Part shown: one piece after another, positions 1 through 64,000 of the stretch | Layout: each line of letters opens with the position of its first letter | Numbering within the stretch: the stretch's first letter is position 1 | Source of the DNA: Rebecca billardiae RCC1528 | Lineage: Eukaryota > Protista > Haptophyta | NCBI GenBank assembly: GCA_965240325.2 | Contig: OZ251238.1 | Location: 1,178,001 to 1,242,000 of the forward strand | Length of the DNA stretch: 64,000 bases | Reading direction: 5' to 3' | The notes under the pieces: generated by a model | Told to the model about the DNA's origin: nothing | Seen by the model: the letters and a program-made list of their open reading frames with translations, nothing else | The model's database searches: none | Program-made: the position numbers and the translations under genes

Positions 1-249
1 TACGACGACCTGCGCGCGACGGGGCTGGGCGCGAGCCTCGCGCACTGCATGCTGAGCAACGGCCCGCGCGCGCGCCGCCGCGCCGCGCCGCGCGCCGACG
101 GCGAGGGCGCGCCGGCGCCGCGCAGCGACGGCGGCGGCGGGAGCGGCGGCGGCGGGCTCGGCGGTTGGCTGGAGCGCGCGCAGCGGCTGACGCGGACGCA
201 CCCGCCCTTCGAGGTGCGCATCGCGTCGCTGCGCGCGGCCGGGCGCTGA
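1..249 (+). CDS. 3' end of a probable M48 (HtpX/Oma1/Ste24-like) metallopeptidase, 5'-truncated by the window edge
   Basis: Frame 1 is open from base 1 to TGA at 247-249 and ends LTRTHPPFEVRIASL, matching the C-terminal THP-x4-RI-xx-L motif of M48 peptidases. The HExxH motif is not in the window. Confidence 0.5.
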   Translation, partial: YDDLRATGLGASLAHCMLSNGPRARRRAAPRADGEGAPAPRSDGGGGSGGGGLGGWLERAQRLTRTHPPFEVRIASLRAAGR

Positions 250-1047
250 CGGCGCGCAGCCGCCGCGCGCGCGCGCGCGCATCAGCGCTTGCCGAGCCTG
301 CCGACGGCCGTGTACTACCCGGTCTGCCGTGCTGCCAGGGTGTGCTTGGCCCCCGCGGTGCGCCCGGCCAGGTTCGGGCTACTTCCAGTATTGCCTACTG
401 CCATCAGCAGTGTCATGACAGACATGAGCTGCCACCCGTCGCGCCAATTACTGAAACATATACGGTCAGACGAATTCGTGATGAAATAATATTCACAGCA
501 ACGATTTCTTTTTTAAAGCGGCCGTTAAGGAAACTCCAACAAATTGATTTTCGGCCGTTAACGGCTGAATCTGGTGGTCCGGGCCAAATCCCGAGAGCGT
601 TCGTCCGCTCGGCGTCGCACGGACGCCGTCGGAGGGCTTGGCGGCCGACGTTCGACTCGCGGTGCGCGCGTGCGCCGTGCGTGCGCGTGTGGCGGCGTCC
701 ACGTCGCCGCTGCGCCACCGGTGCTCTAATCGCGAGTGTTCCCCAACCTATCCCCCGCCTGCCCCGCACCCGCTCCGCGTCCCGACGCGCCACGCCGATC
801 TACTTTGCTAGGTCTGTTCGTGACACGGTGCGAATTCGCGCCCGCCCGCACGCCGCCGCGCGCGGGGATGCAGGAAGTGTATGGAGGGGCGCGGAGTTGT
901 TATTCAGGCGGCGGGTTACTCGTGATGCACGCACATGCGCAGCGGGAACGCTTACTTTTGCATGGGTGACCGGGAATTTGCATCAGACTAACTTGCGGCG
1001 GCTACGGCCGGCCCGGCCGCGCCGCACCGCGCTCGCCGCGCGCAGCA

Positions 1048-3950
1048 ATGACGACGGCTGTGCTCACCGTGGGCAAGGGCAAGCGTTCCTGCGCGAAGCC
1101 TAGGAAGTCCAAGCTGTATCGCAAAGGTGCCTAACGCATCGGGCGCCAGGTCTCTGCCGCATCTGCGCGGCTGCGCATGGCCGCGGCGCTGCCGCACGAG
1201 ATGCTCAAGCTGTCAGCGCGCGCGAGGCGGGGAGCGAGGTGGACCACTCGATCATGCCGAACGAGAACTACCCGGCGGAGGTCAAGCGCAGCGTCAACAG
1301 CCTCGTCGCCATCAAGGCCGAGCGGAAGAAGAACAACCTGCTGCGTGTAGCCAAGCTGCTGCTCTTCAAGTGAGACGCGCTCGGGCTTGCCTGCCTTCAC
1401 TCGCTCGACGACGAGGGCGTCGTGCACTAGGCGCGCGAGAAGGACCGCACACTGCGCATCGTGGGCTCGCGCCAGCCCGAGAGATCTCGACGTGGCTCAA
1501 CCTGGGCATGCGCCACCCGATCCCGCCGCCGGTGGCTGGCTCACGTGAGAGCGCGCTGCGCAATCGCGAGCACGCGGGCGCGGGCGTGATGATGATCGGC
1601 AGCGAGTCGGCGGCGCGGCCGTGGGCGCAGGCCGTGGGCGCCGTGCTGGACCGCTTGGAGCGCTACGGCAAGTCCGCGCGCCCGCGCGGGCAGCCGCATG
1701 TCCTCCTCCTCTCGGCGGACACGGGCCAAACGCAGCGCACTCGCGCTCGGCCACGATCGCCATCGTGCGCAACGATGAGGGTGTTGCGCTCGCGTCGTCG
1801 GAGGCGATCGCCATCTCGGAGCGGCCGGACTCGGACATGCCCGAGCTATGGAGTGCGCACGCCGACGGGATCAATGACGTGCTCCGGAGCGGCCGGCTCC
1901 CACCGCGACCGGCGCCGCCAGCTGCCGCCGCTGCACGTGGCCAGCGCGGCAGGGCGGCGCGGCTGGCGGCGCGGCAGGCGGCGCGGCCGGCGACGCGGCC
2001 GGCGGCGCGGCCGGCGGCAGCGGCGGCAGCGGCAGCGGCAGCGGTAGCGGCGTAGCTGGCGGTGCCGCCGGCGCTGGAGTCCGCGCGGCCGGTGGCGTGG
2101 TCGGCGGCGCGGCCGGCGGCGCGGCGGGCGGCGCGGCTGGCAACGCGGGCGCGTCCGCGGGCACGGGCGGCGGCGCGGCCGGCGCGAGCGGCAGCGGCAG
2201 CGGCGTGGCTGGCGGCACAGTCGGCGCTGGCGTCCGTGCGGCCGGTGGCGCGGCCGGTGGCGCGGCCAGCGGCGCGGCTGACAGCGCGGGCGGTGGCGCG
2301 GCCGGCGGCGGCACTGCCGGCGGCGGCGCGGCCGGCGGCGGCACGGCCGCGCGCGGCCGGCGCGGCCGGCAGCAGCGGCGGCGGCGGCAGCTGCAGCGAC
2401 AGCGGCGTGGCTGGCGGCACAGCCGGCGTTGGCGTCCGCGCGGCCGGTGGCGCGGCCTGCGGCGTGGCCGGCGGCGCGGCTGACAGCGCGGGCGATGGCG
2501 CGCCCGGTGGCGGCGCGCCCGACGGCGGCACGCCCGACAACTGCGCGCCAGGCGGCGGTGCGCCCGGCGACGGGGCCGGACGCGGCCGGCGGCGCGGCTG
2601 GCAACGCGGGCGCGGGTGCTGGCGGCGGCGCGGGCCGCGCGGGCGGCAGCTGCAGTGGCGTGGCTGGCGGCACAGCTGGCGTTGGCGTCCGCGCGGCTGG
2701 AGGCGCGGCCGGAGGTGCTGCCGGCGGCGCGGACAGCGGCGCGGCTGACAGCGCTGGCGATCGCGCGGCCGGCGGCGGCGCGGCCGGCGGTGGCGCGGCC
2801 GGCGGCTGCGCGGCCGGTACGGGCGGCAGCAGCAGCACTGGTGGCAGCAGCAGCGGCAGCTGCGTGGCTGGCGGCACCGCTGGCGCTGGCGTCCGCGCGG
2901 CTGGTGGCGCGGCCGGCGGCGCGGCCGGCGGCGCGGCCGGCGGCGCGGCCGGGGGCGCGGCTGGCAACGCGGGCGCGGGCGCGGGCGGCGGCGTGGGCGG
3001 CGCGGCCGGCAGTGGCAGCGGCGTGGCTGGCGGCACAGCCGGTGCTGGCGTCCGCGCGGCCGGTGGCGCGGCATGTGGCGCGGCCAGCGGCGCGGCTGAC
3101 AGTGCGGGTGGTGGTGCGGCTGGTGGCGGCGCGGCCGGCGGCGGCGCGGCCGGCGGCGGCGCGCAGCAGCGCGGCCTCGGTGGCAGCACTGCCTCGGCAG
3201 GCGGCAGCGCGGCCGGCGGCGGTTTTGGCGGCGGCGCCGAGGCGGCCGACTACGCGGAGGAGCAGAAGGCCATCGTGGCGTACACCGGCGCTTACGTCAG
3301 GCTCGCCAGCCTCGCCGGCCAGGGCTCGCACAACGTCCCACCGCTCCGCTTCAACGTCTGGGCGGTCACGGAGGCGGGCGCAGACGGCGTCTCGCCTCAG
3401 GCGGCGGGGGCGCCTCGTGCAGCTCGCGGACGAGCAGGTGCAGGGGCATTTCGTGCAGGTGACCAAGCGTGCGATGCCGCTCGTGCACGCGCGCAAGTCA
3501 CTCAACTCATTCGTCCGCGAGTACGCCGAGGGGAAGAAGTCGACGGCGGAGCCGCACATCTCGACGGTCGCGCAGCTCGTGCGCCGCGTGTCGCTTGCGA
3601 CGTGGGCAGAGGAGTTCGGCGACAAGGTCAAGGTGCCGCGGCTCTGGCTGAAGAAGTACGCCAAGCGGCAGCGCGAATGGCAGCGCAGGGCGGAGACCGA
3701 CGCGATCGACCTGATCGCGGAGTGCATCACGGCGCGCAAGCTCCTGCGCGAGGAGGCTGGGCTTTCGGAGAAGGAGTTTTCGGCACTCAAGAGGCAAATT
3801 GATGGCGGCGCGCTCGGGCCGCTCGGTGACGGTGATTATTTACGGCGCGGATGTCGCGCGCGACGGCAGCGGGGCTGGGTAGCGGCAATCAGGCAGCTGA
3901 CGGTGCGGGCATGCAGGGGGGACCAGCCGCGCGCGCGCGCCGCCCTCTAG
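1048..3950 (+). pseudogene. Decayed protein-coding cargo of the TIR element (unknown protein with a central Gly/Ala-rich repeat)
   Basis: ATG at 1048. Protein-like, codon-biased segments (NENYPAEVKRSVNSLVAIKAERKKNNLLRVAKLLLFK; EISTWLNLGMRHP; ATIAIVRNDEGVALAS; DYAEEQKAIVAYTGAYVRL; HFVQVTKRAMPL...WLKKYAKRQREWQRR) are broken by in-frame TAA/TGA/TAG and several frameshifts. No DDE transposase motif recognised. Confidence 0.55.
1940..3240. repeat. GC-rich composite tandem repeat inside the TIR element
   Basis: About 6 imperfect copies of blocks such as GGCAGCGGCGTGGCTGGCGGCACAGCCGGCGTTGGCGTCCGCGCGGCCGGTGGCGCGGCC, mixed with GGCGCGGCCGGC units. Confidence 0.85.
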
Positions 3951-4092
3951 GGGCGCGCGCGCAGCGCATAGTAATTTTTCGAAAATTAATCTGGCCGCTG
4001 GACACGCTAACGGCCGCTTTAAAAAAGAAGTCGTTGCTGTGTTTACTGCTTTTACTTATGGCCCGCGGACGCGGTGCAGGGCGGAGCGCGTA

Positions 4093-4611
4093 CAGGCAAT
4101 CGCGGGCAATAAGAAGTCAGAGATCTCACGGCTAGCCTCGGTTTCTTCGCCGTTCGGTAGCCCGAGCGCCTACGGAGTCTCAGTTTCTTAGCTAGGTCCG
4201 CCCGCCGCGCAGGCGCGGGGGGCGCAGGGGGGCAGAGCCCCCCGCTGAGTCTTTAGGCCCGGCCGGCGAGGCCGAAGAAAATTTTGGGCCGCCTTTTTGG
4301 AGTAGCAAATCTGGCATGTTGTTGCATGGATGCTGCGGTGCACTGGCCAGGAGTCAGTCATCAGGAGAAGTCGGGACTTGGCCTGTGTACTCGTAGTCGG
4401 GCCGCGCGCCGCGTCCCCGACGGGCCGACTGGCGACTGCGCCTCGCCCTCGGCGGACCACTCGTCAGCCGGGACGACGTAGTCCCGGTTTCTTAGTGTGA
4501 CTATGCGTATAGCGAACCAGCCAATCGCTAGTCTCAGTTTCTAGGCCAGATCCGCAGATAGCAAGCCCCAGTTTCTTAACGTGACAGCTGCTTATTGCCC
4601 GCGATTGCCTG
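4093..4611. mobile_element. 519-bp MITE, Tc1/mariner-like
   Basis: Perfect 21-bp TIR CAGGCAATCGCGGGCAATAAG (4093-4113 / 4591-4611) with TA on both sides (4091-92, 4612-13). Internal repeats of a (C)(A/G)GTTTCT(T) motif at about 4140, 4180, 4485, 4535 and 4570. No ORF of note. Confidence 0.85.
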
Positions 4612-4732
4612 TAGCGTGGAGCCCCGCCGGGGGCCCTCACTACGTTGTCAAAAAGATCTTTTGATCAAAGAAAAGGGGACGGGGGACGATTTTTATTAGG
4701 GCTGTTGGAGGGTGAGTTTTCGATTGAGGGGT

Positions 4733-4757
4733 CGCACACAGCTCAGGCAGGCGAGAT
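4733..4757 (+). repeat. Dispersed repeat copy A (CGCACACAGCTCAGGCAGGCGAGAT), 60 bp upstream of the TPR-CHAT ATG
   Basis: 25-bp identity with the minus strand at 21723-21747; 22-bp identity with 61240-61261. Confidence 0.8.
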
Positions 4758-4816
4758 CCAACGCTTTTGTGCGACGACGACGTGGGGACGGACGTGGCCG
4801 AGGATCCCGCGCAGCG

Positions 4817-7800
4817 ATGGATGACAGGCAGGGCGAATGCGACCGTGTGGGTGGCCTAGGCCGTCAGTGCCTCAGCCTCGGTCAGTACGAGCGCGCCATC
4901 GAGCACTGCACGCAGGAGCTCGCCATCAGCCGCGAGATCGGCGACCGGGAGTCCGAGGTCCTTGCCCTTTGCACCCTCGGCGACGCGAACGCCTACCTCG
5001 GACAGCACGAGCGCGGCATCGAGCACCTCACGCAAGCGCTCACTATCAGCCGCGAGATCGGCGACCGGCGCGACGAGGTCATGGCCCTCGGCACCCTCGG
5101 CAAGGTGCTTGCCCGCCTCGGGCAACACGAGCGCGGCATCGAGCACCTCACGCAAGCGCTCACCACCAGCCGCGAGATCGGCGACCGGCAAGACGAGTTG
5201 AATGCCCTCGGCACCCTCGGCGAGGTGTACGTCCGCCTCGGGCAGCACGAGCGCAGCATCGAGCACTACACGCAGGCGCTGGCCATCAGCCGCGAGATCG
5301 GCGACCAGCAGGCCGAGGGCCTTGCCCTCGCCACCCTCGGCAACGTGCACATTACCCTCGGGCAGCACGAGGGCACCATCGAGCACTGCACGCAGGCGCT
5401 CGCCATCAGTCGCGAGATCGGCGACCGGCGAGTTGAGGGCCTTGCCCTCTGCGACCTCGGCGGCGCGTACATCAGCATCGGGCAGCACGAGCGCGCCATC
5501 GAGCACTACGCGCAGGCGCTCGCCATCATCAGCCGCGAGATCGGTGACCGGCGGGTTGAGTGCGGTGTCCTCGCCAACCTCGGCGGCGCGTACATCGGCC
5601 TCGCGCGGCACGAGCGCGCCATCGAGCACTGCACGCAGGCGCTCGCCATCAGCCGCGAGATCGGCGACCGGCGAGTTGAGGGCCTTGCCCTCTGCAACCT
5701 CGGCGGCGCGTACTTCGGCCTCGCGCAGCACGAGCGCGTCATCGAGCACTGCACGCAGGCGCTCGCCATCAGCCGCGAGATCGGCGACCGGAAGTCCGAG
5801 GTCCTTGCCCTTTGCACCCTCTGCAGGGCGTACATCAACCTCGGGCAGGACGAGCGCGCCATGGAGCACTGCACGCAGGCGCTCACTATCAGCCTCGAGA
5901 TCGATGACCGGAGAGGTGAGGGCAATGCCATCAGCACCCTCGGCGCCATGCATTGCAGGCTCGGTCAGTACGAGCGCGCCATCGAGCACCACACGCAGGC
6001 GCTCATCATTTTCCGCGAGATCGGCGACCGGCGATCTGAGGGCGGTGCCCTTGGCAGCCTCGGCTTTGTGTATGACAACCTCGGTCAGTACGAGCGCGCC
6101 ATCGAGCACTTCATGCAGGGGCTTGCCATTAGCCGCGAGATCGGCGACCAGCTTCAGGTGTGCAGCCACCTCCTCAACCTTGGTCATGCGAGTGACAGCC
6201 TCGGGCTGCACGAGCGCGCCATCGAGCACCACACGCAGGCGCTCGACGTGTATGACCAACTTTGGCGCCATCTGAGCTCAGACGAGCAGCGCGTGTCGTT
6301 TGGAGATTCCATCCTCCCTGTGCGCGTTGCATCTGAGCTGCAGCTGGTCCTGCTCAAGCTCGGTCGCCATCTCGAGGCGCTTGAGGTTGTGGAGCGCAGC
6401 CGCGCGAGCTCGCTCGAGCTTCTACTTGCACAGCAACACGTGCAGCATGGCGCGCACACCGATTCACCAGCGCACACAGCGACGCCAGTACCGTCGTGGG
6501 AGCAGATGCGCGAGTACGCGGTGGCGCATGGCGCGTGTCTGCTCGTCTACTCGCAGGTGAAGCCCAACCGTGTGCTTGTTTGGGCGGTGATGCCGGACGC
6601 GACGCGTGAGCCGCTCTTCTGTGACCATGAACTCAGCGAGACATCGCTCGCCACACTTGTCGAGGAGACTCGACAGGCGCTTGGGCTCGAGCGGCGGCTC
6701 GCGCGCGCTCCTCTCCGCGCGCCAGCCACCACGTCCATGCGCGAGGTGCACGTCGACTTTGACGTGCACGACCTGCCGATTGCTGCCGATGGCGATACCT
6801 ATGGCTGCCTTTCCTCCGACGAAAACAGTGACGGCTCGTTGGACGACAGCGCGCTGTCGACTGCCCCTTGCACGCGCAGCTCGATGTGCAATCACCGCCG
6901 CCGCCGCGGCTCCACGTGTGCAGGCGCTCGAGGGGCGACGCAGCGCACCAAGCGCAGCCGGGAGGAGCAGGAGGCAGAGGCAGAGACCACCGCTCGCAGG
7001 CTGCTCCACCGCTGCTACGCGCTGCTCATCGAGCCAATGGCGGACGCGCTCCACGGATGCACCAAGCTGATCGTGCTGCCAGACCACCAGCTGCACGCGC
7101 TGCCATTCGCCGCACTGCTCGACAGCGAGAACGGCGAGGGTCGCCACCTGATCGAGCGGCACGCGCTGAGCATTGCCCCCTCGGTAGGGTCGCTGCTGCA
7201 GCTCGACGCGCGCCCAGTGCTGCCACTGCCAGCAGAGCTCGGCGGCGCAGTGCCAGCGCTCATCGTGGGCGTGAGCGACTACTCGGCATGCGTTGTGCCA
7301 TCGAAGCTCCTGCACGAGGAGGATCTGGCGAACGCGCAAGAGGATGCGTGTCGCGAGCACCCGAGGTGGTGCCGCTGGCTGGAGGTGCAGGCGCACGAGG
7401 GCAGCCGGCGGGTCGGACTCGACGAGGTGAGCCCAGCCGAGCGCAGGGCCATCGCCAAGCTGCTGGCGGTGGGTGACGTGGTGGGCGAGCAGCTTTGCCA
7501 TCTCGATGGTGCCAAAGCTGAAGCGGTGAGTACTGCGATGATCCTCGTGTCCACCAGGGTTATCAGCCCCGAATATCTGCTCGACTCGCAGGCGACGCGG
7601 ATGGAAGTCATGCGCCAGGCAGTCGGCGCGCGCGTGCTGCACATTGCGAGCCACGGCTCGCCGACAGGCCTTCACCTGGGCGACACAGCAGCCGCCACCG
7701 CCGCCGACCGGGAGCTGACTCTAGCTCATGTGGAGACGCTCGACCTGGGAGCTGCGGAGCTCGCTGTGCTCAGCGGATGCGACACGTTCCAGGGCGACAC

Positions 7801-8092
7801 GAGCACGGACGGGCTGATCGGCATCGCACGCACCTTCCTCTCCAGGGGCTGCCGCGCTCTTGTGGCCTCGCTGTGGGGGGTCAACGACGCCGAAACGCCC
7901 AAGTTGATGGACGCCTTTTACAGGCACCTCACACGCAGCTCGTCGCCGCAGCTTGCCATAGGCGACCCTGCTGAGGCGCTGCGTGCGGCGATGTGCGAGA
8001 GGCTTGAGCGCCACCGCGGCAAGATGCGCCGTGTGCGATTGTGGGCGCCGTTCGTCGTCTTCGGCGCGCCCGCCATACAGCCGCTGCACTGA
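4817..8092 (+). CDS. TPR-repeat + CHAT-domain (caspase-hemoglobinase fold) protease, TTC28-like architecture, 1091 aa, intronless
   Basis: Twelve 40-aa TPR units (LGQHERAIEHxTQALAISREIGDR), then CHAT motifs LIVLPDHQLHALPFAAL, VLHIASHG (His codon 7652), LAVLSGCDT (Cys codon 7778), VASLWGVND and WAPFVVFG. First ATG at 4817. Confidence 0.93.
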   Translation: MDDRQGECDRVGGLGRQCLSLGQYERAIEHCTQELAISREIGDRESEVLALCTLGDANAYLGQHERGIEHLTQALTISREIGDRRDEVMALGTLGKVLARLGQHERGIEHLTQALTTSREIGDRQDELNALGTLGEVYVRLGQHERSIEHYTQALAISREIGDQQAEGLALATLGNVHITLGQHEGTIEHCTQALAISREIGDRRVEGLALCDLGGAYISIGQHERAIEHYAQALAIISREIGDRRVECGVLANLGGAYIGLARHERAIEHCTQALAISREIGDRRVEGLALCNLGGAYFGLAQHERVIEHCTQALAISREIGDRKSEVLALCTLCRAYINLGQDERAMEHCTQALTISLEIDDRRGEGNAISTLGAMHCRLGQYERAIEHHTQALIIFREIGDRRSEGGALGSLGFVYDNLGQYERAIEHFMQGLAISREIGDQLQVCSHLLNLGHASDSLGLHERAIEHHTQALDVYDQLWRHLSSDEQRVSFGDSILPVRVASELQLVLLKLGRHLEALEVVERSRASSLELLLAQQHVQHGAHTDSPAHTATPVPSWEQMREYAVAHGACLLVYSQVKPNRVLVWAVMPDATREPLFCDHELSETSLATLVEETRQALGLERRLARAPLRAPATTSMREVHVDFDVHDLPIAADGDTYGCLSSDENSDGSLDDSALSTAPCTRSSMCNHRRRRGSTCAGARGATQRTKRSREEQEAEAETTARRLLHRCYALLIEPMADALHGCTKLIVLPDHQLHALPFAALLDSENGEGRHLIERHALSIAPSVGSLLQLDARPVLPLPAELGGAVPALIVGVSDYSACVVPSKLLHEEDLANAQEDACREHPRWCRWLEVQAHEGSRRVGLDEVSPAERRAIAKLLAVGDVVGEQLCHLDGAKAEAVSTAMILVSTRVISPEYLLDSQATRMEVMRQAVGARVLHIASHGSPTGLHLGDTAAATAADRELTLAHVETLDLGAAELAVLSGCDTFQGDTSTDGLIGIARTFLSRGCRALVASLWGVNDAETPKLMDAFYRHLTRSSSPQLAIGDPAEALRAAMCERLERHRGKMRRVRLWAPFVVFGAPAIQPLH
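4860..6270 (+). repeat. 120-bp coding tandem repeat (TPR array), 12 units
   Basis: The anchor CGCGAGATCGGCGACC (a few copies with substitutions) recurs at 4931, 5051, 5171, 5291, 5411, 5534 (3-bp insertion), 5654, 5774, 5894, 6014 and 6134. Confidence 0.95.
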
Positions 8093-8256
8093 CCGACTGC
8101 TGAGGACACTGACTACTCATCTTGGGACTGGGCGGCGGGCGCATATATATATCATATATCATGCGCGCGACTCATCATCAGTAGTGCATTCTTCGCGCTC
8201 GGCGGGCTCGGCGGGCTAAGACGGCGATGACGAGAGACGGAGCTGTGACGGGCAGG

Positions 8257-8564
8257 CTAGGCCGCCGCCGCCGGCTCGTGGTTCGCGGCGGCGTCGGCGG
8301 CCTCCCACGCCTCGAAGAGCTCCTCGACCCTCGCGTTCGCCTCGTCCAGCTCCGCCTGCAGCGTCGCCGCGGCCTCGTAGTCCGCGCCCGACTCCGCGAG
8401 CGCCGCCTCGAGCGCCGCGGCCGCGTCGGTCGCGCGCTCGAGCTCGCGCTCGAGTCGGCGCGCCTCCTTCTCCGCGGCGGCGCGCGCCTTGCGCGCGGCC
8501 TTGTCGGGGCGTGGCGCGGGCGCGGCCGAGCCGGGCGCGCGTGCGGCGCTGCCCGCCGCGAGGC

Positions 8565-8595
<31 letters not shown>

Positions 8596-9677
8596 CACGT
8601 CCGCGTCGGTGAGCGGGCGCTCCTCGGCGCGCACGGCGCCGCGCGCCACGTGCACGACGACCGTCGGCCGCAGTCGCCTCAGGAACGGGGTGTCGTGGGA
8701 GACGGCGACGATGGCGCCTTCGTACGCGTCGAGCGCGTCGAGCAGCACGTCGACCATCCCCACGTCCAGGTGGTTCGTCGGCTCGTCGAGCAGCAGCACG
8801 TTGTGGCTGCTCACCGCGAGCGTCGCCAGCGCAACTCTCGCCTTCTCGCCGCCAGACAGCTCGGCGACGCGCCGCCCGGCGGCGCGCGAACCGCTGAGGC
8901 CGAGCGCGCCGAGCGCGGCGTAGCCCTCCTCGTCGGAGGTGTGCACGTCGCGCTCGCGCGCGGCGGCCATCACGAGCTGCAGCGGGCTCGCCTCGCCGTC
9001 CAGGTCCTGCGCCAGATCCTGCGTGAACGTGCCCACCGCCACACCCGCGCCCACGCGCCGCGCGCCCGCCGCCAGGCCGAGCCTGCCGCCGAGCGCGGCC
9101 AGCACGGTCGATTTGCCCGCGCCGTTTGGCCCGACGATGGCGACGCGCTGGCCGCGGGTGACGGCGAGGTCGACGCGCTCGAGCAGCGGCGGGCGGCCGC
9201 GCGCGCACTCCCAGCCGAACGCCGCGCCCTCCAGCGCGAGCTGCTCCGCGGCGCTCGGCGGCGCGCGCCGCAGGACGAGCGAGCGCGCGCGCGCGCCGCC
9301 GCCGCCGGCGGGCGCGTCTGGCGGCGGCGCGGCGGGCGCGGAGGCGAGGAGGCGCGCGATCGCCTTCTTCTTCGACTCGGCGGCGGCCGCCTTGGTCGCC
9401 GTCGCGCCGAAGCGGTCGACGAACGCCTGCAGCCGCGCCACCTCCGCCGCCACCCGCTCGGCCTCCGCCGCGGCGCGCGCGGCGCGCGCCGCCCGCTCCT
9501 GCCGCCACTGCTCGGGCGTAACGGATTTGTAACTGTCAAGCCGGCCGTTGTGGAGCTCGGCGATGGAGTCGGTGGCGCGGCGGAGGAGGTCCTCGTCGTG
9601 CGAGACGAGGACGAGCGTGCCTGCGAACCCCTGCCCCACGCCCTGCCCACCACCACCGCCCCCACCGCCGCCGCCCC

Positions 9678-9708
<31 letters not shown>

Positions 9709-10533
9709 CAGGTAGCCTGCCAGCCACGCCTTAGCGGCCGCGTCCAGGTGGTTGGACGGTTCGTCGAGCAGCAGCAGGTCCGGCGCGGAGAGGAGGAGGC
9801 GGGCGAGGCCGATGCGCATGCGCCACCCGCCGGAGAAGTCCGCGCACCGCCGCCCCTCGTCCGCCGCGGAGAACCCCAGCCCGCGCAGCACCGCCGCCAC
9901 CGTTACTTCCGCCGTGTAACCGCCAGCCGCGTCGAACGCGCGCTCGGCGGCGGCGAGGCCGTCCGCTGCGCGCGCGGAGGTGTCGCCGCCGGCGACGGCG
10001 GCCTGCGCGGCGTCGAGCGCGGCGCGCGCGGCCTGGAGCGACTCCATCCGGCTCATCACCTCCTCCTTCACCGTCGCCGTCGAGCCCGTCACCGCCGTCT
10101 GCTCGAGGTAGCCGACGCGCAGCGACGGCGAGATTGCAATCTTGCCGCCGCGCACGGCGACCGTGTCCGCGTCGGCGGCGAACTGGGGCTCGTTGCGGAG
10201 GAGGGCGCGGAGCAGGGTGGACTTGCCGCAGCCGTTCACGCCGACCAGCCCCCACCGCTCGCCCACGCCCACGCGCCAGCTCGCGCCCTCGAGGAGATCG
10301 GAATCTCCCACCGAGACGGACGCGTCGTCCAATAGGACGGCGGCGCCGGCCGTCGGGTCGGCGGCGGAGGAGGCGCGCGGGCGCGCGCGGGCGAGCGCGC
10401 TCACGCCGAGGCGCGCGCGCCCGGCGGCGCACGGCGGCGCGCCCGCCGACGCCGCGCACGCCGCGCACGCGCCGAGCGCGACGAGGGCGACGGCGGCCTT
10501 GGCCTGATGACACGTCGTCGCGCCCATCACCAT
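8257..10533 (-). CDS. ABC-F subfamily ATPase (translation factor-like), probably plastid-targeted, ~758 aa
   Basis: Two NBDs: GVNGCGKS / FSGGW / LLLLDEPSNHLD and GPNGAGKS / LSGGEK / LLLDEPTNHLD. Helical linker, C-terminal coiled coil, no TM domain. The N-terminus has a hydrophobic stretch ending ASAGAP followed by an Arg/Ala/Ser-rich peptide. Start could be 10533 or 10527. Confidence 0.92.
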
Positions 10534-10904
10534 GCTGGCGTGCTGTCGCAGTGTCGCGTCGACCACGATGGGGTGGATGCCCGTTGGTCGAACGCGCAAT
10601 AGCGGCAAAAAAGAAATGCGATCGCAGTCTCGTCCGGTGTCTCGGACGGAATCTCGCGCCCGCGCACAGTTTTGTGCGGCCGCACGACGACCGGGGCGGC
10701 CCGGGCAAAGCGGCGCTGCCCCAAAGCAGCTTACCCGGGTGCCCTGCTGCCCAGCCGACGGTGAGGCAAGAAGCTGCTGAACCTGTGGTGCGCTGTGCTG
10801 CACGCTTAGAGCCGAGCAAGCTCTCGGCCCGTGGGCGTCGGCCGCGCCGAGGCGTGCGGGGTGGGCCTGCCCGCCGAGGCGCGCGCGAGGGCCGCGACCA
10901 CCCC

Positions 10905-13192
10905 ATGCCCCACCTCGCCCCCGAGGCCGCGCCCGTCGGCGACGCGGCGTGGCCCGCGCGGCGCGCGCACGGCGGGGGCAACGAGAGCCCGCCCGCGCGC
11001 GCCGGGCTGCTGTGCTGCTTCCCCGCGCCGGGCGCGAGCAGCGTGCGCCGCGCGTCGGTGCACGAGCGCGACGAGCCCGCGCGGCGCACGAGCGAGGCCG
11101 CCTCCGACGCCGGCCGCCCCGCCGAGCCCGCGGACTGGTGGGATGCGCTTGAGCTCAGACGGCGGGAGCCCGCAGAGGCGTGGGCGTCGTTCCGCGCGAT
11201 GGAGGTGGTGGGCATGCCGAACGTGGGGAACACGTGCTTCATGAACGTGGCGCTGCAGTGCCTCCTCGCCACCTCGCCGCTCACCACCCACTTCCTCTCG
11301 GGCGCGTGGCGCGACGAGCTGAACCGCTCAAACCCGCTCGGCACCGGAGGCGAGCTGGCGGACGCGTACACTCGGCTGATCGCGACGCTGTGGCCGGGCG
11401 CGCTGGGGATCCGCGCGAGCTCCCCGGCGGGGTCGGAGGCGGCCGCCGCCGCGCCCGCCGTGCTCAGACGGCGCACCACGCGCGACGCCGTCCTCTGGTT
11501 CAAGCGGAGGCTCGAGCGGCACCACGCGCAGTTCCGAGGCGCGCGCCAGCACGACGCGCAGGAGCTGGCATCCACGCTGCTCGACGCGCTGCACGAGGAC
11601 CTGAACCGGTGCACGGAGAAGCCGTACATCGAGGACGTGGAGTGCCTCGACGGCGAGGTGCGCGCCGCGCAGCCGCCGCGCGCCCGAGGCACACCGCGCG
11701 CGCGCCGCCGCGCGCGCGCGCGGCTCCGGCTGACGCGCGCGCTCGGCGCGCGCCCCCCGCGCCGCGCCGCGCGCCCCCGCCGCTTCGCTCGCCGCGGCGC
11801 AGCGCGAGGAGGAGATCGCCGCGGAGGCGTGGGGGAACTACCTCCAGCGCAACCGCTCGATCATCGTCGACCTCTTCCAGGGCCAGCTGCGCTCCACCGT
11901 CACCTGCGACTCGTGCCGGCGCTCGTCGACGCGCTTCGACCCGTGCATGTGGTTGTCAGTTCCGCTGCCCGCGCGCGAGCCGGAGCCTGGGTGCGCGGGC
12001 TGTCTGCCGGGGTCGGGCCGGCGGGAGGAGGGCGAGGGGCTCGAGCTGGCGGAGTGCATGCAGGCGTTCTGCGCCGAGGAGACGCTCTCCGAGGACAACC
12101 ACTGGTGCTGCCCGCACTGCAAGCAGATGCGGTGCGCAGCCGCGCGCAGCCGCGCGCAGCCGCGCGCAGCCGCGCGCAGCCGCGCGGCCGCGCGCCACCG
12201 CGGACACTGGGGGGGGGGGAAGCGCGCGCGCGCGCACGGCTGCTACACGGCTGCGCCGCTCACGCGCGCGCGCGCGCGCCCGGCCGCGCGCGCCCGGCCG
12301 CAGCGGCGCGTCCAAGCGCCTCTCGCTGTACAAGCTGCCCCCCGTCCTCATGATCCACCTCAAGCGGTACAACACGCGCGCACACGGCCGTCACGCCTCC
12401 AAGCGCAACGACCCGGTCCGATTTCCGCTCGAGCGCGCTGACTTCTCCGGACTGGTGGGGGGCCCGGCGGCGCGGACGCCGTCGGTCGCGACGGCGGTGG
12501 GCACGCCGACGACGTACTCGCTGTACGCCGTCGTGCGCCACAGCGGCTCCCTGTACCACGGCCACTACACCGCGACCGTCGCGCGTAACGGCTTTTGGTA
12601 CGAGTGTAACGACGAACGCGTGCGGCCCGTGTCTCGCGAGCACGTGGCCTCGGCCGAGGCGGCGCGCACGGCGTACCTGCTCTTCTACATGCGCGACACG
12701 GCGGCGCTCGCGGGCGCCGCCGCGCCGCCCGCCGGCGACGCGCCCGCCTCGAGCCGCGAGCCGCCGCGCCCCGCGCCGCCCGTCGACGCCGTGATGCGGG
12801 TGCCGCGCCAGTCGCTGTCCGCGCCGCAGCACTGGCCGTTCCCGCTCGAGCTCGTGCCGAGCCGTTTCCTGGAAAGTTCCGGCGGGAAGAAGGGCGGAAG
12901 GGGCAGCAGCATGGGGCGCGGCCGCGCGTCGTCCGCGGGCAGCGAGCGCGAGGGCAGGCGGCGCGCCGGCGCCGACGACCTCCGCCGCTCCACCGGCGGT
13001 GGCGGTGCCAGCTCGGTCGTCGCGTCGGACGTGACTCACCCGACCTCCGTGGAGCTGCAGGCGATGGGCGGCGGCGCGGCGCGCGGGCTGCGCGGCGGCG
13101 GGACGGGGACGAGCTCGCCGGCGACGCACAGCGCCAAGGCGATGCGTGGCGGCGGCGGCGGCTCGGCCGGCGGCGGCGCGCGGCGCACGTGA
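10905..13192 (+). CDS. Ubiquitin-specific protease (C19, USP4/8/15-like); exons 10905-11657, 11803-12131, 12304-13192 (~656 aa; start uncertain)
   Basis: Cys box GMPNVGNTCFMNVALQCL, QHDAQE, SIIVDLFQGQLRSTVTC, WCCPHCK, LMIHLKRY, His box YAVVRHSGSLYHGHYTA, WYECND. Removing GT-AG introns 11658-11802 and 12132-12303 (with CTGAC/CTCAC branch-like sites) restores the frame. Confidence 0.92.
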
Positions 13193-13999
13193 TGAGCCGC
13201 GCGTGCTCGGCTGGCGGCTGCTGCGTGCTGCGCGGCGGCAGCGCGCGCTCGGGTGCGCGCGCCTGCTCGCTGTACGGGGGAAGTCAACGGCGGCGCTCGT
13301 AACCGGGACCGTCCGACGGCCCGCGCCTGGCAGCGCGGCTTCCCTCATCTGTGCGCGTCAGGCTGCATGCTAAGGTGCAACGGTGGCGAGTCGCGGCCTG
13401 GTCGACGTGACTATTGCGACGGTACAGTATTGCCTCTGACTGAAATGGCAGTGTCTGTCGTGCATCTGTAGTCGGGTCGCTGGGCGGGTGACCAAGGGGT
13501 CGTAGGAATCGCTAGATAGCTCGACTTGTTGGTGCGATAAACACCGAAGGCTAGCTGGTGGCAGCTTATTACTCATAATCAGAAGATGCTGGCTCAAACA
13601 ACCAGAGGTCACACAGCGGCACACCTGACTTGCATCGTGCCCGGACCACGGGTGCGCGGTCCGGCAGTGGCACAGACTCACCGAGTGGACCGGATGTTCT
13701 TCCGGGTGAGGCGGCACTCGCCGCCGCAAGGGAAAGCGCATCAGCAGGCGGCTCCGAGTCGCAGCTGCATCGCGTAGGGCGGCCACACGCCCGCACTCAC
13801 ACCCAGCCGACGCGGCTGCTGCCGACAGCGCAGCGCCGGTCGGCAGGATGAATGCGGGCGGAGGGGCCGTCCGTTCCTGGCAATGCCTCATCCCTCTAAT
13901 CCCATGCAAGCCTCCGCTTAAGGCGGCAGGCAAGGCATAGGGTCTGCTCATCTCTATTCCATATGCTGATCATCAGCAGCTGGATAAGTGATATGGTTG

Positions 14000-14019
14000 A
14001 TTGGCTGACAGCCACGTCA
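14000..14019. promoter_or_regulatory. Putative reversed CCAAT box plus UPRE-like bZIP site (ATTGG-N7-CCACGTCA)
   Basis: TGATTGGCTG (reverse complement CAGCCAATCA) and CCACGTCA (reverse complement TGACGTGG) lie about 240 bp upstream of the RING-ligase ATG. Motif match only. Confidence 0.3.
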
Positions 14020-14253
14020 GCGGCGCCGTTGAGACCCATTTGAGATGGGCAGCGCAGCTGACTCTCAGTCAGGGGACCTGGTATTCAACGTCACACAACT
14101 GACCCAGATGCCTGATTAGTGGCTACGAACGAATCTGTTCGAGGACCGCCATCGTGCGTCAGCGTTGGTAGCCCATGAGCCCACCCTGTGTGGATCCGCC
14201 GCCTGCGAGTGAGTCTCAGAGCCAGGCGCTGGCGAGGCACTCGGCGCGCCGGC

Positions 14254-14739
14254 ATGGAGGGCTGGCGCGAGCCGGCGGAGGTGAGCGTGGGCGCGATCAA
14301 CCTGACCATCCTCGCGCTCTGCGCGCTCTTCATCCTCTGGGTCATCCGCCTCGCGCGCTCCGTCGTCCTCCTGGCCGACACGATCCAGGCGATGGCGGCG
14401 GAGCGCGCCGCGCTGGTCGAGGCGGTGACCTTCCACCCGGGGCTGCCGCTGCTCGACCTGATGTCGCGCAACACGATCTCGCACTTCTTGCGCATCGCCG
14501 CCGCCGCGATCGCGCCCGTCGACGTGCCCCGCTACGTCGACCCCGTGTCGGACGTTCGCGCAGAGCTCGTGCAGACGGGCGACGGCGCGGACCGCGCGCT
14601 TCGCCTCTCGTTCCGCTGCGCGACGGCGTGCAGCGTGCGGCTGTACTGGGGCGTGCGGGTCGACGCGATGCGTGAGCTGGAGCGCGCCGCCGTCGACATC
14701 GCCACCGGCCGCCACAGCGCCGCCTCGCACGGCGCGGGC

Positions 14740-14784
<45 letters not shown>

Positions 14785-17160
14785 GGCGGCGGCGGCAGCG
14801 GCGGTAGCGGCGGCGGCGGCGGTGGCGGCGGTGGCGGCGGTTTGCTCAGCGCACGCACGCGCCGGCTGCAGCAGGCAGTCGTCGGCCGCGCGTGGCGCAC
14901 GAGCGGCGGCGCGGGCGGCGGGCGCTGGCGCAGGCGAACGCTCGCGACCACCGGAGGCGGCATCGCTCTAGACTCTCGCAGCGTCGGCCAGAGCCGCCTG
15001 GCGACGAGCGCGGCCGCGGCCGGCGCGGACGACGGCGGCGGCGCGTCCGCCGCGCGCTCGAGCGAGGGCGAGGGCTCGGCGGCGCCGACGGCGGAGGCGG
15101 AGGCGGAGGCGCCGGAGGACGAGCCCGCGCCGCAGCACGGCGCGGACGCCGCGCTCGCCGCGCGCTGGGCGGCGCTACTTGAGCGCGATGCTTTTGTTCA
15201 CTGCTCGGCGGCGGTGAGGGCCGCCCCCGCCGCGGCCGGCGCGAGCGGCGGCGGCGCGGACGCGGGCGTGCACGTGCTCACGTTCGACGTGCCGCTGCCC
15301 TCGGAGCAGCGCGCGGGCGCGAGCGCCGCGGCCGAGCCGCCCCCCCTCTCGGCGCCTTGGCTGTCCACCTCGTCCCGAGCCGCGCCCGCGCCCGCGCTGC
15401 CGGCCGCGGGCGCGCACGCGGCCGAGCGCGGCGGCACCGGGGGGCTGCCTGTGTGGCTCGAGGCGTACTCGCCGCAGACGGCGGCGGTGTACCCGCTCGT
15501 GGTGCTCTTCTCGCAGTTCGGCGCGGCGGCGGGCGGCGCGGGCCGCGCGCCCGAGCCCGGCCCGCCCCCTTCACAGCCACTCAGCGCCATCCACCGCTGG
15601 AGGGGCGGCGGCGGGCTCGGCGGCGCCACGGGCCCGCCGCCGGCGGCGGCGGCGGCGGCGGCGTCGTCGTCCGCGCCGCAGCCACCGCCGGCGGCGGCAG
15701 GGGCGGCGGCGGCGGCGGCGGTGGGCGGCGGCGGCGCGAGCGGTGCGCTCGGCATCTCACCAGCTGAGATCTCACCAGCTCCCCTCGACGGCAGCCCCGC
15801 GCGGCCGCGCGCCGTCAACAGCGCGCCGCGCGCCGCGCCGTCCAAGCCCGCCCAGCCGGCGCTCGCCGATGCCGCGCTGGTGACAGCCTCGCTCGCAGTG
15901 TTCCACTTCAGGCGCGAGCGCGAGGCGGCGGGCGGCGGCGCCGGCGGGGCTGGCGGTGGAGCCCAGGCGGCCGGCGACGGCAGCGACGGCCCGGCCGCAG
16001 GCGGCGCGGGCTCCGCGCGCGAGCCCGGGCTGCAGGGCACGGAGCGGCGCGCGGCGAGCGCCCAAGCCGCCCCGGCCTCGGCGCGCGCGGCCGGCGCGCA
16101 GGCCGCGTGGGTGCCGGAGGCGGAGGCCGCGGCAGGCTCGGCAGCCGCGGCGCCGACGGAGGGGCGGGCGGAGCTGGCCGCGGAGGACTCGCCCCGCGAG
16201 CCGCCGCCCGCGCACCACCCGCCGCCAATCTCGCGCGCCGAGATCGTCGCCGTCCTCGCCGCGTCCGCGCCCGAGCTGGCGCACGCGTTTGTGCTCACGC
16301 CGAGGGGGCTGCACGCGGCGCAGGATATCTACGGGCTGGAGGAGGCGGAGGAGGCGGACGCGGACGCGGCGGGCGGCGCGGCGGCGGAGTGCATCGTCTG
16401 CCTCACTGCGAGCAAGGTGCGTGGCCCGCGCCGCCTGCCCCGGCGCGCGCGCGCGCGCGCGCACTGGGACGGCGCGCGCCCCGCCACGAGCCGTCAACGG
16501 CTCACACCGCGCGCCTGCCCACGCGCCCCGGCGCCCTCGCCTGCGCAGGAGGTGATGCTGCTGCCGTGCCGACACCTCTGCGTGTGCGCCGAATGCTTTG
16601 CGCATCTGGACAAGGTGCGCTGCCGCGCGCGCGCCTGCGCCCGAGCGCCGCCCGAGCGCGCGCGAGCGCGGCGGCAAAGGCGGCGGCGAGGGGCGGCCCC
16701 GCGGCGGCGGGCGCGCGAGGGGCAAGCTCGCAGCTCACAGCACGCCCCCCGGCTGCGCCGTGGCCGCGCGGCCGCGCCCGCCCGCCGCGCCGCGCAGTGC
16801 CCCGTGTGCCGCACGGAGTTCACGGCCTACATCCGGCTCAGCAGCAGCGAGGGCGGCGCCGCGGGCGCCGAGGCCGCGGCCGGTGTGGACGCGCACCCGG
16901 CGGACACGGCGGCGGGAAGCTCCGAGCCGGCGGCGGGTGCGGAGGAGCGGCCGGGCGGCACGGGCGGAGCCGCTGACGCCGAGCCGGCCGCGGTCACGCC
17001 GGCCGCCTTGACTGGCGAGGCCCCGGGCTCGGCGTCCCCGCTGCGCCGACGGTCGGGAGGGCAGGGAGCGGGCAGCGCGTACTGGGTGCGCGGACCCGCA
17101 GCCGCGGCCGAGAGCGCGGCGGCGGCGGGAAGGGCCAACCCAGCGCCGACCGTGGCCTGA
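14254..17160 (+). CDS. Membrane-anchored RING-HC E3 ligase, CGRRF1-like (also resembles MGRN1/LOG2); exons 14254-16416, 16549-16614, 16798-17160 (~863 aa)
   Basis: N-terminal TM (INLTILALCALFILWVI); blocks CSVRLYWGV, YPLVVLF, LAVFHF and QDIYGL. After removing introns 16417-16548 and 16615-16797 the RING reads CIVCLTASKEVMLLPCRHLCVCAECFAHLDKCPVCR. Confidence 0.85.
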
Positions 17161-17754
17161 GGCAGCCGCTGCTGCTGGGCCAATCGATTGCGCCGCCACC
17201 CGAATCACCATCACCGGCGAAAGACGAGATTGGCAGAGCGCGCGATGGTCGGTGATGGGCGGTGCGCGCGCTGCGCTGCTTCGCGGCGCCGCGGCGCGGC
17301 TGGCAGCTGCCGCTGCTGCCGGCCTCATCCGCTGCCTCTGACGCAGTGAACGACGCTCAGGCACCAAGCAAGGAGCGCCGCAGCGCATGGCCATGCCGGC
17401 AGCGCGTGCCGCGTGGGTGTGGCGCGCGCGGCGGTCGGAGCCCGATCGGCGATCCTAGGGAGCCTCCTGTTACACCGCGTGGCACCGACTACTGCGGCGG
17501 GGCCGCAGCGCCCGCAGCCGCAGGCCCGCAGGGCCGGGCCGCAGGCGTCGCGGGACTTGCGGCGCCAGTACAGTAGAGTCAGAGTATACTCACTCGATAT
17601 AGCAGCTAGACAATACTGACTCGGCGTCGCATATGATGCGCGCGCGCGCATATATATAAGCAGCAGTTCGTGCCAGCGTCTACGACTACTACACTGATGA
17701 GGCGTGCATGCGCTGTACTGTGCGTGAGACCGTCTGTCAACCGCCGCTCAGCAG

Positions 17755-17846
17755 TTATTATTACATATATATATATATATATATAGATAGATACGACTAT
17801 ATACTATATATATACTGCTACGACGCTACTATATGTATATATATAC
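17755..17846. repeat. Interrupted (TA)n microsatellite flanking the foldback-like element; a shorter (TA)n at 19555-19567 lies on the other side
   Basis: Visible TATATA runs in an otherwise very GC-rich sequence. Confidence 0.9.
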
Positions 17847-17853
17847 AGATAAT

Positions 17854-19546
17854 GTCAGCTGTATTGCCGTTTTGGAAAGTGTGGTCAGGTGAGTGAGGTG
17901 TATTGCCAAACGCACGTTTTGACTACCGTGGTCAGTTGTATTGCCGTTTTCCATGTTTGGGAATCACGTGTCAATCTTGTTGCCAACGTCGAATACTTGT
18001 GTCAGGTGTATTGCCGTGGATGATGGCCCAATACTTTGTCCAGCTGTATTGCCGTCGCGTAGTGTGGGTCAGTTGTGTTGCCGTTTGCGCATCTTTGATT
18101 CAGGTTTGTTGCCGCGATCGCCCACGCGCTGATGATGGCGCTGGCGCCCACGCGCCGCCGGCGTGCGCGGCGTGCCCTTGAGCAGGCCTAGCTGATCCCA
18201 GGCCAGAAGAGTGACGTTGAACGACGACGATCTCTGCCGGGGTAGCGCCGTGTTCCTCGACATCATCAAGCCGAACGACGACCTGAACTGTGGACCGGAA
18301 TCTGCACAAACGCTGCCGCATGCGCGCGCAGTGCAACACGCGCGTGCACCTCGGGCTACTCGCCGTCTACGCGGAGACGGGCGAGAATCCGTCGCGACTT
18401 CTATCGAATCGGCGTTGCTCCGTGCTCACTTCGACTCCGGGACCGTCAAGCGCGCAGTCGATGACATTGCGACGGCAGCGCATGCAGGTGCATGCGTGAA
18501 GCAGGGTGAGCGTGTGTTGCTGCGCCCCGATTCGCGGGAGTCGAACGTGCACGACGGGCGTGTGCTCTTCAACGGCCTCAAGGAGCTTGACCAACGCGAC
18601 GCGCGTCCCCCTCACTCCCTGCCATCGACTGTCATTCACACCGTGGCGATCAACCAACGCGCGTCGCTCTCGCTCGTGCAACACTGCTGGCGCGTGCCTT
18701 TTTGCGATTGTCATCACTCCAATAGCAGACTGCCCTGTGGCCAACCGTGTGCAGGTGGCTGACCGTGCGCCAGTCGCACTCGTCAACGCAGGCTGATTGG
18801 CCCGTGGAGGAGGAAGTCCAAGGCGTACTGCCAGCTGGGACACAACGCACCGACCGGCGAGCGGTGCGCCGCGCGCGCCTCGACGAGCCAGCAAGCAGGA
18901 GGGGCAGGCGACGCTTCCTGCTGCTGCTGGAACCCGAGTGGCAGGCTTGGCGAGCGCGGTCGCAGCTTGAGGCGGCGCGTGCAGCGGCATGGGACGCGAT
19001 GCGGCTCACGTGGCCGCTGAAGTAGCAGCAGTCCCGATGGCGCTGGCGGCCGGCCGCCGGCGGGCGGCAAGCGCGACGGCGACGGGAAGCGCCGACTGCT
19101 ACTGGAAGTCAAGATGAGCTACGCAGGCCGCATGATGATGGCATGTCGGTTGGTTGCAGTCCTGTATCCTGCATGCCGCGCGCAGGCAGTCGCAGCTCTG
19201 CACGCACGCGCACACGGGCTGCGCGAGTCTCTTGTCTGAGTGCGAGTCGTGCCCCAGCCACCAGCTGCTGGCGGCAATACAACTGACACATAGTTATGGA
19301 AAGGGCAATATTTCTGAGCAGACTATGTTCAAGCTCGAAAACGGCAATATTCGTGAACCAAGTAGTGTGAAAGGGTCATTGGTTTGAAACCAGTATTTGA
19401 GGGGCAATATTGTTGACACACTATCCAAAAGCGGCAATATTCTTGACCCATACTACTGAAAACGGCAATACAACTGACCACGGTAGTCATAACGTGCTTT
19501 TGGCAATACAACTGACCACACTATCCAAAGCGGCAATACAACTGAC
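17854..19546. mobile_element. 1.7-kb foldback-like TIR element with internally repetitive ends
   Basis: 17854-17951 is the reverse complement of 19458-19546 (few substitutions, one 9-bp insertion). The 16-bp motif GTCAGTTGTATTGCCG occurs about 8 times at the left end (17854-18114) and about 8 times inverted at the right end (19272-19546). Confidence 0.88.
18211..19025 (+). pseudogene. Degraded coding-like cargo inside the foldback-like element
   Basis: Short protein-like stretches in shifting frames (VFLDIIKPNDDLN; LRAHFDSG; NVHDGRVLFNGLKELD; LLLLEPEWQAWRAR...WDAMRLTWPLK) with no intact long ORF. Confidence 0.35.
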
Positions 19547-19779
19547 GTCGGCTCATATATATATATACGATCTGCAGCCGCTGGGGCGTGTTCACTGTGC
19601 GACGCGCGACTACTACTACTGCTATGACGACTACGACTACACCCGACATGAACATCGTGATCGTCACTACTGCTCTGTGCTCATGATGACGGCGTTTAGA
19701 TACTAGATAGACGGCACGCCGCGGATCGGCGCCGCGCCGCGACCGGATTGGGCCGGCGCGCTCCGCGAGTCGTCGACGG

Positions 19780-21048
19780 TCAGAGCAGCTGCATCACGGG
19801 CGGCAAGGTGCCCAAGCGCAATCGCTGCACCTCCGGCGCGTGCACCTGCGCCGCCCACTCCGCGTGGTGCTCCTCGATGTGCTCGGTCTCGAGCAGGTCG
19901 GCGAGCGCGGCCGACTCGAGAACGTCCGTCATCTCCAGGGCGTTCAGCCCGCCGCCCTCGCCCGCGACGTCCTCGGTGAGCTCGGGGTGGTAGTAGTGGT
20001 GCACGATCTTGCGCGGCGGCGGCTCGGCCCCGGCGTCGCCCGGCTTCACCGCGCCCGGCGGCACCTCGCCCTCGCCGCCCTCCTCGCCGCGCTTGCCCAA
20101 CGTCGGCGCTGTGACCAGCAGCGACGCGTTGACGATCACAATCGCGCCCGCGATCGACAGCTTGTGCGCCGGGGTCTTGAAGACGAGCACCTGGACGCAG
20201 AAGCTGAAGGCGATCTCGAGCGTGGCGAGCACGTTCACCGGGCCCGCCTCGATGCGCTGCAGCGCGATCGTCACCAGCGTCTGCGCCGCGAAGGAGATCA
20301 TCGCCGCGGCCCCGAGCGCCGCCCAGACGAGAGCGGGCACGGGCGGCGGAGCCAGCGGCTCGCGCGTGGCCGCGGCGACGAGCAGCGCGACGACGATCAT
20401 CGAGAAGCCGTACCAGCCGCTGGAGACGACGGCGGGCATGCGCGTCCCGATGTACCTCAGCAGCACGAACACGGTCGAGACCGCGAACGACGCGAGCAGC
20501 GCGGCCAGCAGCGCGAGCTTGCGCATGTACGCGCGCTGCGCGCCGAGGTCGCCTTCGCCCTCGTCCGACGAGCTCTCGGACTCGTCGTGCGCGATCAGGG
20601 CGACGCCGACGATGGCGCACATGGCCGATATGGCCTTTATCCGGCTCAGCTGCTCGCCGAGGAAGCACCACGCTGTGAGGCTCGTCCAGACGGGCGCCGT
20701 GAAGACTAGGGCGGTCGCTTCGCCGAGCGGCGCGTGCGAGTACGAGAAGAACATGAGCACGATCGCGCTGGCGCCGACGATCTCGCGGAGCACGACGATC
20801 GCGACGAAGCGCCACCCTTCCCACGCCTCCGTCCGGTAGCCGCAGAGCACGCGCCCGTGCCACTCACGGTGGCGCGCGACCATGGCTGACGCCGTCAGCA
20901 CGCGGCCGAGGCCGATCGTCGACGTGATGTGCGGCAGCGAGAGCGCGGAGGCGGAGGCGAAGTGCACGGTCGTGCTCTGGGTAGAGAAGAGGAGAGCCGA
21001 CAGGACGGCGTACAGCGCGCCGAGCGCGCGGTGCAGACGCTCGCCCAT
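19780..21048 (-). CDS. EamA/DMT-superfamily transporter (SLC35G-like), ~422 aa; alternative in-frame ATG at 21156
   Basis: About 10 hydrophobic segments in two EamA halves, with APLGEATALVFTAPVWTSLTAWCFLGE and ALQRIEAGPVNVLATLEIAFSF. Confidence 0.9.
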   Translation of the reverse strand: MGERLHRALGALYAVLSALLFSTQSTTVHFASASALSLPHITSTIGLGRVLTASAMVARHREWHGRVLCGYRTEAWEGWRFVAIVVLREIVGASAIVLMFFSYSHAPLGEATALVFTAPVWTSLTAWCFLGEQLSRIKAISAMCAIVGVALIAHDESESSSDEGEGDLGAQRAYMRKLALLAALLASFAVSTVFVLLRYIGTRMPAVVSSGWYGFSMIVVALLVAAATREPLAPPPVPALVWAALGAAAMISFAAQTLVTIALQRIEAGPVNVLATLEIAFSFCVQVLVFKTPAHKLSIAGAIVIVNASLLVTAPTLGKRGEEGGEGEVPPGAVKPGDAGAEPPPRKIVHHYYHPELTEDVAGEGGGLNALEMTDVLESAALADLLETEHIEEHHAEWAAQVHAPEVQRLRLGTLPPVMQLL

Positions 21049-21345
21049 GGCGCGCCGGGGCGCGCTCTCCACCGACGACGGGGGGCGCGCTCGCTGAGCC
21101 GCGCTTCCCGCGCAGAAGACGAGCGGAGCCTGATCGATTAATACGGATCTCGCCATTTCGCGTCTACTATTTGTCCGTCGTGATTCGGCGCGTGGGCGGC
21201 GTGGCGCAACCGCTTCTGTTTTCCACCGAGTGATGAGCGGCTTTTTGGCGACTCGCGGCTCTTGACCTCGGCGAGCTGACCGAGGTGCACTGCATCGGCC
21301 CCTGCGAATCACTTCACAAGGGCGCCGCTCGAAGTCGAAGCCGGC

Positions 21346-21403
21346 GTACCGCCGTACCGAACGAGTAGACAGTACAGTAGTCCGTACGGCAACAGTACCG
21401 TAC
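21346..21403. promoter_or_regulatory. Cluster of six GTAC palindromes upstream of the EamA gene
   Basis: GTAC at 21346, 21354, 21372, 21384, 21395 and 21400. Function is inferred only. Confidence 0.3.
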
Positions 21404-21722
21404 ACCTGAGGGCCAGGCCTTCTGTCTGATAAGCTACCCCAGTCATGCCGCTTGATACTCACACCTTCCCCAACCGACAGTGGGGCTCTACATTCCCTAC
21501 TACATCCTCATCCTGTCGGCGCGCTGTCGCATCGGCGCCCAGTCGGCGAGTTCGGACGACGACGTTTTGTGGACGACGGTGGGGCGAGGACGACGGGCGC
21601 TGGCGCGCCGCGAGGCGGCCGCAGCCCTCATCCAGGCCTCGCAGGCGGACGGCTGAACGAATTTTTCCGGCGGCGCTACCATCGGCGACGGCTTCATGGG
21701 CGGTGACAGTTGGCGGGCGTCA

Positions 21723-21770
21723 ATCTCGCCTGCCTGAGCTGTGTGCGTCTCTTATTCTTAGTATACTGTA
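21723..21770 (-). repeat. Dispersed repeat copy B (TACAGTATACTAAGAATAAGAGACGCACACAGCTCAGGCAGGCGAGAT on the minus strand)
   Basis: Matches 61218-61261 over 44 bp (1 substitution, 1 indel) and 4733-4757 over 25 bp. Confidence 0.85.
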
Positions 21771-21864
21771 GAGTACAGAGTCTACATCTGTATTACTGTA
21801 ACGGGCAGACAGGTCAAGCACTTAACACACCGCCGGGCGGGGCTTCGGAACTGCGGCCGACCTA

Positions 21865-22470
21865 TGGAGCGCTCGTTGGAACTTGAGCCCGGTTTGGCGC
21901 CCACGCGGCGAGGGCGACGACGGGCGTACACGGGGCCCGCGACAGCGGGAAGCGCGCGGGGGCGGCCGAGAACGGCACGGTCTGCACGCCTCTGGCCAGC
22001 CGAGGACGCGCACGGCCCCTCCTCCTCGCACGCTGCTAACTTGATCCGGTGCCAAGCGGTGGTTTAGCTGCCGACCAGCTCAAGTTCCACGGCTGGCCAA
22101 GGTTCGGCTTGCGACCTCACCGCTGGTGCTTGCAAGAAGGTACACGAGTTGGTCGAACTCCCGCGCACCCGCTCTGCGCTCGTCGACGCCCTCTGAAGGT
22201 GACTCGGGGTGCATGCGGGGCAGTGGAGTGCAGTGGTTCGGCGTTGCCTCTCAGTCGTCCAGCGCGCATGCCATGTAGCGCGGATGTGGTGCGCGCATGG
22301 CCCGGTAATGCGGTCGCGGCATGTCTGTCTGGGCTGCCCAAGGCCTGCCGCACCGCGAAGCGAGCGCTCAGGAGCGTGTGCCGACCGTGCCAGCCCCGCC
22401 GGGATGGGGCACTTCGCTGGGAAATGCGGGGTCAAGTTCCACCCCGGCTCAAGTTCCAACGAGCGCTCCA
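21865..22470. mobile_element. 606-bp MITE with TA flanks
   Basis: Perfect 25-bp TIR TGGAGCGCTCGTTGGAACTTGAGCC (21865-21889 / 22446-22470), with TA at 21863-64 and 22471-72. Internal partial copies TCAAGTTCCAC at about 22080 and 22432. Confidence 0.85.
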
Positions 22471-23352
22471 TACTTCAGTCCACAGCCGCAATGCCCTACG
22501 CCTGATGAGATGCTCGTTTTCAACCGGTTGCAGGCCTGCCTGCTGTCACGCGCGTGCGTGCGGTCCGACCGGATCGGCCAGCACGCTGCAGCATGGCCGA
22601 CGGCGAAGCAGTGCCGGGCACTGTGTTGAGTACTCTCATGACCATCGAACATGCGCGAAAAGCCGAACAATGCCCTACTGGTAGGGGCGTGCGCGCGCCC
22701 ATCACGCGCGTCGCCGCCACGGTCGGCAGCCGATCAGGCGATCAGGCTAGAGGGCGGGGCCTCCCGCTTTGGTGAGTGGAAAGGGGATCAAGGCATCAAG
22801 CTACCCTCGGCGGTACCTCGTGCCAAGATTCTCTTGCTCGTCAACTTGTGAAGTGACCAGTGATCACAAATACTGGTATGATAAGGCGAAGCAGATGCAT
22901 ATTTTTTGATGGGATCCAACTTCTCTCATGCTACAGCGTTTCGTCGCCATATAACTTTCTCGTATCACGATACCTTCGCAATGGTCATTTTCGGCGGGAT
23001 CTGCTCTATTTCCGTCCTCGCTAGACGGCGCTTCATCATAGCTGTTTCCTAATTCGCTCAGCGCTATCATACGAGTTGGTTGGGAGATCTTCACGAGGTG
23101 AAGGCCGCGGGGTTCAGAGGCGGTGCCCCCTTTCACACGCCCTGCTGCGATTGGCTGGAGGACGACGAGACCGACGTCCAAAGGAAGGTTGGCCTCTTCC
23201 AGCCGCTCGCGACGAGGGGCCACCGTGGCCGTGAACAAGTGCACGAGCTGAAAGGCCGAGCAGCCAGCCCGTGGATTATTGCGAGGCTCATGCAAGAAGG
23301 GGCACGCGCGACACTGCGCCCGCGCATGCGGGCCGTTCCCGCCATCAACGTC

Positions 23353-25139
23353 ATGAGGCGTGGACGCCGTGGGAGCACGGGTTGCAGAGGCCTGCTCAGC
23401 CTCGTCGTCGCGCTCGCAAGCATCAGTCTGGCTGCCACGGCCACGCCAAACCCGCCGCCGCCGAGTCCAAGCCCGCCGCCGAGCCCGCCGCCTCCGCCGC
23501 CGAGCCCCAGCCCACCGCCGAGCCCGCCGCCTCCGCCGCCGAGCCCCAGCCCGCCGCCGAGTCCGACGCCGCCTCCCCCGAGCCCGAGCCCGCCACCGCC
23601 CAGCCCGAGCCCGCCACCAAGCCCAGCACCACCGTCGCCAGACCCGAGCCCGCCGCCCAGCCCGCAGCCTCCGCCGCCGAGCCCGAGTCCGCCGCCGTGG
23701 CCGCAGCCGCCCCCGCCCAGCCCGAGCCCGCCGCCCAGCCCGCAGCCTCCGCCGCCGAGCCCGAGTCCGCCGCCGTGGCCGCAGCCGCCCCCGCCCAGCC
23801 CGAGCCCGCCGCCCAGCCCGCAGCCTCCGCCGCCGAGCCCGAGTCCGCCGCCGTGGCCGCAGCCGCCCCCGCCCAGCCCGAGCCCGCCGCCCAGCCCGGA
23901 GCCCCCTTCACCGAGCCGACGCCCGCCACCGAGTCCGGCACCACCTTCGCCAGACCCGAGCCCGCTGCCCAGCCCGCTGCCTCCGCCGCCACGCCCGAGC
24001 CCGCCGCCGAGCCCTCCTCCGCCGCCGCCGAGTCCCAGTCCTCCGCCGCCACCACCACCCTCGCCGCCGCCGAGCATGTCGCCGCCGTTGCCACCGCCGA
24101 GCCCGCCGCCGCCATCGCCGCCGCCACCACCACCGCCGAGCCCGCCACCCTCGCCACCGCCCTCGCCGCCACCGCCGAGCCGTCCGCCGCCACCGCCACC
24201 GGCGCCGCCGCCCTCGCCGCCGCCCTCGCCGGCACCAACGCCGCCGAGCCCGCCGCCGAGCCCGCCGGCGACACCAAGCCCCAGCACGCCGCCGCACCCG
24301 CCGCCGCCTGCGCCGCCGTCGGCGCCGCCCGACCCGAGCCTGCCGCCACGCCCGGCCCCACCACCGGCTGTGCCGCCCTCCCAGCCGCCTCTGCTTCCTC
24401 CGAGCCCCAGCACGCCGCCGCACCCGCCACCGCCGCCGTCCGACCCGCCGTCTCCGCACCCGGGCTCGCCCCCGAGTCCGTCGCCGCCGCCGCCGAGCCC
24501 GAGCCCGCCATCTCGACCGCCACCTCGACCACCGCCGCCGCCGCCCCGCGCGCCGCTGCCCAGCCGGCCACCGCCGCCACCGCCATCAGCACCGCCGCCA
24601 AGTCCAAGCCTGCCGCCGTCGCTGCCGCCGAGCCCGAGCTCGCCACCGCCGCCGAGCCCTGCAGAGCCGCCGCGGCCGCCGCCACCGCCGCTCAGCTCGC
24701 CACCGCCGAGCCCAAGCCCGCCACCGTCACCCTCGCCGCCGCCGCCGAGCCCGAGCCCGCCTCCGCCCCCACCGCCGCCGCCTCCGAGCCCGAGCCCGCC
24801 GCCACCGCCAAGGCCGGCGGCGCCACCGCAGCCCACAACGCTGCCGCCAAGCCCGCCGCCGCCAAGCCCGAGCCCACCACCGCCGCCACCGCCGCCACCG
24901 CCACCACCGCCGAGCCCGAGCCCGCCGCCACCGCCCAGTCCAGCGCCGCCACCGCAGCCGACACCGCCGCCGCCGAGCCCGCCGCCGCCGAGCCCGAGCC
25001 CACCACCGCCGTCCCCGCCGCCGCCGCCGCCGCCGCCGAGCCCAACACCGCCGCCTGAACCGCTTCCGCCGCCTCCTAGCCCGCCACCGCCGAGCCCGAG
25101 CCCGACGCCGCCACCGCCTCGGAGCTCGAGCCTACCACC

Positions 25140-25170
<31 letters not shown>

Positions 25171-28100
25171 AGCCCGAGCCCGCTGCCACCGCCAAGTCCG
25201 GCGCCGCCACCGCCGCCGCCACCGCCGCCGCCAAGCCCGCCGCCGCCAAGCCCGAGCCCACCACCGCCGCCACCGCCGCCACTCCCACCACCGCCGAGCC
25301 CGAGCCCGCCGCCACCGCCAAGGCCGGCGGCGCCACCGCAGCCCACACCGCCTCCGCCGAGCCCGCCGCCGCCAAGCCCGAGCCCACCACCGCCGCCACC
25401 GCCGCCACCGCCACCACCGCCGAGCCCGAGCCCGCCGCCTTCGCCACCTCCGAGCCCGAGCCCGCCACCGCCACAGAGCCCGCAGCCGCCGCCACCGAGC
25501 AGGGTGCCACCGCCTCCGAGCCCGAGCCCGCCGCCTCCGCCAAGCCCAACACCGCCGCCCAGACCGCTGCCACCGCCTCCGAACCCGCCACCGCCGAGCC
25601 CGAGCCCGCCGCCACCGCCAAGTCCGGCGGCGCCACCGCAGCCCACACCGCCTCCGCCGAGCCCGCCGCCGCCAAGCCCGAGCCCGCCACCGCCGTCCCT
25701 GCCGCCGCCGCCGCCGCCGCCGACCCCAAGCCCTCCGCCTTCGCCTCCGCCGAGTCCCAGCCCGCCGCCTCCACCGAGCCCAACACCGCCGCCCGAACCG
25801 CTGCCACCGCCTCCTAGCCCGCCACCGCCAAGCCCGAGCCCTCCGCCCCCCCCACCGCCCCCACCGCCAAGCCCCAGCCCGCCGCCACCGCCAAGCCCGG
25901 CGCCGCCACCCCTGCCGACACCGCCGCCGCCGAGCCCACCACCACCCAGCCCGAGCCCTCCGCCGCATCCACCGCCACCACCGCCAAGCCCGAGCCCGCC
26001 ACCACCGCCCAGTCCGGCGCCGCCACCGCAGCCAACACCGCCGCCGCCAAGCCCGCCACCACCCAGCCCGAGCCCACCACCGCCACCACCGCCACCGCCG
26101 CCGCCGCCTCCGAGCCCGAGCCCGCCGCCACCACCCAGTCCGGCGCCGCCCAGCCCAAGCCAGCCGCCACCGCCACCTCCGAGCCCGAGCCCGCCGCCGC
26201 CGCCCAGCCCGGCGCCACCACCGCTTCCGACGCCGCCGCCGCCGAGCCCGCCACCGCCGAGCCCGAGCCCGCCACCGCCACAGAGCCCGCAGCCGCCGCC
26301 ACCGAGCAGGGTGCCACCGCCTCCGAGCCCGAGCCCGCCACCGCCACAGAGCCCTCAGCCGCCGCCACCGAGCAGGGTGCCACCGCCTCCGAGCCCGAGC
26401 CCTCCGCCGCCGCCCAGTCCGGCGCCGCCACCAATGCCGACGCCGCCACCGCCGAGCCCGCCACCGCCGAGCCCGAGCCCGCCGCCGCCACCACCTCCGA
26501 GCCCGAGCCCGCCACCGCCTCAGAGCCCGCAGCCGCCGCCACCGAGCAGGGTGCCACCGCCTCCGAGCCCGAGCCCGCCACCGCCACAGAGCCCGCAGCC
26601 GCCGCCACCGAGCAGGGTGCCACCGCCTCCGAGCCCGAGCCCGCCGCCACCGCCCAGTCCGGCGCCGCCACCAATGCCGACGCCGCCACCGCCGAGCCCG
26701 CCACCGCCGAGCCCGAGCCCGCCACCGCCACAGAGCCCGCAGCCGCCGCCACCGAGCAAGGTGCCACCGCCTCCGAGCCCGAGCCCGCCGCCACCGCCCA
26801 GTCCGGCGCCGCCACCAATGCCGACGCCGCCACCGCCGAGCCCGCCACCGCCGAGCCCGAGCCCGCCGCCGCCACCGCCTCCGAGCCCGAGCCCGCCACC
26901 GCCACAGAGCCCGCAGCCGCCGCCACCGAGCAGGGTGCCACCGCCTCCGAGCCCGAGCCCGCCACCGCCGCAGAGCCCGCAGCCGCCGCCACCGAGCAGG
27001 GTGCCACCGCCTCCGAGCCCGAGCCCGCCGCCACCGCCCAGTCCGGCGCCGCCACCAATGCCGACGCCGCCACCGCCGAGCCCGCCACCGCCGAGCCCGA
27101 GCCCGCCGCCGCCACCACCTCCGAGCCCGAGCCCGCCACCGCCACAGAGCCCGCAGCCGCCGCCACCGAGCAGGGTGCCACCGCCTCCGAGCCCGAGCCC
27201 GCCACCGCCGCAGAGCCCGCAGCCGCCGCCACCGAGCAGGGTGCCACCGCCTCCGAGCCCGAGCCCGCCACCGCCACAGAGCCCGCAGCCGCCGTCACCG
27301 AGCAGGGTGCCACCGCCTCCGAGCCCGAGCCCTCCACCGCCGCAGAGCCCGCAGCCGCCGCCACCGAGCAGGGTGCCACCGCCTCCGAGCCCGAGCCCGC
27401 CGCCGCCGCCCAGTCCGGCGCCGCCACCAATGCCGACGCCGCCACCGCCGAGCCCGCCACCGCCGAGCCCGAGCCCGCCGCCGCCACCACCTCCGAGCCC
27501 GAGCCCGCCACCGCCACAGAGCCCGCAGCCGCCGCCACCGAGCAGGGTGCCACCGCCTCCGAGCCCGAGCCCGCCACCGCCGCAGAGCCCGCAGCCGCCG
27601 CCACCGAGCAGGGTGCCACCGCCTCCGAGCCCGAGCCCGCCACCGCCACAGAGCCCGCAGCCGCCGCCACCGAGCAGGGTGCCACCGCCTCCGAGCCCGA
27701 GCCCGCCACCGCCACAGAGCCCGCAGCCGCCGCCACCGAGCAGGGTGCCACCGCCTCCGAGCCCGAGCCCGCCGCCTCCACCACCTCCGAGCCCGAGCCC
27801 GCCACCGCCACAGAGCCCGCAGCCGCCGCCACCGAGCAGGGTGCCACCGCCTCCGAGCCCGAGCCCTCCACCGCCACAGAGCCCGCAGCCGCCGCCACCG
27901 AGCAGGGTGCCACCGCCTCCGAGCCCGAGCCCGCCGCCTCCACCACCTCCGAGCCCGAGCCCGCCACCGCCACAGAGCCCGCAGCCGCCGCCACCGAGCA
28001 GGGTGCCACCGCCTCCGAGCCCGAGCCCGCCGCCGCCGCAGAGCCCGCAGCCGCCGCCACCGAGCAGGGTGCCACCGCCCCCGAGCCCGAGCCCGCCACC

Positions 28101-31100
28101 GCCACAGAGCCCTCAGCCGCCGCCACCGAGCAGGGTGCCACCGCCTCCGAGCCCGAGCCCTCCACCGCCGCAGAGCCCGCAGCCGCCGCCACCGAGCAGG
28201 GTGCCACCGCCTCCGAGCCCGAGCCCGCCGCCTCCACCACCTCCGAGCCCGAGCCCGCCACCGCCACAGAGCCCGCAGCCGCCGCCACCGCGCAGGGTGC
28301 CACCGCCTCCGAGCCCGAGCCCGCCACCGCCACAGAGCCCGCAGCCGCCGCCACCGAGCAGGGTGCCACCGCCCCCGAGCCCGAGCCCGCCACCGCCACA
28401 GAGCCCGCAGCCGCCGCCACCGAGCAGGGTGCCACCGCCTCCGAGCCCGAGCCCGCCGCCGCCGCCCAGTCCGGCGCCGCCACCAATGCCGACGCCGCCA
28501 CCGCCGAGCCCGCCACCGCCGAGCCCGAGCCCGCCGCCGCCACCACCTCCGAGCCCGAGCCCGCCACCGCCACAGAGCCCGCAGCCGCCGCCACCGAGCA
28601 GGGTGCCACCGCCTCCGAGCCCGAGCCCGCCACCGCCGCAGAGCCCGCAGCCGCCGCCACCGAGCAGGGTGCCACCGCCTCCGAGCCCGAGCCCGCCGCC
28701 TCCACCGCCCCCGAGCCCGAGCCCGCCACCGCCACAGAGCCCGCAGCCGCCGCCACCGAGCAGGGTGCCACCGCCTCCGAGCCCGAGCCCTCCACCGCCA
28801 CAGAGCCCGCAGCCGCCGCCACCGAGCAGGGTGCCACCGCCTCCGAGCCCGAGCCCGCCGCCTCCACCGCCCCCGAGCCCGAGCCCTCCACCGCCGCAGA
28901 GCCCGCAGCCGCCGCCACCGAGCAGGTTGCCACCGCCCCCGAGCCCGAGCCCGCCACCGCCACAGAGCCCGCAGCCGCCGCCACCGAGCAGGGTGCCACC
29001 GCCTCCGAGCCCGAGCCCGCCGCCGCCGCCCAGTCCGGCGCCGCCACCCATGCCGACGCCGCCACCGCCGAGCCCGCCACCGCCGAGCCCGAGCCCGCCG
29101 CCGCCACCACCTCCGAGCCCGAGCCCGCCACCGCCACAGAGCCCGCAGCCGCCGCCACCGAGCAGGGTGCCACCGCCTCCGAGCCCGAGCCCGCCACCGC
29201 CGCAGAGCCCGCAGCCGCCGCCACCGAGCAGGGTGCCACCGCCTCCGAGCCCGAGCCCGCCGCCTCCACCGCCTCCGAGCCCGAGCCCTCCACCGCCACA
29301 GAGCCCGCAGCCGCCGCCACCGAGCAGGGTGCCACCGCCTCCGAGCCCGAGCCCGCCGCCTCCACCGCCCCCGAGCCCGAGCCCTCCACCGCCGCAGAGC
29401 CCGCAGCCGCCGCCACCGAGCAGGGTGCCACCGCCTCCGAGCCCGAGCCCGCCACCGCCACAGAGCCCGCAGCCGCCGCCACCGAGCAGGGTGCCACCGC
29501 CTCCGAGCCCGAGCCCGCCGCCGCCGCCCAGTCCGGCGCCGCCACCAATGCCGACGCCGCCACCGCCGAGCCCGCCACCGCCGAGCCCGAGCCCGCCGCC
29601 GCCACCACCTCCGAGCCCGAGCCCGCCACCGCCACAGAGCCCGCAGCCGCCGCCACCGAGCAGGGTGCCACCGCCTCCGAGCCCGAGCCCGCCACCGCCA
29701 CAGAGCCCGCAGCCGCCGCCACCGAGCAGGGTGCCACCGCCTCCGAGCCCGAGCCCGCCGCCGCCGCCCAGTCCGGCGCCGCCACCAATGCCGACGCCGC
29801 CACCGCCGAGCCCGCCACCGCCGAGCCCGAGCCCGCCGCCGCCACCACCTCCGAGCCCGAGCCCGCCACCGCCACAGAGCCCGCAGCCGCCGCCACCGAG
29901 CAGGGTGCCACCGCCTCCGAGCCCGAGCCCGCCACCGCCGCAGAGCCCGCAGCCGCCGCCACCGAGCAGGGCGCCACCGCCTCCGAGCCCGAGCCCACCG
30001 CCGCTGCCCAGTCCGGCGCCGCCCAGCCCAAGCCAGCCGCCACCGCCGCCTCCGAGCCCGAGCCCGCCGCCGCCGCCCAGTCCGGCGCCGCCACCTCTGC
30101 CGACGCCGCCGCCACCGAGCCCGCCGCCTCCGAGCCCGAGCCCGCCGCCACCGCCCAGCCCGGCGCCGCCCAGCCCAAGCCAGCCGCCACCGCCGCCTCC
30201 GAGCCCGAGCCCGCCGCCACCGCCCAGTCCGGCGCCGCCACCTCTGCCGACGCCGCCGCCACCGAGCCCGCCGCCTCCGAGCCCGAGCCCGCCGCCACCG
30301 CCCAGTCCGGCGCCGCCCAGCCCAAGCCAGCCGCCACCGCCGCCTCCGAGCCCGAGCCCGCCGCCACCGCCGAGTCCGGCGCCGCCACCTCTGCCGACGC
30401 CGCCGCCACCGAGCCCGCCGCCTCCGAGCCCGAGCCCGCCGCCACCGCCCAGTCCGGCGCCGCCCAGCCCAAGCCAGCCGCCACCGCCGCCTCCGAGCCC
30501 GAGCCCGCCGCCGCCGCCCAGTCCGGCGCCGCCACCTCTGCCGACGCCGCCGCCACCGAGCCCGCCGCCTCCGAGCCCGAGCCCGCCGCCACCGCCCAGT
30601 CCGGCGCCGCCCAGCCCAAGCCAGCCGCCACCGCCGCCTCCGAGCCCGAGCCCGCCGCCGCCGCCCAGTCCGGCGCCGCCACCTCTGCCGACGCCGCCGC
30701 CACCGAGCCCGCCGCCTCCGAGCCCGAGCCCGCCGCCACCGCCCAGTCCGGCGCCGCCCAGCCCAAGCCAGCCGCCACCGCCGCCTCCGAGCCCGAGCCC
30801 GCCGCCGCCGCCCAGTCCGGCGCCGCCACCTCTGCCGACGCCGCCGCCACCGAGCCCGCCGCCTCCGAGCCCGAGCCCGCCGCCACCGCCCAGTCCGGCG
30901 CCGCCCAGCCCAAGCCAGCCGCCACCGCCGCCTCCGAGCCCGAGCCCGCCGCCGCCGCCCAGTCCGGTGCCGCCCAGCCCAAGCCAACCGCCACCGCCGC
31001 CTCCGAGCCCGAGCCCGCCGCCACCGCCCAGTCCGGCGCCGCCCAGCCCAAGCCAACCGCCGCCGCCGCCTCCAAGCCCGAGCCCACTGCCACCGCCCAG

Positions 31101-33302
31101 TCCGGCGCCGCCACCGCTGCCGACGCCGCCGCCACCGAGCCCGTCACCTCCGAGCCCGAGCCCGCCGCCGCCGCCCAGTCCGGCGCCGCCGCCAATGCCG
31201 ACGCCGCCACCGCCGAGCCCGCCACCGCCGAGCCCGAGCCCGCCGCCTCTACCGCCTCCGAGTCCGAGCCCGCCGCCGCCACAGAGCCCGAGCGTGCCGC
31301 CGCCGTCGATGCCCCCGCCACCCAATCCACCTCCGCCGCTCCCAAGCCCGTTGCTTGAACCCTTGCCGCCTCCACCCGCGCCAAGTCCCCCGCCGCCTCC
31401 GCCATCGTCCTCACCGCCTCCTCCGGGCACGGTCGCAGGCGCTCCTCCATCGACCCCGCCGCCGCCGCCGCCACCGCCGCCACCGCCACCGCCGCCTCCG
31501 CCGAGTCCCAGCCCGCCGCCTCCACCGAGCCCAACACCGCCGCCCGAACCGCTTCCGCCGCCTCCTAGCCCGCCGCCGCCAAGCCCGAGCCCTCCGCCCC
31601 CCCCACCGCCCCCACCGCCAAGCCCCAGCCCGCCACCACCGCCCAGTCCGGCGCCGCCACCGCTGCCGACGCCGCCGCCACCGAGCCCACCACCGCCGAG
31701 CCCGAGCCTACCACCGCCACCACCGCCACCACCGCCACCGCCACCGCCGCCTCCGCCGAGCCCGAGCCCGCCACCGCCGCCAAGCCCAGTCCCGCCGCCG
31801 CGACCAATGCCGCCGCCGCCCAGCTCTCCGTCGCCCAGCCCGAGCCCGACGCCGCCACTGCCGTCGTCGCCGCCGCCGCCGAGCCCACCGCCGTCACCTC
31901 GCAGCCCACCGCCATCGCCGCCGCCATCGCCACCGCCATCGCCGCCGCCATCGCCACCGCCATCGCCGCCGCCATCGCCACCGCCATCGCCGCCGCCATC
32001 GCCGCCACCCGCCAGCCCGGGCCTGTCGCCGCAGTCGCCGCAGCGCCCGCCGCCCACTCCGCCGCCTGCCGTCGACAAGGACGAGTCCGGGCCGCTGCGC
32101 CCGTCGGCGCCGCCCAGCAGCCCGCCCTCCGCGCCTCCGCGCCCGCCGTCGTCGCCGCCCTCCCCGCCGCCGCCGCTCCCAGCCTCGATCCGCATGTCGC
32201 AGCCGGTCTTCTATGTGGGGCAGGACCAGTGGGCGAGCTACTGGCTCGAGCCCGCGCTGGTGCACGCGGCCAACTGGGTCGGCGTCTTCCGGCAGGGCGG
32301 GCGCGCGGGCGACCCGCCGCTCACGTGGGCGTGGGCGCCGGCGCAGGCGGGGCAGCTCAACCTCGGCCACAGCGCGGACGAGGTGCGGGCGTACGACGTC
32401 GTGCTCTTCTCGCAGGGCACGCCGGTGTCCCTCGCGCGGACGGTGATGGTCGTGGCGCACGCGCCGCCGCCGCCGTCGGCGCCGCCGTCGGCGCCGCCGC
32501 CGTCGGCGCCGCCGGCGGTGCCGCCGAGCACGCCGCCGCGCCCGCCGCCACCGCCGCCGCCAAGCGCGCCGCCGAGCCGGCCGCCGCCGCCGCCGCCGCC
32601 GCACCGGCCGCCGCCGAGCCGGCCGCCGTCGCCGCCGAGCCCTGCCCCGAGCCCACCGCCGCCGCCGCCGCCGCCGCTCGCGCGCCCGTTCAGCCCGCCG
32701 CCGCCGCCAGCGAGCCCGCCGCCGAGCTCGCCGCCGCCACGCCCGCCGCCGCCGCCGAGCTCGCCGCCCAGCCCGCTGCCGCCACCGCCGCCGCCACCAC
32801 CGAGCCCGCCGCCGAGCCCGCCGCCAAGCCCACCGCCGCCGCCGCCGAGCCCGCCGAGCGCGCCGCCGAGCGCGCCGCCGCCGAGCCCTCCGCGGTCGCC
32901 GCCGCCGAGCACGCCGCCTTCCTCGCCGCCGCCCTCGCCGCCAGGTTCGCCGCCGCCGCCGCCGCCGCCGCCGTCGCCGCCGCCGCCGTCGTCGCCTCCG
33001 CCGTCGCCGCCGCCGCCGTCGTCGCCGCCGCCGAGCCAGCCGCCGCCGTCGCCGAGCCCGCCGCCGCCGAGCCCGTCGTCGCCGCCGCCCAAGCCACCGC
33101 CGAGCGCGCCTCCGCCGCCGCCACCGCGTCCGCCGCCCCCTTCGGCGCCACCGCCCTCGCCGCTTCCGCCGCCGCCGCCCTCGCCGCCGCCGGCCCCGCC
33201 GCCCAGCTCGCCTCCCTCGCCGCCGTCGGCGCCGCCGCCTCGTCCGCCCGCGCCGCCGCCGCCGCCGCCGCCACCGCCGCCGCCGCCTCGGGCGCCGCCG
33301 CC

Positions 33303-33335
<33 letters not shown>

Positions 33336-36300
33336 TCTTAGCCCGCCACCCTCCCCACCCGGTCCGCCGAGCCCGCCGGCGCCGCCGCCGGCGCCTCCGT
33401 CGCGCCCGCCACTGCCGCCGCCGCCGCCTGCACCGCCGAGGGCGCCGCCGAGCGCGCCGCCGCCGAGCGCGCCGCCGCCGCCGCCGGCGCCACCGCCGCT
33501 CCCGCCGCCGCCCTCGCCGCCGCCGGCGCCGCCCTCGCCGCCGCCGGCGCCGCCGAGCCCGCCGAGCCCGCCGCCGAGCCCGCCGCCGCCGAGCCCGTCG
33601 CCGCCGCCGCCCGCGCCGCCGCCCGCGCCGCCGCCGGCCTCGCCGCCGCCGAGCCCGCCGCCATCGCCGCCGTCGCGCCCGCCACCGTCGGCTCCGCCGC
33701 CGCCGCCTCCGTGGCCTCCGGCGAGCCCGCCGCTGCCTCCGCCGCCGCCCGCGCCGCCGAGCGCGCCGCCGAGCGCGCCGCCGCCGAGCGCGCCGCCGCC
33801 GCCGCCCTCGCCGGCGCCGGCGCCGCCGCCGCCCTCGCCGCCGCCGGCGCCGCCCTCGCCGCCGCCGGCGCCGCCGAGCCCGCCGAGCCCGCCGCCGAGC
33901 CCGCCACCGCCGAGCTCGCCGCCGCCGCCGCCGAGCCCGCCGCCGCCGCCGCCGCCGCCGCCGAGCCCGCCGCCGTCGCCGCCGTCGCGCCCGCCGCCGC
34001 CCAGCCCGCCCTCGTCGCCGCCGACCCCGCCGGCTCGCCCGCCCTCGCCGCCGCCGCCCTCGCCGCCGCCGCGCCCGCCGCCGCCTCCGCCCAGCCCGCC
34101 GCCCTCACCAAGCATCTGGTTCGGCCTCCTCCTCGGCGGCACCGTCTCGGAGCTCGAGCCAGCGGCCGCGCGCGTCGAGCTGGAGGCGCGGACTGCCGCG
34201 CTCGCGGGCGTGCCGCCGTGGCACGTGCGCGTGCACGCCGTCCACGCCGCGTCGGTGCGCGCCGTGTTCGAGGCGGTGCCCCGAGACGAGCACGGCGCGC
34301 CGGTCGACGTGCTCGCGGCGCTGTGGCGCCTCTCCCTCCCGCAGCTCTCCGCGCAGCTGGGCGTGGAGGTGCAGGCGCCGCCGATGGCGCTGAGCGCGGG
34401 CTGCACCGCGCCGCTCGCGCCCAACTACGCTTCGGGCGCGGAGGTGGACGACGGCAGCTGCGTGCACGACGCGCCGCGCGCGCCGCCTGCCGCGCCACCG
34501 CCGCGCGCGCCGCCGCCGCCGCCGCCGCCGCCGTCCGCGCCGCCGTCCACACCGCCGCCGTCCGCGCCGCCGTCCGCGCCGCCGCGCGCGCCGCCGTCCG
34601 CGCCGCCGCCGTCCTCGCCGCCGCCCGCCGCGCCGCCGCCGCCGCCGCCCGCGCTGCACGCACCGCAGCTCGAGTGGGCGGGCTTCAACGCTGGCGCGAC
34701 GGCGCTGGTCGTGCGCTTCGACGGCCAGCCGACCGACCGCGCGGGCATGGGCTCGGCGCTCGGCGCGTGCGACGGCGTGCTCGACCCGCCGACGCTCGCG
34801 CTCGTGCGCGGCGGCGCGGACGCGCCGCCGCGCTGCTACTGGCGCGACGACTCGACGCTGGTGGCGCAGCTGAACGCGCGCACGGCGCTGCGCCCGGGCG
34901 CGCGCGTCGGGCTGGTGCCGCGCGCGCTCGCGCCCGCCGCGTGCGCGCCGCCGTGCGCCGACGCCGCGCTGCTCCTCGCCGCGTCGAGCCTGACGATCGA
35001 CGTCGCGTCGCCGTGCGAGGGCGGCGCGTGCCCTGAGCCCGTCGCCGCCATCTCCGCGCCCGCGACGCTCTCCTCGTGCCCCGGCGCGTCGCTCACGCTC
35101 GACGGCTCGGCGTCGCGCGGCGTCGGGATTGCGCCGCTCGCGTACGCGTGGCGGCTGGTCGCGCCCGCGCCGTCGAGCGATGGCGCGGGCCTCGGCGCGC
35201 GTCTCTCCGCGCGGCTGCACTCGCTCCCCGCGGACGCGGCGGTCGTCGCGCTCTCAAGTCTCGAGCTGGACGGCGCGGACGCGGCCGCGGGCGGCGGCGC
35301 GGACGCGGACGCGCAGCCGCTGGTGTTTGAGCTGACGGCCACGTCATTCCTCGGCACGCCGTCCGCGCCGGTTACGTGGGCCGTGTCGCGCGCACACGAC
35401 GCGAGCCCGTCGCTCGCGCTCGTCGGCGCGGCGGTGGTGGACGCGCGCGCGTCACGCCCGCTGCTGCTGGCCGCGCAGGCGTCGCTCGCGCCGTGCTGGC
35501 CGATCTCGCGGCCGGAGATTGCGTTCTCGTGGCGCGTGCTCAGCGTGGCCGAGGTGGAGAGCGACGCGGTGGTGGCGGGCGAGGGCGCGGCCGCGCCGCC
35601 GCCGCCGACCCTCGCGCTGCCCGACCTCTCCGCCGCGAGCCACTCCGACCTGCTGCTGCCTGCGCACGCGCTCAGCGCGGGGCACGCGTACACGCTCGCC
35701 GTGCGCGCGGCGATGGCGGATGACGCCGACGCGGCCGCGGAGGCGCGCGTCGAGGTGCGCGTGCTGCGGCAGCCGCTGCGCGCGGTGATCGCCGGCGGCG
35801 ACCGGCTCGTGCCGAGCGGCGAGCCGCTGCTCGTCGACGCGTCCGGCTCGGCGGACCCCGACTCGCCGCCCGGCGGCGCGGCGGCCGCGTCCGAGCCGCC
35901 GCTGCGCTTTGAGTGGCGCGTCACCCGCGCCGACGGCGGCGCGAGCGTCGTCGCTGTGTCGTCGTACACGCCGTCCCTCGAGCTGCCGGCGGGCGTGCTC
36001 GCGCCCGGCTCGTACGCGCTGCGCCTCCTGCTCTCCAAGCCGGGGCGCGGCGAGGCGGCCGCGTCCATCGCCCTCGAGGTGACGGCGCGCGCCGTGCCCA
36101 CCATCCGGATCGCGCCGTTGCCGCGTTCCAAGGTGAACGCCGACTGGGGCGCGGCGGGCGGCGGCGCGGCGGGGCGCGCGGCGCTCGAGGCGTGGCTCGA
36201 CGACGAGTCGGAGGCGGCGCTCGCGTCGGGCGCGGCGTCGTACGCCTTCGAGTGGTCCGCGCTCGTGCTCGGCGCGGCCGGCTCGCGCGCGCCCGCGCCG

Positions 36301-38367
36301 CTGGAGCTGCACGACGACGAGCGCGTGACGACGACGGGCGCGCGCGGGCGAACGCTCGCGTTCCGCCGCGGCGCGCTCGCGCCGGGCGCGTTGTACAGCT
36401 TCGAGCTGCGCGTGACGGGCGGCGCGGAGGTGGCGTTCGCACAGGTGAGCGTGGCGGTCAACCGGCCGCCGTTCGGCGGGCGGCTGCGCGTCTCGCCGCC
36501 GTCTGGCGGCGCCTCGCTGCACACGACGTTTGTGCTGCGCGCGCGCGGCTGGGCGGACGACGACGCGGACGACTTGCCGCTGCGGTACAGCTTCGAGCTA
36601 CGTGAGACGGTGTCGCGCGGCGCGCGCGAGGTCGGCGTGCCGCTCGGCGCGCTGCGCCGCGCGCCGTACGCGCACGCCGTGCTGCCCGCGGGCAACCGCA
36701 CCGCCGCCGTCCTCGTGCTCGACGCGCTCGGCGCCGCCGCGAGCGCTCTCGCGCACGTCGAGGTCGGCGCGGCCGAGCCGGCGCTCGAGGGCGGCGGCGG
36801 CGGCGGCGGCGCGGGCGCGCACAGCGCTGCGGCGACGGCGGGCGCGGCGGCGCGCGCGCTCGAGACCGCCATCGAGCGCGCGCGCCTCGCCGTCGCCACC
36901 GGCGCGAGCGAGCTCGCCCTTCAGCTCGTACGCGCGGGCGCGGACGCACTCGGCGCGCTCGCGGCGCTCGACGCCGCCGCGGCCGCCGACGCGGCCGCGA
37001 CGCTGCTCGAGCTGAGCGAGGCGGCGCGCGGCGCGCGCGCGTCGACGGCGGAGGGGCGCGCGCAGGCGGCGGGCGTGCTCGCCGCCGTCCTCGGCGCCGC
37101 CTCGCCGCACGCGCTGCCCGCGCGCGCGCGCGCGAGCGCGCTCGCCCAGCTCGCCGCCATCACCGACGCTGCGCGCGCGCCCGGCGGCGGCGGCGTCGAC
37201 GGCTCCGTCGGCACGCTGCTGCTCGAGGCGCTGGACGCGCTGCTGCTCGCCGCGCCGCTGCGCGGGCTGGGCGAGGCGGAGGCGCGCGAGCTCGGCCTCG
37301 GCGTGAGCGCCGCCGTGGACGGGCTCTCTCGCGCGCTGCTCAGCGGCACGCTCGCGGGCGAGCGCGCGCCCGCGCTCGTCGGCGACGCGCTCGCGCTCGC
37401 GCCGAGCCGCGAGCGCGCGGACGCGCTGCGCAACTCCAGCCTCGGCGTGCCGGGCGGCTCGGCGGCGCTCGGCTTGCCGCACGGCGTGTTCGCGGGGCTG
37501 CGCGGCGCCGACGGCGCGTCCGGCGCGGGCGCGCCGCCGTACAGCCTCGGCGCGCCCGTCGACGCCGTGCTCTACACGCTCCGCGCCAACGTGCACGACG
37601 ACCCGGCCAACGGCACCAACTGGACGGGGCTCGGCGCGGGGCTGCGCTCAAGGCTCTTCTCCGCGACGCTGTACGACACGCGCAGCGGCGGCGCGCTGCC
37701 GCTGGCCGGGCTCGCGCAGCCGCTCGAGCTGCGCCTGCCGCTGCTGCCCGCCGCGCACGGCGGCGGCGCGGACGCGGGCTCAGCGCTCGCGTGCGCGTGG
37801 TGGGCGGACGCCGAGCGCGCGTGGCTCGGCGACGGCTGCGTGGCCGTCGGCGTGGTGGCGGCGGCGGACGCGGCGGGCGCGGGGTCGGACGGCGCGGAGG
37901 GCGGCGCGCTGGTGTGTGCGTGCACCCACCTCACCGACTTCGCCGCCGTCTCCGCGCCCTCCTCCGCCGCCGAGCTCGACGCCGACGCCGCCACCTTCAC
38001 CGTCAACACGCTCTCGCTCGACCAGCTCACGCTCGCCGCGTCGGTGGACGCGCACGAGCTCAACCCGACGATTGTGTGGCTGGTGGTTGCGCTCACGGCG
38101 GGGTGCGCGCTGAGCGTGGGCTGCGCGGCGTGGCGCGACGAGCGGGACGCGCGCAAGCGCAGGCTCCGCCTGCTCGCCGTGCTCGACGCCGCCGACGCGG
38201 GCGTGAAGAAGGCGAAGGCGCAGCCGCAGCAGCGCCAGCCGCGCCACTGGCCGGCGCCGCACGGCGCGCAGGCGGTGCAGCCGACGCGCGCAGCAACACG
38301 CCCAGCCGCCGCCGCGGCCGCGGCCAAGGGCGGTGCCGAGGTGGGCTCTGGCGCCGAGGGCGCCGAG

Positions 38368-38398
<31 letters not shown>

Positions 38399-41300
38399 TG
38401 CGGCCGCGGCCCGACGGCTTCGCCGACCGGCTCGAGCTCGCGCTCGACGACGCGGAGGACTGGGCGATCCGAGCGCGGCACGAGGCCGCGCGCACGATGC
38501 AACGGCACGTGCGCGGCCGGCGCGCGCGCTCGGTGATCGCTGCGCTCCGGCCGCGCCGCGCGGGCGCGGACTACGAGCGCGACCACTTCTTGACGTCGCT
38601 CGTGCGCCGCGTGGGCGCCAAGATCGGCAGCGACCACTCGGTGCTCGGGCTGCTGCTCGCGGACGCGGAGGACTCGAAGCGCGCCGAGCTCGCGCAGATC
38701 TTCTGGAACGTCGCGATGCTCGGCCTCGTGATCACGTGCATGCTCTACGCGCCGCTCGACTCGACGCCTGGCGCGCCGGGCTCGGGCGTGCAGGACGCGG
38801 ACGCGGCGGCGGAGGCGGCGGGCACGCTCAACCTGACGCACGCGGTGATGACGGCGCTCCTCACCGCCGCGCTCACCGCGCCCGCGCTCGCGCTCTTCAA
38901 CGCCATCTACCGCTTTGGCTACGGCCGGCGCGCCGCGCCGCTCTCGAAGCGCGTGCACGCCGCATTCCTGCGCGCCGAGCTGGCCGCGCGCGTGCAGCAG
39001 CAGTCGCCGTTCGCGCAGACGGTGCGCTCGCGGCTCGAGGACGGCGGCGCCTCCGTCGTCGCGAGCCGAAGCCCCTCGCGCCGCGGCTCGCTCGGCAAGC
39101 CGAGCCCGCTCGGCTCCACGCCCACGCCCGCCAAGCCGGGCGCCGGGCCGGGCGGCTTCAGGCGCCGGCCGAGCCGGCTTGACGGCGACGGCGCCGCGGC
39201 CGCGCGCTCCGCCGGCGTCTCGACCAACTCGTCGCTCGACTCGTCGTTCGTGGACGCGGGGGGCGCGCGGGGCAGGCCGCCGGCGCTGCGGCGCTCGCAG
39301 AGCGCGTCCGGCGTCTTTGGCGCGCAGCGCCTCTCGCCGCGCGCGCTCTTCGGCGGCGGCGGCGGCAGCGGCGCGGCGTCGCCGCGCAACGCGACGATCG
39401 GCCCTGCGCCCGCGCCAGACGCGCCGGTGGCCCCCGAGCACGACGCGGCGCGCGCGGCGCTCAAGCGGCCGCCGCCGCCCGGCGCGCCCGCGGCGCTCTC
39501 GCCCGAGGACGGCGCGCGCTCGTTCGGGCGCACGCGCCCGCTGCGCACGGGCGGCGCGCACTGGCCCGCGGGCGGCGCGGGCGCGGAGGCGGGCGCGGGC
39601 GCGGGCGCGGGCGCCTCGCCGCGCGAGCGCTCGCCACCAAACCCGCTCCGCTCGCCGCGCGAGCGCTCGCCAAACCCGTTCGGCTCGCCGCGCGGGCCGG
39701 GCTCGGCGGGCAGCCGCGGCAGCAGCGCGGCCTCGCCCGCATCGCTCGGCGCGCGGCGCGGCCGGCGGCGCAGCAGCAGCACCGGCGCCATCCGCCCGCC
39801 CAGGCCAGGCGAGTCGTCGTCGCCCGGCGGCGCGCGGCCGGGAAGCTCGCGCCCGGGGCTGCTGCCGCCGCTGCCGCTCGGCCGGACGGCGCCACTCGCC
39901 ACCGCCGCGGCGATTGGCCCGGGCGACGAGGCGTGCGCCTCCGCGCCCGGCGGCGAGGCGCCGCCCCTCCCGCGCCGCCCGCCGCCGCTCGGCAGCCACG
40001 GCCGCACGGCCGCCGTGCCCACGCCCGCCGCGCAGGCCGGGCCGCTCGCGGTGCGCGGCCCGGGCGGCGGCGTGGGCTCGCCCACACCGTCGGCCGGCGG
40101 CGGCACGCCGCGCTCGGCCGGCGGCGGCACGCCGCGCTCGGCGGGCAGCACCCCGCGCGGCGGCACCTTCCGACGCGCCGCCGGCGCCGCCGGCGCCGCC
40201 GGCGCCGCGAGCGGCGGGCCGCTCAGCCCGGCGCGCAACGCGCCCGTCTCGCCTCTCGAGATGAGCGCGCCGCCGGCCGCGCCGGCCGCGGCGGCGCCGC
40301 CGTTTGCCGACGTGCTCGTCCACCCGGAGGAGGGGCGCGGCGCGGCGGGCGCGCCCGCGAGCAGCGGCGGCGGGCGCACGCCCCGCTGGGGCCGGGCGCG
40401 CCCGCCCGCCGACGGCGCGCCCGCCGCGGAGGGCTCGGAGGCGTGGCGCGCCGCGCGCGCGCTCGAGATCGCAGACGGGTGGCGCGCGCGCCCGAGCCCG
40501 GTCTCGCCCGACGCGCGCGCGCCGACGCAGCCGCCGCATCCGCACCCGCCGCCGTCGCCGCCGCACCCGCACCCGCCGCCGAGCCGGCCGCCGCCGCCCG
40601 CGACGCCGCCGCCGGAGTACAGCGCCGTGCCCGCGCCGGACGAGCGGACGCTCGCCTCGCCGCGCCGCCCGCCGCCCGTCTCGCCCGAGCCGGGCGCGGA
40701 GGCGGGCGCGGACGCGGGCTCGGCCTTGGACTCGGAGGCGGACTCGGCGCCGTCCGAGCCGTCGTCGGGCCGCGCCTCGCCCGTGGCGGCGCGCGCGCGG
40801 CCGGGGCCGAGCACGCCCGCGCCGCCCCGCACGCCGCACGCCGCACGCACCGAGCTCGACGCCGCGCACGACGCCACGCTCCTCGACGGCGAGACCCTCG
40901 CGCTGCTGGGCGCAAAGTTCGACGAGCACGACGCGGACCGCTCGGGCGCGCTCGACGTCGCCGAGTTCGCCCAGCTGCTGCACGACCTGGGCTTCCGGCT
41001 GCGCCGGCCGCGCGTGCGCGCGCTCGTCGCCGAGATTGACGCCGACCGCGACGGCCGCGTCACCTTTGTCGAGCTCGCCATCTGGTACGACAAGATGGTC
41101 GCGGCCGAGGTGGCGCGCGCGGGCCGCTGCGCGTACGGGCCGTGCGCGTGGGGCGCGCGCGCGCTGCGCTGCTGCGTGCCCTCGGCGCGCGTGCGGCTCG
41201 GCCTCGCGTGGGCGGCGATGTGGACCATCTTCGCGGCGCTCGCCTACCTCGCCCTCTCGTACGCGCTCGTCTTCGGCGAGCGGCAGACGCGCTACCTCCT

Positions 41301-41496
41301 GCTCTCGTGGTGCTTCGGCGAGGCGCAGTCGCTGACGGTCGAAGAGCCGATCATCCTCGCCCTCGCCGTGCTGCTGCCTGTGCTGGTGGACCGCGCGCTC
41401 TCGCAGGGGGGCGCGAGCGGCGAGGCGGCGAACGAGCTGCTCGCGACGAGCGTCGGCGCGGCCGTGCACGTGCTCCAGAGCATCGGCGCGGGCTGA
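23353..41496 (+). CDS. Giant polycystin-1 (PKD1)-like receptor, ~6047 aa, single exon: signal peptide, Pro/Ser shaft, Ig/SKICH-like and SEA-like modules, REJ, GAIN/GPS, 5 TM, IQ motif, EF-hand pair
   Basis: 18-kb stop-free frame; signal LLSLVVALASISLAATA. REJ-type motifs LTLDGSAS, LLVDASGSADPD, VNRPPFGGRLRVSP and GWADDDADDLPLRYSF. GPS CAWW...W...GC...CACTHL/TDFA (37921-37941). IQ AARTMQRHVRGRRAR. EF loops DADRSGALDVAE and DADRDGRVTFVE. Other in-frame ATGs at 23290 and 23326. Confidence 0.9.
23443..34110 (+). repeat. Coding Pro/Ser repeat region with 66-bp (PPPPQSPQPPPPSRVPPPPSPS), 240-bp higher-order and 147-bp units
   Basis: 66-bp period (e.g. 26305 to 26371); 240-bp period (26761 to 27001, 29461 to 29701); 147-bp period at 30007, 30154, 30301, 30448, 30595, 30742 and 30889. 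Interrupted by a globular module at about 32180-32460. Confidence 0.95.
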
Positions 41497-42186
41497 CGCC
41501 GCTGACGCGCCGACGGCGAGGCGCACGAGCCGATGCCGCCGCCGCCGCCAATGCGCCGACTACCGGGCCTGATGTGCGAAGGTACGACGTGGCGCGGCGC
41601 AATCGATAACAGCAGCTGCGCCCGCGCCGGCCGATGTGAGTAGTGATGTCGTGCATGTGCATATGAATGACGATGCGCGCAGCAGCAGACTTTGTGACGG
41701 ATGCGGGATGGCGCGCGCGCGGCGAGCGCGGAGCAGCGCAGCTGATGCTGCTAACTGCACCAGCAAGTAGTCCATCAGCAGCGACTACTCGATCTGTCGC
41801 TGACGATGATGATATCATGATGACGACGACTGATCGATGATGATGAGTAGTTACGCTACTAGTTATTGTGACGATGATGATGCATCATGGTTACGATACA
41901 ACGATGGACGACTATACTACGGCTGGTGCTGTAGATATGCATGGCTGCCACGGCGTGGGCGCTGCGGCCGTGCATGACTGACTGTGACGCCGCGTGTCAC
42001 GACCAGCACGAGGGACGACGCGCAGTTTGCTGTGCGGCGGAGTCGGACTGACAATGAATGACAGTTCCGGTTGCGGTCACGTCATGAGAGCAAATAAAAC
42101 GAGCCGGCCCGCCACCGCCCAAAGAAATCGCCAGGCCGCCAGCGGAGCCCGGCCCAAGCCGAAGGGCTCAGACGTCGCGGACAGCC

Positions 42187-42346
42187 ATGTCCGCCTTCGG
42201 CCGGGGCTCGCGTCGCGGCGGCGGTGGCGGCAGCAGTGCGTTCGGAGGCGGCGGCGGCGCGCGCGGTGGACGAGGCAGCAGCGCGTTCGGTAGCGGTGGT
42301 GGCGGCGGCGGCGGCAGCTTTGGCGGTGGCGGCGGCAGCGCCTTTG

Positions 42347-42381
<35 letters not shown>

Positions 42382-42506
42382 CGGGCGGGTGCTCAGCAGG
42401 AGGCGCCCCGCGGCAACCGGTACGGCGGCGGCGGCGCGTTCGGCGGGGCGCCCGCGCAGCCGCCGGGCGGCGGCTTCGGGGGTGGCGGTGGCCGATCGAG
42501 CGCCTT

Positions 42507-42543
<37 letters not shown>

Positions 42544-43496
42544 CAGTACCAGGGCGGCGGGCGCGGGCGAGGCGGCGGTAGCTTTGGCGGCGGCGGCGGC
42601 GGCGCGTTCGGCGGCGGCGGCGGCGGCGGCGCTCGCGGCGGGCGCGGCGGCTCCCGCGGCGGCGGCGCGCCGCCCACGCCATTCGGCGGCGCGGCGCCCG
42701 CCGCGCCCGCGCGCATGGACAGCGCCACCCTAGCCAAGACGATACTGACTGACCTGGAGCACGCGGCGGCCATGGCCTATCTCTTCAGCGCGTACGGGCC
42801 CGTGGGCGGGGCGCCGTGCCTGCTGGGCGGCGACGTGTCGCCCGAGGAGTGGCGGTGGGAGGCGTACGCCGCGGCGGCCTCGGGCGCGCCGGCGCACGCG
42901 CTCGCGGCGTGGAGCGCCGCGCTCCAGCAGAAGCAGCAGCAGCTTGGCGCGCTGCGCGCCGCGGCCACCTCGGGCACGCTCGGCGTCGACCCGAGTCTGT
43001 ACGTGCCGCGCGCGGGCGCGGCGGGCGGGGCGGGCGCGGGCGGGCTCGGCGGCGCGGCGGGCGGCGGCGGGGGCAGCGCGTTCGGCGGCAGCCCCGCCGC
43101 TCCGGCGGGGAGCGCCTTCGTGGCCGCGGCCGGCCCGCCCGGCGGCGGCGGCGGCGCGTTTGGCGGCGGCGGCGGCGGCGCGCCCGGGCCGGCGGCCTCC
43201 GCCTTTGGCGGCGGCGGCGGCGGCGGCGCGTTTGGAGGCGGCGGCGGCGGGGCGGCTGGCGCGGGCAGCGCGTTCGGCGCGGCGCAGAGCCCCGCCGCGC
43301 CGTCGCCGTTCGGCGGCGCGCCGAGCGGTTGCAGCGCATTCGGTGCGGCCGCGGGCGGCGCTGGGCGCGGCGCCGGCGCCGGCTCCGCTTTCGGCGCCGC
43401 AGCCGGGCGCGGCGGCGGCGGCGCGTCGGCTTTCGGCGGCGGCGGCGGCGGCAGCGGCGGCGCTTCGGCGTTCGGCGGCGGTGGCGCCAGCGCCTT

Positions 43497-43536
<40 letters not shown>

Positions 43537-43923
43537 TTTGGCGGCGGCGGGAGAGCGGCTGTGCCAGCGTCGGCATTTGGCGGCCGCGGCGGCGGCGGCG
43601 GCGGCGGCCGCGGGTTTGGCGGCGGCGGCCGCGGCTTCGGCGCGGGGGCGGGCGGCGGCGGCGGCGGCGGCGGCGGCGCACATGGCGCGCAGGCCACGGT
43701 CGTCGCCACCCTCGCGCCCGAGCCGCCCGCGCTGCCCGCAGGCGCCGACGCGGCCCTTGGCGCGGCCTCGGCGCCTGGCGGCGGCGCGGACGGCAGCGGC
43801 GCCCCTTCAGCAGAGGCGCTGCAGGCCTGGGGCATCAGCGTGGCTGACTACGCGCTGTTCGCCGCGGCCGACTTTGGGAAGGGGCCGATTCCGGAGGCGG
43901 CGCCGCCGCCCGCGCTCGCCTGA
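42187..43923 (+). CDS. NUP42: Nucleoporin NUP42 / hCG1 / Amo1-like FG-repeat protein, 578 aa
   Basis: Many SAFGG/AFGG repeats, central YLFSAYGP...GDVSPEEWRWEAY block, and C-terminal Gle1-binding-like motif FAAADFGKGPIPEAAPPP. Confidence 0.85.
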
Positions 43924-44354
43924 CGGCGCCCACCCTCGCGACCACGACGGCTGCGCGGCGCGCACTCGCGCCATGCCGGTCGACGAGCCGCCGGCTACAC
44001 TGACTCGGCGACATCACGCAGGCATGCGCCCCGCCGGCCTGACTGCTGCAGACGCTGGCAACGCTGCCGGCGTGCCGCCCGCAGACGTTGGCAGCCGTGT
44101 AGTTGCCCATCGTCATAGCGGCGCTGCTGTTAGTACGACTGCTACGTACGACCTGCCCTGCCGCCTACCAAATGATGAATAATGCTTTTTGCCCCGGCTC
44201 TGTTCGCCTCCCGGATTTTGGTCGGTCCGGACGAGCCAAAAGCGCCAAAGCGAAGCGCGCCACAAAGGCTGCTCAGGCTGGGCGCGCGCTTGCGGCCTCG
44301 ACACACAAGCTGCACCACCCTCACGCTCAGGCCGGCCTGAGCCCCGCGCGACAC

Positions 44355-45879
44355 ATGCGCATGACGCGCTCTGCACTGCTTCTGCTTGCGATCACGCCGC
44401 GCTTGGTGCACGGCGCGTGCCCCGTGGCGAACTGCACCATCGACGTGTACTGCGTCGACGACAATCTGGCCGACGTCGGCGTCGGCTTCTACTCGCCCGC
44501 GGACGACTGCGATCGGTACGCATGCACTCTGCACCCTGCGTGCGCAGCGGGCTCGTGGGGGTTCTGCATCGACTCGACGACGGGGCACGCCTCGTCCGGC
44601 GGGGGCAGTGACAACTGCGATCACTTGTGCTCGCCCGGGGGGCACGTGATCAACTTCCAGTTCACGCACCCCATCATGTTCTGCAAGTACTGCCGCGAGG
44701 CGCTACAGGGCTACTACTCGCCGCCGAACATGACCGAGGAGTTCCTCTGCGAGAACGACCAGGGCCCGGGCGCGGACATTGACTATTCCGTGAAGGGCAA
44801 CTGCTGCCCAGACTGCCCCATCGTGTGCACCGACCCGGGCCCCAACGTCACCTGGAGTGAGGGCGACTCGTGCGCGCCACACCCCCCGCCGCAGCCGCCA
44901 AGCCCGCCACCAAGCCCGCCGCCGACCGCTACTCCGAGCCCGCCACCTTCGCCCCCACCCAGCCCACCGCCGCCGCAACCACCGCCATCGCCACCGCCAT
45001 CGCCGCCGCCATCGCCGCCGCCTTCGCCCCCGCCAGCTCCGCCACCCGAGCCCCCGCCCAACCCGCCGCCGAGCCCTCCACCACCGCAGCCACCGCCCAG
45101 CCCGCCGCCGGTGCTGCCTCCGTCGCCACCGCCGTCACCGCCACCGAGTCCACCTCCGAGCCCTCCGCCACCTGTGCCGCCACCAAGCCCACCACCGGGT
45201 GCACCGCCCAGCCCACCGCCATCGCCGCCCCCAAACGCGCCACCCTCACCTCCGCCCTCGCCACCACCCAGCCCGCCGCCGCCCTCGCCACCACCTAGCC
45301 CGCCACCTAGCCCGCCACCGTCACCGCCACCATCCCCGCCGCCGCATCCGCCGCCGAGCCCGCCACCATTACCGCCTCCACCGTCGCCGCCACCCAGCCC
45401 GCCGCCGAGCCCGCCACCGAGCCCGCCGCCAAGCCCGCCACCGCCGAGCCCACCACCGTCGCCGCCGCCAAGGCAACCGCCGAGCCCGCCGCCGTCCCCG
45501 CCGCCCGCATTGCCACCGAGTCCGCCGCCCAGCCCACCACCAATAGCGCCACCTGCCCCACCACCCAGCCCGCCGCCAAGCCCGCCGCCGAGCCCGCCGC
45601 CGCCGAGCCTGCCGCCGGCGCCACCGCCTAGTCCGCCACCGCGCCCACCACCATCACCGCCGCCGAGCCCGCCGCCGAACCCGCCGCCGCGACCGCCACC
45701 GGCACCGCCGCCCTCGCCACCGCCGAGCCCGCCGCCCCGGCCGCCGCCGAGCCCACCGCCGAGCCCGCCTCCACCGCTGCCGCCGCCATCGCCGCCCCCG
45801 AGTGCGCCACCCAGCCCGCCTCCCAGCCCACCGCCACCCGGCCCGCCGCCATCGCCACCACCGAGCCCACCACCGAGCT

Positions 45880-45910
<31 letters not shown>

Positions 45911-48900
45911 GAGACCGCCGCCGTCCCCGCCGCCGAGCCCACCGCCCGGCCAGCCACCGAACCCGCCACCGAGCCCACCACCGAGCCCGCCGCCAAGCCC
46001 GCCACCGCCGAGCCCGCCGCCGGCGCCACCGCCCAGCCCTCCGCCGAGCTCGCCACCGTCACCGCCACCTGCACCACCGCCACGCCCACCACCGAGTCCG
46101 CCACCAAGCCTGCCGCCTCCACGCCCACCACCGTCGCCGCCACCGTCGCCGCCACCCAGCATGCCGCCCAACCCGCCGCCAAGCCCACCACCAAGCCCGC
46201 CTCCGCCATCACCACCACCGTTGCCACCACCGAGCCCGCCGCCCAGCCCACCGCCCAGCCCACCGCCCAGCCCGCCACCGCGGCCGCCGCCGAGCCCACC
46301 GCCGAGCCCACCGCCACCCAGCCTGCCACCGTCGCCCCCGCCGAGCCCACCGCCGGGTCCTCCACCACGCCCACCGCCATCACCGCCACCCAGCCCGCCA
46401 CCGACTCCTCCGCCGTCACCACCACCAAGCACGCCACCGGCGCCGCCACCAATCCCGCCACCAAGCCCACCGCCCGGCGAGCCGCCGAACCCGCCACCGA
46501 GCCCACCACCGAGCCCACCGCCAAGCCCACCACCGCCAAGCCCGCCGCCGGCTCCACCGCCCAGCCCTCCGCCGAGCTCGCCACCGTCACCGCCGCCGGT
46601 GCCGCCACCAAGCCCGCCGCCAAGCCCACCGCCAAGCCCGCCGCCTCCAGGCCCGCCACCGTCCCCGCCGCCGTCGCTGCCACCCAGCCCACCGCCAAGT
46701 CCTCCGCCGTCACCACCGCCAACACCACCACCGCGCCCACCGCCGAGCCCACCTCCGCGCCCACCACCAAGCCCGCCGCCGTCACCACCGCCAGCCCCGC
46801 CACCATCACCGCCGCCGATCACACCACCAAGCCCGCCACCAAGCCCACCCCCGAGCCCGCCGCCGAGCCCGCCGCCCTCGCCGCCGCCCTCCCCACCGCC
46901 CTACCCACCGCCCTCGCCGCCACCACCAAGTCCGCCGCCCTCGCCGCCGCCGAGCCCACCGCCATCGCCGCCGCCCAGTCCGCCACCACCAGCACCGCCA
47001 CCGAGCCCGCCGCCGAATCCACCGCCTTTGCCACCGCCAAGTCCGCCCCCGTCCCCGCCGCCAAGCCCACCGCCTTCGCCTCCTCCAAGCCCGCCACCAC
47101 CGAGCTCGCCGCCAAGCCCACCCCCGAGCCCGCCTCCGAGTCCGCCGCCCTCGCCACCGCCGTCACCGCCGCCGTCGCCACCGCCGTCGCCTCCGCCCTC
47201 ACCGCCGCCGCCGTCACCGCCGCCGTCGCCGCCGCCGAGTCCGCCACCGTCACCGCCGCCGAGCCCGCCACCACCAAGCCCACCGCCCAGCCCGCCGCCC
47301 AGCCCGCCTCCAAGCCCGCCGCCAAGCCCGCCACCCTCGCCTCCGCCCTCGCCCCCGCCCTCGCCGCCGCCGTCACCAACACCGCCATCCTCACCGCCTT
47401 CGCCGCCGCCGAGCCCGCCGCCATCGCCGCCGCCGAGCCCACCGCCGGCACCCCCACCGTCACCGCCGCCATCGCCACCGCCGAGTCCACCGCCGCCATC
47501 GCCGCCACCGTCGCCGCCGCCAAGTCCACCACCGTCGCCGCCGCCCAGCCCGCCGCCCTCGCCGCCGCCCAGCCCGCCGCCCTCGCCACCTCCAAGCCCG
47601 CCGCCGCCAAGCCAGCCGCCAAGCCCGCCGCCGAGCCCACCCCCGAGCCCGCCGCCGAGCCCGCCGCCCTCGCCACCGCCTTTGCCGCCGCCCTCTCCGC
47701 CGCCCTCGCCGCCGCCACCGTCACCACCACCGTCGCCACCACCGAGCCCGCCGCCGTCTCCGCCACCGAGCCCACCACCATCACCTCCACCGTCACCGCC
47801 GCCATCGCCACCGCCGAGCCCACCGCCACCCTCGCCGCCACCCTCGCCGCCACCAAGTCCACCACCCTCGCCGCCACCGAGCCCACCACCCTCGCCGCCG
47901 CCGAGCCCGCCGCCCTCGCCACCGCCAAGCCCGCCGCCGCCGAGCCCGCCGCCGAGCCCACCGCCCAGCCCGCCGCCCAGCCCGCCGCCCTCGCCGCCGC
48001 CCTCACCGCCGCCCTCACAGCCGCCCTCGCCGCCGCCTTCACCGCCACCACCAAGTCCGCCGCCGTCGCCACCGCCAAGCCCGCCACCGTCACCGCCGCC
48101 AAGCCCGCCGCAACCGAGCCCTCCGCCAAGCCCGCCACCCAGCCCCCCTCCACGCCCGCCACCGAGCCCGCCGCCCTCGCCGCCGCCCTCGCCGCCTCCC
48201 TCACCCCCGCCCTCGCCCCCGCCACCGTCACCGCCGCCCTCGCCGCCGCCGAGCCCCCCGCCGTGTCCGCCACCGAGCCCACCACCATCACCGCCCCCGA
48301 GCCCGCCGCCCTCGCCACCTCCGAGCCCCCCGCCACCATCATCTCCACCCTCGCCGCCGCCCAGCCCGCCACCGTCGCCGCCGCCAAGCCCGCCGCCATC
48401 GCCACCGCCGAGCCCGCCGCCATCGCCACCGCCGAGCCCGCCACAGCCGAGCCCGCCGCCGAGCCCGCCGCCGAGCCCTCCGCCGAGCCCGCCGCCCTCG
48501 CCACCACCGTTCCCGCCGCCGAGCCCGCCACCCTCGCCGCCGCCCTCGCCACCGCCGCCATCGCCCCCGCCGAGCCCACCACCCTCACACCCGCCGAGCC
48601 CGCCACCAAGCCCGCCACCATCGCAGCCGCCGAGCCCGCCACCGTCGCCGCCACCAAGCCCGCCGCCGCCGAGCCCACCACCATCGCCACCGCCCAGCCC
48701 TCCGCCGTCGCCCCCTCCAAGCCCGCCACCGCCAAGCCCACCGCCAAGCCCACCGCCGAGCCCGCCTCCCAGTCCACCGCCCTCGCCGCCGCCCTCGCCA
48801 CCGCCCTCGCCTCCACCATCGCCCCCGCCGTCGCCGCCGCCGCCAAGCCCACCTCCCTCGCCGCCGCCAAGCCCACCGCCGTCGCCGCCGCCAAGCCCGC

Positions 48901-51900
48901 CGCCGCCGAGCCCCCCACCGAGCCCACCACCCAGCCCGCCGCCGAGCCCGCCGCCCTTGCCACCGCCCTCGCCGCCGCCCGCACCGCCGCCCTCACCGCC
49001 GCCCTCGCCCCCGCCACCAAGCCCGCCGCCCTCGCCACCGCCGAGCCCGCCACCGTCACCGCCGCCAAGCCCGCCGCCGCCGAGCCCGCCACCATCGCCA
49101 CCGCCGAGCCCACCACCGAGCCCGCCACCGATCTCGCCGCCGTCACCACCACCCTCGCCACCGCCGTCCCCGCCACCGAGCCCGCCGCCCCCAAGACCTC
49201 CGCCAAGCCCACCTCCAAGCCCGCCGCCCAGCCCACCCCCGTCGCCGCCGCCGCCGTCGCCACCCCCGTCGCCGCCGCCGAGCCCACCGCCGAGCCCACC
49301 ACCAAGACCACCGCCATCGCCGCCACCGAGCCCACCGCCAAGCCCACCCCCGAGCCCTCCGCCACCCAGCCTGCCACCAAACCCACCGCCTCCCAGTCCA
49401 CCACCATCGCCACCGCCGTCACCGCCTCCCAGCCCACCGCCCTCGCCACCGCCAAGTCCACCGCCAAGCCCACCGCCCAGTCCACCTCCATCGCCGCCCC
49501 CTCCGAGTCATCCGCCCTCGCCCCCCCCCTCGCCGCCGCCGAGCCCGCCACCGAGCCCGCCGCCGAGCCCACCGCCAAGCCCGCCGCCGAGCCCGCCGCC
49601 ATCGCCTCCGCCCAGCCCACCTCCGTCCCCGCCACCAAGGCCCCCGCCCAGCCCACCTCCACCGACCCCGCCTCCGTCTCCACCGCCGTCGCCGCCACCG
49701 AGCCCACCGCCATCTCCGCCACCAAGCCCGCCACCGAGCCCACCACCCTCGCCTCCGCCTAGCCCACCGCCGCCAAGCCCACCGCCCAGCCCGCCGCCCT
49801 CGCCACCCCCCTCGCCACCGCCCTCGCCGCCACCGAGCCCCCCACCGTCCCCGCCGCCCAACCCGCCGCCCAGTCCGCCGCCTGGTGCGCCACCCAGCCC
49901 ACCACCGTCGCCGCCGCCGTCGCCGCCACCGCCATCGCCGCCCCCCAGCCCACCGCCAAGCCCGCCGCCGAGCCCGCCGCCAAGCCCACCGCCAAGCCCG
50001 CCTCCAAGCCCACCACCCTCGCCCCCACCGAGCCCACCGCCACCGAGCCCACCGCCGATCCCGCCGCCATCACCGCCGCCGAGTCCGCCACCTTCGCCAC
50101 CACCAAGCCCGCCGCCAAGCCCGCCGCCCTCGCCGCCACCCTCGCCACCGCCAAGTCCGCCTCCAAGCCCACCGCCCTCGCCACCGCCCAGCCCACCGCC
50201 GCCCAGCCCGCCGCCCAGCCCGCCACCCTTGCCACCGCCCTCGCCACCGCCCTCGCCGCCACCAAGCCCACCGCCGAGCCCGCCACCGAGCCCGCCACCA
50301 TCGCCACCACCGTCGCCGCCACCAAGCCCTCCACCCTCACCGCCGCCATCGCCCCCACCGCCATCGCCCCCGCCGAGCCCGCCACCCTCGCCACCACCGA
50401 GCCCACCACCGAGCCCGCCACCATTGCCACCACCGGGCCCGCCTCCATCGCCGCCACCGAGCCCACCGCCGAGCCAGCCGCCGTCACCACCACCATCGCC
50501 GCCACCAAGCCCGCCGCCGCCAAGCCCGCCACCGTCACCGCCGCCATCACCACCACCGAGGCCACCACCATCGCCGCCGCCGAGCCCACCGCCAAGCCCT
50601 CCGCCCTCGCCTCCGCCGAGCCCGCCACCACCAAGTCCACCGCCGAGCCCACCGCCCTCACCTCCGCCCTCGCCTCCACCATCACCGCCACCTAGCCCGC
50701 CACCGGGCCCTCCGCCAAGCCCGCCGCCGAGCCCACCACCGTCACCGCCGCCATCACCACCACCGAGCCCACCACCGCCGTCGCCACCGCCGTCACCACC
50801 GCCATCGCCGCCGCCCAGCCCACCGCCGTCACCACCTCCGAGTCCGCCGCCAAGCCCACCACCATCGCCGCCGCCCAGTCCGCCGCCGCCAAGCCCGCCG
50901 CCAAGCCCGCCGCCCTCACCACCGCCCTCAACACCGCCTACGCCGCCACCGAGCCCACCCCCGAGCCAGCCACCAAGCCCACCGCCATCGCCACCACCGT
51001 CTCCGCCACCGAGCCCCCCACCCTCGCCGCCACCATCACCGCCACCTAGCCCGCCACCGGGCCCTCCGCCAAGCCCGCCGCCGAGCCCACCACCGTCACC
51101 GCCGCCGAACCCGCCTCCTTCACCGCCGCCGTCGCCTCCACCGCCTTCGCCACCCCCGAGCCCGCCCCCGTCGCCACCGCCCGGCCCGCCGCCAAGCCCG
51201 CCGCCAACGCCACCACCGAGCCCGCCTCCGTCGCCGCCACCGAGCCCGCCACCGGGCCCTCCGCCAAGCCCGCCGCCGAGACCACCACCGTCACCGCCGC
51301 CGAACCCGCCTCCTTCACCGCCGCCGTCGCCACCACCGCCTTCGCCACCCCCGAGCCCGCCCCCGTCGCCACCGCCTAGCCCGCCGCCAAGCCCGCCACC
51401 ATTGCCACCACCGGGCCCGCCTCCGTCGCCGCCACCGAGCCCGCCACCCAGCCCGCCGCCGTCACCGCCGCCATCACCACCACCGAGCCCACCACCGCCG
51501 TCGCCACCGCCGTCACCACCGCCATCGCCGCCGCCCAGCCCACCGCCGTCACCACCTCCGAGTCCGCCGCCAAGCCCACCACCATCGCCGCCGCCCAGTC
51601 CGCCGCCGCCAAGCCCGCCGCCAAGCCCGCCGCCCTCACCACCGCCCTCAACACCGCCTACGCCGCCACCGAGCCCACCCCCGAGCCCGCCACCAAGCCC
51701 AACGCCATCGCCACCACCGTCTCCGCCACCGAGCCCTCCACCCTCGCCGCCCCCGTCGCCCCCACCGCCGTCGCCCCCACCGAGCCCGCCACCGTCGCCA
51801 CCGCCCAGTCCGCCGCCTAGCCCGCCGCCCAGCCCGCCACCGTCACCACCGCCCTCCCCGCCCCCGAGCCCACCGCCGAGTTCGCCGCCGTCGCCGCCAC

Positions 51901-54900
51901 CTTCACCGCCACCGAGCCCGCCGCCACCGAGCCCACCACCTTCACCGCCACCATCGCCGCCGCCGAGCCCGCCACCATCACCGCCACCCAGTCCACCGCC
52001 GAGCCCGCCGCCCTCGCCACCACCGAGCCCGCCGCCACCAAGCCCACCGCCGAGCCCGCCGCCATCACCACCACCCAGCCCGCCACCCAGCCCGCCACCG
52101 TCGCCGCCACCAAGCCCGCCTCCGTCTCCCCCGCCGTCGCCGCCACCGCCATCGCTACCACCGAGTCCGCCACCGTCGCCGCCGCCCAGCCCGCCGCCCA
52201 GCCCACCACCGTCGCCGCCGCCCAGCCAACCGCCCTTCCCGCCCCCGAGCCCACCGCCGAGCCCACCACCGTCGCCGCCACCATCGCCGCCACCGAGCCC
52301 GCCGCCGCCGAGCCCACCTCCATCACCACCGCCATCGCCGCCGCCGAGCCTACCACCGTCGCCGCCACCCAGTCCACCGCCGAGCCCACCGCCATCGCCA
52401 CCGCCGTCACCACCGCCACCAAGCCCACCGCCGAGTCCGCCGCCCTCATCACCGCCATCGCCACCACCGTCACCACCGCCGAGCCCGCCGCCGTCACCAC
52501 CACCCAACCAGCCACCAAGCCCGCCACCATCTCCGCCACCGAGCCAGCCTCCGTCGCCACCACCATCGCCGCCACCGCCATCGCCGCCGCCGAGCCCACC
52601 ACCGTCGGCACCGCCCTCCCCGCCTCCGAGCCCGCCGCCGAGCCCGCCGCCATCGCCACCGCCCTCCCCACCGCCGAGCCCGCCGCCACCAAGCCCACCC
52701 CCGTCACCACCGCCGTCACCGCCGCCGAGCCCGCCTCCATCACCGCCACCAAGTCCACCACCAAGTCCACCGCCGTCGCCACCGCCGAGCCCACCGCCAC
52801 CGAGCCCGCCGCCCTCACCACCGCCATCGCCACCGCCCTCACCACCGCCGAGCCCGCCGCCGTTACCACCACCCAGCCCGCCACCAAGCCCGCCACCATC
52901 TCCGCCACCGAGCCAGCCTCCGTCGCCACCACCATCGCCGCCACCGCCATCGCCGCCGCCGAGCCCACCACCGTCGGCACCGCCCTCCCCGCCTCCGAGC
53001 CCGCCGCCGAGCCCGCCGCCATCGCCACCGCCCTCCCCACCGCCGAGCCCGCCGCCACCAAGCCCACCCCCGTCACCACCGCCGTCACCGCCGCCGAGCC
53101 CGCCTCCATCACCGCCACCAAGTCCACCACCAAGTCCACCGCCGTCGCCACCGCCGAGCCCACCGCCACCAAGCCCGCCACCGAGCCCGCCGCCCTCGCC
53201 ACCGCCGTCACCACCGCCCTCCCCACCGCCGAGCCCGCCACCGAGGCCCCCGCCATCGCCACCACCGTCGCCGCCGCCGAGCCCGCCACCACCGAGCCCG
53301 CCGCCATCACCACCGCCGTCACTGCCGCCGAGCCCGCCACCATCGCCGCCACCAAGTCCACCGCCAAGCCCACCGCCCTCGCCACCGCCGTCACCACCGC
53401 CACCAAGCCCGCCGCCGAGTCCGCCGCCCTCGCCACCGCCATCGCCACCACCGTCGCCACCGCCGAGCCGGCCACCCTCACCACCACCCAGCCCGCCGCC
53501 AAGCCCGCCACCATCGCCACCACCGAGCCCGCCTCCGTCGCCCCCGCCATCGCCGCCACCGCCTTCGCCGCCGCCGAGCCCGCCGCCACCGAGCCCACCA
53601 CCATCACCATTGCCATCGCCGCCACCAAGCCCACCACCATCACCGCCACCAAGTCCATCACCAAGCCCACCGCCATCGCCACCACCAAGCCCACCGCCAC
53701 CAAGTCCACCGCCGAGCCCGCCGCCGTCGCCGCCACCATCGCCGCCACCGAGCCCGCCGCCGCAGAGCCCGCCGCTATCACCACCGCCATCGCCGCTGCC
53801 CAGCCCGCCGCCCTCGCCGCCGCCGTCACCACCGCCCCCAAGCCCGCCGTCGCAGAACACGCCATCGCCTTCACCCTCACCGCCACCGCCACCAACGGCG
53901 CCGCCCTCTGCATCATCGCCACTGCCCTCGCCGCCGCCCAGCCCCCTGCCAGCAAGCCCATCCCTGAGCCCTCCGCCGTTGCCGCCGACGAGCCCACTGC
54001 AGCCATCTGTGCCACCAGCGCCGCCGCCTAGCCCACAGCCGTCTGCACCGCCAGCACCAGCACCGCCGACGTCGCCTCCACCACCGGCGCTGCCTCCATC
54101 GCTGCCACCGAGCCCATTGCCAGCTCCACCGCCATTGCCGCCAGCAATGCCGCCACCGCCGCCGCGTGCAACGCCGTTCCCGCCACCATCACCACCCAGC
54201 CCGCCGCCATTTCCGCCGCCACCCTTCCTACAGCCGCTACCGCCACCCCTACCACCACCACGCACACCGCCATCACCGCCATCGGCGTCGCCACCGCCTC
54301 CACCACCCAGCCCGCCACCGATCCCACCACCATCGCCGCCACCGCGCCCTCCAACGCCACCACCAGCCTCAGCGCCGCCACAGAGACCACCACCAAGCAC
54401 ATCGTCTCCGAGCACGCTGCCATCGCCACCGCCGTCACCGCCGCCAGGCCCACCTCCGCTTTCCCCGCCCTCTCAACCATCGCCCTTCCATCCACCACCC
54501 CAAGAGCCCCCGTCGTCTCCGCCATCGCTGCCGCCCAGCTCACCCCCGTTGCCGCCACCTCCACCATCGATGCCGCCGCTGCCTCCGCCGCCACCACGTG
54601 CTGAGCCATACCCACCGCCCGCGCCACCGGGCATGCCGCCTGGCGCGCCGCCTAGCCCACCGCCACGACTGCCACCAGCCCCACCGCCCAGCCCGCCGCC
54701 AAGCCCGCCGCCCGCACAGCCACCCAACCCGCCGCCCGGCCGGCCACCCTGGTCGCCACCGTCGCCTCCGCCGTCCTTGCTGCCGTCGCCGCCCGCGTCA
54801 CCGTTGTCACCACCGCCAAAGCCCCCACCGCTCCCACCACACAGCCCACCTACCGCCGGCCTCCCGCCAGCAGTCCCACCCTTCCAGCCGGCTCCTCCCG

Positions 54901-57900
54901 TCTCTCCTGGCCTGCCACCAAGCATGCCGCCCCCGAGCCGATCGCCCCGCCTTCCGCCATCGCCGCAGTCCCCGCCACCATCGCAGCCGCCCTTTCCACC
55001 ACCGTCGCCGCCTCCGCCGTCGACACCACCGCTGCCTCCGCCGCCGCCGCGCGCCGAGCCATTCCCCCCACCCTCGACGCGGAGCCCTCCGTCCAGGCCG
55101 CCACCCAGCCCACTGCTGCCATCCCCGAGTCCGCCCCCGCAGCTGCCGCCCAGCTTGCCCGCGCCGACGCAGTTTGTGCTCCGGCTCAACACAAGCGCGC
55201 ACGGCTTTGGCGCACTGAACGCGTCGGTGCTCGAGGCGCTGGCGGCGGAACTCGGCGTGGACGTCGATCGCCTGAGCGTGCGCGGGACGAGCATAGGCGC
55301 CGACGGCTTGCTCAGCGTAGTGCTCGCACTGACCACGGCTGCCGACGAGACACCCGTGCAGCCCGTGCCGGCGCTCAGTCCAAGCGGTGCGGATGGGTCG
55401 GCGGCGAGCCTGCAGCAGCTCTCTGCACGGCTGGGAGTGCCGGTGGCGGAGGTGACGCACGCGCAGGACCCGCCGCCACCCCCGCACCCGCCAAGGCCAA
55501 GACCTCCTCCCAGCCCGCCCCCGCCGCCTCTGCCACCTTCGCCGCCTCCAGCTGGCGGCGGCAGCACCCACCAGTACCTCTCACTCACGCTGAGCGTGAC
55601 CGAGGCCGAGTTTGGTGAGCTCAGCGACGAGGTGCGCGCGGCCATCGCTGCCGAGCTCGGCGTACACCCAACGCGCGTGCGTGTCGAGTCTGCGCGGCCA
55701 AGTGCGGACGGCACGCTCATCGCGGTGTTCAGGCTGACGACAGCGCCGCTGCTGGACGAGGTGCCCGTGGCCGACCCGGTGGGCGCGCTCACGCCCGGCG
55801 CGACTGCCGGGTCAGCCGCCAGCTTGGATGAGCTGTCGGCGCGGCTGGGCGTCTCCGTGGTCGCACCGCCGCACGCGCACGTGCCACCGTCGCCGCCGCC
55901 CGCCCCACCGTCGCCGCCGTCGCTGCCACCATCCCCACCGGCGACGCCGTCCCCACCACCCCGACCGCCATCGCCACCGTCGCCACCGCCGCTGTCTGAT
56001 GGCACGGTGCAGCACGTCGCGCTGACGGTGAACGTGACGAGCGCAGAGTTTGACGGCGCAACGGACAGTGTGCTTGGTGCGCTGGCCTCAAAGCTGGGCG
56101 TGCGGCGCAGTCGGCTGCGCGTCCAGTCGACGGCGGCCACGGATGACGGGCTGCTCGGCGTGGTGATCACGCTGCACACGGACGGCGCGGCGGGCGAGGC
56201 GGACGTGGACGTGATGCCCATGCTATCGCCGGGCGCCACGCCTGCGTCGCCAGCCGAGCTGGCGGAGCTCTCGCGCGCTTTGGGCGTGCCTGTGGTCGAG
56301 CCCGCCAGGGCGCACATGCCGCCATCGCCACCGCCTTCGCCGCCATCGCCACCGCCGCCGCCACCATCGCCGTTGCTGCTGCCACCGCCGCCGCCACCGC
56401 CCTCGCCATCGCCACCGCCGGACTTTGACGCGGAGACATACGCGCTGCTGGTCCTCGACATGTCCGCGGAAGCGTTTGCGCCACTATCAGCGCGCACAGC
56501 TGAGCGCGTGGCTGCAATGCTGGGCGTGAACGTGTCGCGCGTGACGGTTGAAGCTGTGTTTGCGGATGACGGCGTTGGTGGCGATGGGCTGCTCCGTGTG
56601 GTGGTGAAGCTGACCACCGACATGTCTGCCGGAGAGGCGGGTGTCGATGCCCACTCGCTGCTAACACCCGGCGCGACGCCGTCGTCCCCGGAGAGCCTGG
56701 GCGCGCTGTCGGCCGCGCTGGGCGTACCAGTCAGCGCGGTGCCGAGCGCGCACGTCCCGCCTTCTGCGCCGCCTGCCGCGCCGTCAGCGCCCCCACACCC
56801 GCCGCCCAACCACCTGCGCGAGCAGTACGTGACGCTGCTGCTCGACACGTCGGCTGCCGGTTTCGCATCGGCGCAGGCTGGTGTGCTGGCGGCGATCGCG
56901 GCGCAGCTGGGTGTGAGCGCTGCGCGCGTGAGCGTGGAGACGACGTCCAACGTGGACGGTGGCCTGGCGGTGGTGATCAAGGTGGCGATGGACGCCATGG
57001 ACGCCGGAGTCGGCGTGGACGTCATGAGCGCACTCGCGCCTGGCGCCACAAGTGAAGCACCATCGAGCTTGGCCGAGCTGTCAGCCATGCTGGGCGTGGA
57101 CGTGCTCGGCATGCCGACGGCCCACGTCCCACCTTCAGCACCGCCCCTGCCGCCTCTGCCACCTTCGCCGCCTCCAGCTGGCGGCGGCAGCACCCACCAG
57201 TACCTCTCGCTCACGCTGGGTGTGACCGAGGCCGAGTTTGGTGAGCTCAGCGACGAGGTGCGCGCGGCCATCGCTGCCGAGCTCGGCGTACACCCAACGC
57301 GCGTGCGTGTCGAGTCTGCGCGGCCAAGTGCGGACGGCACGCTCATCGCGGTGTTCAGGCTGACGACAGCGCCGCTGCTGGACGAGGTGCCCGTGGCCGA
57401 CCCGGTGGGCGCGCTCACGCCCGGCGCGACTGCCGGGTCAGTCGCCAGCTTGGACGAGCTGTCGGCGCGGCTGGGCGTCTCCGTGGTCGCACCGCCGCAC
57501 GCGCACGTGCCACCGTCGCCGCCGCCCGCCCCACCGTCGCCGCCGTCGCTGCCACCATCCCCACCGGCGACGCCGTCCCCACCGCCCCGACCGCCATCGC
57601 CGCCATCGCCACCGCCGCTGTCTGATGGCACGGTGCAGCACGTCGCGCTGACGGTGAACGTGACGAGCGCAGAGTTTGACGGCGCAACGGACAGTGTGCT
57701 TGGTGCGCTGGCCTCAAAGCTGGGCGTGCGGCGCAGTCGGCTGCGCGTCCAGTCGACGGCGGCCACGGATGACGGGCTGCTCGGCGTGGTGATCACGCTG
57801 CACACGGACGGCGCGGCGGGTGAGGCGGACGTGGACGTGATGTCGATGCTATCGCCGGGCGCCACGCCTGCGTCGCCAGCCGAGCTGGCGGAGCTCTCGC

Positions 57901-58682
57901 GCGCTTTGGGCGTGCCTGTGGTCGAGCCCGCCAGGGCGCACATGCCGCCATCGCCACCGCCTTCGCCGCCGCCGCCCTTTTCGAGTCCGCCAGACGCATC
58001 GTCTTCGCCGGCTAGGCCGCCTCTGCCATCACAGCCTGGGCATCCTCCCAGCGCACCGCGTGGGCCCGTACCAGCCAGCCCCGCCAGCCCGCCCGCGCCG
58101 CCTCCGCCCTCCGCCCCTGGGCTTTCCGTGCCTCCGCTGCCGCCCTCACCATCGCCGCCTCCTGGTCGGCCACCCCTTGCACCTCCACCACCGCTCACTG
58201 ACTCCCTCCTCGAGGCGACGGACGACCTGTCAGCCACGGCAACGCCTGCCATCAGCGCCGAAGCACAGCAGAGCACCATCCGACCGGAGCCTGCCAGCGT
58301 GATCACCGCGCCGAGGAACCGGACTACCTTTGGCGAGTACGTGACCGAGCCGCGCTTCTTGGGCACTTCCCTGGTGTGGTGGGGCGTCCTCGTCCCGACC
58401 AACGTCGCGCTGGTCTGGGTGCTCGCAAAGACCTGGTACAAGTGCAGCGCTCGGCATGCGATGGCCCTCGTGCATGCAGACGCCTCCGAGCGCCTCACCA
58501 TGCACGCGCCGGTGCACATGGCAGACTCTGAACGTTCCAGCATGCCGCCGCCAAGCCGCGCGCGCAGCGCGTGGAACTCGCGCAGCGTGACGACGGTATC
58601 GGCCGCTGCGCCTGGCAGAAGTGGGCGCGAGCTCAGTAGCGTGCGCTCGTCCTGGGCGGTGGACGACAGGGTGCAGGTGTGA
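44355..58682 (+). CDS. Giant single-pass surface protein, ~4775 aa, single exon: signal peptide, Cys-rich head, (SPPP)n shaft, 7 SEA-like modules, TM, short tail
   Basis: Signal MRMTRSALLLLAITPRLVHG. About 150-aa Cys-rich region with GFYSP/GYYSP motifs. SPPP repeats at 44880-55160. Seven ~100-aa modules (A..LGV....V.V ... L..LSA.LGV.V). TM LVWWGVLVPTNVALVWVLA; the protein ends DDRVQV. Confidence 0.88.
44880..55160 (+). repeat. Coding (Ser-Pro3/4)n extensin-like repeat, ~3430 codons
   Basis: Continuous SPPP/SPPPP translation with mixed CCG/CCA/CCC/CCT and AGC/TCG/TCA codons; some larger internal duplications. Confidence 0.95.
55523..57970 (+). repeat. Near-identical ~820-bp intragenic duplication (55523-56344 and 57149-57970) covering two SEA-like modules
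   Basis: Offset 1626 bp; only scattered substitutions (e.g. LSVTE/LGVTE, GSAAS/GSVAS, VMPML/VMSML). Confidence 0.93.
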
Positions 58683-58763
58683 TCGATGATGACTCATCAA
58701 CTCATCTGATGACGACGCGCGCTGACTGACTGACAGTGCGCTGATGATATGATACGTGGCGTA

Positions 58764-58797
58764 CTCTCTCTCTCTCTCTAGCAGTCTCTCTCTCTCT
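58764..58797. repeat. Interrupted (CT)n microsatellite
   Basis: CTCTCTCTCTCTCTCT-AGCAG-TCTCTCTCTCTCT. Confidence 0.9.
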
Positions 58798-59190
58798 ATG
58801 ATCGGCTACGCCGATCTTCGATTCTTCGGGTAGTGAAAACGAAGTTGAGGGCCGGCACGGCCCTGCTTTGCTCGGCCCATTCATCCGACTATGGCGCGGC
58901 ATACTACATCCAGCCCAGGCAGACAATGGCACTACTGACCACGCTTGGCAGCCCGAACGAAGTCTCGGCGCCGAGACCGAGGGCCCGCCTGCACCGGCGG
59001 GCCAGCCCGGCGGTCCCTCCTCAGCCACGCGCGCGGCGGCAGATTCGCAGACTACTACTGTCTGTAACTAGCCCTGCCTGCGCGTGCACCAGCGGCGATG
59101 CACGTGGGCGGCGTTGCGCGGCGCGAAGAGGGCCAGGGCCATGTCAGTCTCGACTCCGCCGCGTCGCACGCGGCCGAACGCGCGCTCAGC

Positions 59191-60156
59191 CTAATGCGTG
59201 CGCAGCTGCGACGGCGCCCCAACCGTCCTAGCCCGTCCCCAGCGGCCAAGCTCGCCTGCCGCCGCGGCCACCGAGCTCGCCGCCGCCCTCGGCGCGCCTG
59301 CAGAGTCATTGGTGCCATCACCGCCGCCTGCGGCAGGCGCGCGCGCGGGGCGCGGCGCGGCGGGCTCGAGGCGCGGCGCCGCCGAGCGCGGCAGCGCACG
59401 CTCCGACGTGCGACGGCCACCCCCGCGAGTACCGTCGCGCGAGCGCGCGCTGCTGACTGGCCCGGGCGCGGCGCCGCCCGCTGCCGCGCCGCCGCCCGCT
59501 AGCAGCTCGTGAGTGGGAGGCGATGTGCTGCCCTCGTCGTCGCGCGGCGGCGAGCACTTACCCACCGCAACCGACATCGCCGACGCGGCCGCCCACGCGC
59601 ACACCCTGGGCGCCGGCTCGGAGGCCGCGCCGCCAGCGCCGCCCCTCGTGCTGCTGCTGCGGCTGCTGCTGCGGCGCGCCGTCTTCGGCCGCGCCGCTCG
59701 CGGCGGGCCGAGGGCGCATGCGGTAGGGCGCAGCGAACAGCGCGAACGCGCCCGCATCCGCCGCGTTCTGAGCAGTGAGCTTTGTTTGTCCGCGCCGCCA
59801 TCGTGCGCATCGTGCGCTGCGGCCGGGCGGCCAAGAAGAGCGCCGGCGCTGCGGCTGCGGCGCCCGCGTCGCGTCGCGCGCCGCCAGCGCGGGCGCATCT
59901 GCGGCGCGGCCGAGAGCCGGCGGTGGCGTGGACGCTCGCGGCTCGGCCTTGAGCGGCGCGCCCGCCTCCGACGCCTCCGCTGCGCCGTGCGCGAGCGCGT
60001 GCGGGCGGCGGCTGCGGCGTGCGTCACCGCGTGCGCGTGCGCGCTCTCGTAGTTGACTAGCTTCATCAGCCTGTCTGGCTCCGCGTCGTCGTCGAGGCTC
60101 GTCGTCATGATTGATATCGCGCGGGCATCAGATTTGTGTTCCTCGCTCGGCGGCAT
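59191..60156 (-). CDS. Possible low-complexity hypothetical protein or gene fragment
   Basis: ATG-initiated 321-codon ORF. The N-terminus looks protein-like (MTTSLDDDAEPDRLMKLVNYE); the rest is Arg/Ala low complexity and may be spurious or spliced. Confidence 0.2.
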   Translation of the reverse strand: MPPSEEHKSDARAISIMTTSLDDDAEPDRLMKLVNYESAHAHAVTHAAAAARTRSRTAQRRRRRRARRSRPSRERPRHRRLSAAPQMRPRWRRATRRGRRSRSAGALLGRPAAAHDAHDGGADKQSSLLRTRRMRARSRCSLRPTACALGPPRAARPKTARRSSSRSSSTRGGAGGAASEPAPRVCAWAAASAMSVAVGKCSPPRDDEGSTSPPTHELLAGGGAAAGGAAPGPVSSARSRDGTRGGGRRTSERALPRSAAPRLEPAAPRPARAPAAGGGDGTNDSAGAPRAAASSVAAAAGELGRWGRARTVGAPSQLRTH

Positions 60157-60159
60157 TGC

Positions 60160-60900
60160 AGTCGTGATGACGGTTCGTGACTCGACATCAATATTCCCAT
60201 ATTCAGGCGAATAGCTGTTTCAGGCTCACAATCACATCACGCAGGTATTCACAACTGTCCCGGAAGCACCGGCGGCACCTCTGTCTGGAGACCACACTGA
60301 TTGGCTTTGAATCGGATCTCGATATCAAGAAGCCAGGCTTCTTGATCTTCTTGATTCTGGTCACCGATGAATCGTCCTATATATATGACTAATCATGCTT
60401 AATATGGGCATGAGAATCTTGGGTCACAACCGCGCACTCATTGTATTCCGCCTTTCAAGTTGTCCAGGACACACTCGTTTTCAGAGAGCTGTTAATCCTC
60501 GCGGATCTATAGAGGTGTCGAATGCCACCCGCATTGGGCCAAGAAGGCCAAGGCCATTTGTTGCTATTCAGCGAGGATTTATTGTCCTATTAGTATCCAT
60601 GCTGCAAAAAATACTAATAATACGAGCAGGGGAATCGGATAGTACGAACGCAATCATGAGCAGCGATATCGTCTCAAATGCGTTGTTCACACCTAAATCC
60701 ACCTACAAAAATCCCCAAAATCCTGCGCGCCTCGTCTTTTTTTGATTTTGCGGAGCACGTGCCAGTGACGTGCGCCTCCCCCCCTCCGCCCCCGGCTTAA
60801 CAGTAAGGCCGGCTTTCGCTCACGCTCAGACCTTTCGGGGGGGGGGGGGGGGGGGGGGGGCGTGCGCCATAGTAATTCATGATGATTTATAAAGACACAG
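60160..60900. other. Low-GC island ending in a G24 homopolymer (60837-60860)
   Basis: Abrupt shift to A/T-balanced composition. Perfect palindrome ATCAAGAAGCC-A-GGCTTCTTGAT at 60324-60346; C-rich run at 60778-60793. Confidence 0.7.
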
Positions 60901-61217
60901 GCACGAGGGCGCAGCTCTCCTGATTCGCTTGTCGTGGTACTGGTCGAAGCTTGCAGCAGTGGCAGTTGTGTTCATGAGCACGTTCGGATGATGTTGGTCG
61001 CCAGGCGGTTGATGTTGTTGTCGTCGTCGACGTCGAGTCAGGCCCGTAGCTTACAAAACTAAACAAAACTCACTCAAAAGGCGTGATTGACGCCAGCATC
61101 CAACACTGCACAAAGACACCACCACAGAGCAGACCGGCGCAGGCAGGTGAGGGGCGCGTTGCCGCACCTCATCAGTAACGGGCTGAGCCAACTGGCGCGG
61201 CGCGGCTACCGTAGTCG

Positions 61218-61261
61218 TACAGTTTACTAAGAAAAGAGACGCACACAGCTCAGGCAGGCGA
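61218..61261 (+). repeat. Dispersed repeat copy C (TACAGTTTACTAAGAAAAGAGACGCACACAGCTCAGGCAGGCGA), ~165 bp upstream of the MFS ATG
   Basis: Matches copy B over 44 bp and copy A over 22 bp. Confidence 0.85.
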
Positions 61262-61426
61262 CGGGTACTGCCAGCTCATCGCATGCGCATATTGTGTCGT
61301 GCATGCGCATTCCGTTGCTCAGTGACAGGCGACGCGACCGTGGAACCCATTGTAGGGCGGTGCATCCGCACAGCAAGAAGGCCGCATCAAGCTGAAAGCG
61401 GGGCGGCTTCACCAGAGCACCTCGCC

Positions 61427-62749
61427 ATGGACGGCGCCGCGGCGACGCGCGTCGCGGCGTACTGGGGGATTTCGGCCGGCACACTCGGGCTGCAGTACGC
61501 GTACGGCCTCCTGCTCGTCGACCTGATCGCCGAGTTCAGCTCGAGCCGCGCGCTGGTCGCGGCAGTCGGCTCGGCCGGCACCGCGGTGATGGAGCTGACC
61601 TCCGCGCTCGGCGGCTGGCTGATTGCGCAGCGCGGCGAGCGCATCGTGTGCTTCACGGGCGCGGTGTGCGCTGGGATCGGCCTCGCGACGAGCGCCTCCG
61701 CGACCGCGCTGTGGCAGCTCTTCCTCACGTACAGCCTGCTCACCGGCGTGGGCCACTCGCTTGCCCTCATCTCGGGCGTGGTGATGTGCAACCGCTACTT
61801 CGAGAAGCGGCGCTCGCTCGCGCAGGCGATCGCGAACACGGGCGCGGGCGTGGGCCCGTTCGTGCTCGGCCTCACCTGGAGCCAGCTGCGCGACCGCCTC
61901 GGCTGGCGCAGCACGCTCCAGCTGCTCGGCGCGGCCGACTTCGTGCTGCTGTGCGCATGCGCGGCCGTGCTCACGCGCCCGGGCTTGCCGCTCGTGCCCG
62001 CCGGCTGCCTCGCTCGCGGGAAGCAGCAAGGCGCGGAGGGCGCAGAGAGCAGCGGAGGCGGCGCCGAGCGCCCGGTGCCCTGGTCCACCCTCCTCTCCCG
62101 CCGGCCGCTCCGCCCCATCCTCGCCGCCGCCTGCCTGTTCGGGCTGGGTAGCTGGATCCCCATTGTGCACCTCGTGCAGCAGCTGCTCGACCTGGGGTTC
62201 GCGCCCGCGCGCGCGTACGGCGTGCTGCTCTGGGTCGCGATCGGGAACGTGGTGCTGCGCGTGCCGGCGAACGCGCTGGCCGACGTGATCGGCCGGCGGC
62301 ACATGTGGGCCGCCTCGTGCGTCCTCTTCGCCTGCGCCGACCTCGCGCTGCTCGCACCCGCCGTGGCCGCGTCGTACGCCGCGCTCTGCGCGTATGGCGT
62401 GCTGGCGGGTGGCTGCCTCGGCACTTGCAACTCGCTGATGCCCGCGTTCACGCCCGACGCGGTGGAGGCAGGGGAGATGAGCCAGGCCGTCTCGCTCGCC
62501 ATCTCGGCGATGGGCGTGGGCGTGAGCACCGGGCCCGCCATCGCCGGCGCGCTGTACGACGCGCGCGGCACGTATCGGGAGGCGTGGGTGTTTGCGGCCG
62601 TGATGCTGCTCGCAGCCGCGGCGCTCCTCGAGGCGTCCACCCTCTGGGCGTTGCGCGCCGCGAGCGAGGACCGCTCGGGGGAGCGCGCGTGCTGCCGCCA
62701 GGCTCGAGGCACAGCGGCGGATGCTGAGAGCGATGGTGCCGAGCAGTGA
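61427..62749 (+). CDS. MFS transporter, monocarboxylate porter (SLC16/MCT)-like, 440 aa
   Basis: About 12 hydrophobic segments; MCT-type motif YFEKRRSLAQAIANTGAGVG; also LADVIGRR and GPAIAGALYDARGTY. Confidence 0.9.
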   Translation: MDGAAATRVAAYWGISAGTLGLQYAYGLLLVDLIAEFSSSRALVAAVGSAGTAVMELTSALGGWLIAQRGERIVCFTGAVCAGIGLATSASATALWQLFLTYSLLTGVGHSLALISGVVMCNRYFEKRRSLAQAIANTGAGVGPFVLGLTWSQLRDRLGWRSTLQLLGAADFVLLCACAAVLTRPGLPLVPAGCLARGKQQGAEGAESSGGGAERPVPWSTLLSRRPLRPILAAACLFGLGSWIPIVHLVQQLLDLGFAPARAYGVLLWVAIGNVVLRVPANALADVIGRRHMWAASCVLFACADLALLAPAVAASYAALCAYGVLAGGCLGTCNSLMPAFTPDAVEAGEMSQAVSLAISAMGVGVSTGPAIAGALYDARGTYREAWVFAAVMLLAAAALLEASTLWALRAASEDRSGERACCRQARGTAADAESDGAEQ

Positions 62750-63127
62750 CGTTCTGTCGGCATCTGACGTCCGGATGGGGCTGGCCAGGGTAGGGCTGGA
62801 GGCTGAGTCGGCCGTCGGTCTGATCACCCGGAGCCCGTTATTATAAAGGGGTATTTATACGGGTCCGTACCTCTATAGCTAACTACCTATCTGCTGATAT
62901 ATAGCTGACGATAATATATATATGACCGCGTTCCGCGGTCCTTTTTCCGTAGAACGAACGTAGTTCAGGGCCCGCGGTGGCGGTGCACCCTCCGTCGCAG
63001 TCGTCTATTGACAGACCAGTTGCATATGCCCGTACAACTAGACTCCAGCGGCGCGCCGCCGCCCGCCGCGCCGGGCGGGCCCATTGCAGCCGCCGGCGCG
63101 GCGCCGATTGTGTACAGGCGGATGCGA

Positions 63128-63430
63128 CGAGGCGTGATCGACGCATGAGCGCGACTCCACGTGCACACCAGGCCACGCGGAGCTGACAGCCAGGGAGCAC
63201 GGTGCGGGGCCGCGGATTCGTTCGGGCCGCTGCTGCTGACCGCTGTCCCCGGGGTCACTCCCCGCGCCGGCAGCGCCCGGGAGTAGGGCTGGAGGAGTAG
63301 GGTCCGAGTAGGGTTCGACCAGCGCCTGCGCGACGGCCGACAGGCGGGCGCGAGGCGTGATCGACGCATGAGCGCAACTCTACGTGCACGCCAGGCCACG
63401 CGGAGCTGACAGCCCGAGGGAGCACGGTGC
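63128..63430. repeat. Imperfect ~78-bp direct repeat (63128-63205 and 63351-63430)
   Basis: CGAGGCGTGATCGACGCATGAGCGC...CCAGGCCACGCGGAGCTGACAGCC...GGGAGCACGGTGC occurs twice, differing by 3 transitions and a 2-bp indel. Confidence 0.85.
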
Positions 63431-64000
63431 CGAGGTGCGAGGGACCCGTTGCAAGCGTGAGCGCCGAAAAAACGACACTTCGGCGGCCTAGAGTGACGAT
63501 ACAGTCTTGCAGGCGGCGGCGGCGGCGGCGGGAGCGTGACAGTGCGTCTACCATCACCTTCCGTCTAGCGCGCTACGCCGCGCGTGCCGGGTAGTGCCCC
63601 CGGCCCGCCGCAGCAGCAGCCTCGACAAGTGAAGAGACGATGACCGCGGACGCAGTGCCGCCGAGTACAGCCTGCATCCACTTGCCGCGCGGCGCGCACT
63701 GTAGTTGCACTTGCAGCGCTCGCGCTCGGCGAGCATGGGCGTGCGCTCAGGCGTGTCAAGTGCTGTCTCGTCGGCGCGCTTTCGCCTGCCACCTCGTGCA
63801 CCCGTGCACGCAGCTTCATCGTCTTCATGAGGACTGCTGTGCTGCTGTCGCCATCACCCGAGTCCGAGTCGCGCGCGGCGCGCGCGGTGGCAGCTGTGCA
63901 CCGCAGAGTGTCACCGCTGCTGCTTCGCAGCAGTCATCAGCAGCTGCGTCGTCATCCTCCTCGTCGTCGGCTTCCACTGCCGCAAGAGGGAACGCTGCCA

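Follow-up and report, generated by a model that had tools for sequence, protein, structure and literature searches.

A putative TPR-CHAT cysteine protease gene with a homogenised repeat array in the haptophyte Rebecca billardiae

The locus

The window, a stretch of 64,000 nucleotides from Rebecca billardiae RCC1528 to which all positions below refer, carries a complete TPR-CHAT gene at 4817..8092 on the + strand, consisting of 1091 codons and a TGA stop. The gene lies in a single open frame (4712-8092, +) whose first ATG is at 4817, and because this open reading frame is collinear with the paralogues of the gene and with an outside relative, P0001, no intron is required, as the preliminary description had also concluded. 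Pfam assigned the encoded protein to TPR_12 (E 6e-66) and CHAT (E 2e-46, aa 728-1083), so that the locus combines a TPR array and a CHAT domain with an intact dyad in one protein. GC and GC3 are lower than in the neighbouring genes (GC3 0.83 vs 0.915 in the convergent ABC-F neighbour), which agrees with the earlier remark that the gene is less GC3-extreme than its surroundings; across the CHAT family, GC3 ranges from 0.81 to 0.95, with 0.89-0.91 in the large paralogues, and the window gene falls inside this range.

The stretch directly upstream (3951-4732) is made up of three pieces of dispersed repeats, none assigned to a strand. The central piece is a miniature inverted-repeat element (MITE) of 523 bp (4091..4613), whose terminal inverted repeats span 26 nt (pair I2, 96% complementary) and are flanked by TA; candidate copies number at least 356 genome-wide (full-length scored copies 94-96% identical), and the element ends ~200 bp upstream of the ATG. 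It is preceded by a fragment of a second repeat (3951..4049; 98 candidate copies, the scored ones covering 91-99 nt at 94-100% identity) and followed by a fragment of a third (4616..4732; 787 candidate copies, the scored ones covering 110-117 nt at 93-97% identity), which stops ~85 bp before the ATG. Among the larger ORFs within ~15 kb, Pfam identified neither a transposase nor a reverse transcriptase or integrase, and a search for inverted repeats enclosing the TPR-CHAT gene found none, the sole good pair being the one that bounds the upstream MITE. The "transposon cluster" that had been noted beside the gene is thus borne out as a set of repeat pieces, and not as a neighbourhood with a transposase ORF among its larger frames. 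The neighbours encode an ABC-F protein, a UCH hydrolase, a RING-like ORF and an EamA transporter, in line with the earlier statement that no substrate gene is evident nearby. No gasdermin was found near the gene, and a genome-wide Pfam search for gasdermins gave no match but carries little weight, as the control genomes were silent too.

Twelve TPR units and a putative caspase-like protease

The N-terminal part of the protein consists of 12 TPR units in tandem, each 40 residues long (4826..6268, +; aa 4-484). Tandem Repeats Finder reports a period of 120 bp over 4872-6245 (11.4 copies, 80% matches), and a table of units resolves all 12, starting at aa 4, 44 and so on up to 445. In sequence comparisons with the PDB, the array matches GPSM2/LGN and Pins chains (E 1e-39 to 4e-44); together with the 40-residue helix-turn-helix units and the TPR_12 score, these matches to solved LGN TPR structures place it among LGN/Pins-type TPR_12 arrays. 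A single-codon insertion (Ile) in unit 5 (5525..5527, +), seen in the unit table and checked at the codon level, is the sole break of the 40-residue phase among ~138 units in seven arrays of the family.

The two halves of the unit differ markedly in conservation. Among units 1-10, DNA identity is 0.70 over codons 1-18 (the helix-A half) and 0.87 over codons 19-40 (the helix-B half), and the corresponding protein identities are 0.48 and 0.77; on average, the units are 64% identical in protein. In the identity matrix, divergence is greatest for the units at the two ends of the array (U0 and U11), while U5-U7 are 88-92% identical in DNA. Some scaffold residues are also replaced, for instance Gly12 by Cys in unit 8. 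The contrast between the halves that had been described from the letters alone therefore stands, and all eight of the variable strings quoted at the time are found in the array, while the wording that the helix-B half is "nearly invariant even at DNA level" was somewhat overstated.

In an AlphaFold2 model of aa 480-1091 (pLDDT 76.7, pTM 0.80), the array is followed by a capping helix and a helical/beta linker (6269..6997, +; aa 485-727), which includes a low-confidence loop, first acidic and then basic, with the basic stretch conserved (6689-6943, +; aa 625-709; model residues 146-230, pLDDT <50). The remainder is a CHAT caspase-like protease domain (6998..8065, +; aa 728-1083), supported by Foldseek and by a match to PF12770 of 159 bits against a cut-off of 24 that covers profile positions 2-288 of 289. 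Predicted catalytic residues are His946 (7652..7654, +), in a His-Gly motif with Gly947, and Cys988 (7778..7780, +); both were checked at the codon level and are invariant across 20 aligned sequences, bacterial CHATs among them, so that the dyad is intact, as previously claimed. All 20 invariant columns of this alignment, the dyad included, are retained in the window gene. The best Foldseek matches of the model are Csx29/TPR-CHAT, separase, gingipain, DdvA and SAVED-CHAT (E 1e-4 to 2e-10), and the modelled domain appears to have the caspase-haemoglobinase fold of the CHAT family. We therefore classify it as a putative cysteine protease of the caspase-like clan CD, family PF12770. A sequence search of the linker and CHAT half against all PDB chains gave no match at E up to 10, and PADLOC matched the TPR part only, with no match to the protease half. 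NACHT and NB-ARC domains were sought in the whole protein with Pfam and NCBIfam and none was found, the TPR array beginning at residue 4; since it has neither module, the protein would not be classed as an NLR.

A lineage-specific family of paralogues

In the 72-Mb genome, Pfam CHAT gives 15 matches at ~13 loci. At eight of these loci the CHAT part is 45-48% identical to that of the window gene, which makes at least nine such genes with the window gene counted, and the paralogues are spread over at least six contigs. Seven arrays, including that of the window gene, keep a perfect 40-residue phase (apart from the Ile insertion) with 36, 29, 26, 17, 12, 10 and 8 units, so the gene is not single-copy and unit number is not fixed. 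Within this lineage-specific family, the window gene branches off first. Its protease half shows pN 0.36-0.38 vs pS 0.50-0.57, a dN/dS similar to that between other family members.

Outside the genome, relatives are distant. For the protease half, identity to the best match is 34%, and database matches are mostly bacterial TPR-CHAT proteins at 24-30% identity. An orthologue of this half was sought in metagenomes and not found, the scan returning one match at 31%, while viral contigs scanned with the CHAT alignment yielded two weak matches. The scaffold recurs, strongly conserved, in the 9 units of P0001, whose cluster contains versions with 9 and with 3 units, a difference that may stem from assembly collapse. 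In a CHAT tree that took in algal, P0001 and bacterial sequences, P0001 and the algal family form a clade with 100/100 support, apart from the bacterial TPR-CHATs. A full-text literature search for CHAT-domain proteins in eukaryotic algae found no description of any.

Homogenisation of the array and variation on helix A

When every unit of the family is placed in one tree, 10 of the 12 from the window gene group together with no unit of a paralogue among them (support 0.989). In addition, the Leu columns 8, 11 and 32 are encoded by CTC in the window gene and by CTG in every paralogue. From these private synonymous codons and the separate clade it follows that homogenisation, which the preliminary description had proposed, or expansion of the array took place within the gene; the greater divergence of the end units points the same way. 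Unequal crossing-over or gene conversion would keep the scaffold, chiefly helix B, uniform, and the ligand-face residues would stay different while the scaffold is homogenised. The array thus shows concerted evolution, as fungal NLR repeats do, and falls short of the >85% repeat identity over at least 100 residues used for these, averaging 64% over the whole unit and 77% over its helix-B half; three paralogues (L012, L013 and L015) reach 79-83% unit identity in protein. Between genes, codon identity at shared residues with 4/6-fold degeneracy is higher in the scaffold (0.65-0.68) than in the protease halves (0.46-0.47), and this difference hints at an exchange of repeat units between paralogues on different chromosomes.

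For the variable positions, we used Pfam TPR_1/TPR_2 coordinates, in which the unit position equals the canonical TPR position + 4, so that unit positions 6, 9, 13, 16 and 17 correspond to canonical positions 2, 5, 9, 12 and 13. These canonical positions are the ligand-contacting ones of the concave face, and concave-face positions are the most variable ones across TPRs in general (PMC1261162). All five rank among the top eight of the 40 unit positions by variability (hypergeometric probability 8.5e-5). Variation thus appears concentrated along a stripe of helix A equivalent to the concave, ligand-binding face, an assignment made from canonical numbering and helical periodicity, not from coordinates; the earlier proposal that half of each unit varies at fixed sites on the groove-lining helix A fits this well.

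Pooled dS is equal in the two halves of the unit (0.24 and 0.22), while dN is 0.45 in helix A vs 0.125 in helix B. At the five sites, chosen a priori, tree-based counts gave 37.8 non-synonymous and 2.2 synonymous changes (ratio ~4.7; P 0.005 vs neutrality), obtained with a counting method on a small tree from 120 bp that is not recombination-aware, though the units recombine. By this count, positions 6, 9, 13, 16 and 17 show diversifying selection, with the proviso that dN/dS among repeat units is a non-standard test and that strong GC3 codon bias depresses synonymous change. The other 35 unit positions have a dN/dS of ~0.86, which is also compatible with some relaxation of constraint. A ratio of 4.3 at the eight most variable sites was set aside, as that choice of sites is circular, and the canonical sites were used instead. 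The preliminary description had named three outcomes that would speak against it (a single-copy gene with fixed repeats, dN/dS<1 at the variable sites, or variable residues away from the groove), and we observed none of them.

As a control, we considered L023, a TPR-only relative with the same scaffold, whose units are 65% identical in DNA. Its most variable positions lie on helix B (21-23 and 28-30), and not only on helix A. Because a gene with the same scaffold varies mostly on helix B, the helix-A variation of the window gene does not appear to be a generic TPR pattern. The ligand-face register of the window gene is also shifted relative to its paralogues.

Interpretation

We consider it reasonably probable, if by no means assured, that the gene is functional and encodes a ligand-sensing cysteine protease with a diversifying TPR array, in a family whose arrays vary in length. 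The twelve LGN-type units would build a solenoid, with helix A lining the concave groove in which a protein or peptide ligand is bound, and the helical linker would join this solenoid to the CHAT domain with its His-Cys dyad. Upon engagement of a ligand by the TPR part, the CHAT domain would cleave a substrate, as in other repeat-regulated CHAT proteases, and by this analogy we infer that proteolysis is ligand-controlled. Arrays of 8-36 units across the family point to a repertoire of binding specificities.

A role of the protein in defence, non-self recognition or cell death is a matter of inference. With the array, dyad and family at hand, the sensor-protease part of the earlier proposal is reasonable, and its immune or cell-death part is conjectural. 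In a more specific form, which we put forward tentatively as a possibility short of an expectation, the family would be an innate recognition repertoire of a unicellular alga, in which viral or other non-self proteins are sensed by the TPR groove and the CHAT domain is thereby directly turned on to start cell death, with unit exchange both within and between genes. Receptor and protease would then reside in one protein, a "contracted" receptor-caspase.

Alternatively, the gene could encode a TPR-CHAT protein that has a housekeeping or regulatory function and one fixed partner, its repeat-number and helix-A variation being neutral by-products of unstable tandem DNA. Fixed roles are known for TTC28/TPRBK (cytokinesis), for cyanobacterial HetF (division and differentiation) and for separase, which is among the Foldseek matches. 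The TPR-then-CHAT order is identical to that of TTC28 (PMC12314368), the scaffold is strongly conserved even in P0001, and variable concave-face positions are what TPRs generally show (PMC1261162). We nevertheless regard this reading as unlikely: the same-scaffold control L023 drifts on helix B instead, non-synonymous change at the ligand face exceeds the neutral expectation, with ~13 CHAT loci and 8-36 units in the seven arrays the gene is not a conserved single copy, the best outside protease-half match is 34% identical, and no orthologue was found in the metagenome scan.

Somewhat less likely still is a decaying or relaxed paralogue, in which the high dN/dS reflects relaxed constraint and not diversifying selection. 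Relaxation alone would be expected to give a ratio of ~1, and not one of ~4.7 limited to five sites on one helix face, even if the ~0.86 at the 35 sites off the ligand face is what relaxation would produce. The frame of 1091 codons is open, all 20 invariant CHAT columns are kept, helix B is still 87% identical in DNA and protease-half pN/pS is like that between other family members; these features weigh against the signs of decay, namely the one insertion in the family that breaks the phase, the replacement of Gly12 in unit 8, unit identity of 64% in protein, GC3 of 0.83 vs 0.89-0.91 in the large paralogues, and a promoter region full of transposon fragments up to ~85 bp before the ATG. Finally, if the gene had been acquired recently from bacteria, its lower GC3 and GC and its absence of introns would be accounted for, and most protease-half matches are bacterial TPR-CHATs. 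However, identity to these is no more than 24-30%, a clade with 100/100 support sets the algal genes and P0001 apart from the bacterial sequences, and the paralogues lie on at least six contigs with the window gene inside the family's GC3 range, which makes this origin very improbable.

Comparison with known systems

In marine phytoplankton, caspase-like activity and cell death triggered by viruses have long been studied, and we know of no receptors that act upstream of them. The intron-less TPR-CHAT genes offer a small, tractable set of concrete receptor candidates, whose arrays carry evolutionary marks of recognition receptors: a homogenised scaffold, a variable ligand face and 8-36 units.

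Structurally, the best match to the modelled linker and CHAT domain is Csx29 of the type III-E CRISPR system (Craspase; Foldseek E 2e-10, TM 0.41-0.46), at ~10% sequence identity and with no PDB match at the sequence level. Csx29 acts bound to Cas7-11 and a guide RNA, a partnership for which we know of no counterpart in a eukaryote, and no Cas or CRISPR-type genes were found among the neighbours examined. Like the window protein, Csx29 joins a TPR part, whose regulatory role is known in that system, to a CHAT protease, but its TPRs are few and unhomogenised, whereas the window gene has twelve homogenised units. The gasdermin-controlling CHATs of fungi and bacteria likewise join a caspase-related CHAT to superstructure-forming repeats, which serve there as the sensor, and they have a gasdermin gene within ~10 kb (PMC10197012), whereas none was found near the window gene.

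In architecture, the closest parallels are coral TPR-CHATs and animal TTC28/TPRBK, which also have an N-terminal TPR_12-type array followed by one CHAT domain (PMC12314368); the likeness of the window protein to TTC28/TPRBK is one of architecture alone. The coral proteins form a lineage-expanded family with TPR length strongly variable between copies, as here, and its authors suggest that diverse TPRs provide diverse ligand sites; the corals have 276-304 copies in tandem clusters, compared with ~13 loci on several contigs in the alga (PMC12314368). Unit-level homogenisation, private synonymous codons and a site-wise non-synonymous excess, seen here, are not noted in the passages of the coral paper that were consulted (PMC12314368).

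The repeats (TPR, ANK and WD) of fungal NLRs resemble the window array in several respects: their tandem units are nearly identical, differ in number and evolve in concert within paralogues and possibly between them, and in the TPRs positively selected sites lie on the concave side (Dyrka et al. 2014, PMC4986451). Unlike these NLRs, the window protein has no NACHT/NB-ARC and its effector is fused directly to the repeats, and its unit identity of 64% compares with the >85% that defines "high internal conservation" in the fungal study (PMC4986451). An algal precedent is provided by the NB-ARC-TPR candidate receptors of Ectocarpus, which have shuffled tandem TPR modules (42 residues) with some positive selection; there, each repeat has its own exon, exons are shuffled and signalling is through NB-ARC (PMC3341825), whereas the window gene has a single-exon array and a protease as output domain. 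Since the TPR-CHAT design is already known from corals, fungi and bacteria, what the algal gene adds is supporting detail and not a new principle, in the form of a family tree, private codons, the L023 control and a shifted ligand-face register.

The gene joins a homogenised TPR array to a CHAT protease

The TPR-CHAT gene occupies a single open reading frame on the plus strand (4712-8092), whose first ATG at 4817 gives a product of 1091 residues. When the whole product was compared with Pfam, TPR_12 (E 6e-66) and several other TPR models matched residues 4-484, and CHAT (PF12770, E 2e-46) matched residues 728-1083; NCBIfam returned TPR-containing families only, all far under their cut-offs. 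The TPR part resembled the TPR domains of LGN/GPSM2 and Pins in a PDB sequence search (E 1e-39 to 4e-44). Tandem Repeats Finder reported a 120-bp period with 11.4 copies and 80% matches, spanning 4872-6245, and we resolved twelve 40-residue units (U0-U11) with starts at residues 4, 44 and onwards to 445; the unit table places a one-codon insertion within one unit at nt 5525-5527 (plus strand). All eight variable strings listed in the preliminary description were found in this array, and its overall observation, a TPR-CHAT gene with repeats that vary in one half, was confirmed. Two other long ORFs overlap the array, at 4856-6271 (minus strand, 471 codons) and 5202-6275 (plus strand in another frame, 357 codons); they exist because the stop-free 120-bp unit is repeated, and are no evidence of genes.

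The two halves of the unit differ. Among units 1-10, DNA identity is 0.70 in the helix A half (codons 1-18) versus 0.87 in helix B plus loop (codons 19-40), and protein identity is 0.48 and 0.77, respectively (0.64 overall). By pooled Nei-Gojobori counts, dS is alike in both (0.24 and 0.22), whereas dN contrasts (0.45 in helix A vs. 0.125 in helix B). Codons at conserved residues are specific to their column; Ala, for example, is written as GCC at position 7 and as GCG at position 31, and the DNA identity of the units therefore reflects shared descent or homogenisation rather than codon bias alone. In a tree of all units of the family, 10 of the 12 units form a pure clade (support 0.989). The array also has private synonymous codons: Leu columns 8, 11 and 32 are CTC in nearly every one of its units, and in each paralogue almost all units have CTG there. 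The CTC codons either spread through the array or were inherited from a single founder unit. Units U5-U7 are 88-92% identical, divergence is highest in the units at the array ends (U0 and U11), and the non-adjacent U1 and U8 are 83% alike over their first 54 nt.

Variable positions match the ligand face of TPR domains

In the Pfam TPR_1, TPR_2 and TPR_8 alignments, profile position 3 aligns with unit position 7, and a unit position is therefore the canonical TPR position plus 4. According to Magliery and Regan (PMC1261162), variability in TPRs peaks at canonical positions 2, 5, 9, 12, 13, 33 and 34, which lie on the concave face, and HOP contacts its ligands through positions 2, 5, 6, 9, 12 and 13. 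The counterparts of the concave-face positions 2, 5, 9, 12 and 13 are unit positions 6, 9, 13, 16 and 17, and all five rank in the top eight of the 40 positions for variability in the gene (hypergeometric probability 8.5e-5); given the 3-4 residue periodicity of their spacing, they would share one face of helix A. The register differs within the family: the paralogues are hypervariable at positions 6 and 7, and the window gene varies at 5, 6, 9 and 10, with Ala at position 7. The same Ala is present in L023 (3394-7119 of its locus, contig C14 of the same genome, G000), a TPR-only protein of 1241 residues with 27 in-phase units on the same 40-residue scaffold, in which a CHAT domain is absent. 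Its units share 65% DNA identity and vary most at positions 6, 17, 21-23 and 28-30, mainly on helix B; variation confined to the helix A face is therefore not the default of this scaffold. The tail of L023 is of low complexity.

For selection, a unit tree was built with FastTree, codons were reconstructed with Sankoff parsimony, and changes were counted. At the five a-priori sites of the window gene we counted 37.8 non-synonymous and 2.2 synonymous changes (ratio about 4.7; one-sided binomial P 0.005 against neutrality), and at the other 35 sites 61.0 and 23.0 (ratio about 0.86), which leaves room for some relaxation. Across the 119 unique units of seven arrays, the five sites gave 225.5 and 33.5 (ratio 1.73, P 8e-4) and the other 35 gave 433.8 and 223.2 (ratio 0.63). 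These counts are to be read knowing that units recombine, that the tree comes from 120 bp, and that strong GC3 bias lowers synonymous change.

The array belongs to a family with changing repeat number

Searching the genome (72 Mb in 41 contigs) with the protease half returned ten further matches, all in long open frames and eight of them at 45-48% identity; genome-wide, Pfam CHAT gave 15 matches at about 13 loci. Six of the ten fetched loci carry perfectly phased arrays built on this 40-residue scaffold, the window gene being the seventh with its 12 units: L012 has 36 units, L013 29, L016 26, L015 17, L014 10 and L017 8. In L018-L021 the TPRs are degenerate. Several arrays contain higher-order repeats of two or three units. 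L012 and L013 lie about 57 kb apart on opposite strands of contig C10, and their protease halves are 95% identical; they differ by seven units, with two- and three-unit higher-order repeats, and are direct evidence for recent repeat-number change.

In a maximum-likelihood tree built on the protease half, the algal genes and their nearest outside relative formed a 100/100 clade separate from bacterial sequences, with the window gene as the first branch of the genome's family and the other seven together (94/95). Between the window gene and L012, L013 or L015, pS is 0.18-0.21 in the helix-B half, and in the protease halves pS is 0.56-0.57 and pN 0.36-0.38. Codon identity at shared four- or sixfold residues is 0.65-0.68 in the repeats versus 0.46-0.47 in the protease half, a pattern that, from about 16 contributing columns only, is suggestive of exchange between paralogues. 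GC3 is 0.83 in the window gene, 0.915 in its ABC-F neighbour and 0.81-0.95 in the family.

Outside the genome, a word search with residues 480-1091 yielded one moderately close protein, P0001 (E 2e-48, 34% identity), and 67 weak matches, mostly bacterial TPR-CHAT proteins. P0001 comes from a 31-kb ENA metagenome contig of 57-69% GC; its N-terminus is weakly ubiquitin-like, and it has nine units built on this scaffold as well as a CHAT domain. Its 90% cluster holds versions of 1150 and 910 residues, exactly six units apart (nine vs. three), a difference that may reflect true polymorphism or a collapsed assembly. In this nearest outside relative (gene at 8001-10985 of the contig locus, L022; proteins P0070 and P0077), the ubiquitin-like N-terminus ends in Arg-Gly-Gly, and some gene calls add a 170-residue C-terminal extension without an assigned family. 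A scan of metagenomes gave no orthologue for the window gene.

The protease half

Residues 477-1091 had no match in a PDB sequence search. An AlphaFold2 model of residues 480-1091 (mean pLDDT 76.7, pTM 0.80) had as its top Foldseek match in the PDB the Csx29/TPR-CHAT of Craspase (E 2e-10, TM 0.41-0.46), followed by separase, gingipain R, DdvA and SAVED-CHAT; no PADLOC model matched this half. Aligning the window gene, seven paralogues, the outside relative and eleven bacterial TPR-CHATs left 20 invariant columns, including His942, His946-Gly947 and Cys988, and the His-Cys dyad described as intact (His946 and Cys988) is thus invariant. The model contains a disordered loop at residues 625-709. 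This low-confidence loop before CHAT (6689-6943) is acidic and then basic, and recurs in L012-L019; its basic stretch, a run of Lys/Arg ahead of an acidic helix, is conserved in every paralogue and may act as a nuclear-localisation signal or as a site of autoprocessing.

Surroundings

Three dispersed-repeat pieces make up the upstream stretch 3951-4732. One is a 523-bp MITE (4091-4613) between TA flanks, with 26-nt terminal inverted repeats (96% complementary). Candidate copies in the genome number at least 356, and the 94-96% identity of the full-length scored copies points to a young Tc1/mariner-type family. The search for inverted repeats gave no pair enclosing the gene, the one good pair being that of the MITE. 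The MITE is flanked by fragments at 3951-4049 (91-99 nt, 98 candidate copies) and 4616-4732 (110-117 nt, 787 candidate copies), and the whole promoter region is therefore repeat-derived, to ~85 bp before the ATG. The latter fragment also adjoins the L020 locus and a MITE copy on contig C1. Further upstream, 1871-3950 is 79% GC and of low complexity, and both of its strands contain long open frames rich in Ala, Gly, Arg and Pro without a Pfam match, most of them probably non-coding. Downstream lies a convergent ABC-F ATPase (8257-10803, minus strand), and beyond it a plus-strand UCH hydrolase split over two overlapping frames (N-terminal half in 10134-12353, C-terminal half in 11180-13192), an arrangement that implies either an intron or a frameshift. 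Beyond the ABC-F gene there are also a RING-like ORF and an EamA transporter; no transposase family in Pfam matched these neighbours.

Likely role and comparison with known systems

The two domains suggest a protein whose TPR groove would bind a ligand and whose CHAT domain would cleave a substrate in response, and the evolutionary regime suggests that what it binds may change quickly. Of the earlier reading as a diversified immune sensor-protease, the evolutionary part is supported (variable ligand-face sites, a homogenised array and a family of 8-36 units), and the immune role is a possible one. The protein is not an NLR, since it is without an NTPase domain.

The same logic is already described in several other systems: in fungal NLR repeat domains (PMC4986451), in the repeat-bearing CHAT proteases by which fungi and bacteria control gasdermins (PMC10197012), in the expanded coral TPR-CHAT family, whose TPR length varies greatly (PMC12314368), and in Ectocarpus NB-ARC-TPR genes with their shuffled TPR exons (PMC3341825).

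What the first reader, a model, noticed from the sequence alone, without database searches (positions are those of the whole stretch)
23353..41496. Giant channel-less polycystin-1-like receptor with its own IQ motif and EF-hand pair
Seen: one 18-kb exon encodes signal peptide, ~3,460 aa of Pro/Ser shaft, REJ, GAIN with an intact HL/T site (CTHL/TDFAAV), TM1, IQ, TM2, TM3, a ~700-aa disordered loop ending in two canonical EF-hands, TM4, TM5, then stop. The TM4-5 text (YALVFG...LLLSW...QSLTVEEP) and the His-Ser segment before TM2 resemble the first five TMs of PKD1. Established: PKD1 has REJ-GAIN-TM1-PLAT-TM2-5, then a TOP domain and a 6-TM channel part, and GPS autoproteolysis exposes a stalk peptide. 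Here PLAT appears replaced by an IQ-bearing loop and the channel half is absent. Predicted topology puts IQ and EF-hands both in the cytosol. Inference: a self-cleaving mechano- or contact sensor with an intramolecular Ca2+ switch, possibly working in trans with a separate PKD2/TRP subunit.
Basis: partly seen in the sequence, partly recalled or inferred. Interest (0 to 1): 0.85.

Follow-up and report, generated by a model that had tools for sequence, protein, structure and literature searches.

The report
Headless giant half-polycystin-1 surface filament
A very GC-rich haptophyte-like alga encodes, in one 18-kb open reading frame, a roughly one-micrometre proline-serine rod anchored in the membrane by the self-cleaving front half of a polycystin-1-type receptor. 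That base has a calmodulin-type IQ motif and its own calcium-binding EF-hand pair in place of the usual PLAT domain and ion-channel half, so it belongs to an undescribed family, and its function is untested.

Summary
One stop-free frame (Met 23353 to stop 41494-41496, 6,047 aa) encodes:
- a signal peptide;
- 3,506 residues of Pro/Ser rod (about 1.1 µm if extended as a polyproline II helix), broken by two small globular islands;
- a REJ domain (Pfam E 4e-37);
- a GAIN domain (AF2 pLDDT 86; Foldseek hit to BAI3 GAIN, E 1e-10) with an intact HL/T site;
- five TM helices.

The predicted five-helix bundle has human polycystin-1 TM1-TM5 as its best PDB match (8z6b_A, Z 16.8, 200 residues, 3.1 Å). 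An IQ motif sits in the TM1-TM2 loop and a canonical EF-hand pair in the TM3-TM4 loop. No PLAT, TOP or channel part was found here or in about 15 relatives.

Relatives include a transcript-derived ORF from MMETSP and annotated Diacronema lutheri and Pavlovales sp. CCMP2436 proteins. All complete ones end 40-60 residues after TM5.

The likeness to PKD1 is at fold and domain-order level only; sequence profiles do not hit PKD1. The proposed calcium self-switch, force sensing and pairing with a PKD2/TRP subunit remain untested inference.

This scan has already noted many paralogues on other DNA of the same genome. This copy differs by having no head domain. I found no paper describing the family. 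No RNA run was listed.

The parts
23353..23445 (+). Signal peptide (aa 1-31). In-frame ATGs at 23290 and 23326 are alternative starts.
   Evidence: Hydropathy peak at aa 13-31. Sequence read. The AT-richer stretch 22780-23080 upstream looks intergenic.
23446..32187 (+). Rod 1: 2,914 aa, 68.6% Pro and 17.9% Ser. Built from SPPPP/SPSPPPP-type tandem units with DNA periods of 66, 147 and 240 bp.
   Evidence: Composition and motif counts. Tandem Repeats Finder, e.g. 147-bp unit x10 at 89% matches.
32188..32502 (+). Globular island of 105 aa inside the rod (aa 2946-3050). No family assigned.
   Evidence: Composition changes sharply. No Pfam hit at E<=1.
32503..34110 (+). Rod 2: 536 aa, 70% Pro.
   Evidence: repeats.
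34111..34488 (+). 126-aa module (aa 3587-3712) weakly like the eight repeated modules of the neighbouring giant gene. It ends in a Cys...DDGSC motif and is followed by a 56-aa Pro linker (34489-34656).
   Evidence: BLASTP E 0.001 to modules in 55500-58679. Sequence.
34657..36783 (+). REJ module (aa 3769-4477; Pfam REJ on aa 4055-4477).
   Evidence: PF02010 E 4e-37, 128 bits. Conserved with P0001-P0003.
36811..37956 (+). GAIN domain: helical subdomain A (aa 4487-4662) and beta subdomain B (aa 4680-4868).
   Evidence: AF2 mean pLDDT 86.1, pTM 0.81. Foldseek: BAI3 GAIN 4dlo_A E 1.1e-10, BAI2, CELSR1, latrophilin, GPR126, CD97, GPR56.
37927..37935 (+). GPS autoproteolysis triad H4859-L4860/T4861. 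Cleavage is predicted between L and T.
   Evidence: Sequence. H, L and T are invariant in 20 family members. The strand after the site, aa 4862-4868, is the last beta strand of the model.
37933..38070 (+). Stalk or putative tethered peptide and linker (aa 4861-4906: TDFAAVSAPSS...VNT...).
   Evidence: Conserved block HLTDFAG-VPTS-...-VNT in the family.
38071..38139 (+). TM1 (aa 4907-4929), continuing as a long cytosolic helix.
   Evidence: Hydropathy 2.19. AF2 pLDDT about 96.
38497..38538 (+). IQ motif MQRHVRGRRARSVI (aa 5049-5062) in the TM1-TM2 loop, where PC1 has PLAT.
   Evidence: PF00612: 15.9 bits here, 24.2 and 22.3 in paralogues. Family profile hits myosin-5a IQ 2ix7_C at E 0.005. Conservation.
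38632..38757 (+). Conserved pre-TM2 helix (DHSVLGL...KRAEL; His and Arg invariant) and TM2 (aa 5113-5135).
   Evidence: Invariant H and R across 20 sequences. Blocks. AF2 pLDDT 85-95.
38836..38910 (+). TM3 (aa 5162-5186), preceded by a conserved NLTH sequon in the short outer loop.
38920..40887 (+). Disordered cytosolic loop of 656 aa (Ala/Pro/Gly/Arg/Ser-rich).
   Evidence: AF2 pLDDT about 30. GC3 0.96-0.97 in frame, so it is coding rather than an intron. Composition.
40909..41085 (+). EF-hand pair (aa 5853-5911), with loops D5860-E5871 and D5896-E5907.
   Evidence: PF13499 E 5e-11. phmmer hits RSP7, calmodulin and centrin. VIA: Ca-calmodulin lobe 5hit_A, Z 11.9, rmsd 1.3 Å over 77 residues.
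41197..41274 (+). TM4 (aa 5949-5974).
   Evidence: AF2 pLDDT 94-97.
41341..41403 (+). TM5 (aa 5997-6017), opening with the invariant EEP/EP motif.
   Evidence: AF2 pLDDT about 85.
41404..41496 (+). Short C-terminal tail helix and stop codon TGA (41494-41496).
   Evidence: Relatives end at the same point.

Best explanation
Shown by sequence and predicted fold: this is an intact gene for a membrane-anchored surface filament. About 1.1 µm of extensin-like Pro/Ser rod starts directly after the signal peptide, with no head domain. The rod stands on a base homologous to the front half of polycystin-1: REJ, a GAIN domain with an HL/T autoproteolysis site, and the five-helix TM1-TM5 bundle. The PLAT domain of PC1 is replaced by a helical loop with an IQ motif. 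The TM3-TM4 loop ends in a canonical EF-hand pair. The TOP/six-TM channel half is absent. It belongs to a conserved family found in Pavlovales haptophytes.

Inferred: the GAIN domain cleaves itself, so the rod is held non-covalently on the stalk plus 5-TM fragment. Pull or contact on the rod strains or removes it and frees the stalk peptide (TDFAAVSAPSS...), which changes the 5-TM bundle. On the cytosolic side the EF pair binds Ca2+. The IQ helix binds either this EF pair in cis or free calmodulin, so the output or anchoring of the base depends on Ca2+.

The confidence given covers the whole statement. For the identity and architecture alone I would say about 0.9. For the force/contact sensor with a Ca2+ switch, about 0.35.
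For: Architecture:
- REJ, Pfam E 4e-37.
- GAIN fold: AF2 pLDDT 86, Foldseek E 1e-10 to BAI3 GAIN.
- HLT invariant in 20 relatives.
- 5-TM bundle: top PDB match is PC1 residues 3064-3610 (8z6b_A, Z 16.8, rmsd 3.1 Å, 200 aligned). Every other row in the top 50 is an EF-hand match at Z <= 11.1, so no other membrane bundle scores above 8.2.
- IQ. EF pair with canonical loops.
- No PLAT or PKD_channel in this protein or in relatives.

End of the gene:
- All complete relatives end 40-60 aa after TM5, including MMETSP Transcript_30791.
- A separate + strand ORF starts at 42187.

Coding evidence: GC3 and stop statistics.

Signalling reading:
- In wider REJ-GPS relatives the cytosolic parts carry other signalling domains: RhoGAP in P0062 and TRAF zinc fingers in P0034.
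- IQ and EF occur together in the EF-bearing clade, and both are missing in the P0017/18/19/22 clade.

Precedents:
- Stalk-mediated activation of PC1 and adhesion GPCRs (PMC9672506).
- Calmodulin binding to the PC1 tail (PMC4999191).
- A hydroxyproline-rich rod on a polycystin-type membrane domain in Chlamydomonas MST3 (PMC11015965).
Against: - No expression data: no RNA run was listed.
- Cleavage, Ca2+ binding and IQ binding are not tested.
- The IQ here is below Pfam's cut-off and has Met at the first position. AF2 kinks the helix inside the motif.
- I could not read model coordinates, so no IQ-EF contact was examined.
- The co-occurrence of IQ and EF rests on a single clade split and is therefore weak evidence.
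- Z 16.8 for an all-helical bundle is above, but not far above, the level such models can reach by chance (note). No sequence profile links the TM part to PC1.
- The long tandem repeats could be mis-assembled in length.
- Whether this alga hydroxylates and glycosylates such rods is unknown.
Confidence: 0.6

Rival explanations
1. It is mainly a structural surface or flagellar hair, or a coat or adhesion fibre. The polycystin-1-like base serves as a membrane anchor and GAIN cleavage as a release point for shedding. The IQ/EF modules govern trafficking or attachment to the cytoskeleton, as PLAT governs PC1 trafficking, rather than transmitting a signal.
For: - 58% of the protein is rod and there is no ligand-binding head.
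- The next gene but one downstream (44103..58682) is another giant Pro-rich protein with a plain single TM anchor.
- PPII rods spanning hundreds of nanometres form the Chlamydomonas mastigoneme (PMC11015965).
- PLAT in PC1 regulates membrane trafficking (PMC9672506).
- The rod repeats are young and labile.
Against: - An anchor would not need a conserved REJ-GAIN-5TM unit with an invariant HLT, a conserved stalk, an invariant pre-TM2 His/Arg and an EEP motif.
- Relatives carry RhoGAP or TRAF domains on the cytosolic side, which points to signalling.
Confidence: 0.25
2. One reading: the 5-TM base is an accessory subunit that gates a separate PKD2/TRP-type channel in trans, so together they rebuild a PC1/PC2-like complex.
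For: - PC1 works with PKD2.
- MST3 joins PKD2 and SIP in Chlamydomonas (PMC11015965).
- Earlier scan notes report a TRP channel with EF-hands just upstream of this window and a TRPP-type channel elsewhere in the genome. I did not check either.
Against: - The missing S1-S6 half is the part of PC1 that occupies a subunit position beside PKD2 (my own knowledge of the PC1/PC2 structure, not tested here).
- MST3 uses a PKD2-like fold, not the TM1-5 fold.
- No partner was identified or modelled here.
- Whole clades of relatives lack any channel part.
Confidence: 0.1
3. It is a gene-model or assembly artefact. The rod and the receptor are two genes, or a repeat array has collapsed or expanded, and the single ORF is an accident of a stop-poor, 80% GC sequence.
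For: - Very GC-rich repeats give long ORFs in several frames, e.g. 3,028 aa at 23360..32446 in another frame and 1,907 aa on the minus strand.
- None of the 150 best public relatives carries a rod of 200 aa or more, except P0146.
- No RNA evidence.
Against: - Signal peptide, both islands, REJ, GAIN, TMs and EF are all in one frame without a stop.
- The only signal peptide lies before the rod.
- The non-repetitive part alone is far beyond chance.
- Relatives carry other ectodomains, such as TIG arrays, in the same position in front of REJ.
Confidence: 0.05

Closest known systems
Polycystin-1 / PKD1 family (human PKD1, PKDREJ, PKD1L1-3)
   Same: REJ domain, a GAIN domain with an HL/T GPS site and a stalk, then a five-helix TM1-TM5 bundle in the same order. 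The AF2 model superposes on PC1 residues 3064-3610 (Z 16.8). Both have a long cytosolic TM3-TM4 loop. PC1 is also Ca2+/calmodulin-regulated, through its C-tail (PMC4999191).
   Different: No PLAT in the TM1-TM2 loop; an IQ motif sits there instead. No TOP domain, no six-TM channel-like half and no C-terminal coiled coil. An EF-hand pair is built into the TM3-TM4 loop. The ectodomain is a Pro/Ser rod, not LRR, PKD repeats or a C-type lectin. No sequence-level match in the TM part.
Sea-urchin SpREJ proteins with few TMs (SpREJ1, 8, 9: one TM; SpREJ2: two; SpREJ7: six) (PMC1934368)
   Same: REJ plus GPS proteins without the cation-channel half. They are surface proteins of flagellated cells.
   Different: They are animal proteins with lectin domains and often PLAT, with no IQ or EF modules and no Pro rod. 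A defined 5-TM unit has not been described for them.
Chlamydomonas MST3, axial protein of the mastigoneme (PMC11015965)
   Same: A giant hydroxyproline-rich PPII rod, hundreds of nanometres long, tethered to the membrane by a polycystin-type transmembrane domain. A mechanosensory role is suggested.
   Different: MST3 carries the other half: an incomplete PKD2-like channel fold completed by SIP and paired with PKD2. It has no REJ, GAIN, IQ or EF. It is a green alga protein, not a haptophyte one.
Adhesion GPCRs
   Same: GAIN fold (Foldseek E 1e-10 to 1e-4), HL/T autoproteolysis and a tethered stalk peptide.
   Different: Seven-TM bundle and G-protein coupling. Here there are five TMs of the PC1 type.
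Ectocarpus Esi0130_0068 (PMC4700764)
   Same: An algal REJ plus GPS membrane protein of the same general kind, with 6-7 predicted TMs and about 450 aa of membrane part. It is expressed only in male gametes.
   Different: A brown alga protein of 1,427 aa with no rod. No IQ or EF is reported. Its relation to this family was not tested here.
Unnamed Pavlovales family: Diacronema lutheri KFE25_002410 and KFE25_001592; Pavlovales sp. CCMP2436 KAJ1633484.1 and KAJ1635852.1; MMETSP Transcript_30791
   Same: The same base: REJ-GAIN(HLT)-TM1-IQ-preTM2 motif-TM2-TM3-loop-EF pair-TM4-TM5-short tail.
   Different: 25-38% identity only. They are about 2,000-3,500 aa with TIG or other ectodomains and no micrometre rod. 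They are annotated only as 'REJ domain-containing', 'EF-hand domain-containing' or 'hypothetical'.

Membership tests
PKD1 (polycystin-1) family in the strict sense | REJ domain | tested here: met
   PF02010 E 4e-37, 128 bits against a cut-off of 25.
PKD1 (polycystin-1) family in the strict sense | GAIN domain with a GPS HL/T site just before TM1 | tested here: met
   AF2 plus Foldseek to solved GAIN domains. HLT present and invariant in relatives. Pfam GPS is 18.9 bits here, below the 22.5 cut-off. Cleavage itself was not tested.
PKD1 (polycystin-1) family in the strict sense | PLAT/LH2 domain after TM1 | tested here: not met
   No PF01477 hit at E<=1. AF2 shows only helices in the TM1-TM2 loop. 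Also absent in relatives.
PKD1 (polycystin-1) family in the strict sense | Eleven TMs, the last six forming a PKD2-like channel domain with TOP | tested here: not met
   Five TMs and then a stop. No PKD_channel hit. The next + strand ORFs are unrelated genes. Relatives end at the same place.
PKD1 (polycystin-1) family in the strict sense | TM1-TM5 bundle of PC1 | tested here: met
   VIA-align top hit is 8z6b_A residues 3064-3610: Z 16.8, rmsd 3.1 Å, 200 aligned, 16% identity. This is fold level only; sequence profiles give no hit.
Pavlovales REJ-GAIN-5TM-IQ-EF family (undescribed) | Collinear REJ, GAIN/HLT, TM1, IQ, EHxxLG pre-TM2 motif, TM2, TM3, EF pair, TM4, TM5 (EEP), short tail | tested here: met
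   Alignment blocks with 19 relatives. The profile search gave 182 proteins at E<=1e-30.
Adhesion GPCR | Seven-TM secretin-like bundle after GAIN | tested here: not met
   Five TMs. No 7-TM hit in Pfam or in the fold searches.
IQ calmodulin-binding motif | [ILV]QxxxRGxxx[RK] helix scoring above Pfam PF00612's cut-off | tested here: inconclusive
   15.9 bits against 20.3 here, with Met at position 1. Paralogues at the same position score 24.2 and 22.3. Profile hit to the myosin-5a IQ at E 0.005. Binding was not tested.
Canonical EF-hand pair | Two 12-residue loops with Asp/Asn/Ser at positions 1, 3 and 5 and Glu at position 12 | tested here: met
   DADRSGALDVAE and DADRDGRVTFVE. PF13499 E 5e-11. 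Z 11.9 to a Ca-calmodulin lobe. Ca2+ binding was not tested.
Hydroxyproline-rich glycoprotein (extensin-like) rod | Ser-Pro(3-5) repeats that are hydroxylated and O-glycosylated and form a PPII helix | not testable with these tools
   The sequence motif is present: 146 SPPPP and 106 SPSPPPP. Modification and conformation are unknown.

The most novel reading that the evidence does not exclude
The front half of polycystin-1 (REJ-GAIN-TM1-5) is an autonomous, ancient receptor module that works without any channel half. In haptophytes it has become the base of micrometre-long, self-cleaving surface filaments. Its state is read out inside the cell by a built-in EF-hand pair clamping its own IQ helix, a self-contained mechano-to-calcium switch. 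Animal PC1 would then be a fusion of such a module with a PKD2-like channel.
Probability: 0.2. Interest if true: 0.85.

Novelty: new variant of a known kind. Interest (0 to 1): 0.6.

Why it matters
What the first five helices, GAIN domain and stalk of polycystin-1 do on their own is an open question in polycystic kidney disease research, because in animals they are always fused to the channel-like half.

A natural family in which this half stands alone offers a simpler system to ask what the PC1 front half signals. Here PLAT is swapped for an IQ motif and a calcium sensor is built in.

The micrometre-scale Pro/Ser rod also links it to the question of how protist surface and flagellar hairs are anchored and whether they sense force, as proposed for the Chlamydomonas mastigoneme-PKD2 complex.

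This remains a prediction without expression or biochemical data, and this gene is only one of many paralogues in the genome.

Tried and rejected
Searches that gave nothing useful:
- RNA evidence: the look-up of sequencing runs on 37900-42400 listed no run. Splicing, transcript ends and expression stay untested.
- Sequence link to PKD1: phmmer of REJ-GAIN-TM1-3 against PDB sequences found nothing at E<=1. The profile of four relatives gave only IQ and weak GPS hits. The profile of TM4-TM5 gave nothing at E<=10.
- Foldseek on the anchor model found only EF-hand proteins. The pdb_via second look likewise.
- ESM Atlas by fold was swamped by EF-hands, and by features gave no usable hit.
- The first profile job failed because the profile had 1,207 positions, over the limit of 1,200. 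It was redone with a trimmed alignment.

Ideas considered and rejected:
- Downstream channel exons. The 690 bp after the stop are lower-GC and non-coding-like. The next + strand ORF (42187..43923) is an FG/GG-rich protein with its own ATG, and the ORF after it (44103..58682) is a different giant Pro-rich protein with a single TM.
- An upstream head-domain exon. The 211-aa ORF at 22049..22684 has no Pfam hit and an implausible sequence. The stretch before the start is AT-richer, and the next gene upstream is an EamA transporter on the minus strand.
- Adhesion-GPCR membership. Rejected because there are five TMs, not seven.

Steps I could not do:
- I could not read AF2 coordinates or PAE, so the cis IQ-EF contact could not be examined.
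- The two contig look-ups gave no taxon names.

Full report
**1. Is the ORF real?**

The window is extremely GC-rich (0.60-0.88 in 2-kb windows). Such sequence is poor in stop codons, so long ORFs are not evidence of a gene by themselves. Several overlapping ORFs of 1,000-3,000 codons lie in other frames of the repeat region.

The ORF 23080..41496 (+) is nevertheless far beyond chance:
- In its non-repetitive 3' part (34111-41493, 2,461 codons), base composition predicts a stop every ~126 codons. The probability of no stop is about 3e-9.
- The other five frames carry 6-25 stops.
- 200 shuffles gave at most 997 stop-free codons.
- Third-position GC is 0.95-0.98 throughout aa 3600-6047, against 0.59-0.64 in the flanks.

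That GC3 signal continues through the 656-aa disordered loop. The loop is therefore coding in this frame rather than an unnoticed intron.

In-frame ATGs at 23290 and 23326 are equally possible starts. The AT-richer stretch 22780-23080 and an EamA-type transporter gene on the minus strand (19780..21462) bound the gene upstream.

**2. The ectodomain**

After the signal peptide come 2,914 residues that are 68.6% Pro and 17.9% Ser. The order then runs:
- a 105-aa globular island (aa 2946-3050) with no Pfam match;
- a second rod of 536 residues;
- a 126-aa module;
- a 56-aa Pro linker.

The 126-aa module weakly resembles the eight repeated modules of the neighbouring giant gene (BLASTP E 0.001).

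Rod residues total 3,506. At 0.31 nm per residue for a polyproline II helix, that is about 1.1 µm. The rise per residue is established knowledge; the conformation here is inferred.

The DNA is built of tandem units with periods of 66, 147 and 240 bp, up to 89% identical. The rod length is therefore evolutionarily labile and is also the part most exposed to assembly error.

Unlike the paralogues noted elsewhere in this scan, there is no head domain. The rod starts directly after the signal peptide.

**3. REJ and GAIN**

Pfam finds REJ at E 4e-37. The GPS motif scores just under Pfam's cut-off here, but the site C-T-H-L/T-D-F-A-A-V is canonical. H, L and T are invariant in an alignment of 20 relatives.

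I folded aa 4470-4933 with a 46-sequence alignment. The model has mean pLDDT 86.1 and pTM 0.81, with a helical subdomain followed by a beta sandwich. The strand right after the HL/T site is the last strand of that sandwich.

Foldseek matches solved GAIN domains: BAI3 4dlo_A (E 1.1e-10), BAI2, CELSR1, latrophilin-1, GPR126, CD97, GPR56 and GPR110. The GAIN claim is therefore confirmed at fold level. Cleavage itself is inferred.

**4. The membrane part**

Hydropathy gives five TM helices after the GPS, at about aa 4907, 5113, 5164, 5949 and 5997.

I folded aa 4850-6047 with a 20-sequence family alignment and no templates:

| Region | pLDDT |
|---|---|
| Long loops | about 30 (disordered) |
| TM1 | 96 |
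| TM2 | 85-95 |
| TM3 | 87-91 |
| EF pair | 88-96 |
| TM4 | 94-97 |
| TM5 | about 85 |

Foldseek saw only the EF-hands. An exhaustive VIA-align pass over 48,161 PDB representatives put one chain on top: 8z6b_A, polycystin-1 in the PC1/PC2 complex. The match has Z 16.8, rmsd 3.1 Å, 200 aligned residues and 16% identity. Model residues 37-1155 align to PC1 residues 3064-3610, the span that by my own knowledge holds PC1 TM1-TM5.

All other rows in the top 50 are EF-hand matches (Z <= 11.1). No other membrane bundle reaches Z 8.2.

The tool warns that helical models can reach Z ~14 by chance, so Z alone is not proof. Three things make homology to the PC1 front half the best reading:
- the hit is unique;
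- it is collinear over all five helices;
- it follows REJ-GAIN-GPS, exactly as in PC1.

The likeness is not detectable by sequence. phmmer and two family profiles find no PKD1 chain in the PDB.

**5. What replaces PLAT and the channel**

No PLAT, PKD_channel or other TM family is hit. The TM1-TM2 loop is predicted as helices only. In it lies MQRHVRGRRARSVI (aa 5049-5062):
- Pfam's IQ model gives 15.9 bits here, below the 20.3 cut-off.
- Paralogues P0003 and P0012 score 24.2 and 22.3 bits at the aligned position.
- The best PDB hit of the four-sequence family profile is the IQ region of myosin-5a (2ix7_C, E 0.005), followed by myosin-VIIa IQ5.

The TM3-TM4 loop ends in an EF-hand pair (PF13499, E 5e-11). 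Both loops are canonical: DADRSGALDVAE and DADRDGRVTFVE. The pair superposes on a Ca2+-calmodulin lobe (5hit_A, Z 11.9, 1.3 Å over 77 residues).

Several features place both modules in the cytosol:
- the signal peptide and the GAIN domain are outside;
- basic residues follow TM1 and TM3 and precede TM4;
- the bundle is equivalent to PC1 TM1-TM5.

**6. Is the stop real?**

The TGA at 41494 is followed by about 690 bp of lower-GC sequence. After that come an FG/GG-rich ORF with its own ATG (42187..43923, no Pfam hit) and a different giant Pro-rich protein with one TM (44103..58682). I found no channel exons.

Independently, every complete relative ends 40-60 residues after TM5 with a similar tail helix. 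These include P0004, an ORF from an MMETSP transcript whose 90%-identity cluster holds Pavlovales sp. CCMP2436 KAJ1633484.1. This is transcript-level support in a relative, not in this organism. No RNA run was listed for this sequence.

**7. The family**

A profile of REJ to TM3 searched against 1.84 billion representatives found 4,178 proteins at E <= 1e-3 and 182 at E <= 1e-30.

About 15 of the best hits share the whole base, including the IQ, the invariant His/Arg pre-TM2 helix, the EF pair and the EEP start of TM5. The named ones are:
- Diacronema lutheri KFE25_002410 and KFE25_001592;
- Pavlovales sp. CCMP2436 KAJ1633484.1 and KAJ1635852.1.

All are annotated only as hypothetical, 'REJ domain-containing' or 'EF-hand domain-containing'. 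They are 25-38% identical to this protein, so they are paralogue-level relatives. The window's own protein is not among the representatives.

A sister group (P0017, P0018, P0019, P0022) has GPS plus five TMs but neither IQ nor EF.

Among the top 150, crude TM counts after the GPS are mostly 3-6 and never 11. Wider relatives include an oomycete protein (Lagenidium giganteum DAZ95472.1). Some carry RhoGAP or TRAF zinc fingers in their cytosolic parts, and again none has PLAT or a channel domain.

None of the 150 has a Pro rod of 200 aa or more, except P0146. The micrometre rods are therefore either specific to this genome or lost from public gene models.

**8. Comparison with what is known**

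- Channel-less REJ proteins exist in sea urchins: SpREJ1, 8 and 9 have one TM, SpREJ2 two and SpREJ7 six (PMC1934368).
- An algal REJ+GPS protein with 6-7 predicted TMs is known from Ectocarpus male gametes (PMC4700764).
- PC1's C-tail binds Ca2+/calmodulin through a myosin-like motif (PMC4999191).
- In Chlamydomonas, the giant hydroxyproline-rich rod protein MST3 is anchored by a PKD2-like domain completed by SIP and paired with PKD2 (PMC11015965).

Each element therefore has a precedent. The combination does not, in any paper I could find: the PC1 front half standing alone as a five-TM unit, IQ in place of PLAT, an EF pair built into the TM3-TM4 loop, and a micrometre rod.

By my own knowledge, untested here, cis EF-hand-like/IQ contacts are known in the C-terminal domains of voltage-gated sodium and calcium channels. 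That makes a self-clamp plausible but does not show it.

**9. Earlier notes of this scan**

Look-ups show that the scan has already noted many paralogues on other pieces of the same genome. They carry LRR, lectin, RCC1 or integrin-like heads on similar rods. One (s1-336755) has the same IQ plus EF reading. These notes agree with what I found independently, but they are not independent evidence.

They also mention TRP/TRPP channels in the genome, which I did not check.

**10. Mechanism and verdict**

Shown: the architecture listed above.

Inferred: GAIN self-cleavage, a filament held non-covalently on a stalk plus 5-TM fragment, stalk exposure under load, and a Ca2+-dependent IQ/EF readout.

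Two points favour a signalling base over a passive anchor:
- the stalk, the pre-TM2 helix and the TM5 motif are conserved;
- relatives carry signalling domains at the cytosolic positions.

The headless, rod-dominated build keeps a structural-hair reading alive. Pairing with a PKD2-type channel is the least supported idea, because the half of PC1 that sits among PKD2 subunits is the half that is missing.

I rate this a new variant of a known kind (the polycystin-1/REJ superfamily). It is interesting but rests on prediction alone.

Noticed in passing
window 44103-58682 (+): A second giant ORF of 4,859 codons. It has a signal peptide, a ~200-aa Cys-rich head, about 3,300 aa of very regular SPPP rod, eight ~130-aa repeated modules separated by Pro linkers, one C-terminal TM helix and a short tail. 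It is a different kind of giant Pro-rich membrane protein, lying in tandem orientation with the polycystin-like gene.
   Followed up: partly
window 42187-43923 (+): A 578-aa ORF rich in GG/FG repeats (SAFGGGGG...) around a short non-repetitive core. No Pfam hit. It may be an FG-nucleoporin-like protein. It separates the two giant genes.
   Followed up: partly
window 19780-21462 (-): An EamA-like transporter (PF00892, E 5.7e-18) on the opposite strand. It is the upstream neighbour, with a ~1.9-kb divergent intergenic region.
   Followed up: partly
window 32188-32502 (aa 2946-3050): A 105-aa globular island in the middle of the rod with no Pfam match. The stretch ANWVGVFRQGG is, from memory, reminiscent of SKICH-type beta sandwiches. 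This was not tested.
   Followed up: no
window 34390-34470 (about aa 3685-3710): A short Cys-bounded motif, C-TAPLAPNYASGAEVDDGS-C, after the 126-aa module. It looks like a small disulfide-closed loop motif. It was not searched.
   Followed up: no
window 23446-32187 versus 34111-41493: Third-position GC is only 0.69-0.80 in the rod but 0.95-0.98 in the rest of the gene. The Pro codons of the rod mix CCA, CCG and CCT, against the genome's strong GC3 bias.
   Followed up: partly
P0062 (Logan) and P0034 (JGI), relatives found: REJ-GPS multi-TM relatives carry a RhoGAP domain (P0062) or five TRAF-type zinc fingers (P0034) in their cytosolic parts. This suggests a modular protist receptor scaffold with interchangeable cytosolic effectors.
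   Followed up: partly
Family alignment A4, C-terminal tails: Many relatives end in Cys-rich tails (e.g. ...VCGACSS, ...FACCCS, ...GCMSC), which could be palmitoylation sites. The window's copy has no Cys in its tail.
   Followed up: no

Follow-up and report, generated by a model that had tools for sequence, protein, structure and literature searches.

Adjacent genes for two giant, individually anchored proline-rod membrane proteins in the haptophyte Rebecca billardiae

Two neighboring genes of Rebecca billardiae RCC1528, here called A and B, encode giant proteins dominated by proline-rich rods of nearly equal predicted length. They are probably two separate genes from two families, each specifying a giant, individually membrane-anchored rod of the hydroxyproline-rich-glycoprotein type, with adjacency and length match arising by coincidence. 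We treat A and B as separate proteins because neither lacks a signal-peptide-like start or membrane helices, and the evidence examined gives no sign that they act as a pair. All positions in Table 1 refer to the window, the whole 64,000-nucleotide stretch analyzed, which comes from a very GC-rich algal genome.

Table 1. Positions of genes A and B, the gene between them, and their parts
Feature	Position	Strand	Details
Gene A	23353..41496	+	6,047-aa headless proline-rod protein, REJ/GPS base, five membrane helices; unbroken ORF
A signal-peptide-like N terminus (aa 1-31)	23353..23445	+	basic start, hydrophobic segment aa 13-31, KD 1.93
A rod 1	23446..32184	+	2,913 aa, 69% Pro, 18% Ser, without Tyr or Cys
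A small folded domain interrupting the rod	32185..32472	+	~96 aa, non-Pro sequence
A rod 2	32473..34110	+	546 aa, 69% Pro; 96% of 51-mers unique
A single SEA/MAD-like module at rod foot	34111..34422	+	homology to B's copies
A Cys-bounded loop ending DDGSC, then ~55-aa Pro linker	34402..34461	+	missing from B
A REJ domain	35515..36780	+	Pfam PF02010, E 1.9e-36, 126 bits vs cutoff 25
A GPS motif, C-x-C-x-H-L-T-x-F at aa 4855	37789..37944	+	read from sequence; PF01825 19.2 bits, under 22.5 cutoff
A membrane helix 1, IQ-like basic helix (aa 5039-5065), helices 2 and 3	38071..38907	+	hydropathy peaks aa 4907-4925, 5113-5131, 5164-5185
A EF-hand pair	40912..41088	+	Pfam EF-hand_7, E 1.1e-10; matches PDB centrin, calmodulin, RSP7 chains
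A membrane helices 4 and 5	41197..41403	+	hydropathy peaks aa 5949-5974, 5994-6017
Intervening gene	42187..43923	+	FG-repeat, Gly-rich protein, nucleoporin-like
Gene B	44355..58682	+	4,775-aa mucin-like type I membrane protein; unbroken ORF
B cysteine-rich head	44415..44879	+	17 Cys, 3 N-x-S/T sites
B rod	44880..55166	+	3,429 aa, 72% Pro, 21% Ser; SPPP units, 37-aa superperiod
B seven tandem SEA/MAD-like modules, 9-29-aa Pro linkers	55158..57965	+	HMM domains E 1e-44 to 1e-52
B recent copy of 55510-56345	57136..57971	+	~98-99% DNA identity, 98% protein; modules 2-3 gave rise to modules 6-7
B sole membrane helix (aa 4673-4691), then cytoplasmic tail of 84 aa	58371..58679	+	hydropathy 1.85

On an open-reading-frame reading of the window, A and B are co-oriented with one FG-repeat gene between them, and their long uninterrupted frames bear out the claim, made in the sequence-only reading of this DNA, of two adjacent giant genes. 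The chosen starts of both directly precede signal-peptide-like segments. The same reading called the genes single-exon, which for A is supported by in-frame third-position GC (GC3) of 0.93 to 0.99 across positions 34108 to 41496, its whole nonrepeat part (~0.97); GC3 of B is 0.79 to 0.88. It also named the intervening gene NUP42, the hallmarks of which are FG repeats, a CCCH finger at the N terminus, and a C terminus that binds Gle1. The FG repeats are there (27 FG and 14 SAFG motifs in a product that is 40% Gly), but the name is unconfirmed: the product matched nothing in Pfam, NCBIfam, or PDB, the database searches gave no relative, and no CCCH finger pattern was found on the plus strand between 41.4 and 44.0 kb.

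Lengths or gene models would mislead if the repeats had been collapsed or expanded in assembly, or if A and B were silent relics kept open by GC-rich repeats. Half of the 51-mers in rod 1 of A are repeated, an 836-bp block of B is nearly identical to its recent duplicate, and neither protein was found in a collection of 5.8 billion proteins. However, the longest exact repeats are just 448 bp (A rod 1) and 291 bp (B rod), 91% of 51-mers in the B rod are unique, and the window sequence contains no N characters. The length of A is moreover the sum of two separate arrays, and therefore a read-length artifact would not produce a match with B. Against relics stand ~2,460 codons in A and ~1,180 in B that stay open outside the repeats, with a strong third-position GC signal. 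We consider misleading lengths or genes quite unlikely.

The two sets of rods had been described as matched in length despite different repeat grammars, and both parts of this description hold in the present assembly. With manual boundaries, the rods of A sum to 3,459 aa (2,913 + 546) and that of B measures 3,429 aa; a blind rule (≥45% Pro in 30-aa windows) gives 3,415 aa (2,862 + 15 + 538) and ~3,328 + 69 aa, so that the match is ~1% under manual and blind definitions alike. Fully extended, the rods could reach ~1.07 micrometers (A) and ~1.06 micrometers (B). One-Pro (305) and four-Pro (204) runs dominate in A, where SPS, QSPQ, and SRV are among the units, whereas B has 633 three-Pro runs with Ser between them. 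Rod 1 of A additionally contains, between 26.2 and 31.3 kb, higher-order tandem units of 66, 147, 240, and 294 bp at 75 to 89% identity, and recent tandem duplication has altered the extracellular length of both proteins. Agreement to ~1% between neighboring rods as long as this (~3,450 aa) is no trivial matter and counts against plain coincidence, which we nevertheless regard as the most likely account of adjacency and match together.

The match could instead reflect a common ruler without contact, if A and B shared one surface or flagellar coat whose thickness (~1.1 micrometers) was under selection that kept their reaches alike. Equal predicted lengths despite unrelated grammars and different repeat ages are the pattern expected from selection on length rather than from shared descent. 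The recent duplications that altered both lengths, and the much shorter rods of relatives that carry the head of B (~40 and ~830 aa), speak against such a constraint, and we think it unlikely.

Both rods end in a copy of a ~105-aa module common to A and B. In BLASTP the A module matches the B array at 37% identity (E 7e-5), an HMM made only from the seven copies in B detects the A copy at a conditional E value of 4.4e-7, and the module alignment has 16 invariant columns. The proposal that both rods end in the same SEA-like module was thus right as to homology but not as to number, since B carries seven tandem copies and not one. Identity is 36% between A and B and 45 to 47% among B's own modules, which leaves the A copy outside the B module diversity; on this reading the module would reflect an old domain stock, homologous but old. 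A SEA/MAD-type fold is predicted for it by the AF2 model of the B module (pLDDT 87), in which strands and helices follow the beta-alpha-beta-beta-alpha-beta order of SEA. Fold matches at Z = 7.3 to 9.2 include the Nup54 ferredoxin-like domain (9.2), CELSR1, CDH23 MAD28 and PCDH15 MAD12 (8.2 to 8.7), MUC16 SEA (8.0 over 100 residues at rmsd 3.4, with another match at 7.0), IA-2 (7.9), and Notch2 HD (7.3). This fold class includes the unrelated Nup54, and therefore fold alone proves neither common descent nor function. A and B share with cadherin-23, protocadherin-15, Notch, and IA-2 the placement of a ferredoxin-like domain where, in force-bearing proteins, a long extracellular chain meets the membrane (Z = 7.3 to 8.7), although sequence identity to the module is only 7 to 12%. 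Foldseek alone returned no match to the module model at E ≤ 0.001, the Pfam SEA profile (PF01390) gave none at E ≤ 0.1, and a faint Pfam ALE2_N match was seen at E 0.08. The G-S-[VI]-V-V autoproteolysis motif that SEA domains have between strands 2 and 3 was not found in the modules: at this turn B has D-G-[L/T/G]-L and A has A-S-V, with no conserved Gly-Ser. Haptophyte clusters are among the Atlas fold neighbors of the module; in one cluster, 97% of the members have Ephrin_rec_like.

Protein A has no head, because its rod begins right after the signal-peptide-like segment. Its predicted layout starts with the rod and its one small domain, followed by the SEA-like module. Next come the REJ domain, the GPS-type motif, and five membrane helices, with an IQ-like motif and an EF-hand pair on the cytosolic side; from the REJ domain on, these parts match the signaling-type base that the earlier reading had placed on one of the two proteins. 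No Pfam or NCBIfam family was found for the small domain, for which atlas features point, as leads only, to SKICH or fn3_PAP (score 0.91). The GPS-type motif, a candidate autoproteolysis site, lies ~50 aa ahead of membrane helix 1. Relatives of the base at 32 to 38% identity also have REJ, GPS, and EF-hand features and include the rodless Diacronema lutheri protein KFE25_002410. Judged from these parts, A resembles the sensory half of polycystin-1 without PLAT or channel. It shares with polycystin-1, PKDREJ, and sea urchin REJ receptors a strongly matching REJ domain and the C-x-C-x-HLT-x-F motif just before helix 1. Unlike polycystin-1 and PKDREJ, it has five rather than eleven membrane helices and no TOP or channel-like part, an IQ-like basic helix instead of PLAT fills the loop after helix 1, and both the IQ-like motif and the EF-hand pair fall within the membrane domain. 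Pfam gave no PLAT match to A at E ≤ 0.1 and no PKD_channel match, and its PDB matches were EF-hand chains only, with none to solved polycystin chains; for B, likewise, no PKD-channel match was found in Pfam or PDB.

The layout of B resembles that of an animal membrane mucin: a cysteine-rich candidate binding head, a rod, seven SEA-like beads, one helix (the only hydropathy peak after the N-terminal start), and a short tail. The cysteine-rich tip expected on one protein corresponds to this head. It has 18 representative relatives, 8 of them at E ≤ 1e-10, and its Cys pattern is conserved in their alignment. The AF2 model of the head is weak (pLDDT 62), and its fold matches are limited to TNFR-type, EphA2, and CaSR cysteine-rich domains, all at Z ≤ 4.7; Pfam gave no match to the head. 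The head opens proteins with very different rods (~40, ~830, and ~3,430 aa): in P0005 a ~40-aa Pro stretch separates it from a membrane helix, and what proves to be a single 1,125-aa ORF on D. lutheri JAGTXO010000007 combines head, ~830-aa SPPP rod, and membrane helix. Like MUC16 and MUC1, B combines a very long O-glycosylation-type rod with tandem membrane-adjacent SEA-fold beads, one helix, and a short tail; unlike them, it has an extensin-like Ser-Pro3 rod rather than a Pro/Thr/Ser one, lacks a Pfam SEA match and the G-S-V-V-V motif, and carries a cysteine-rich head at its tip. The resemblance is probably convergent.

Among characterized proteins, the closest analogue of the extensin-like rods in A and B is MST3 (Mstax), the Chlamydomonas mastigoneme core, a rod on a polycystin-type anchor, which has polyproline relatives with partial PKD2-like domains (PMC11015965; PMC10602792). 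Polyproline-II helices in Chlamydomonas span hundreds of nanometers, 429 residues corresponding to 133 nm, and seven Chlamydomonas proteins join polyproline with LRR, SRCR, SEA, or small Cys-rich domains (PMC11015965). The composition of both rods fits an MST3-type rod (69 to 72% Pro in Ser-Pro3-4 units), the polyproline-II helix itself being only predicted. Shared with MST3, whose rod is a single glycosylated polyproline-II helix, are giant size, a distal N terminus, a polyproline rod with a predicted length of hundreds of nanometers, and a polycystin-family membrane part. The MST3 anchor is a partial PKD2-like channel half completed by SIP (PMC11015965; PMC10602792), whereas A combines a front half of REJ/GPS type with five helices and has no channel or PLAT match, and B has one helix; their source is, besides, a haptophyte and no green alga. 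Plant and algal extensins and Chlamydomonas sexual agglutinins also have Ser-Pro3-5 repeats and a head-on-shaft layout; however, the Tyr cross-link motifs of extensins are missing from the three rods (0, 0, and 2 Tyr), and A and B are predicted integral membrane proteins and not wall components.

The sequence-only reading had gone further and proposed that A and B co-assemble into one filament or sensor, in which the rods would pair lengthwise or at their SEA-like feet, B supplying an adhesive tip and A a signaling base. Adjacency, common orientation, the near-equal rods, and the homologous module that ends both are all consistent with this, and a parallel is known in which two proteins make up a proline-rich hair that is connected to polycystin-type membrane proteins (PMC11015965). 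In the mastigoneme, however, the second protein, MST1, is a coat of ~84 copies round the MST3 rod and not a second full-length rod (PMC11015965). B comes with a signal peptide, a membrane helix, and a cytoplasmic tail and so does not need the base of A; with A anchored in its own right as well, co-assembly is unsupported. Module identity is low, with the A copy lying outside the diversity of the B modules; codon usage differs (GC3 ~0.97 for A, ~0.80 for B); and the upstream regions, when compared, shared no motif beyond chance. Seven beads and their linkers extend the total reach of B, and A is without them; recent tandem duplication has, moreover, changed the extracellular lengths of both, and relatives that share the head of B have rods of ~40 and ~830 aa. 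The nearest D. lutheri homologues of the A base and the B head lie on different contigs without such neighbors, a comparison at the level of paralogues; no orthologues were found in relatives, and therefore the absence of conserved linkage is weakly supported. Taken together, a two-part filament or sensor seems very unlikely.

If A and B are independent rods, as we favor, hydroxylation and O-glycosylation would turn them into stiff polyproline-II helices projecting from the cell or flagellar surface, and the SEA/MAD-like modules may be load-bearing joints beside the membrane. Pull on the rod of A would reach the REJ/GPS base, with calcium as the readout, and the head of B may bind a ligand or a surface. 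The most speculative arrangement, to which we give the least credence, would make both proteins parts of one fixed-height structure of ~1.1 micrometers, in which independent rods are held equal, the SEA-like feet pair, the head of B makes contact, and A reports through calcium. If that were true, the A-B pair would be a genetically encoded, micrometer-scale pair of rulers.

Two giant genes dominate the window: gene A, encoding a headless proline-rod protein with a REJ/GPS base, and gene B, encoding a mucin-like membrane protein. G+C content across the window ranges from 60 to 88%, and two long forward-strand stretches are marked by strong C-over-G skew. Our ORF scan of the window recovered uninterrupted open frames of 6,138 and 4,859 codons, and the window contains no N characters, bearing out the sequence-only reading's description of two co-oriented giant genes with one gene between them. 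For both genes, the start was placed at the first Met ahead of a signal-peptide-like segment; the B start is supported by relatives of its cysteine-rich N-terminal head, which also carry a signal peptide directly ahead of the first conserved Cys. In-frame third-position G+C in A is 0.93 to 0.99 over the entire 7.4-kb nonrepeat part (34108-41496), with second-position values of about 0.5 to 0.85, which speaks for genuine, intron-free coding sequence. Third-position G+C in B (44355-58682) is 0.79 to 0.88, although A lies only 3 kb away. Overall, the initial observation is confirmed and its reading of the parts is supported. The FG gene product resembles a nucleoporin, but its proposed identity as NUP42 was not confirmed by any tool, and a search for relatives of its central part, intended to reach a syntenic locus, found none. 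The TPR-CHAT, UCH, EamA-type, and MFS genes elsewhere in the window have no evident link to the rods.

Features of the window, with the parts of genes A and B in N- to C-terminal order
Feature	Position	Strand	Description
TPR-CHAT protein	4712-8092		Other window gene
UCH ubiquitin hydrolase	10134-13192		Split over two frames (intron or frameshift)
EamA-type transporter	19780-21462	-	Other window gene
Gene A	23353-41496	+	6,047 aa
A rod 1		+	2,913 aa; 69% Pro, 18% Ser
A mid-rod folded domain	32185-32472	+	~96 aa, 84% of the way down the rod
A rod 2		+	546 aa, between mid-rod domain and module
A module		+	~105 aa, single copy, directly after rod 2
A Cys-bounded loop	34402-34461	+	20 aa, C...NY...DDGSC, directly after module; then ~55-aa Pro linker
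A REJ domain		+	After the ~55-aa Pro linker; PF02010, E 1.9e-36
FG gene	42187-43923	+	578 aa; 40% Gly, 27 FG and 14 SAFG motifs
Gene B	44355-58682	+	4,775 aa
B signal segment		+	N-terminal, directly ahead of head
B head		+	About 155 aa; 17 Cys, three N-x-S/T sites
B rod	44880-55166	+	3,429 aa; 72% Pro, 21% Ser
B modules		+	Seven tandem copies after rod, with short Pro linkers between
B Pro-rich stretch		+	About 135 aa, after modules, leading to membrane helix
B C-terminus		+	One membrane helix and 84-aa tail (hydropathy)
MFS transporter	61283-62749		Other window gene

The A protein has no head, its rod beginning immediately after the signal segment. The middle of rod 1 (26200-31300) consists of tandem units nested within one another (66, 147, 240, and 294 bp; 75 to 89% identity). 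The folded domain that interrupts the rod matches no Pfam or NCBIfam family; atlas features offer sandwiches of the SKICH and fn3_PAP (fn3-like) kinds, at a score of 0.91, as leads only. The Cys-bounded loop was not found in B or in the relatives retrieved. Beyond the REJ domain comes a GPS-type motif (C-x-C-x-HLT-x-F; Pfam score of 19.2 bits, slightly below the 22.5 cutoff) and then five hydrophobic helices, with an IQ-like basic helix between helices 1 and 2 and an EF-hand pair (E 1.1e-10) in a long low-complexity loop between helices 3 and 4; with the N terminus outside, the IQ-like motif and EF-hands are both predicted to be cytosolic. This REJ/GPS-bearing architecture can be likened to the front half of polycystin-1, but because searches for PLAT and PKD-channel domains gave no match and sequence comparison with the PDB returned EF-hand proteins only, we do not place A in the polycystin-1 family. 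The relatives that best match the REJ-to-helix part share 32 to 38% identity and have REJ, GPS, and EF-hand in common with A; some carry TIG repeats in place of the rod. A literature search found no paper on the REJ domain in haptophytes.

The B rod contains 633 three-Pro runs, mostly with Ser between them, and carries a superperiod in its four-Pro (P4) runs: 32 of the 73 intervals between them measure 37 aa and the others 21 or 53 aa, spacings that equal 5 residues added to 4, 8, or 12 SPPP units. Repeat ages are very different in the two genes, with young tandem units in A rod 1 and a B rod that is degenerate at the DNA level. Modules 6 and 7 of B are a copy of modules 2 and 3 (55510-56345 to 57136-57971), an 836-bp block with about 98 to 99% DNA identity whose second copy lies 1,626 bp downstream; we interpret this as a recent duplication, a duplication introduced by the assembly being less likely. 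A word search with the C-terminal 1,176 aa of B among proteins of 2,626 to 8,356 aa gave one chance-level match only. In layout, B resembles the animal membrane mucins in its long, predicted-glycosylated rod, its tandem SEA-fold beads, and its one membrane helix, but an extensin-type rod replaces the mucin sequence.

That the same module ends both shafts, as first proposed from sequence, is upheld by homology: BLASTP aligns the A copy with the B array at 37% identity over 103 aa (E 7e-5), an HMM built from the B copies alone matches the A copy (conditional E 4.4e-7), and the module alignment has 16 invariant columns. An AF2 model built on that alignment (pLDDT 87, pTM 0.80) has the order strand-helix-strand-strand-helix-helix-strand. 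Foldseek alone returned zero matches to it at E<=0.001, and the top matches of an exhaustive structural search (Z 7.3 to 9.2) were the Nup54 ferredoxin-like domain, CELSR1, cadherin-23 MAD28, protocadherin-15 MAD12, MUC16 SEA, the IA-2 ectodomain, and Notch2 HD. Since the list is made up mostly of domains that lie next to the membrane in long extracellular proteins, "SEA-like" can fairly serve as a label for fold and position; it does not extend to the Pfam SEA profile or the Gly-Ser cleavage motif, neither of which is present. Among the atlas fold neighbors are plant ALE2_N, KIAA0319, and haptophyte clusters; in one haptophyte cluster, 97% of members carry Ephrin_rec_like. Searched with the module HMM, proteins P0001-P0024 and six-frame ORFs of loci L001-L006 yielded no copy; that run filtered out the giant Pro-rich ORF, and the A copy was found once its segment was searched alone. 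The homology and SEA/MAD-type fold of a module common to both kinds of protein are new here, and that a REJ-type receptor carries this bead at its foot points to a common juxtamembrane joint in load-bearing surface proteins.

The reported length match between the shafts holds in this assembly whether rods are bounded manually (A, 3,459 aa; B, 3,429 aa) or by a composition rule (about 3,415 and about 3,400 aa). A span of 133 nm for 429 residues implies 0.31 nm per residue (PMC11015965); at that rise, the predicted lengths are 1.07 µm for A and 1.06 µm for B, in line with the earlier estimate of ~1 µm per shaft. The match is unlikely to stem from the assembly because the longest exact repeats are short (448 bp in A, 291 bp in B), 91% of 51-mers in the B rod are unique, and the A total is split over two arrays; A rod 1 is riskier, since the share of unique 51-mers there is only 50%. 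We also rejected a read-length artefact, as A comprises two arrays (8.7 and 1.6 kb) and B one (10.3 kb). A functional match, in which the two lengths are paired, would be interesting if true but rests on one coincidence. Young tandem units make up about 5 kb of A rod 1 and B recently gained two beads, so the reach of both proteins changed recently; seven beads and their linkers would set the B head further from the membrane, by an estimated 0.1 µm or so; and summing A rods 1 and 2 is one among several possible comparisons. If rod lengths are taken to be log-uniform over 2,000 to 11,000 aa, a rough estimate puts the chance of a 1% match at about 1% for each pair, uncorrected for how many neighboring pairs exist and for the different ways in which rod segments can be summed.

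Co-assembly of A and B into one flagellar or surface filament or sensor, as the sequence-only reading suggested, is the less probable reading. Adjacency, the old common module, and the length match speak for it, and we found no further positive evidence. The upstream regions of the two genes share no motif beyond shuffled controls, third-position G+C differs between them, and each product is by itself a complete membrane protein. Only one two-protein proline-rich hair has been solved, and there the rod is joined not by another full-length rod but by a small coat protein, in about 84 copies (PMC11015965). Nor did the linkage in relatives that a two-part system would lead one to expect appear in Diacronema lutheri: its REJ homolog (KFE25_002410), whose sequence begins with the REJ region and lacks an upstream rod, lies among unrelated neighbors on contig JAGTXO010000027, separate from that of the head homolog. 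Identities of 30 to 40% mean that such comparisons cover paralogs or distant relatives rather than orthologs, and A and B themselves were not found in the protein collections searched, indicating that this genome is new or unannotated there. With D. lutheri among the best hits and haptophyte clusters among the fold neighbors, the data fit, but do not prove, a pavlovophyte haptophyte as the source.

An exhaustive HMMER search recovered 18 representative relatives of the B head, 8 of them at E<=1e-10. Several carry the domain immediately after the signal peptide; in P0005, a Pro-rich segment of about 40 residues comes next, ahead of a membrane helix. The D. lutheri relative (P0003; GCA_019448385.1, contig JAGTXO010000007.1) has a public gene model that covers 3.7 kb yet yields a product of 219 aa, but its DNA (L001:10001-13378) holds a single 1,125-aa ORF comprising signal peptide, head, ~830-aa SPPP rod, membrane helix, and tail; the annotation appears to have removed the rod as an intron. 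SEA-like beads are absent from this gene, and no REJ or FG gene adjoins it. Three marine metagenome contigs from the head alignment search (33% identity) were rejected as orthologs, the domain there being C-terminal and in unrelated context. The AF2 model of the head is weak (pLDDT 62), and its fold matches only TNFR-type, EphA2, and CaSR cysteine-rich domains (Z<=4.7), so the head may be TNFR/Eph-like, a lead only; a PDB profile search gave no match and an atlas feature search no usable one. This putatively TNFR/Eph-like head family, with rods of 40 to 3,430 aa, and its misannotated D. lutheri member are new here, and the latter shows that public annotation can lose such rod genes. Gene B indicates that the animal membrane-mucin layout exists in an alga too. 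Should the rods be produced as predicted, micrometer distances at the cell surface would be set by single polypeptides, in a lineage distant from the green algae that are the source of the only solved example, the mastigoneme.
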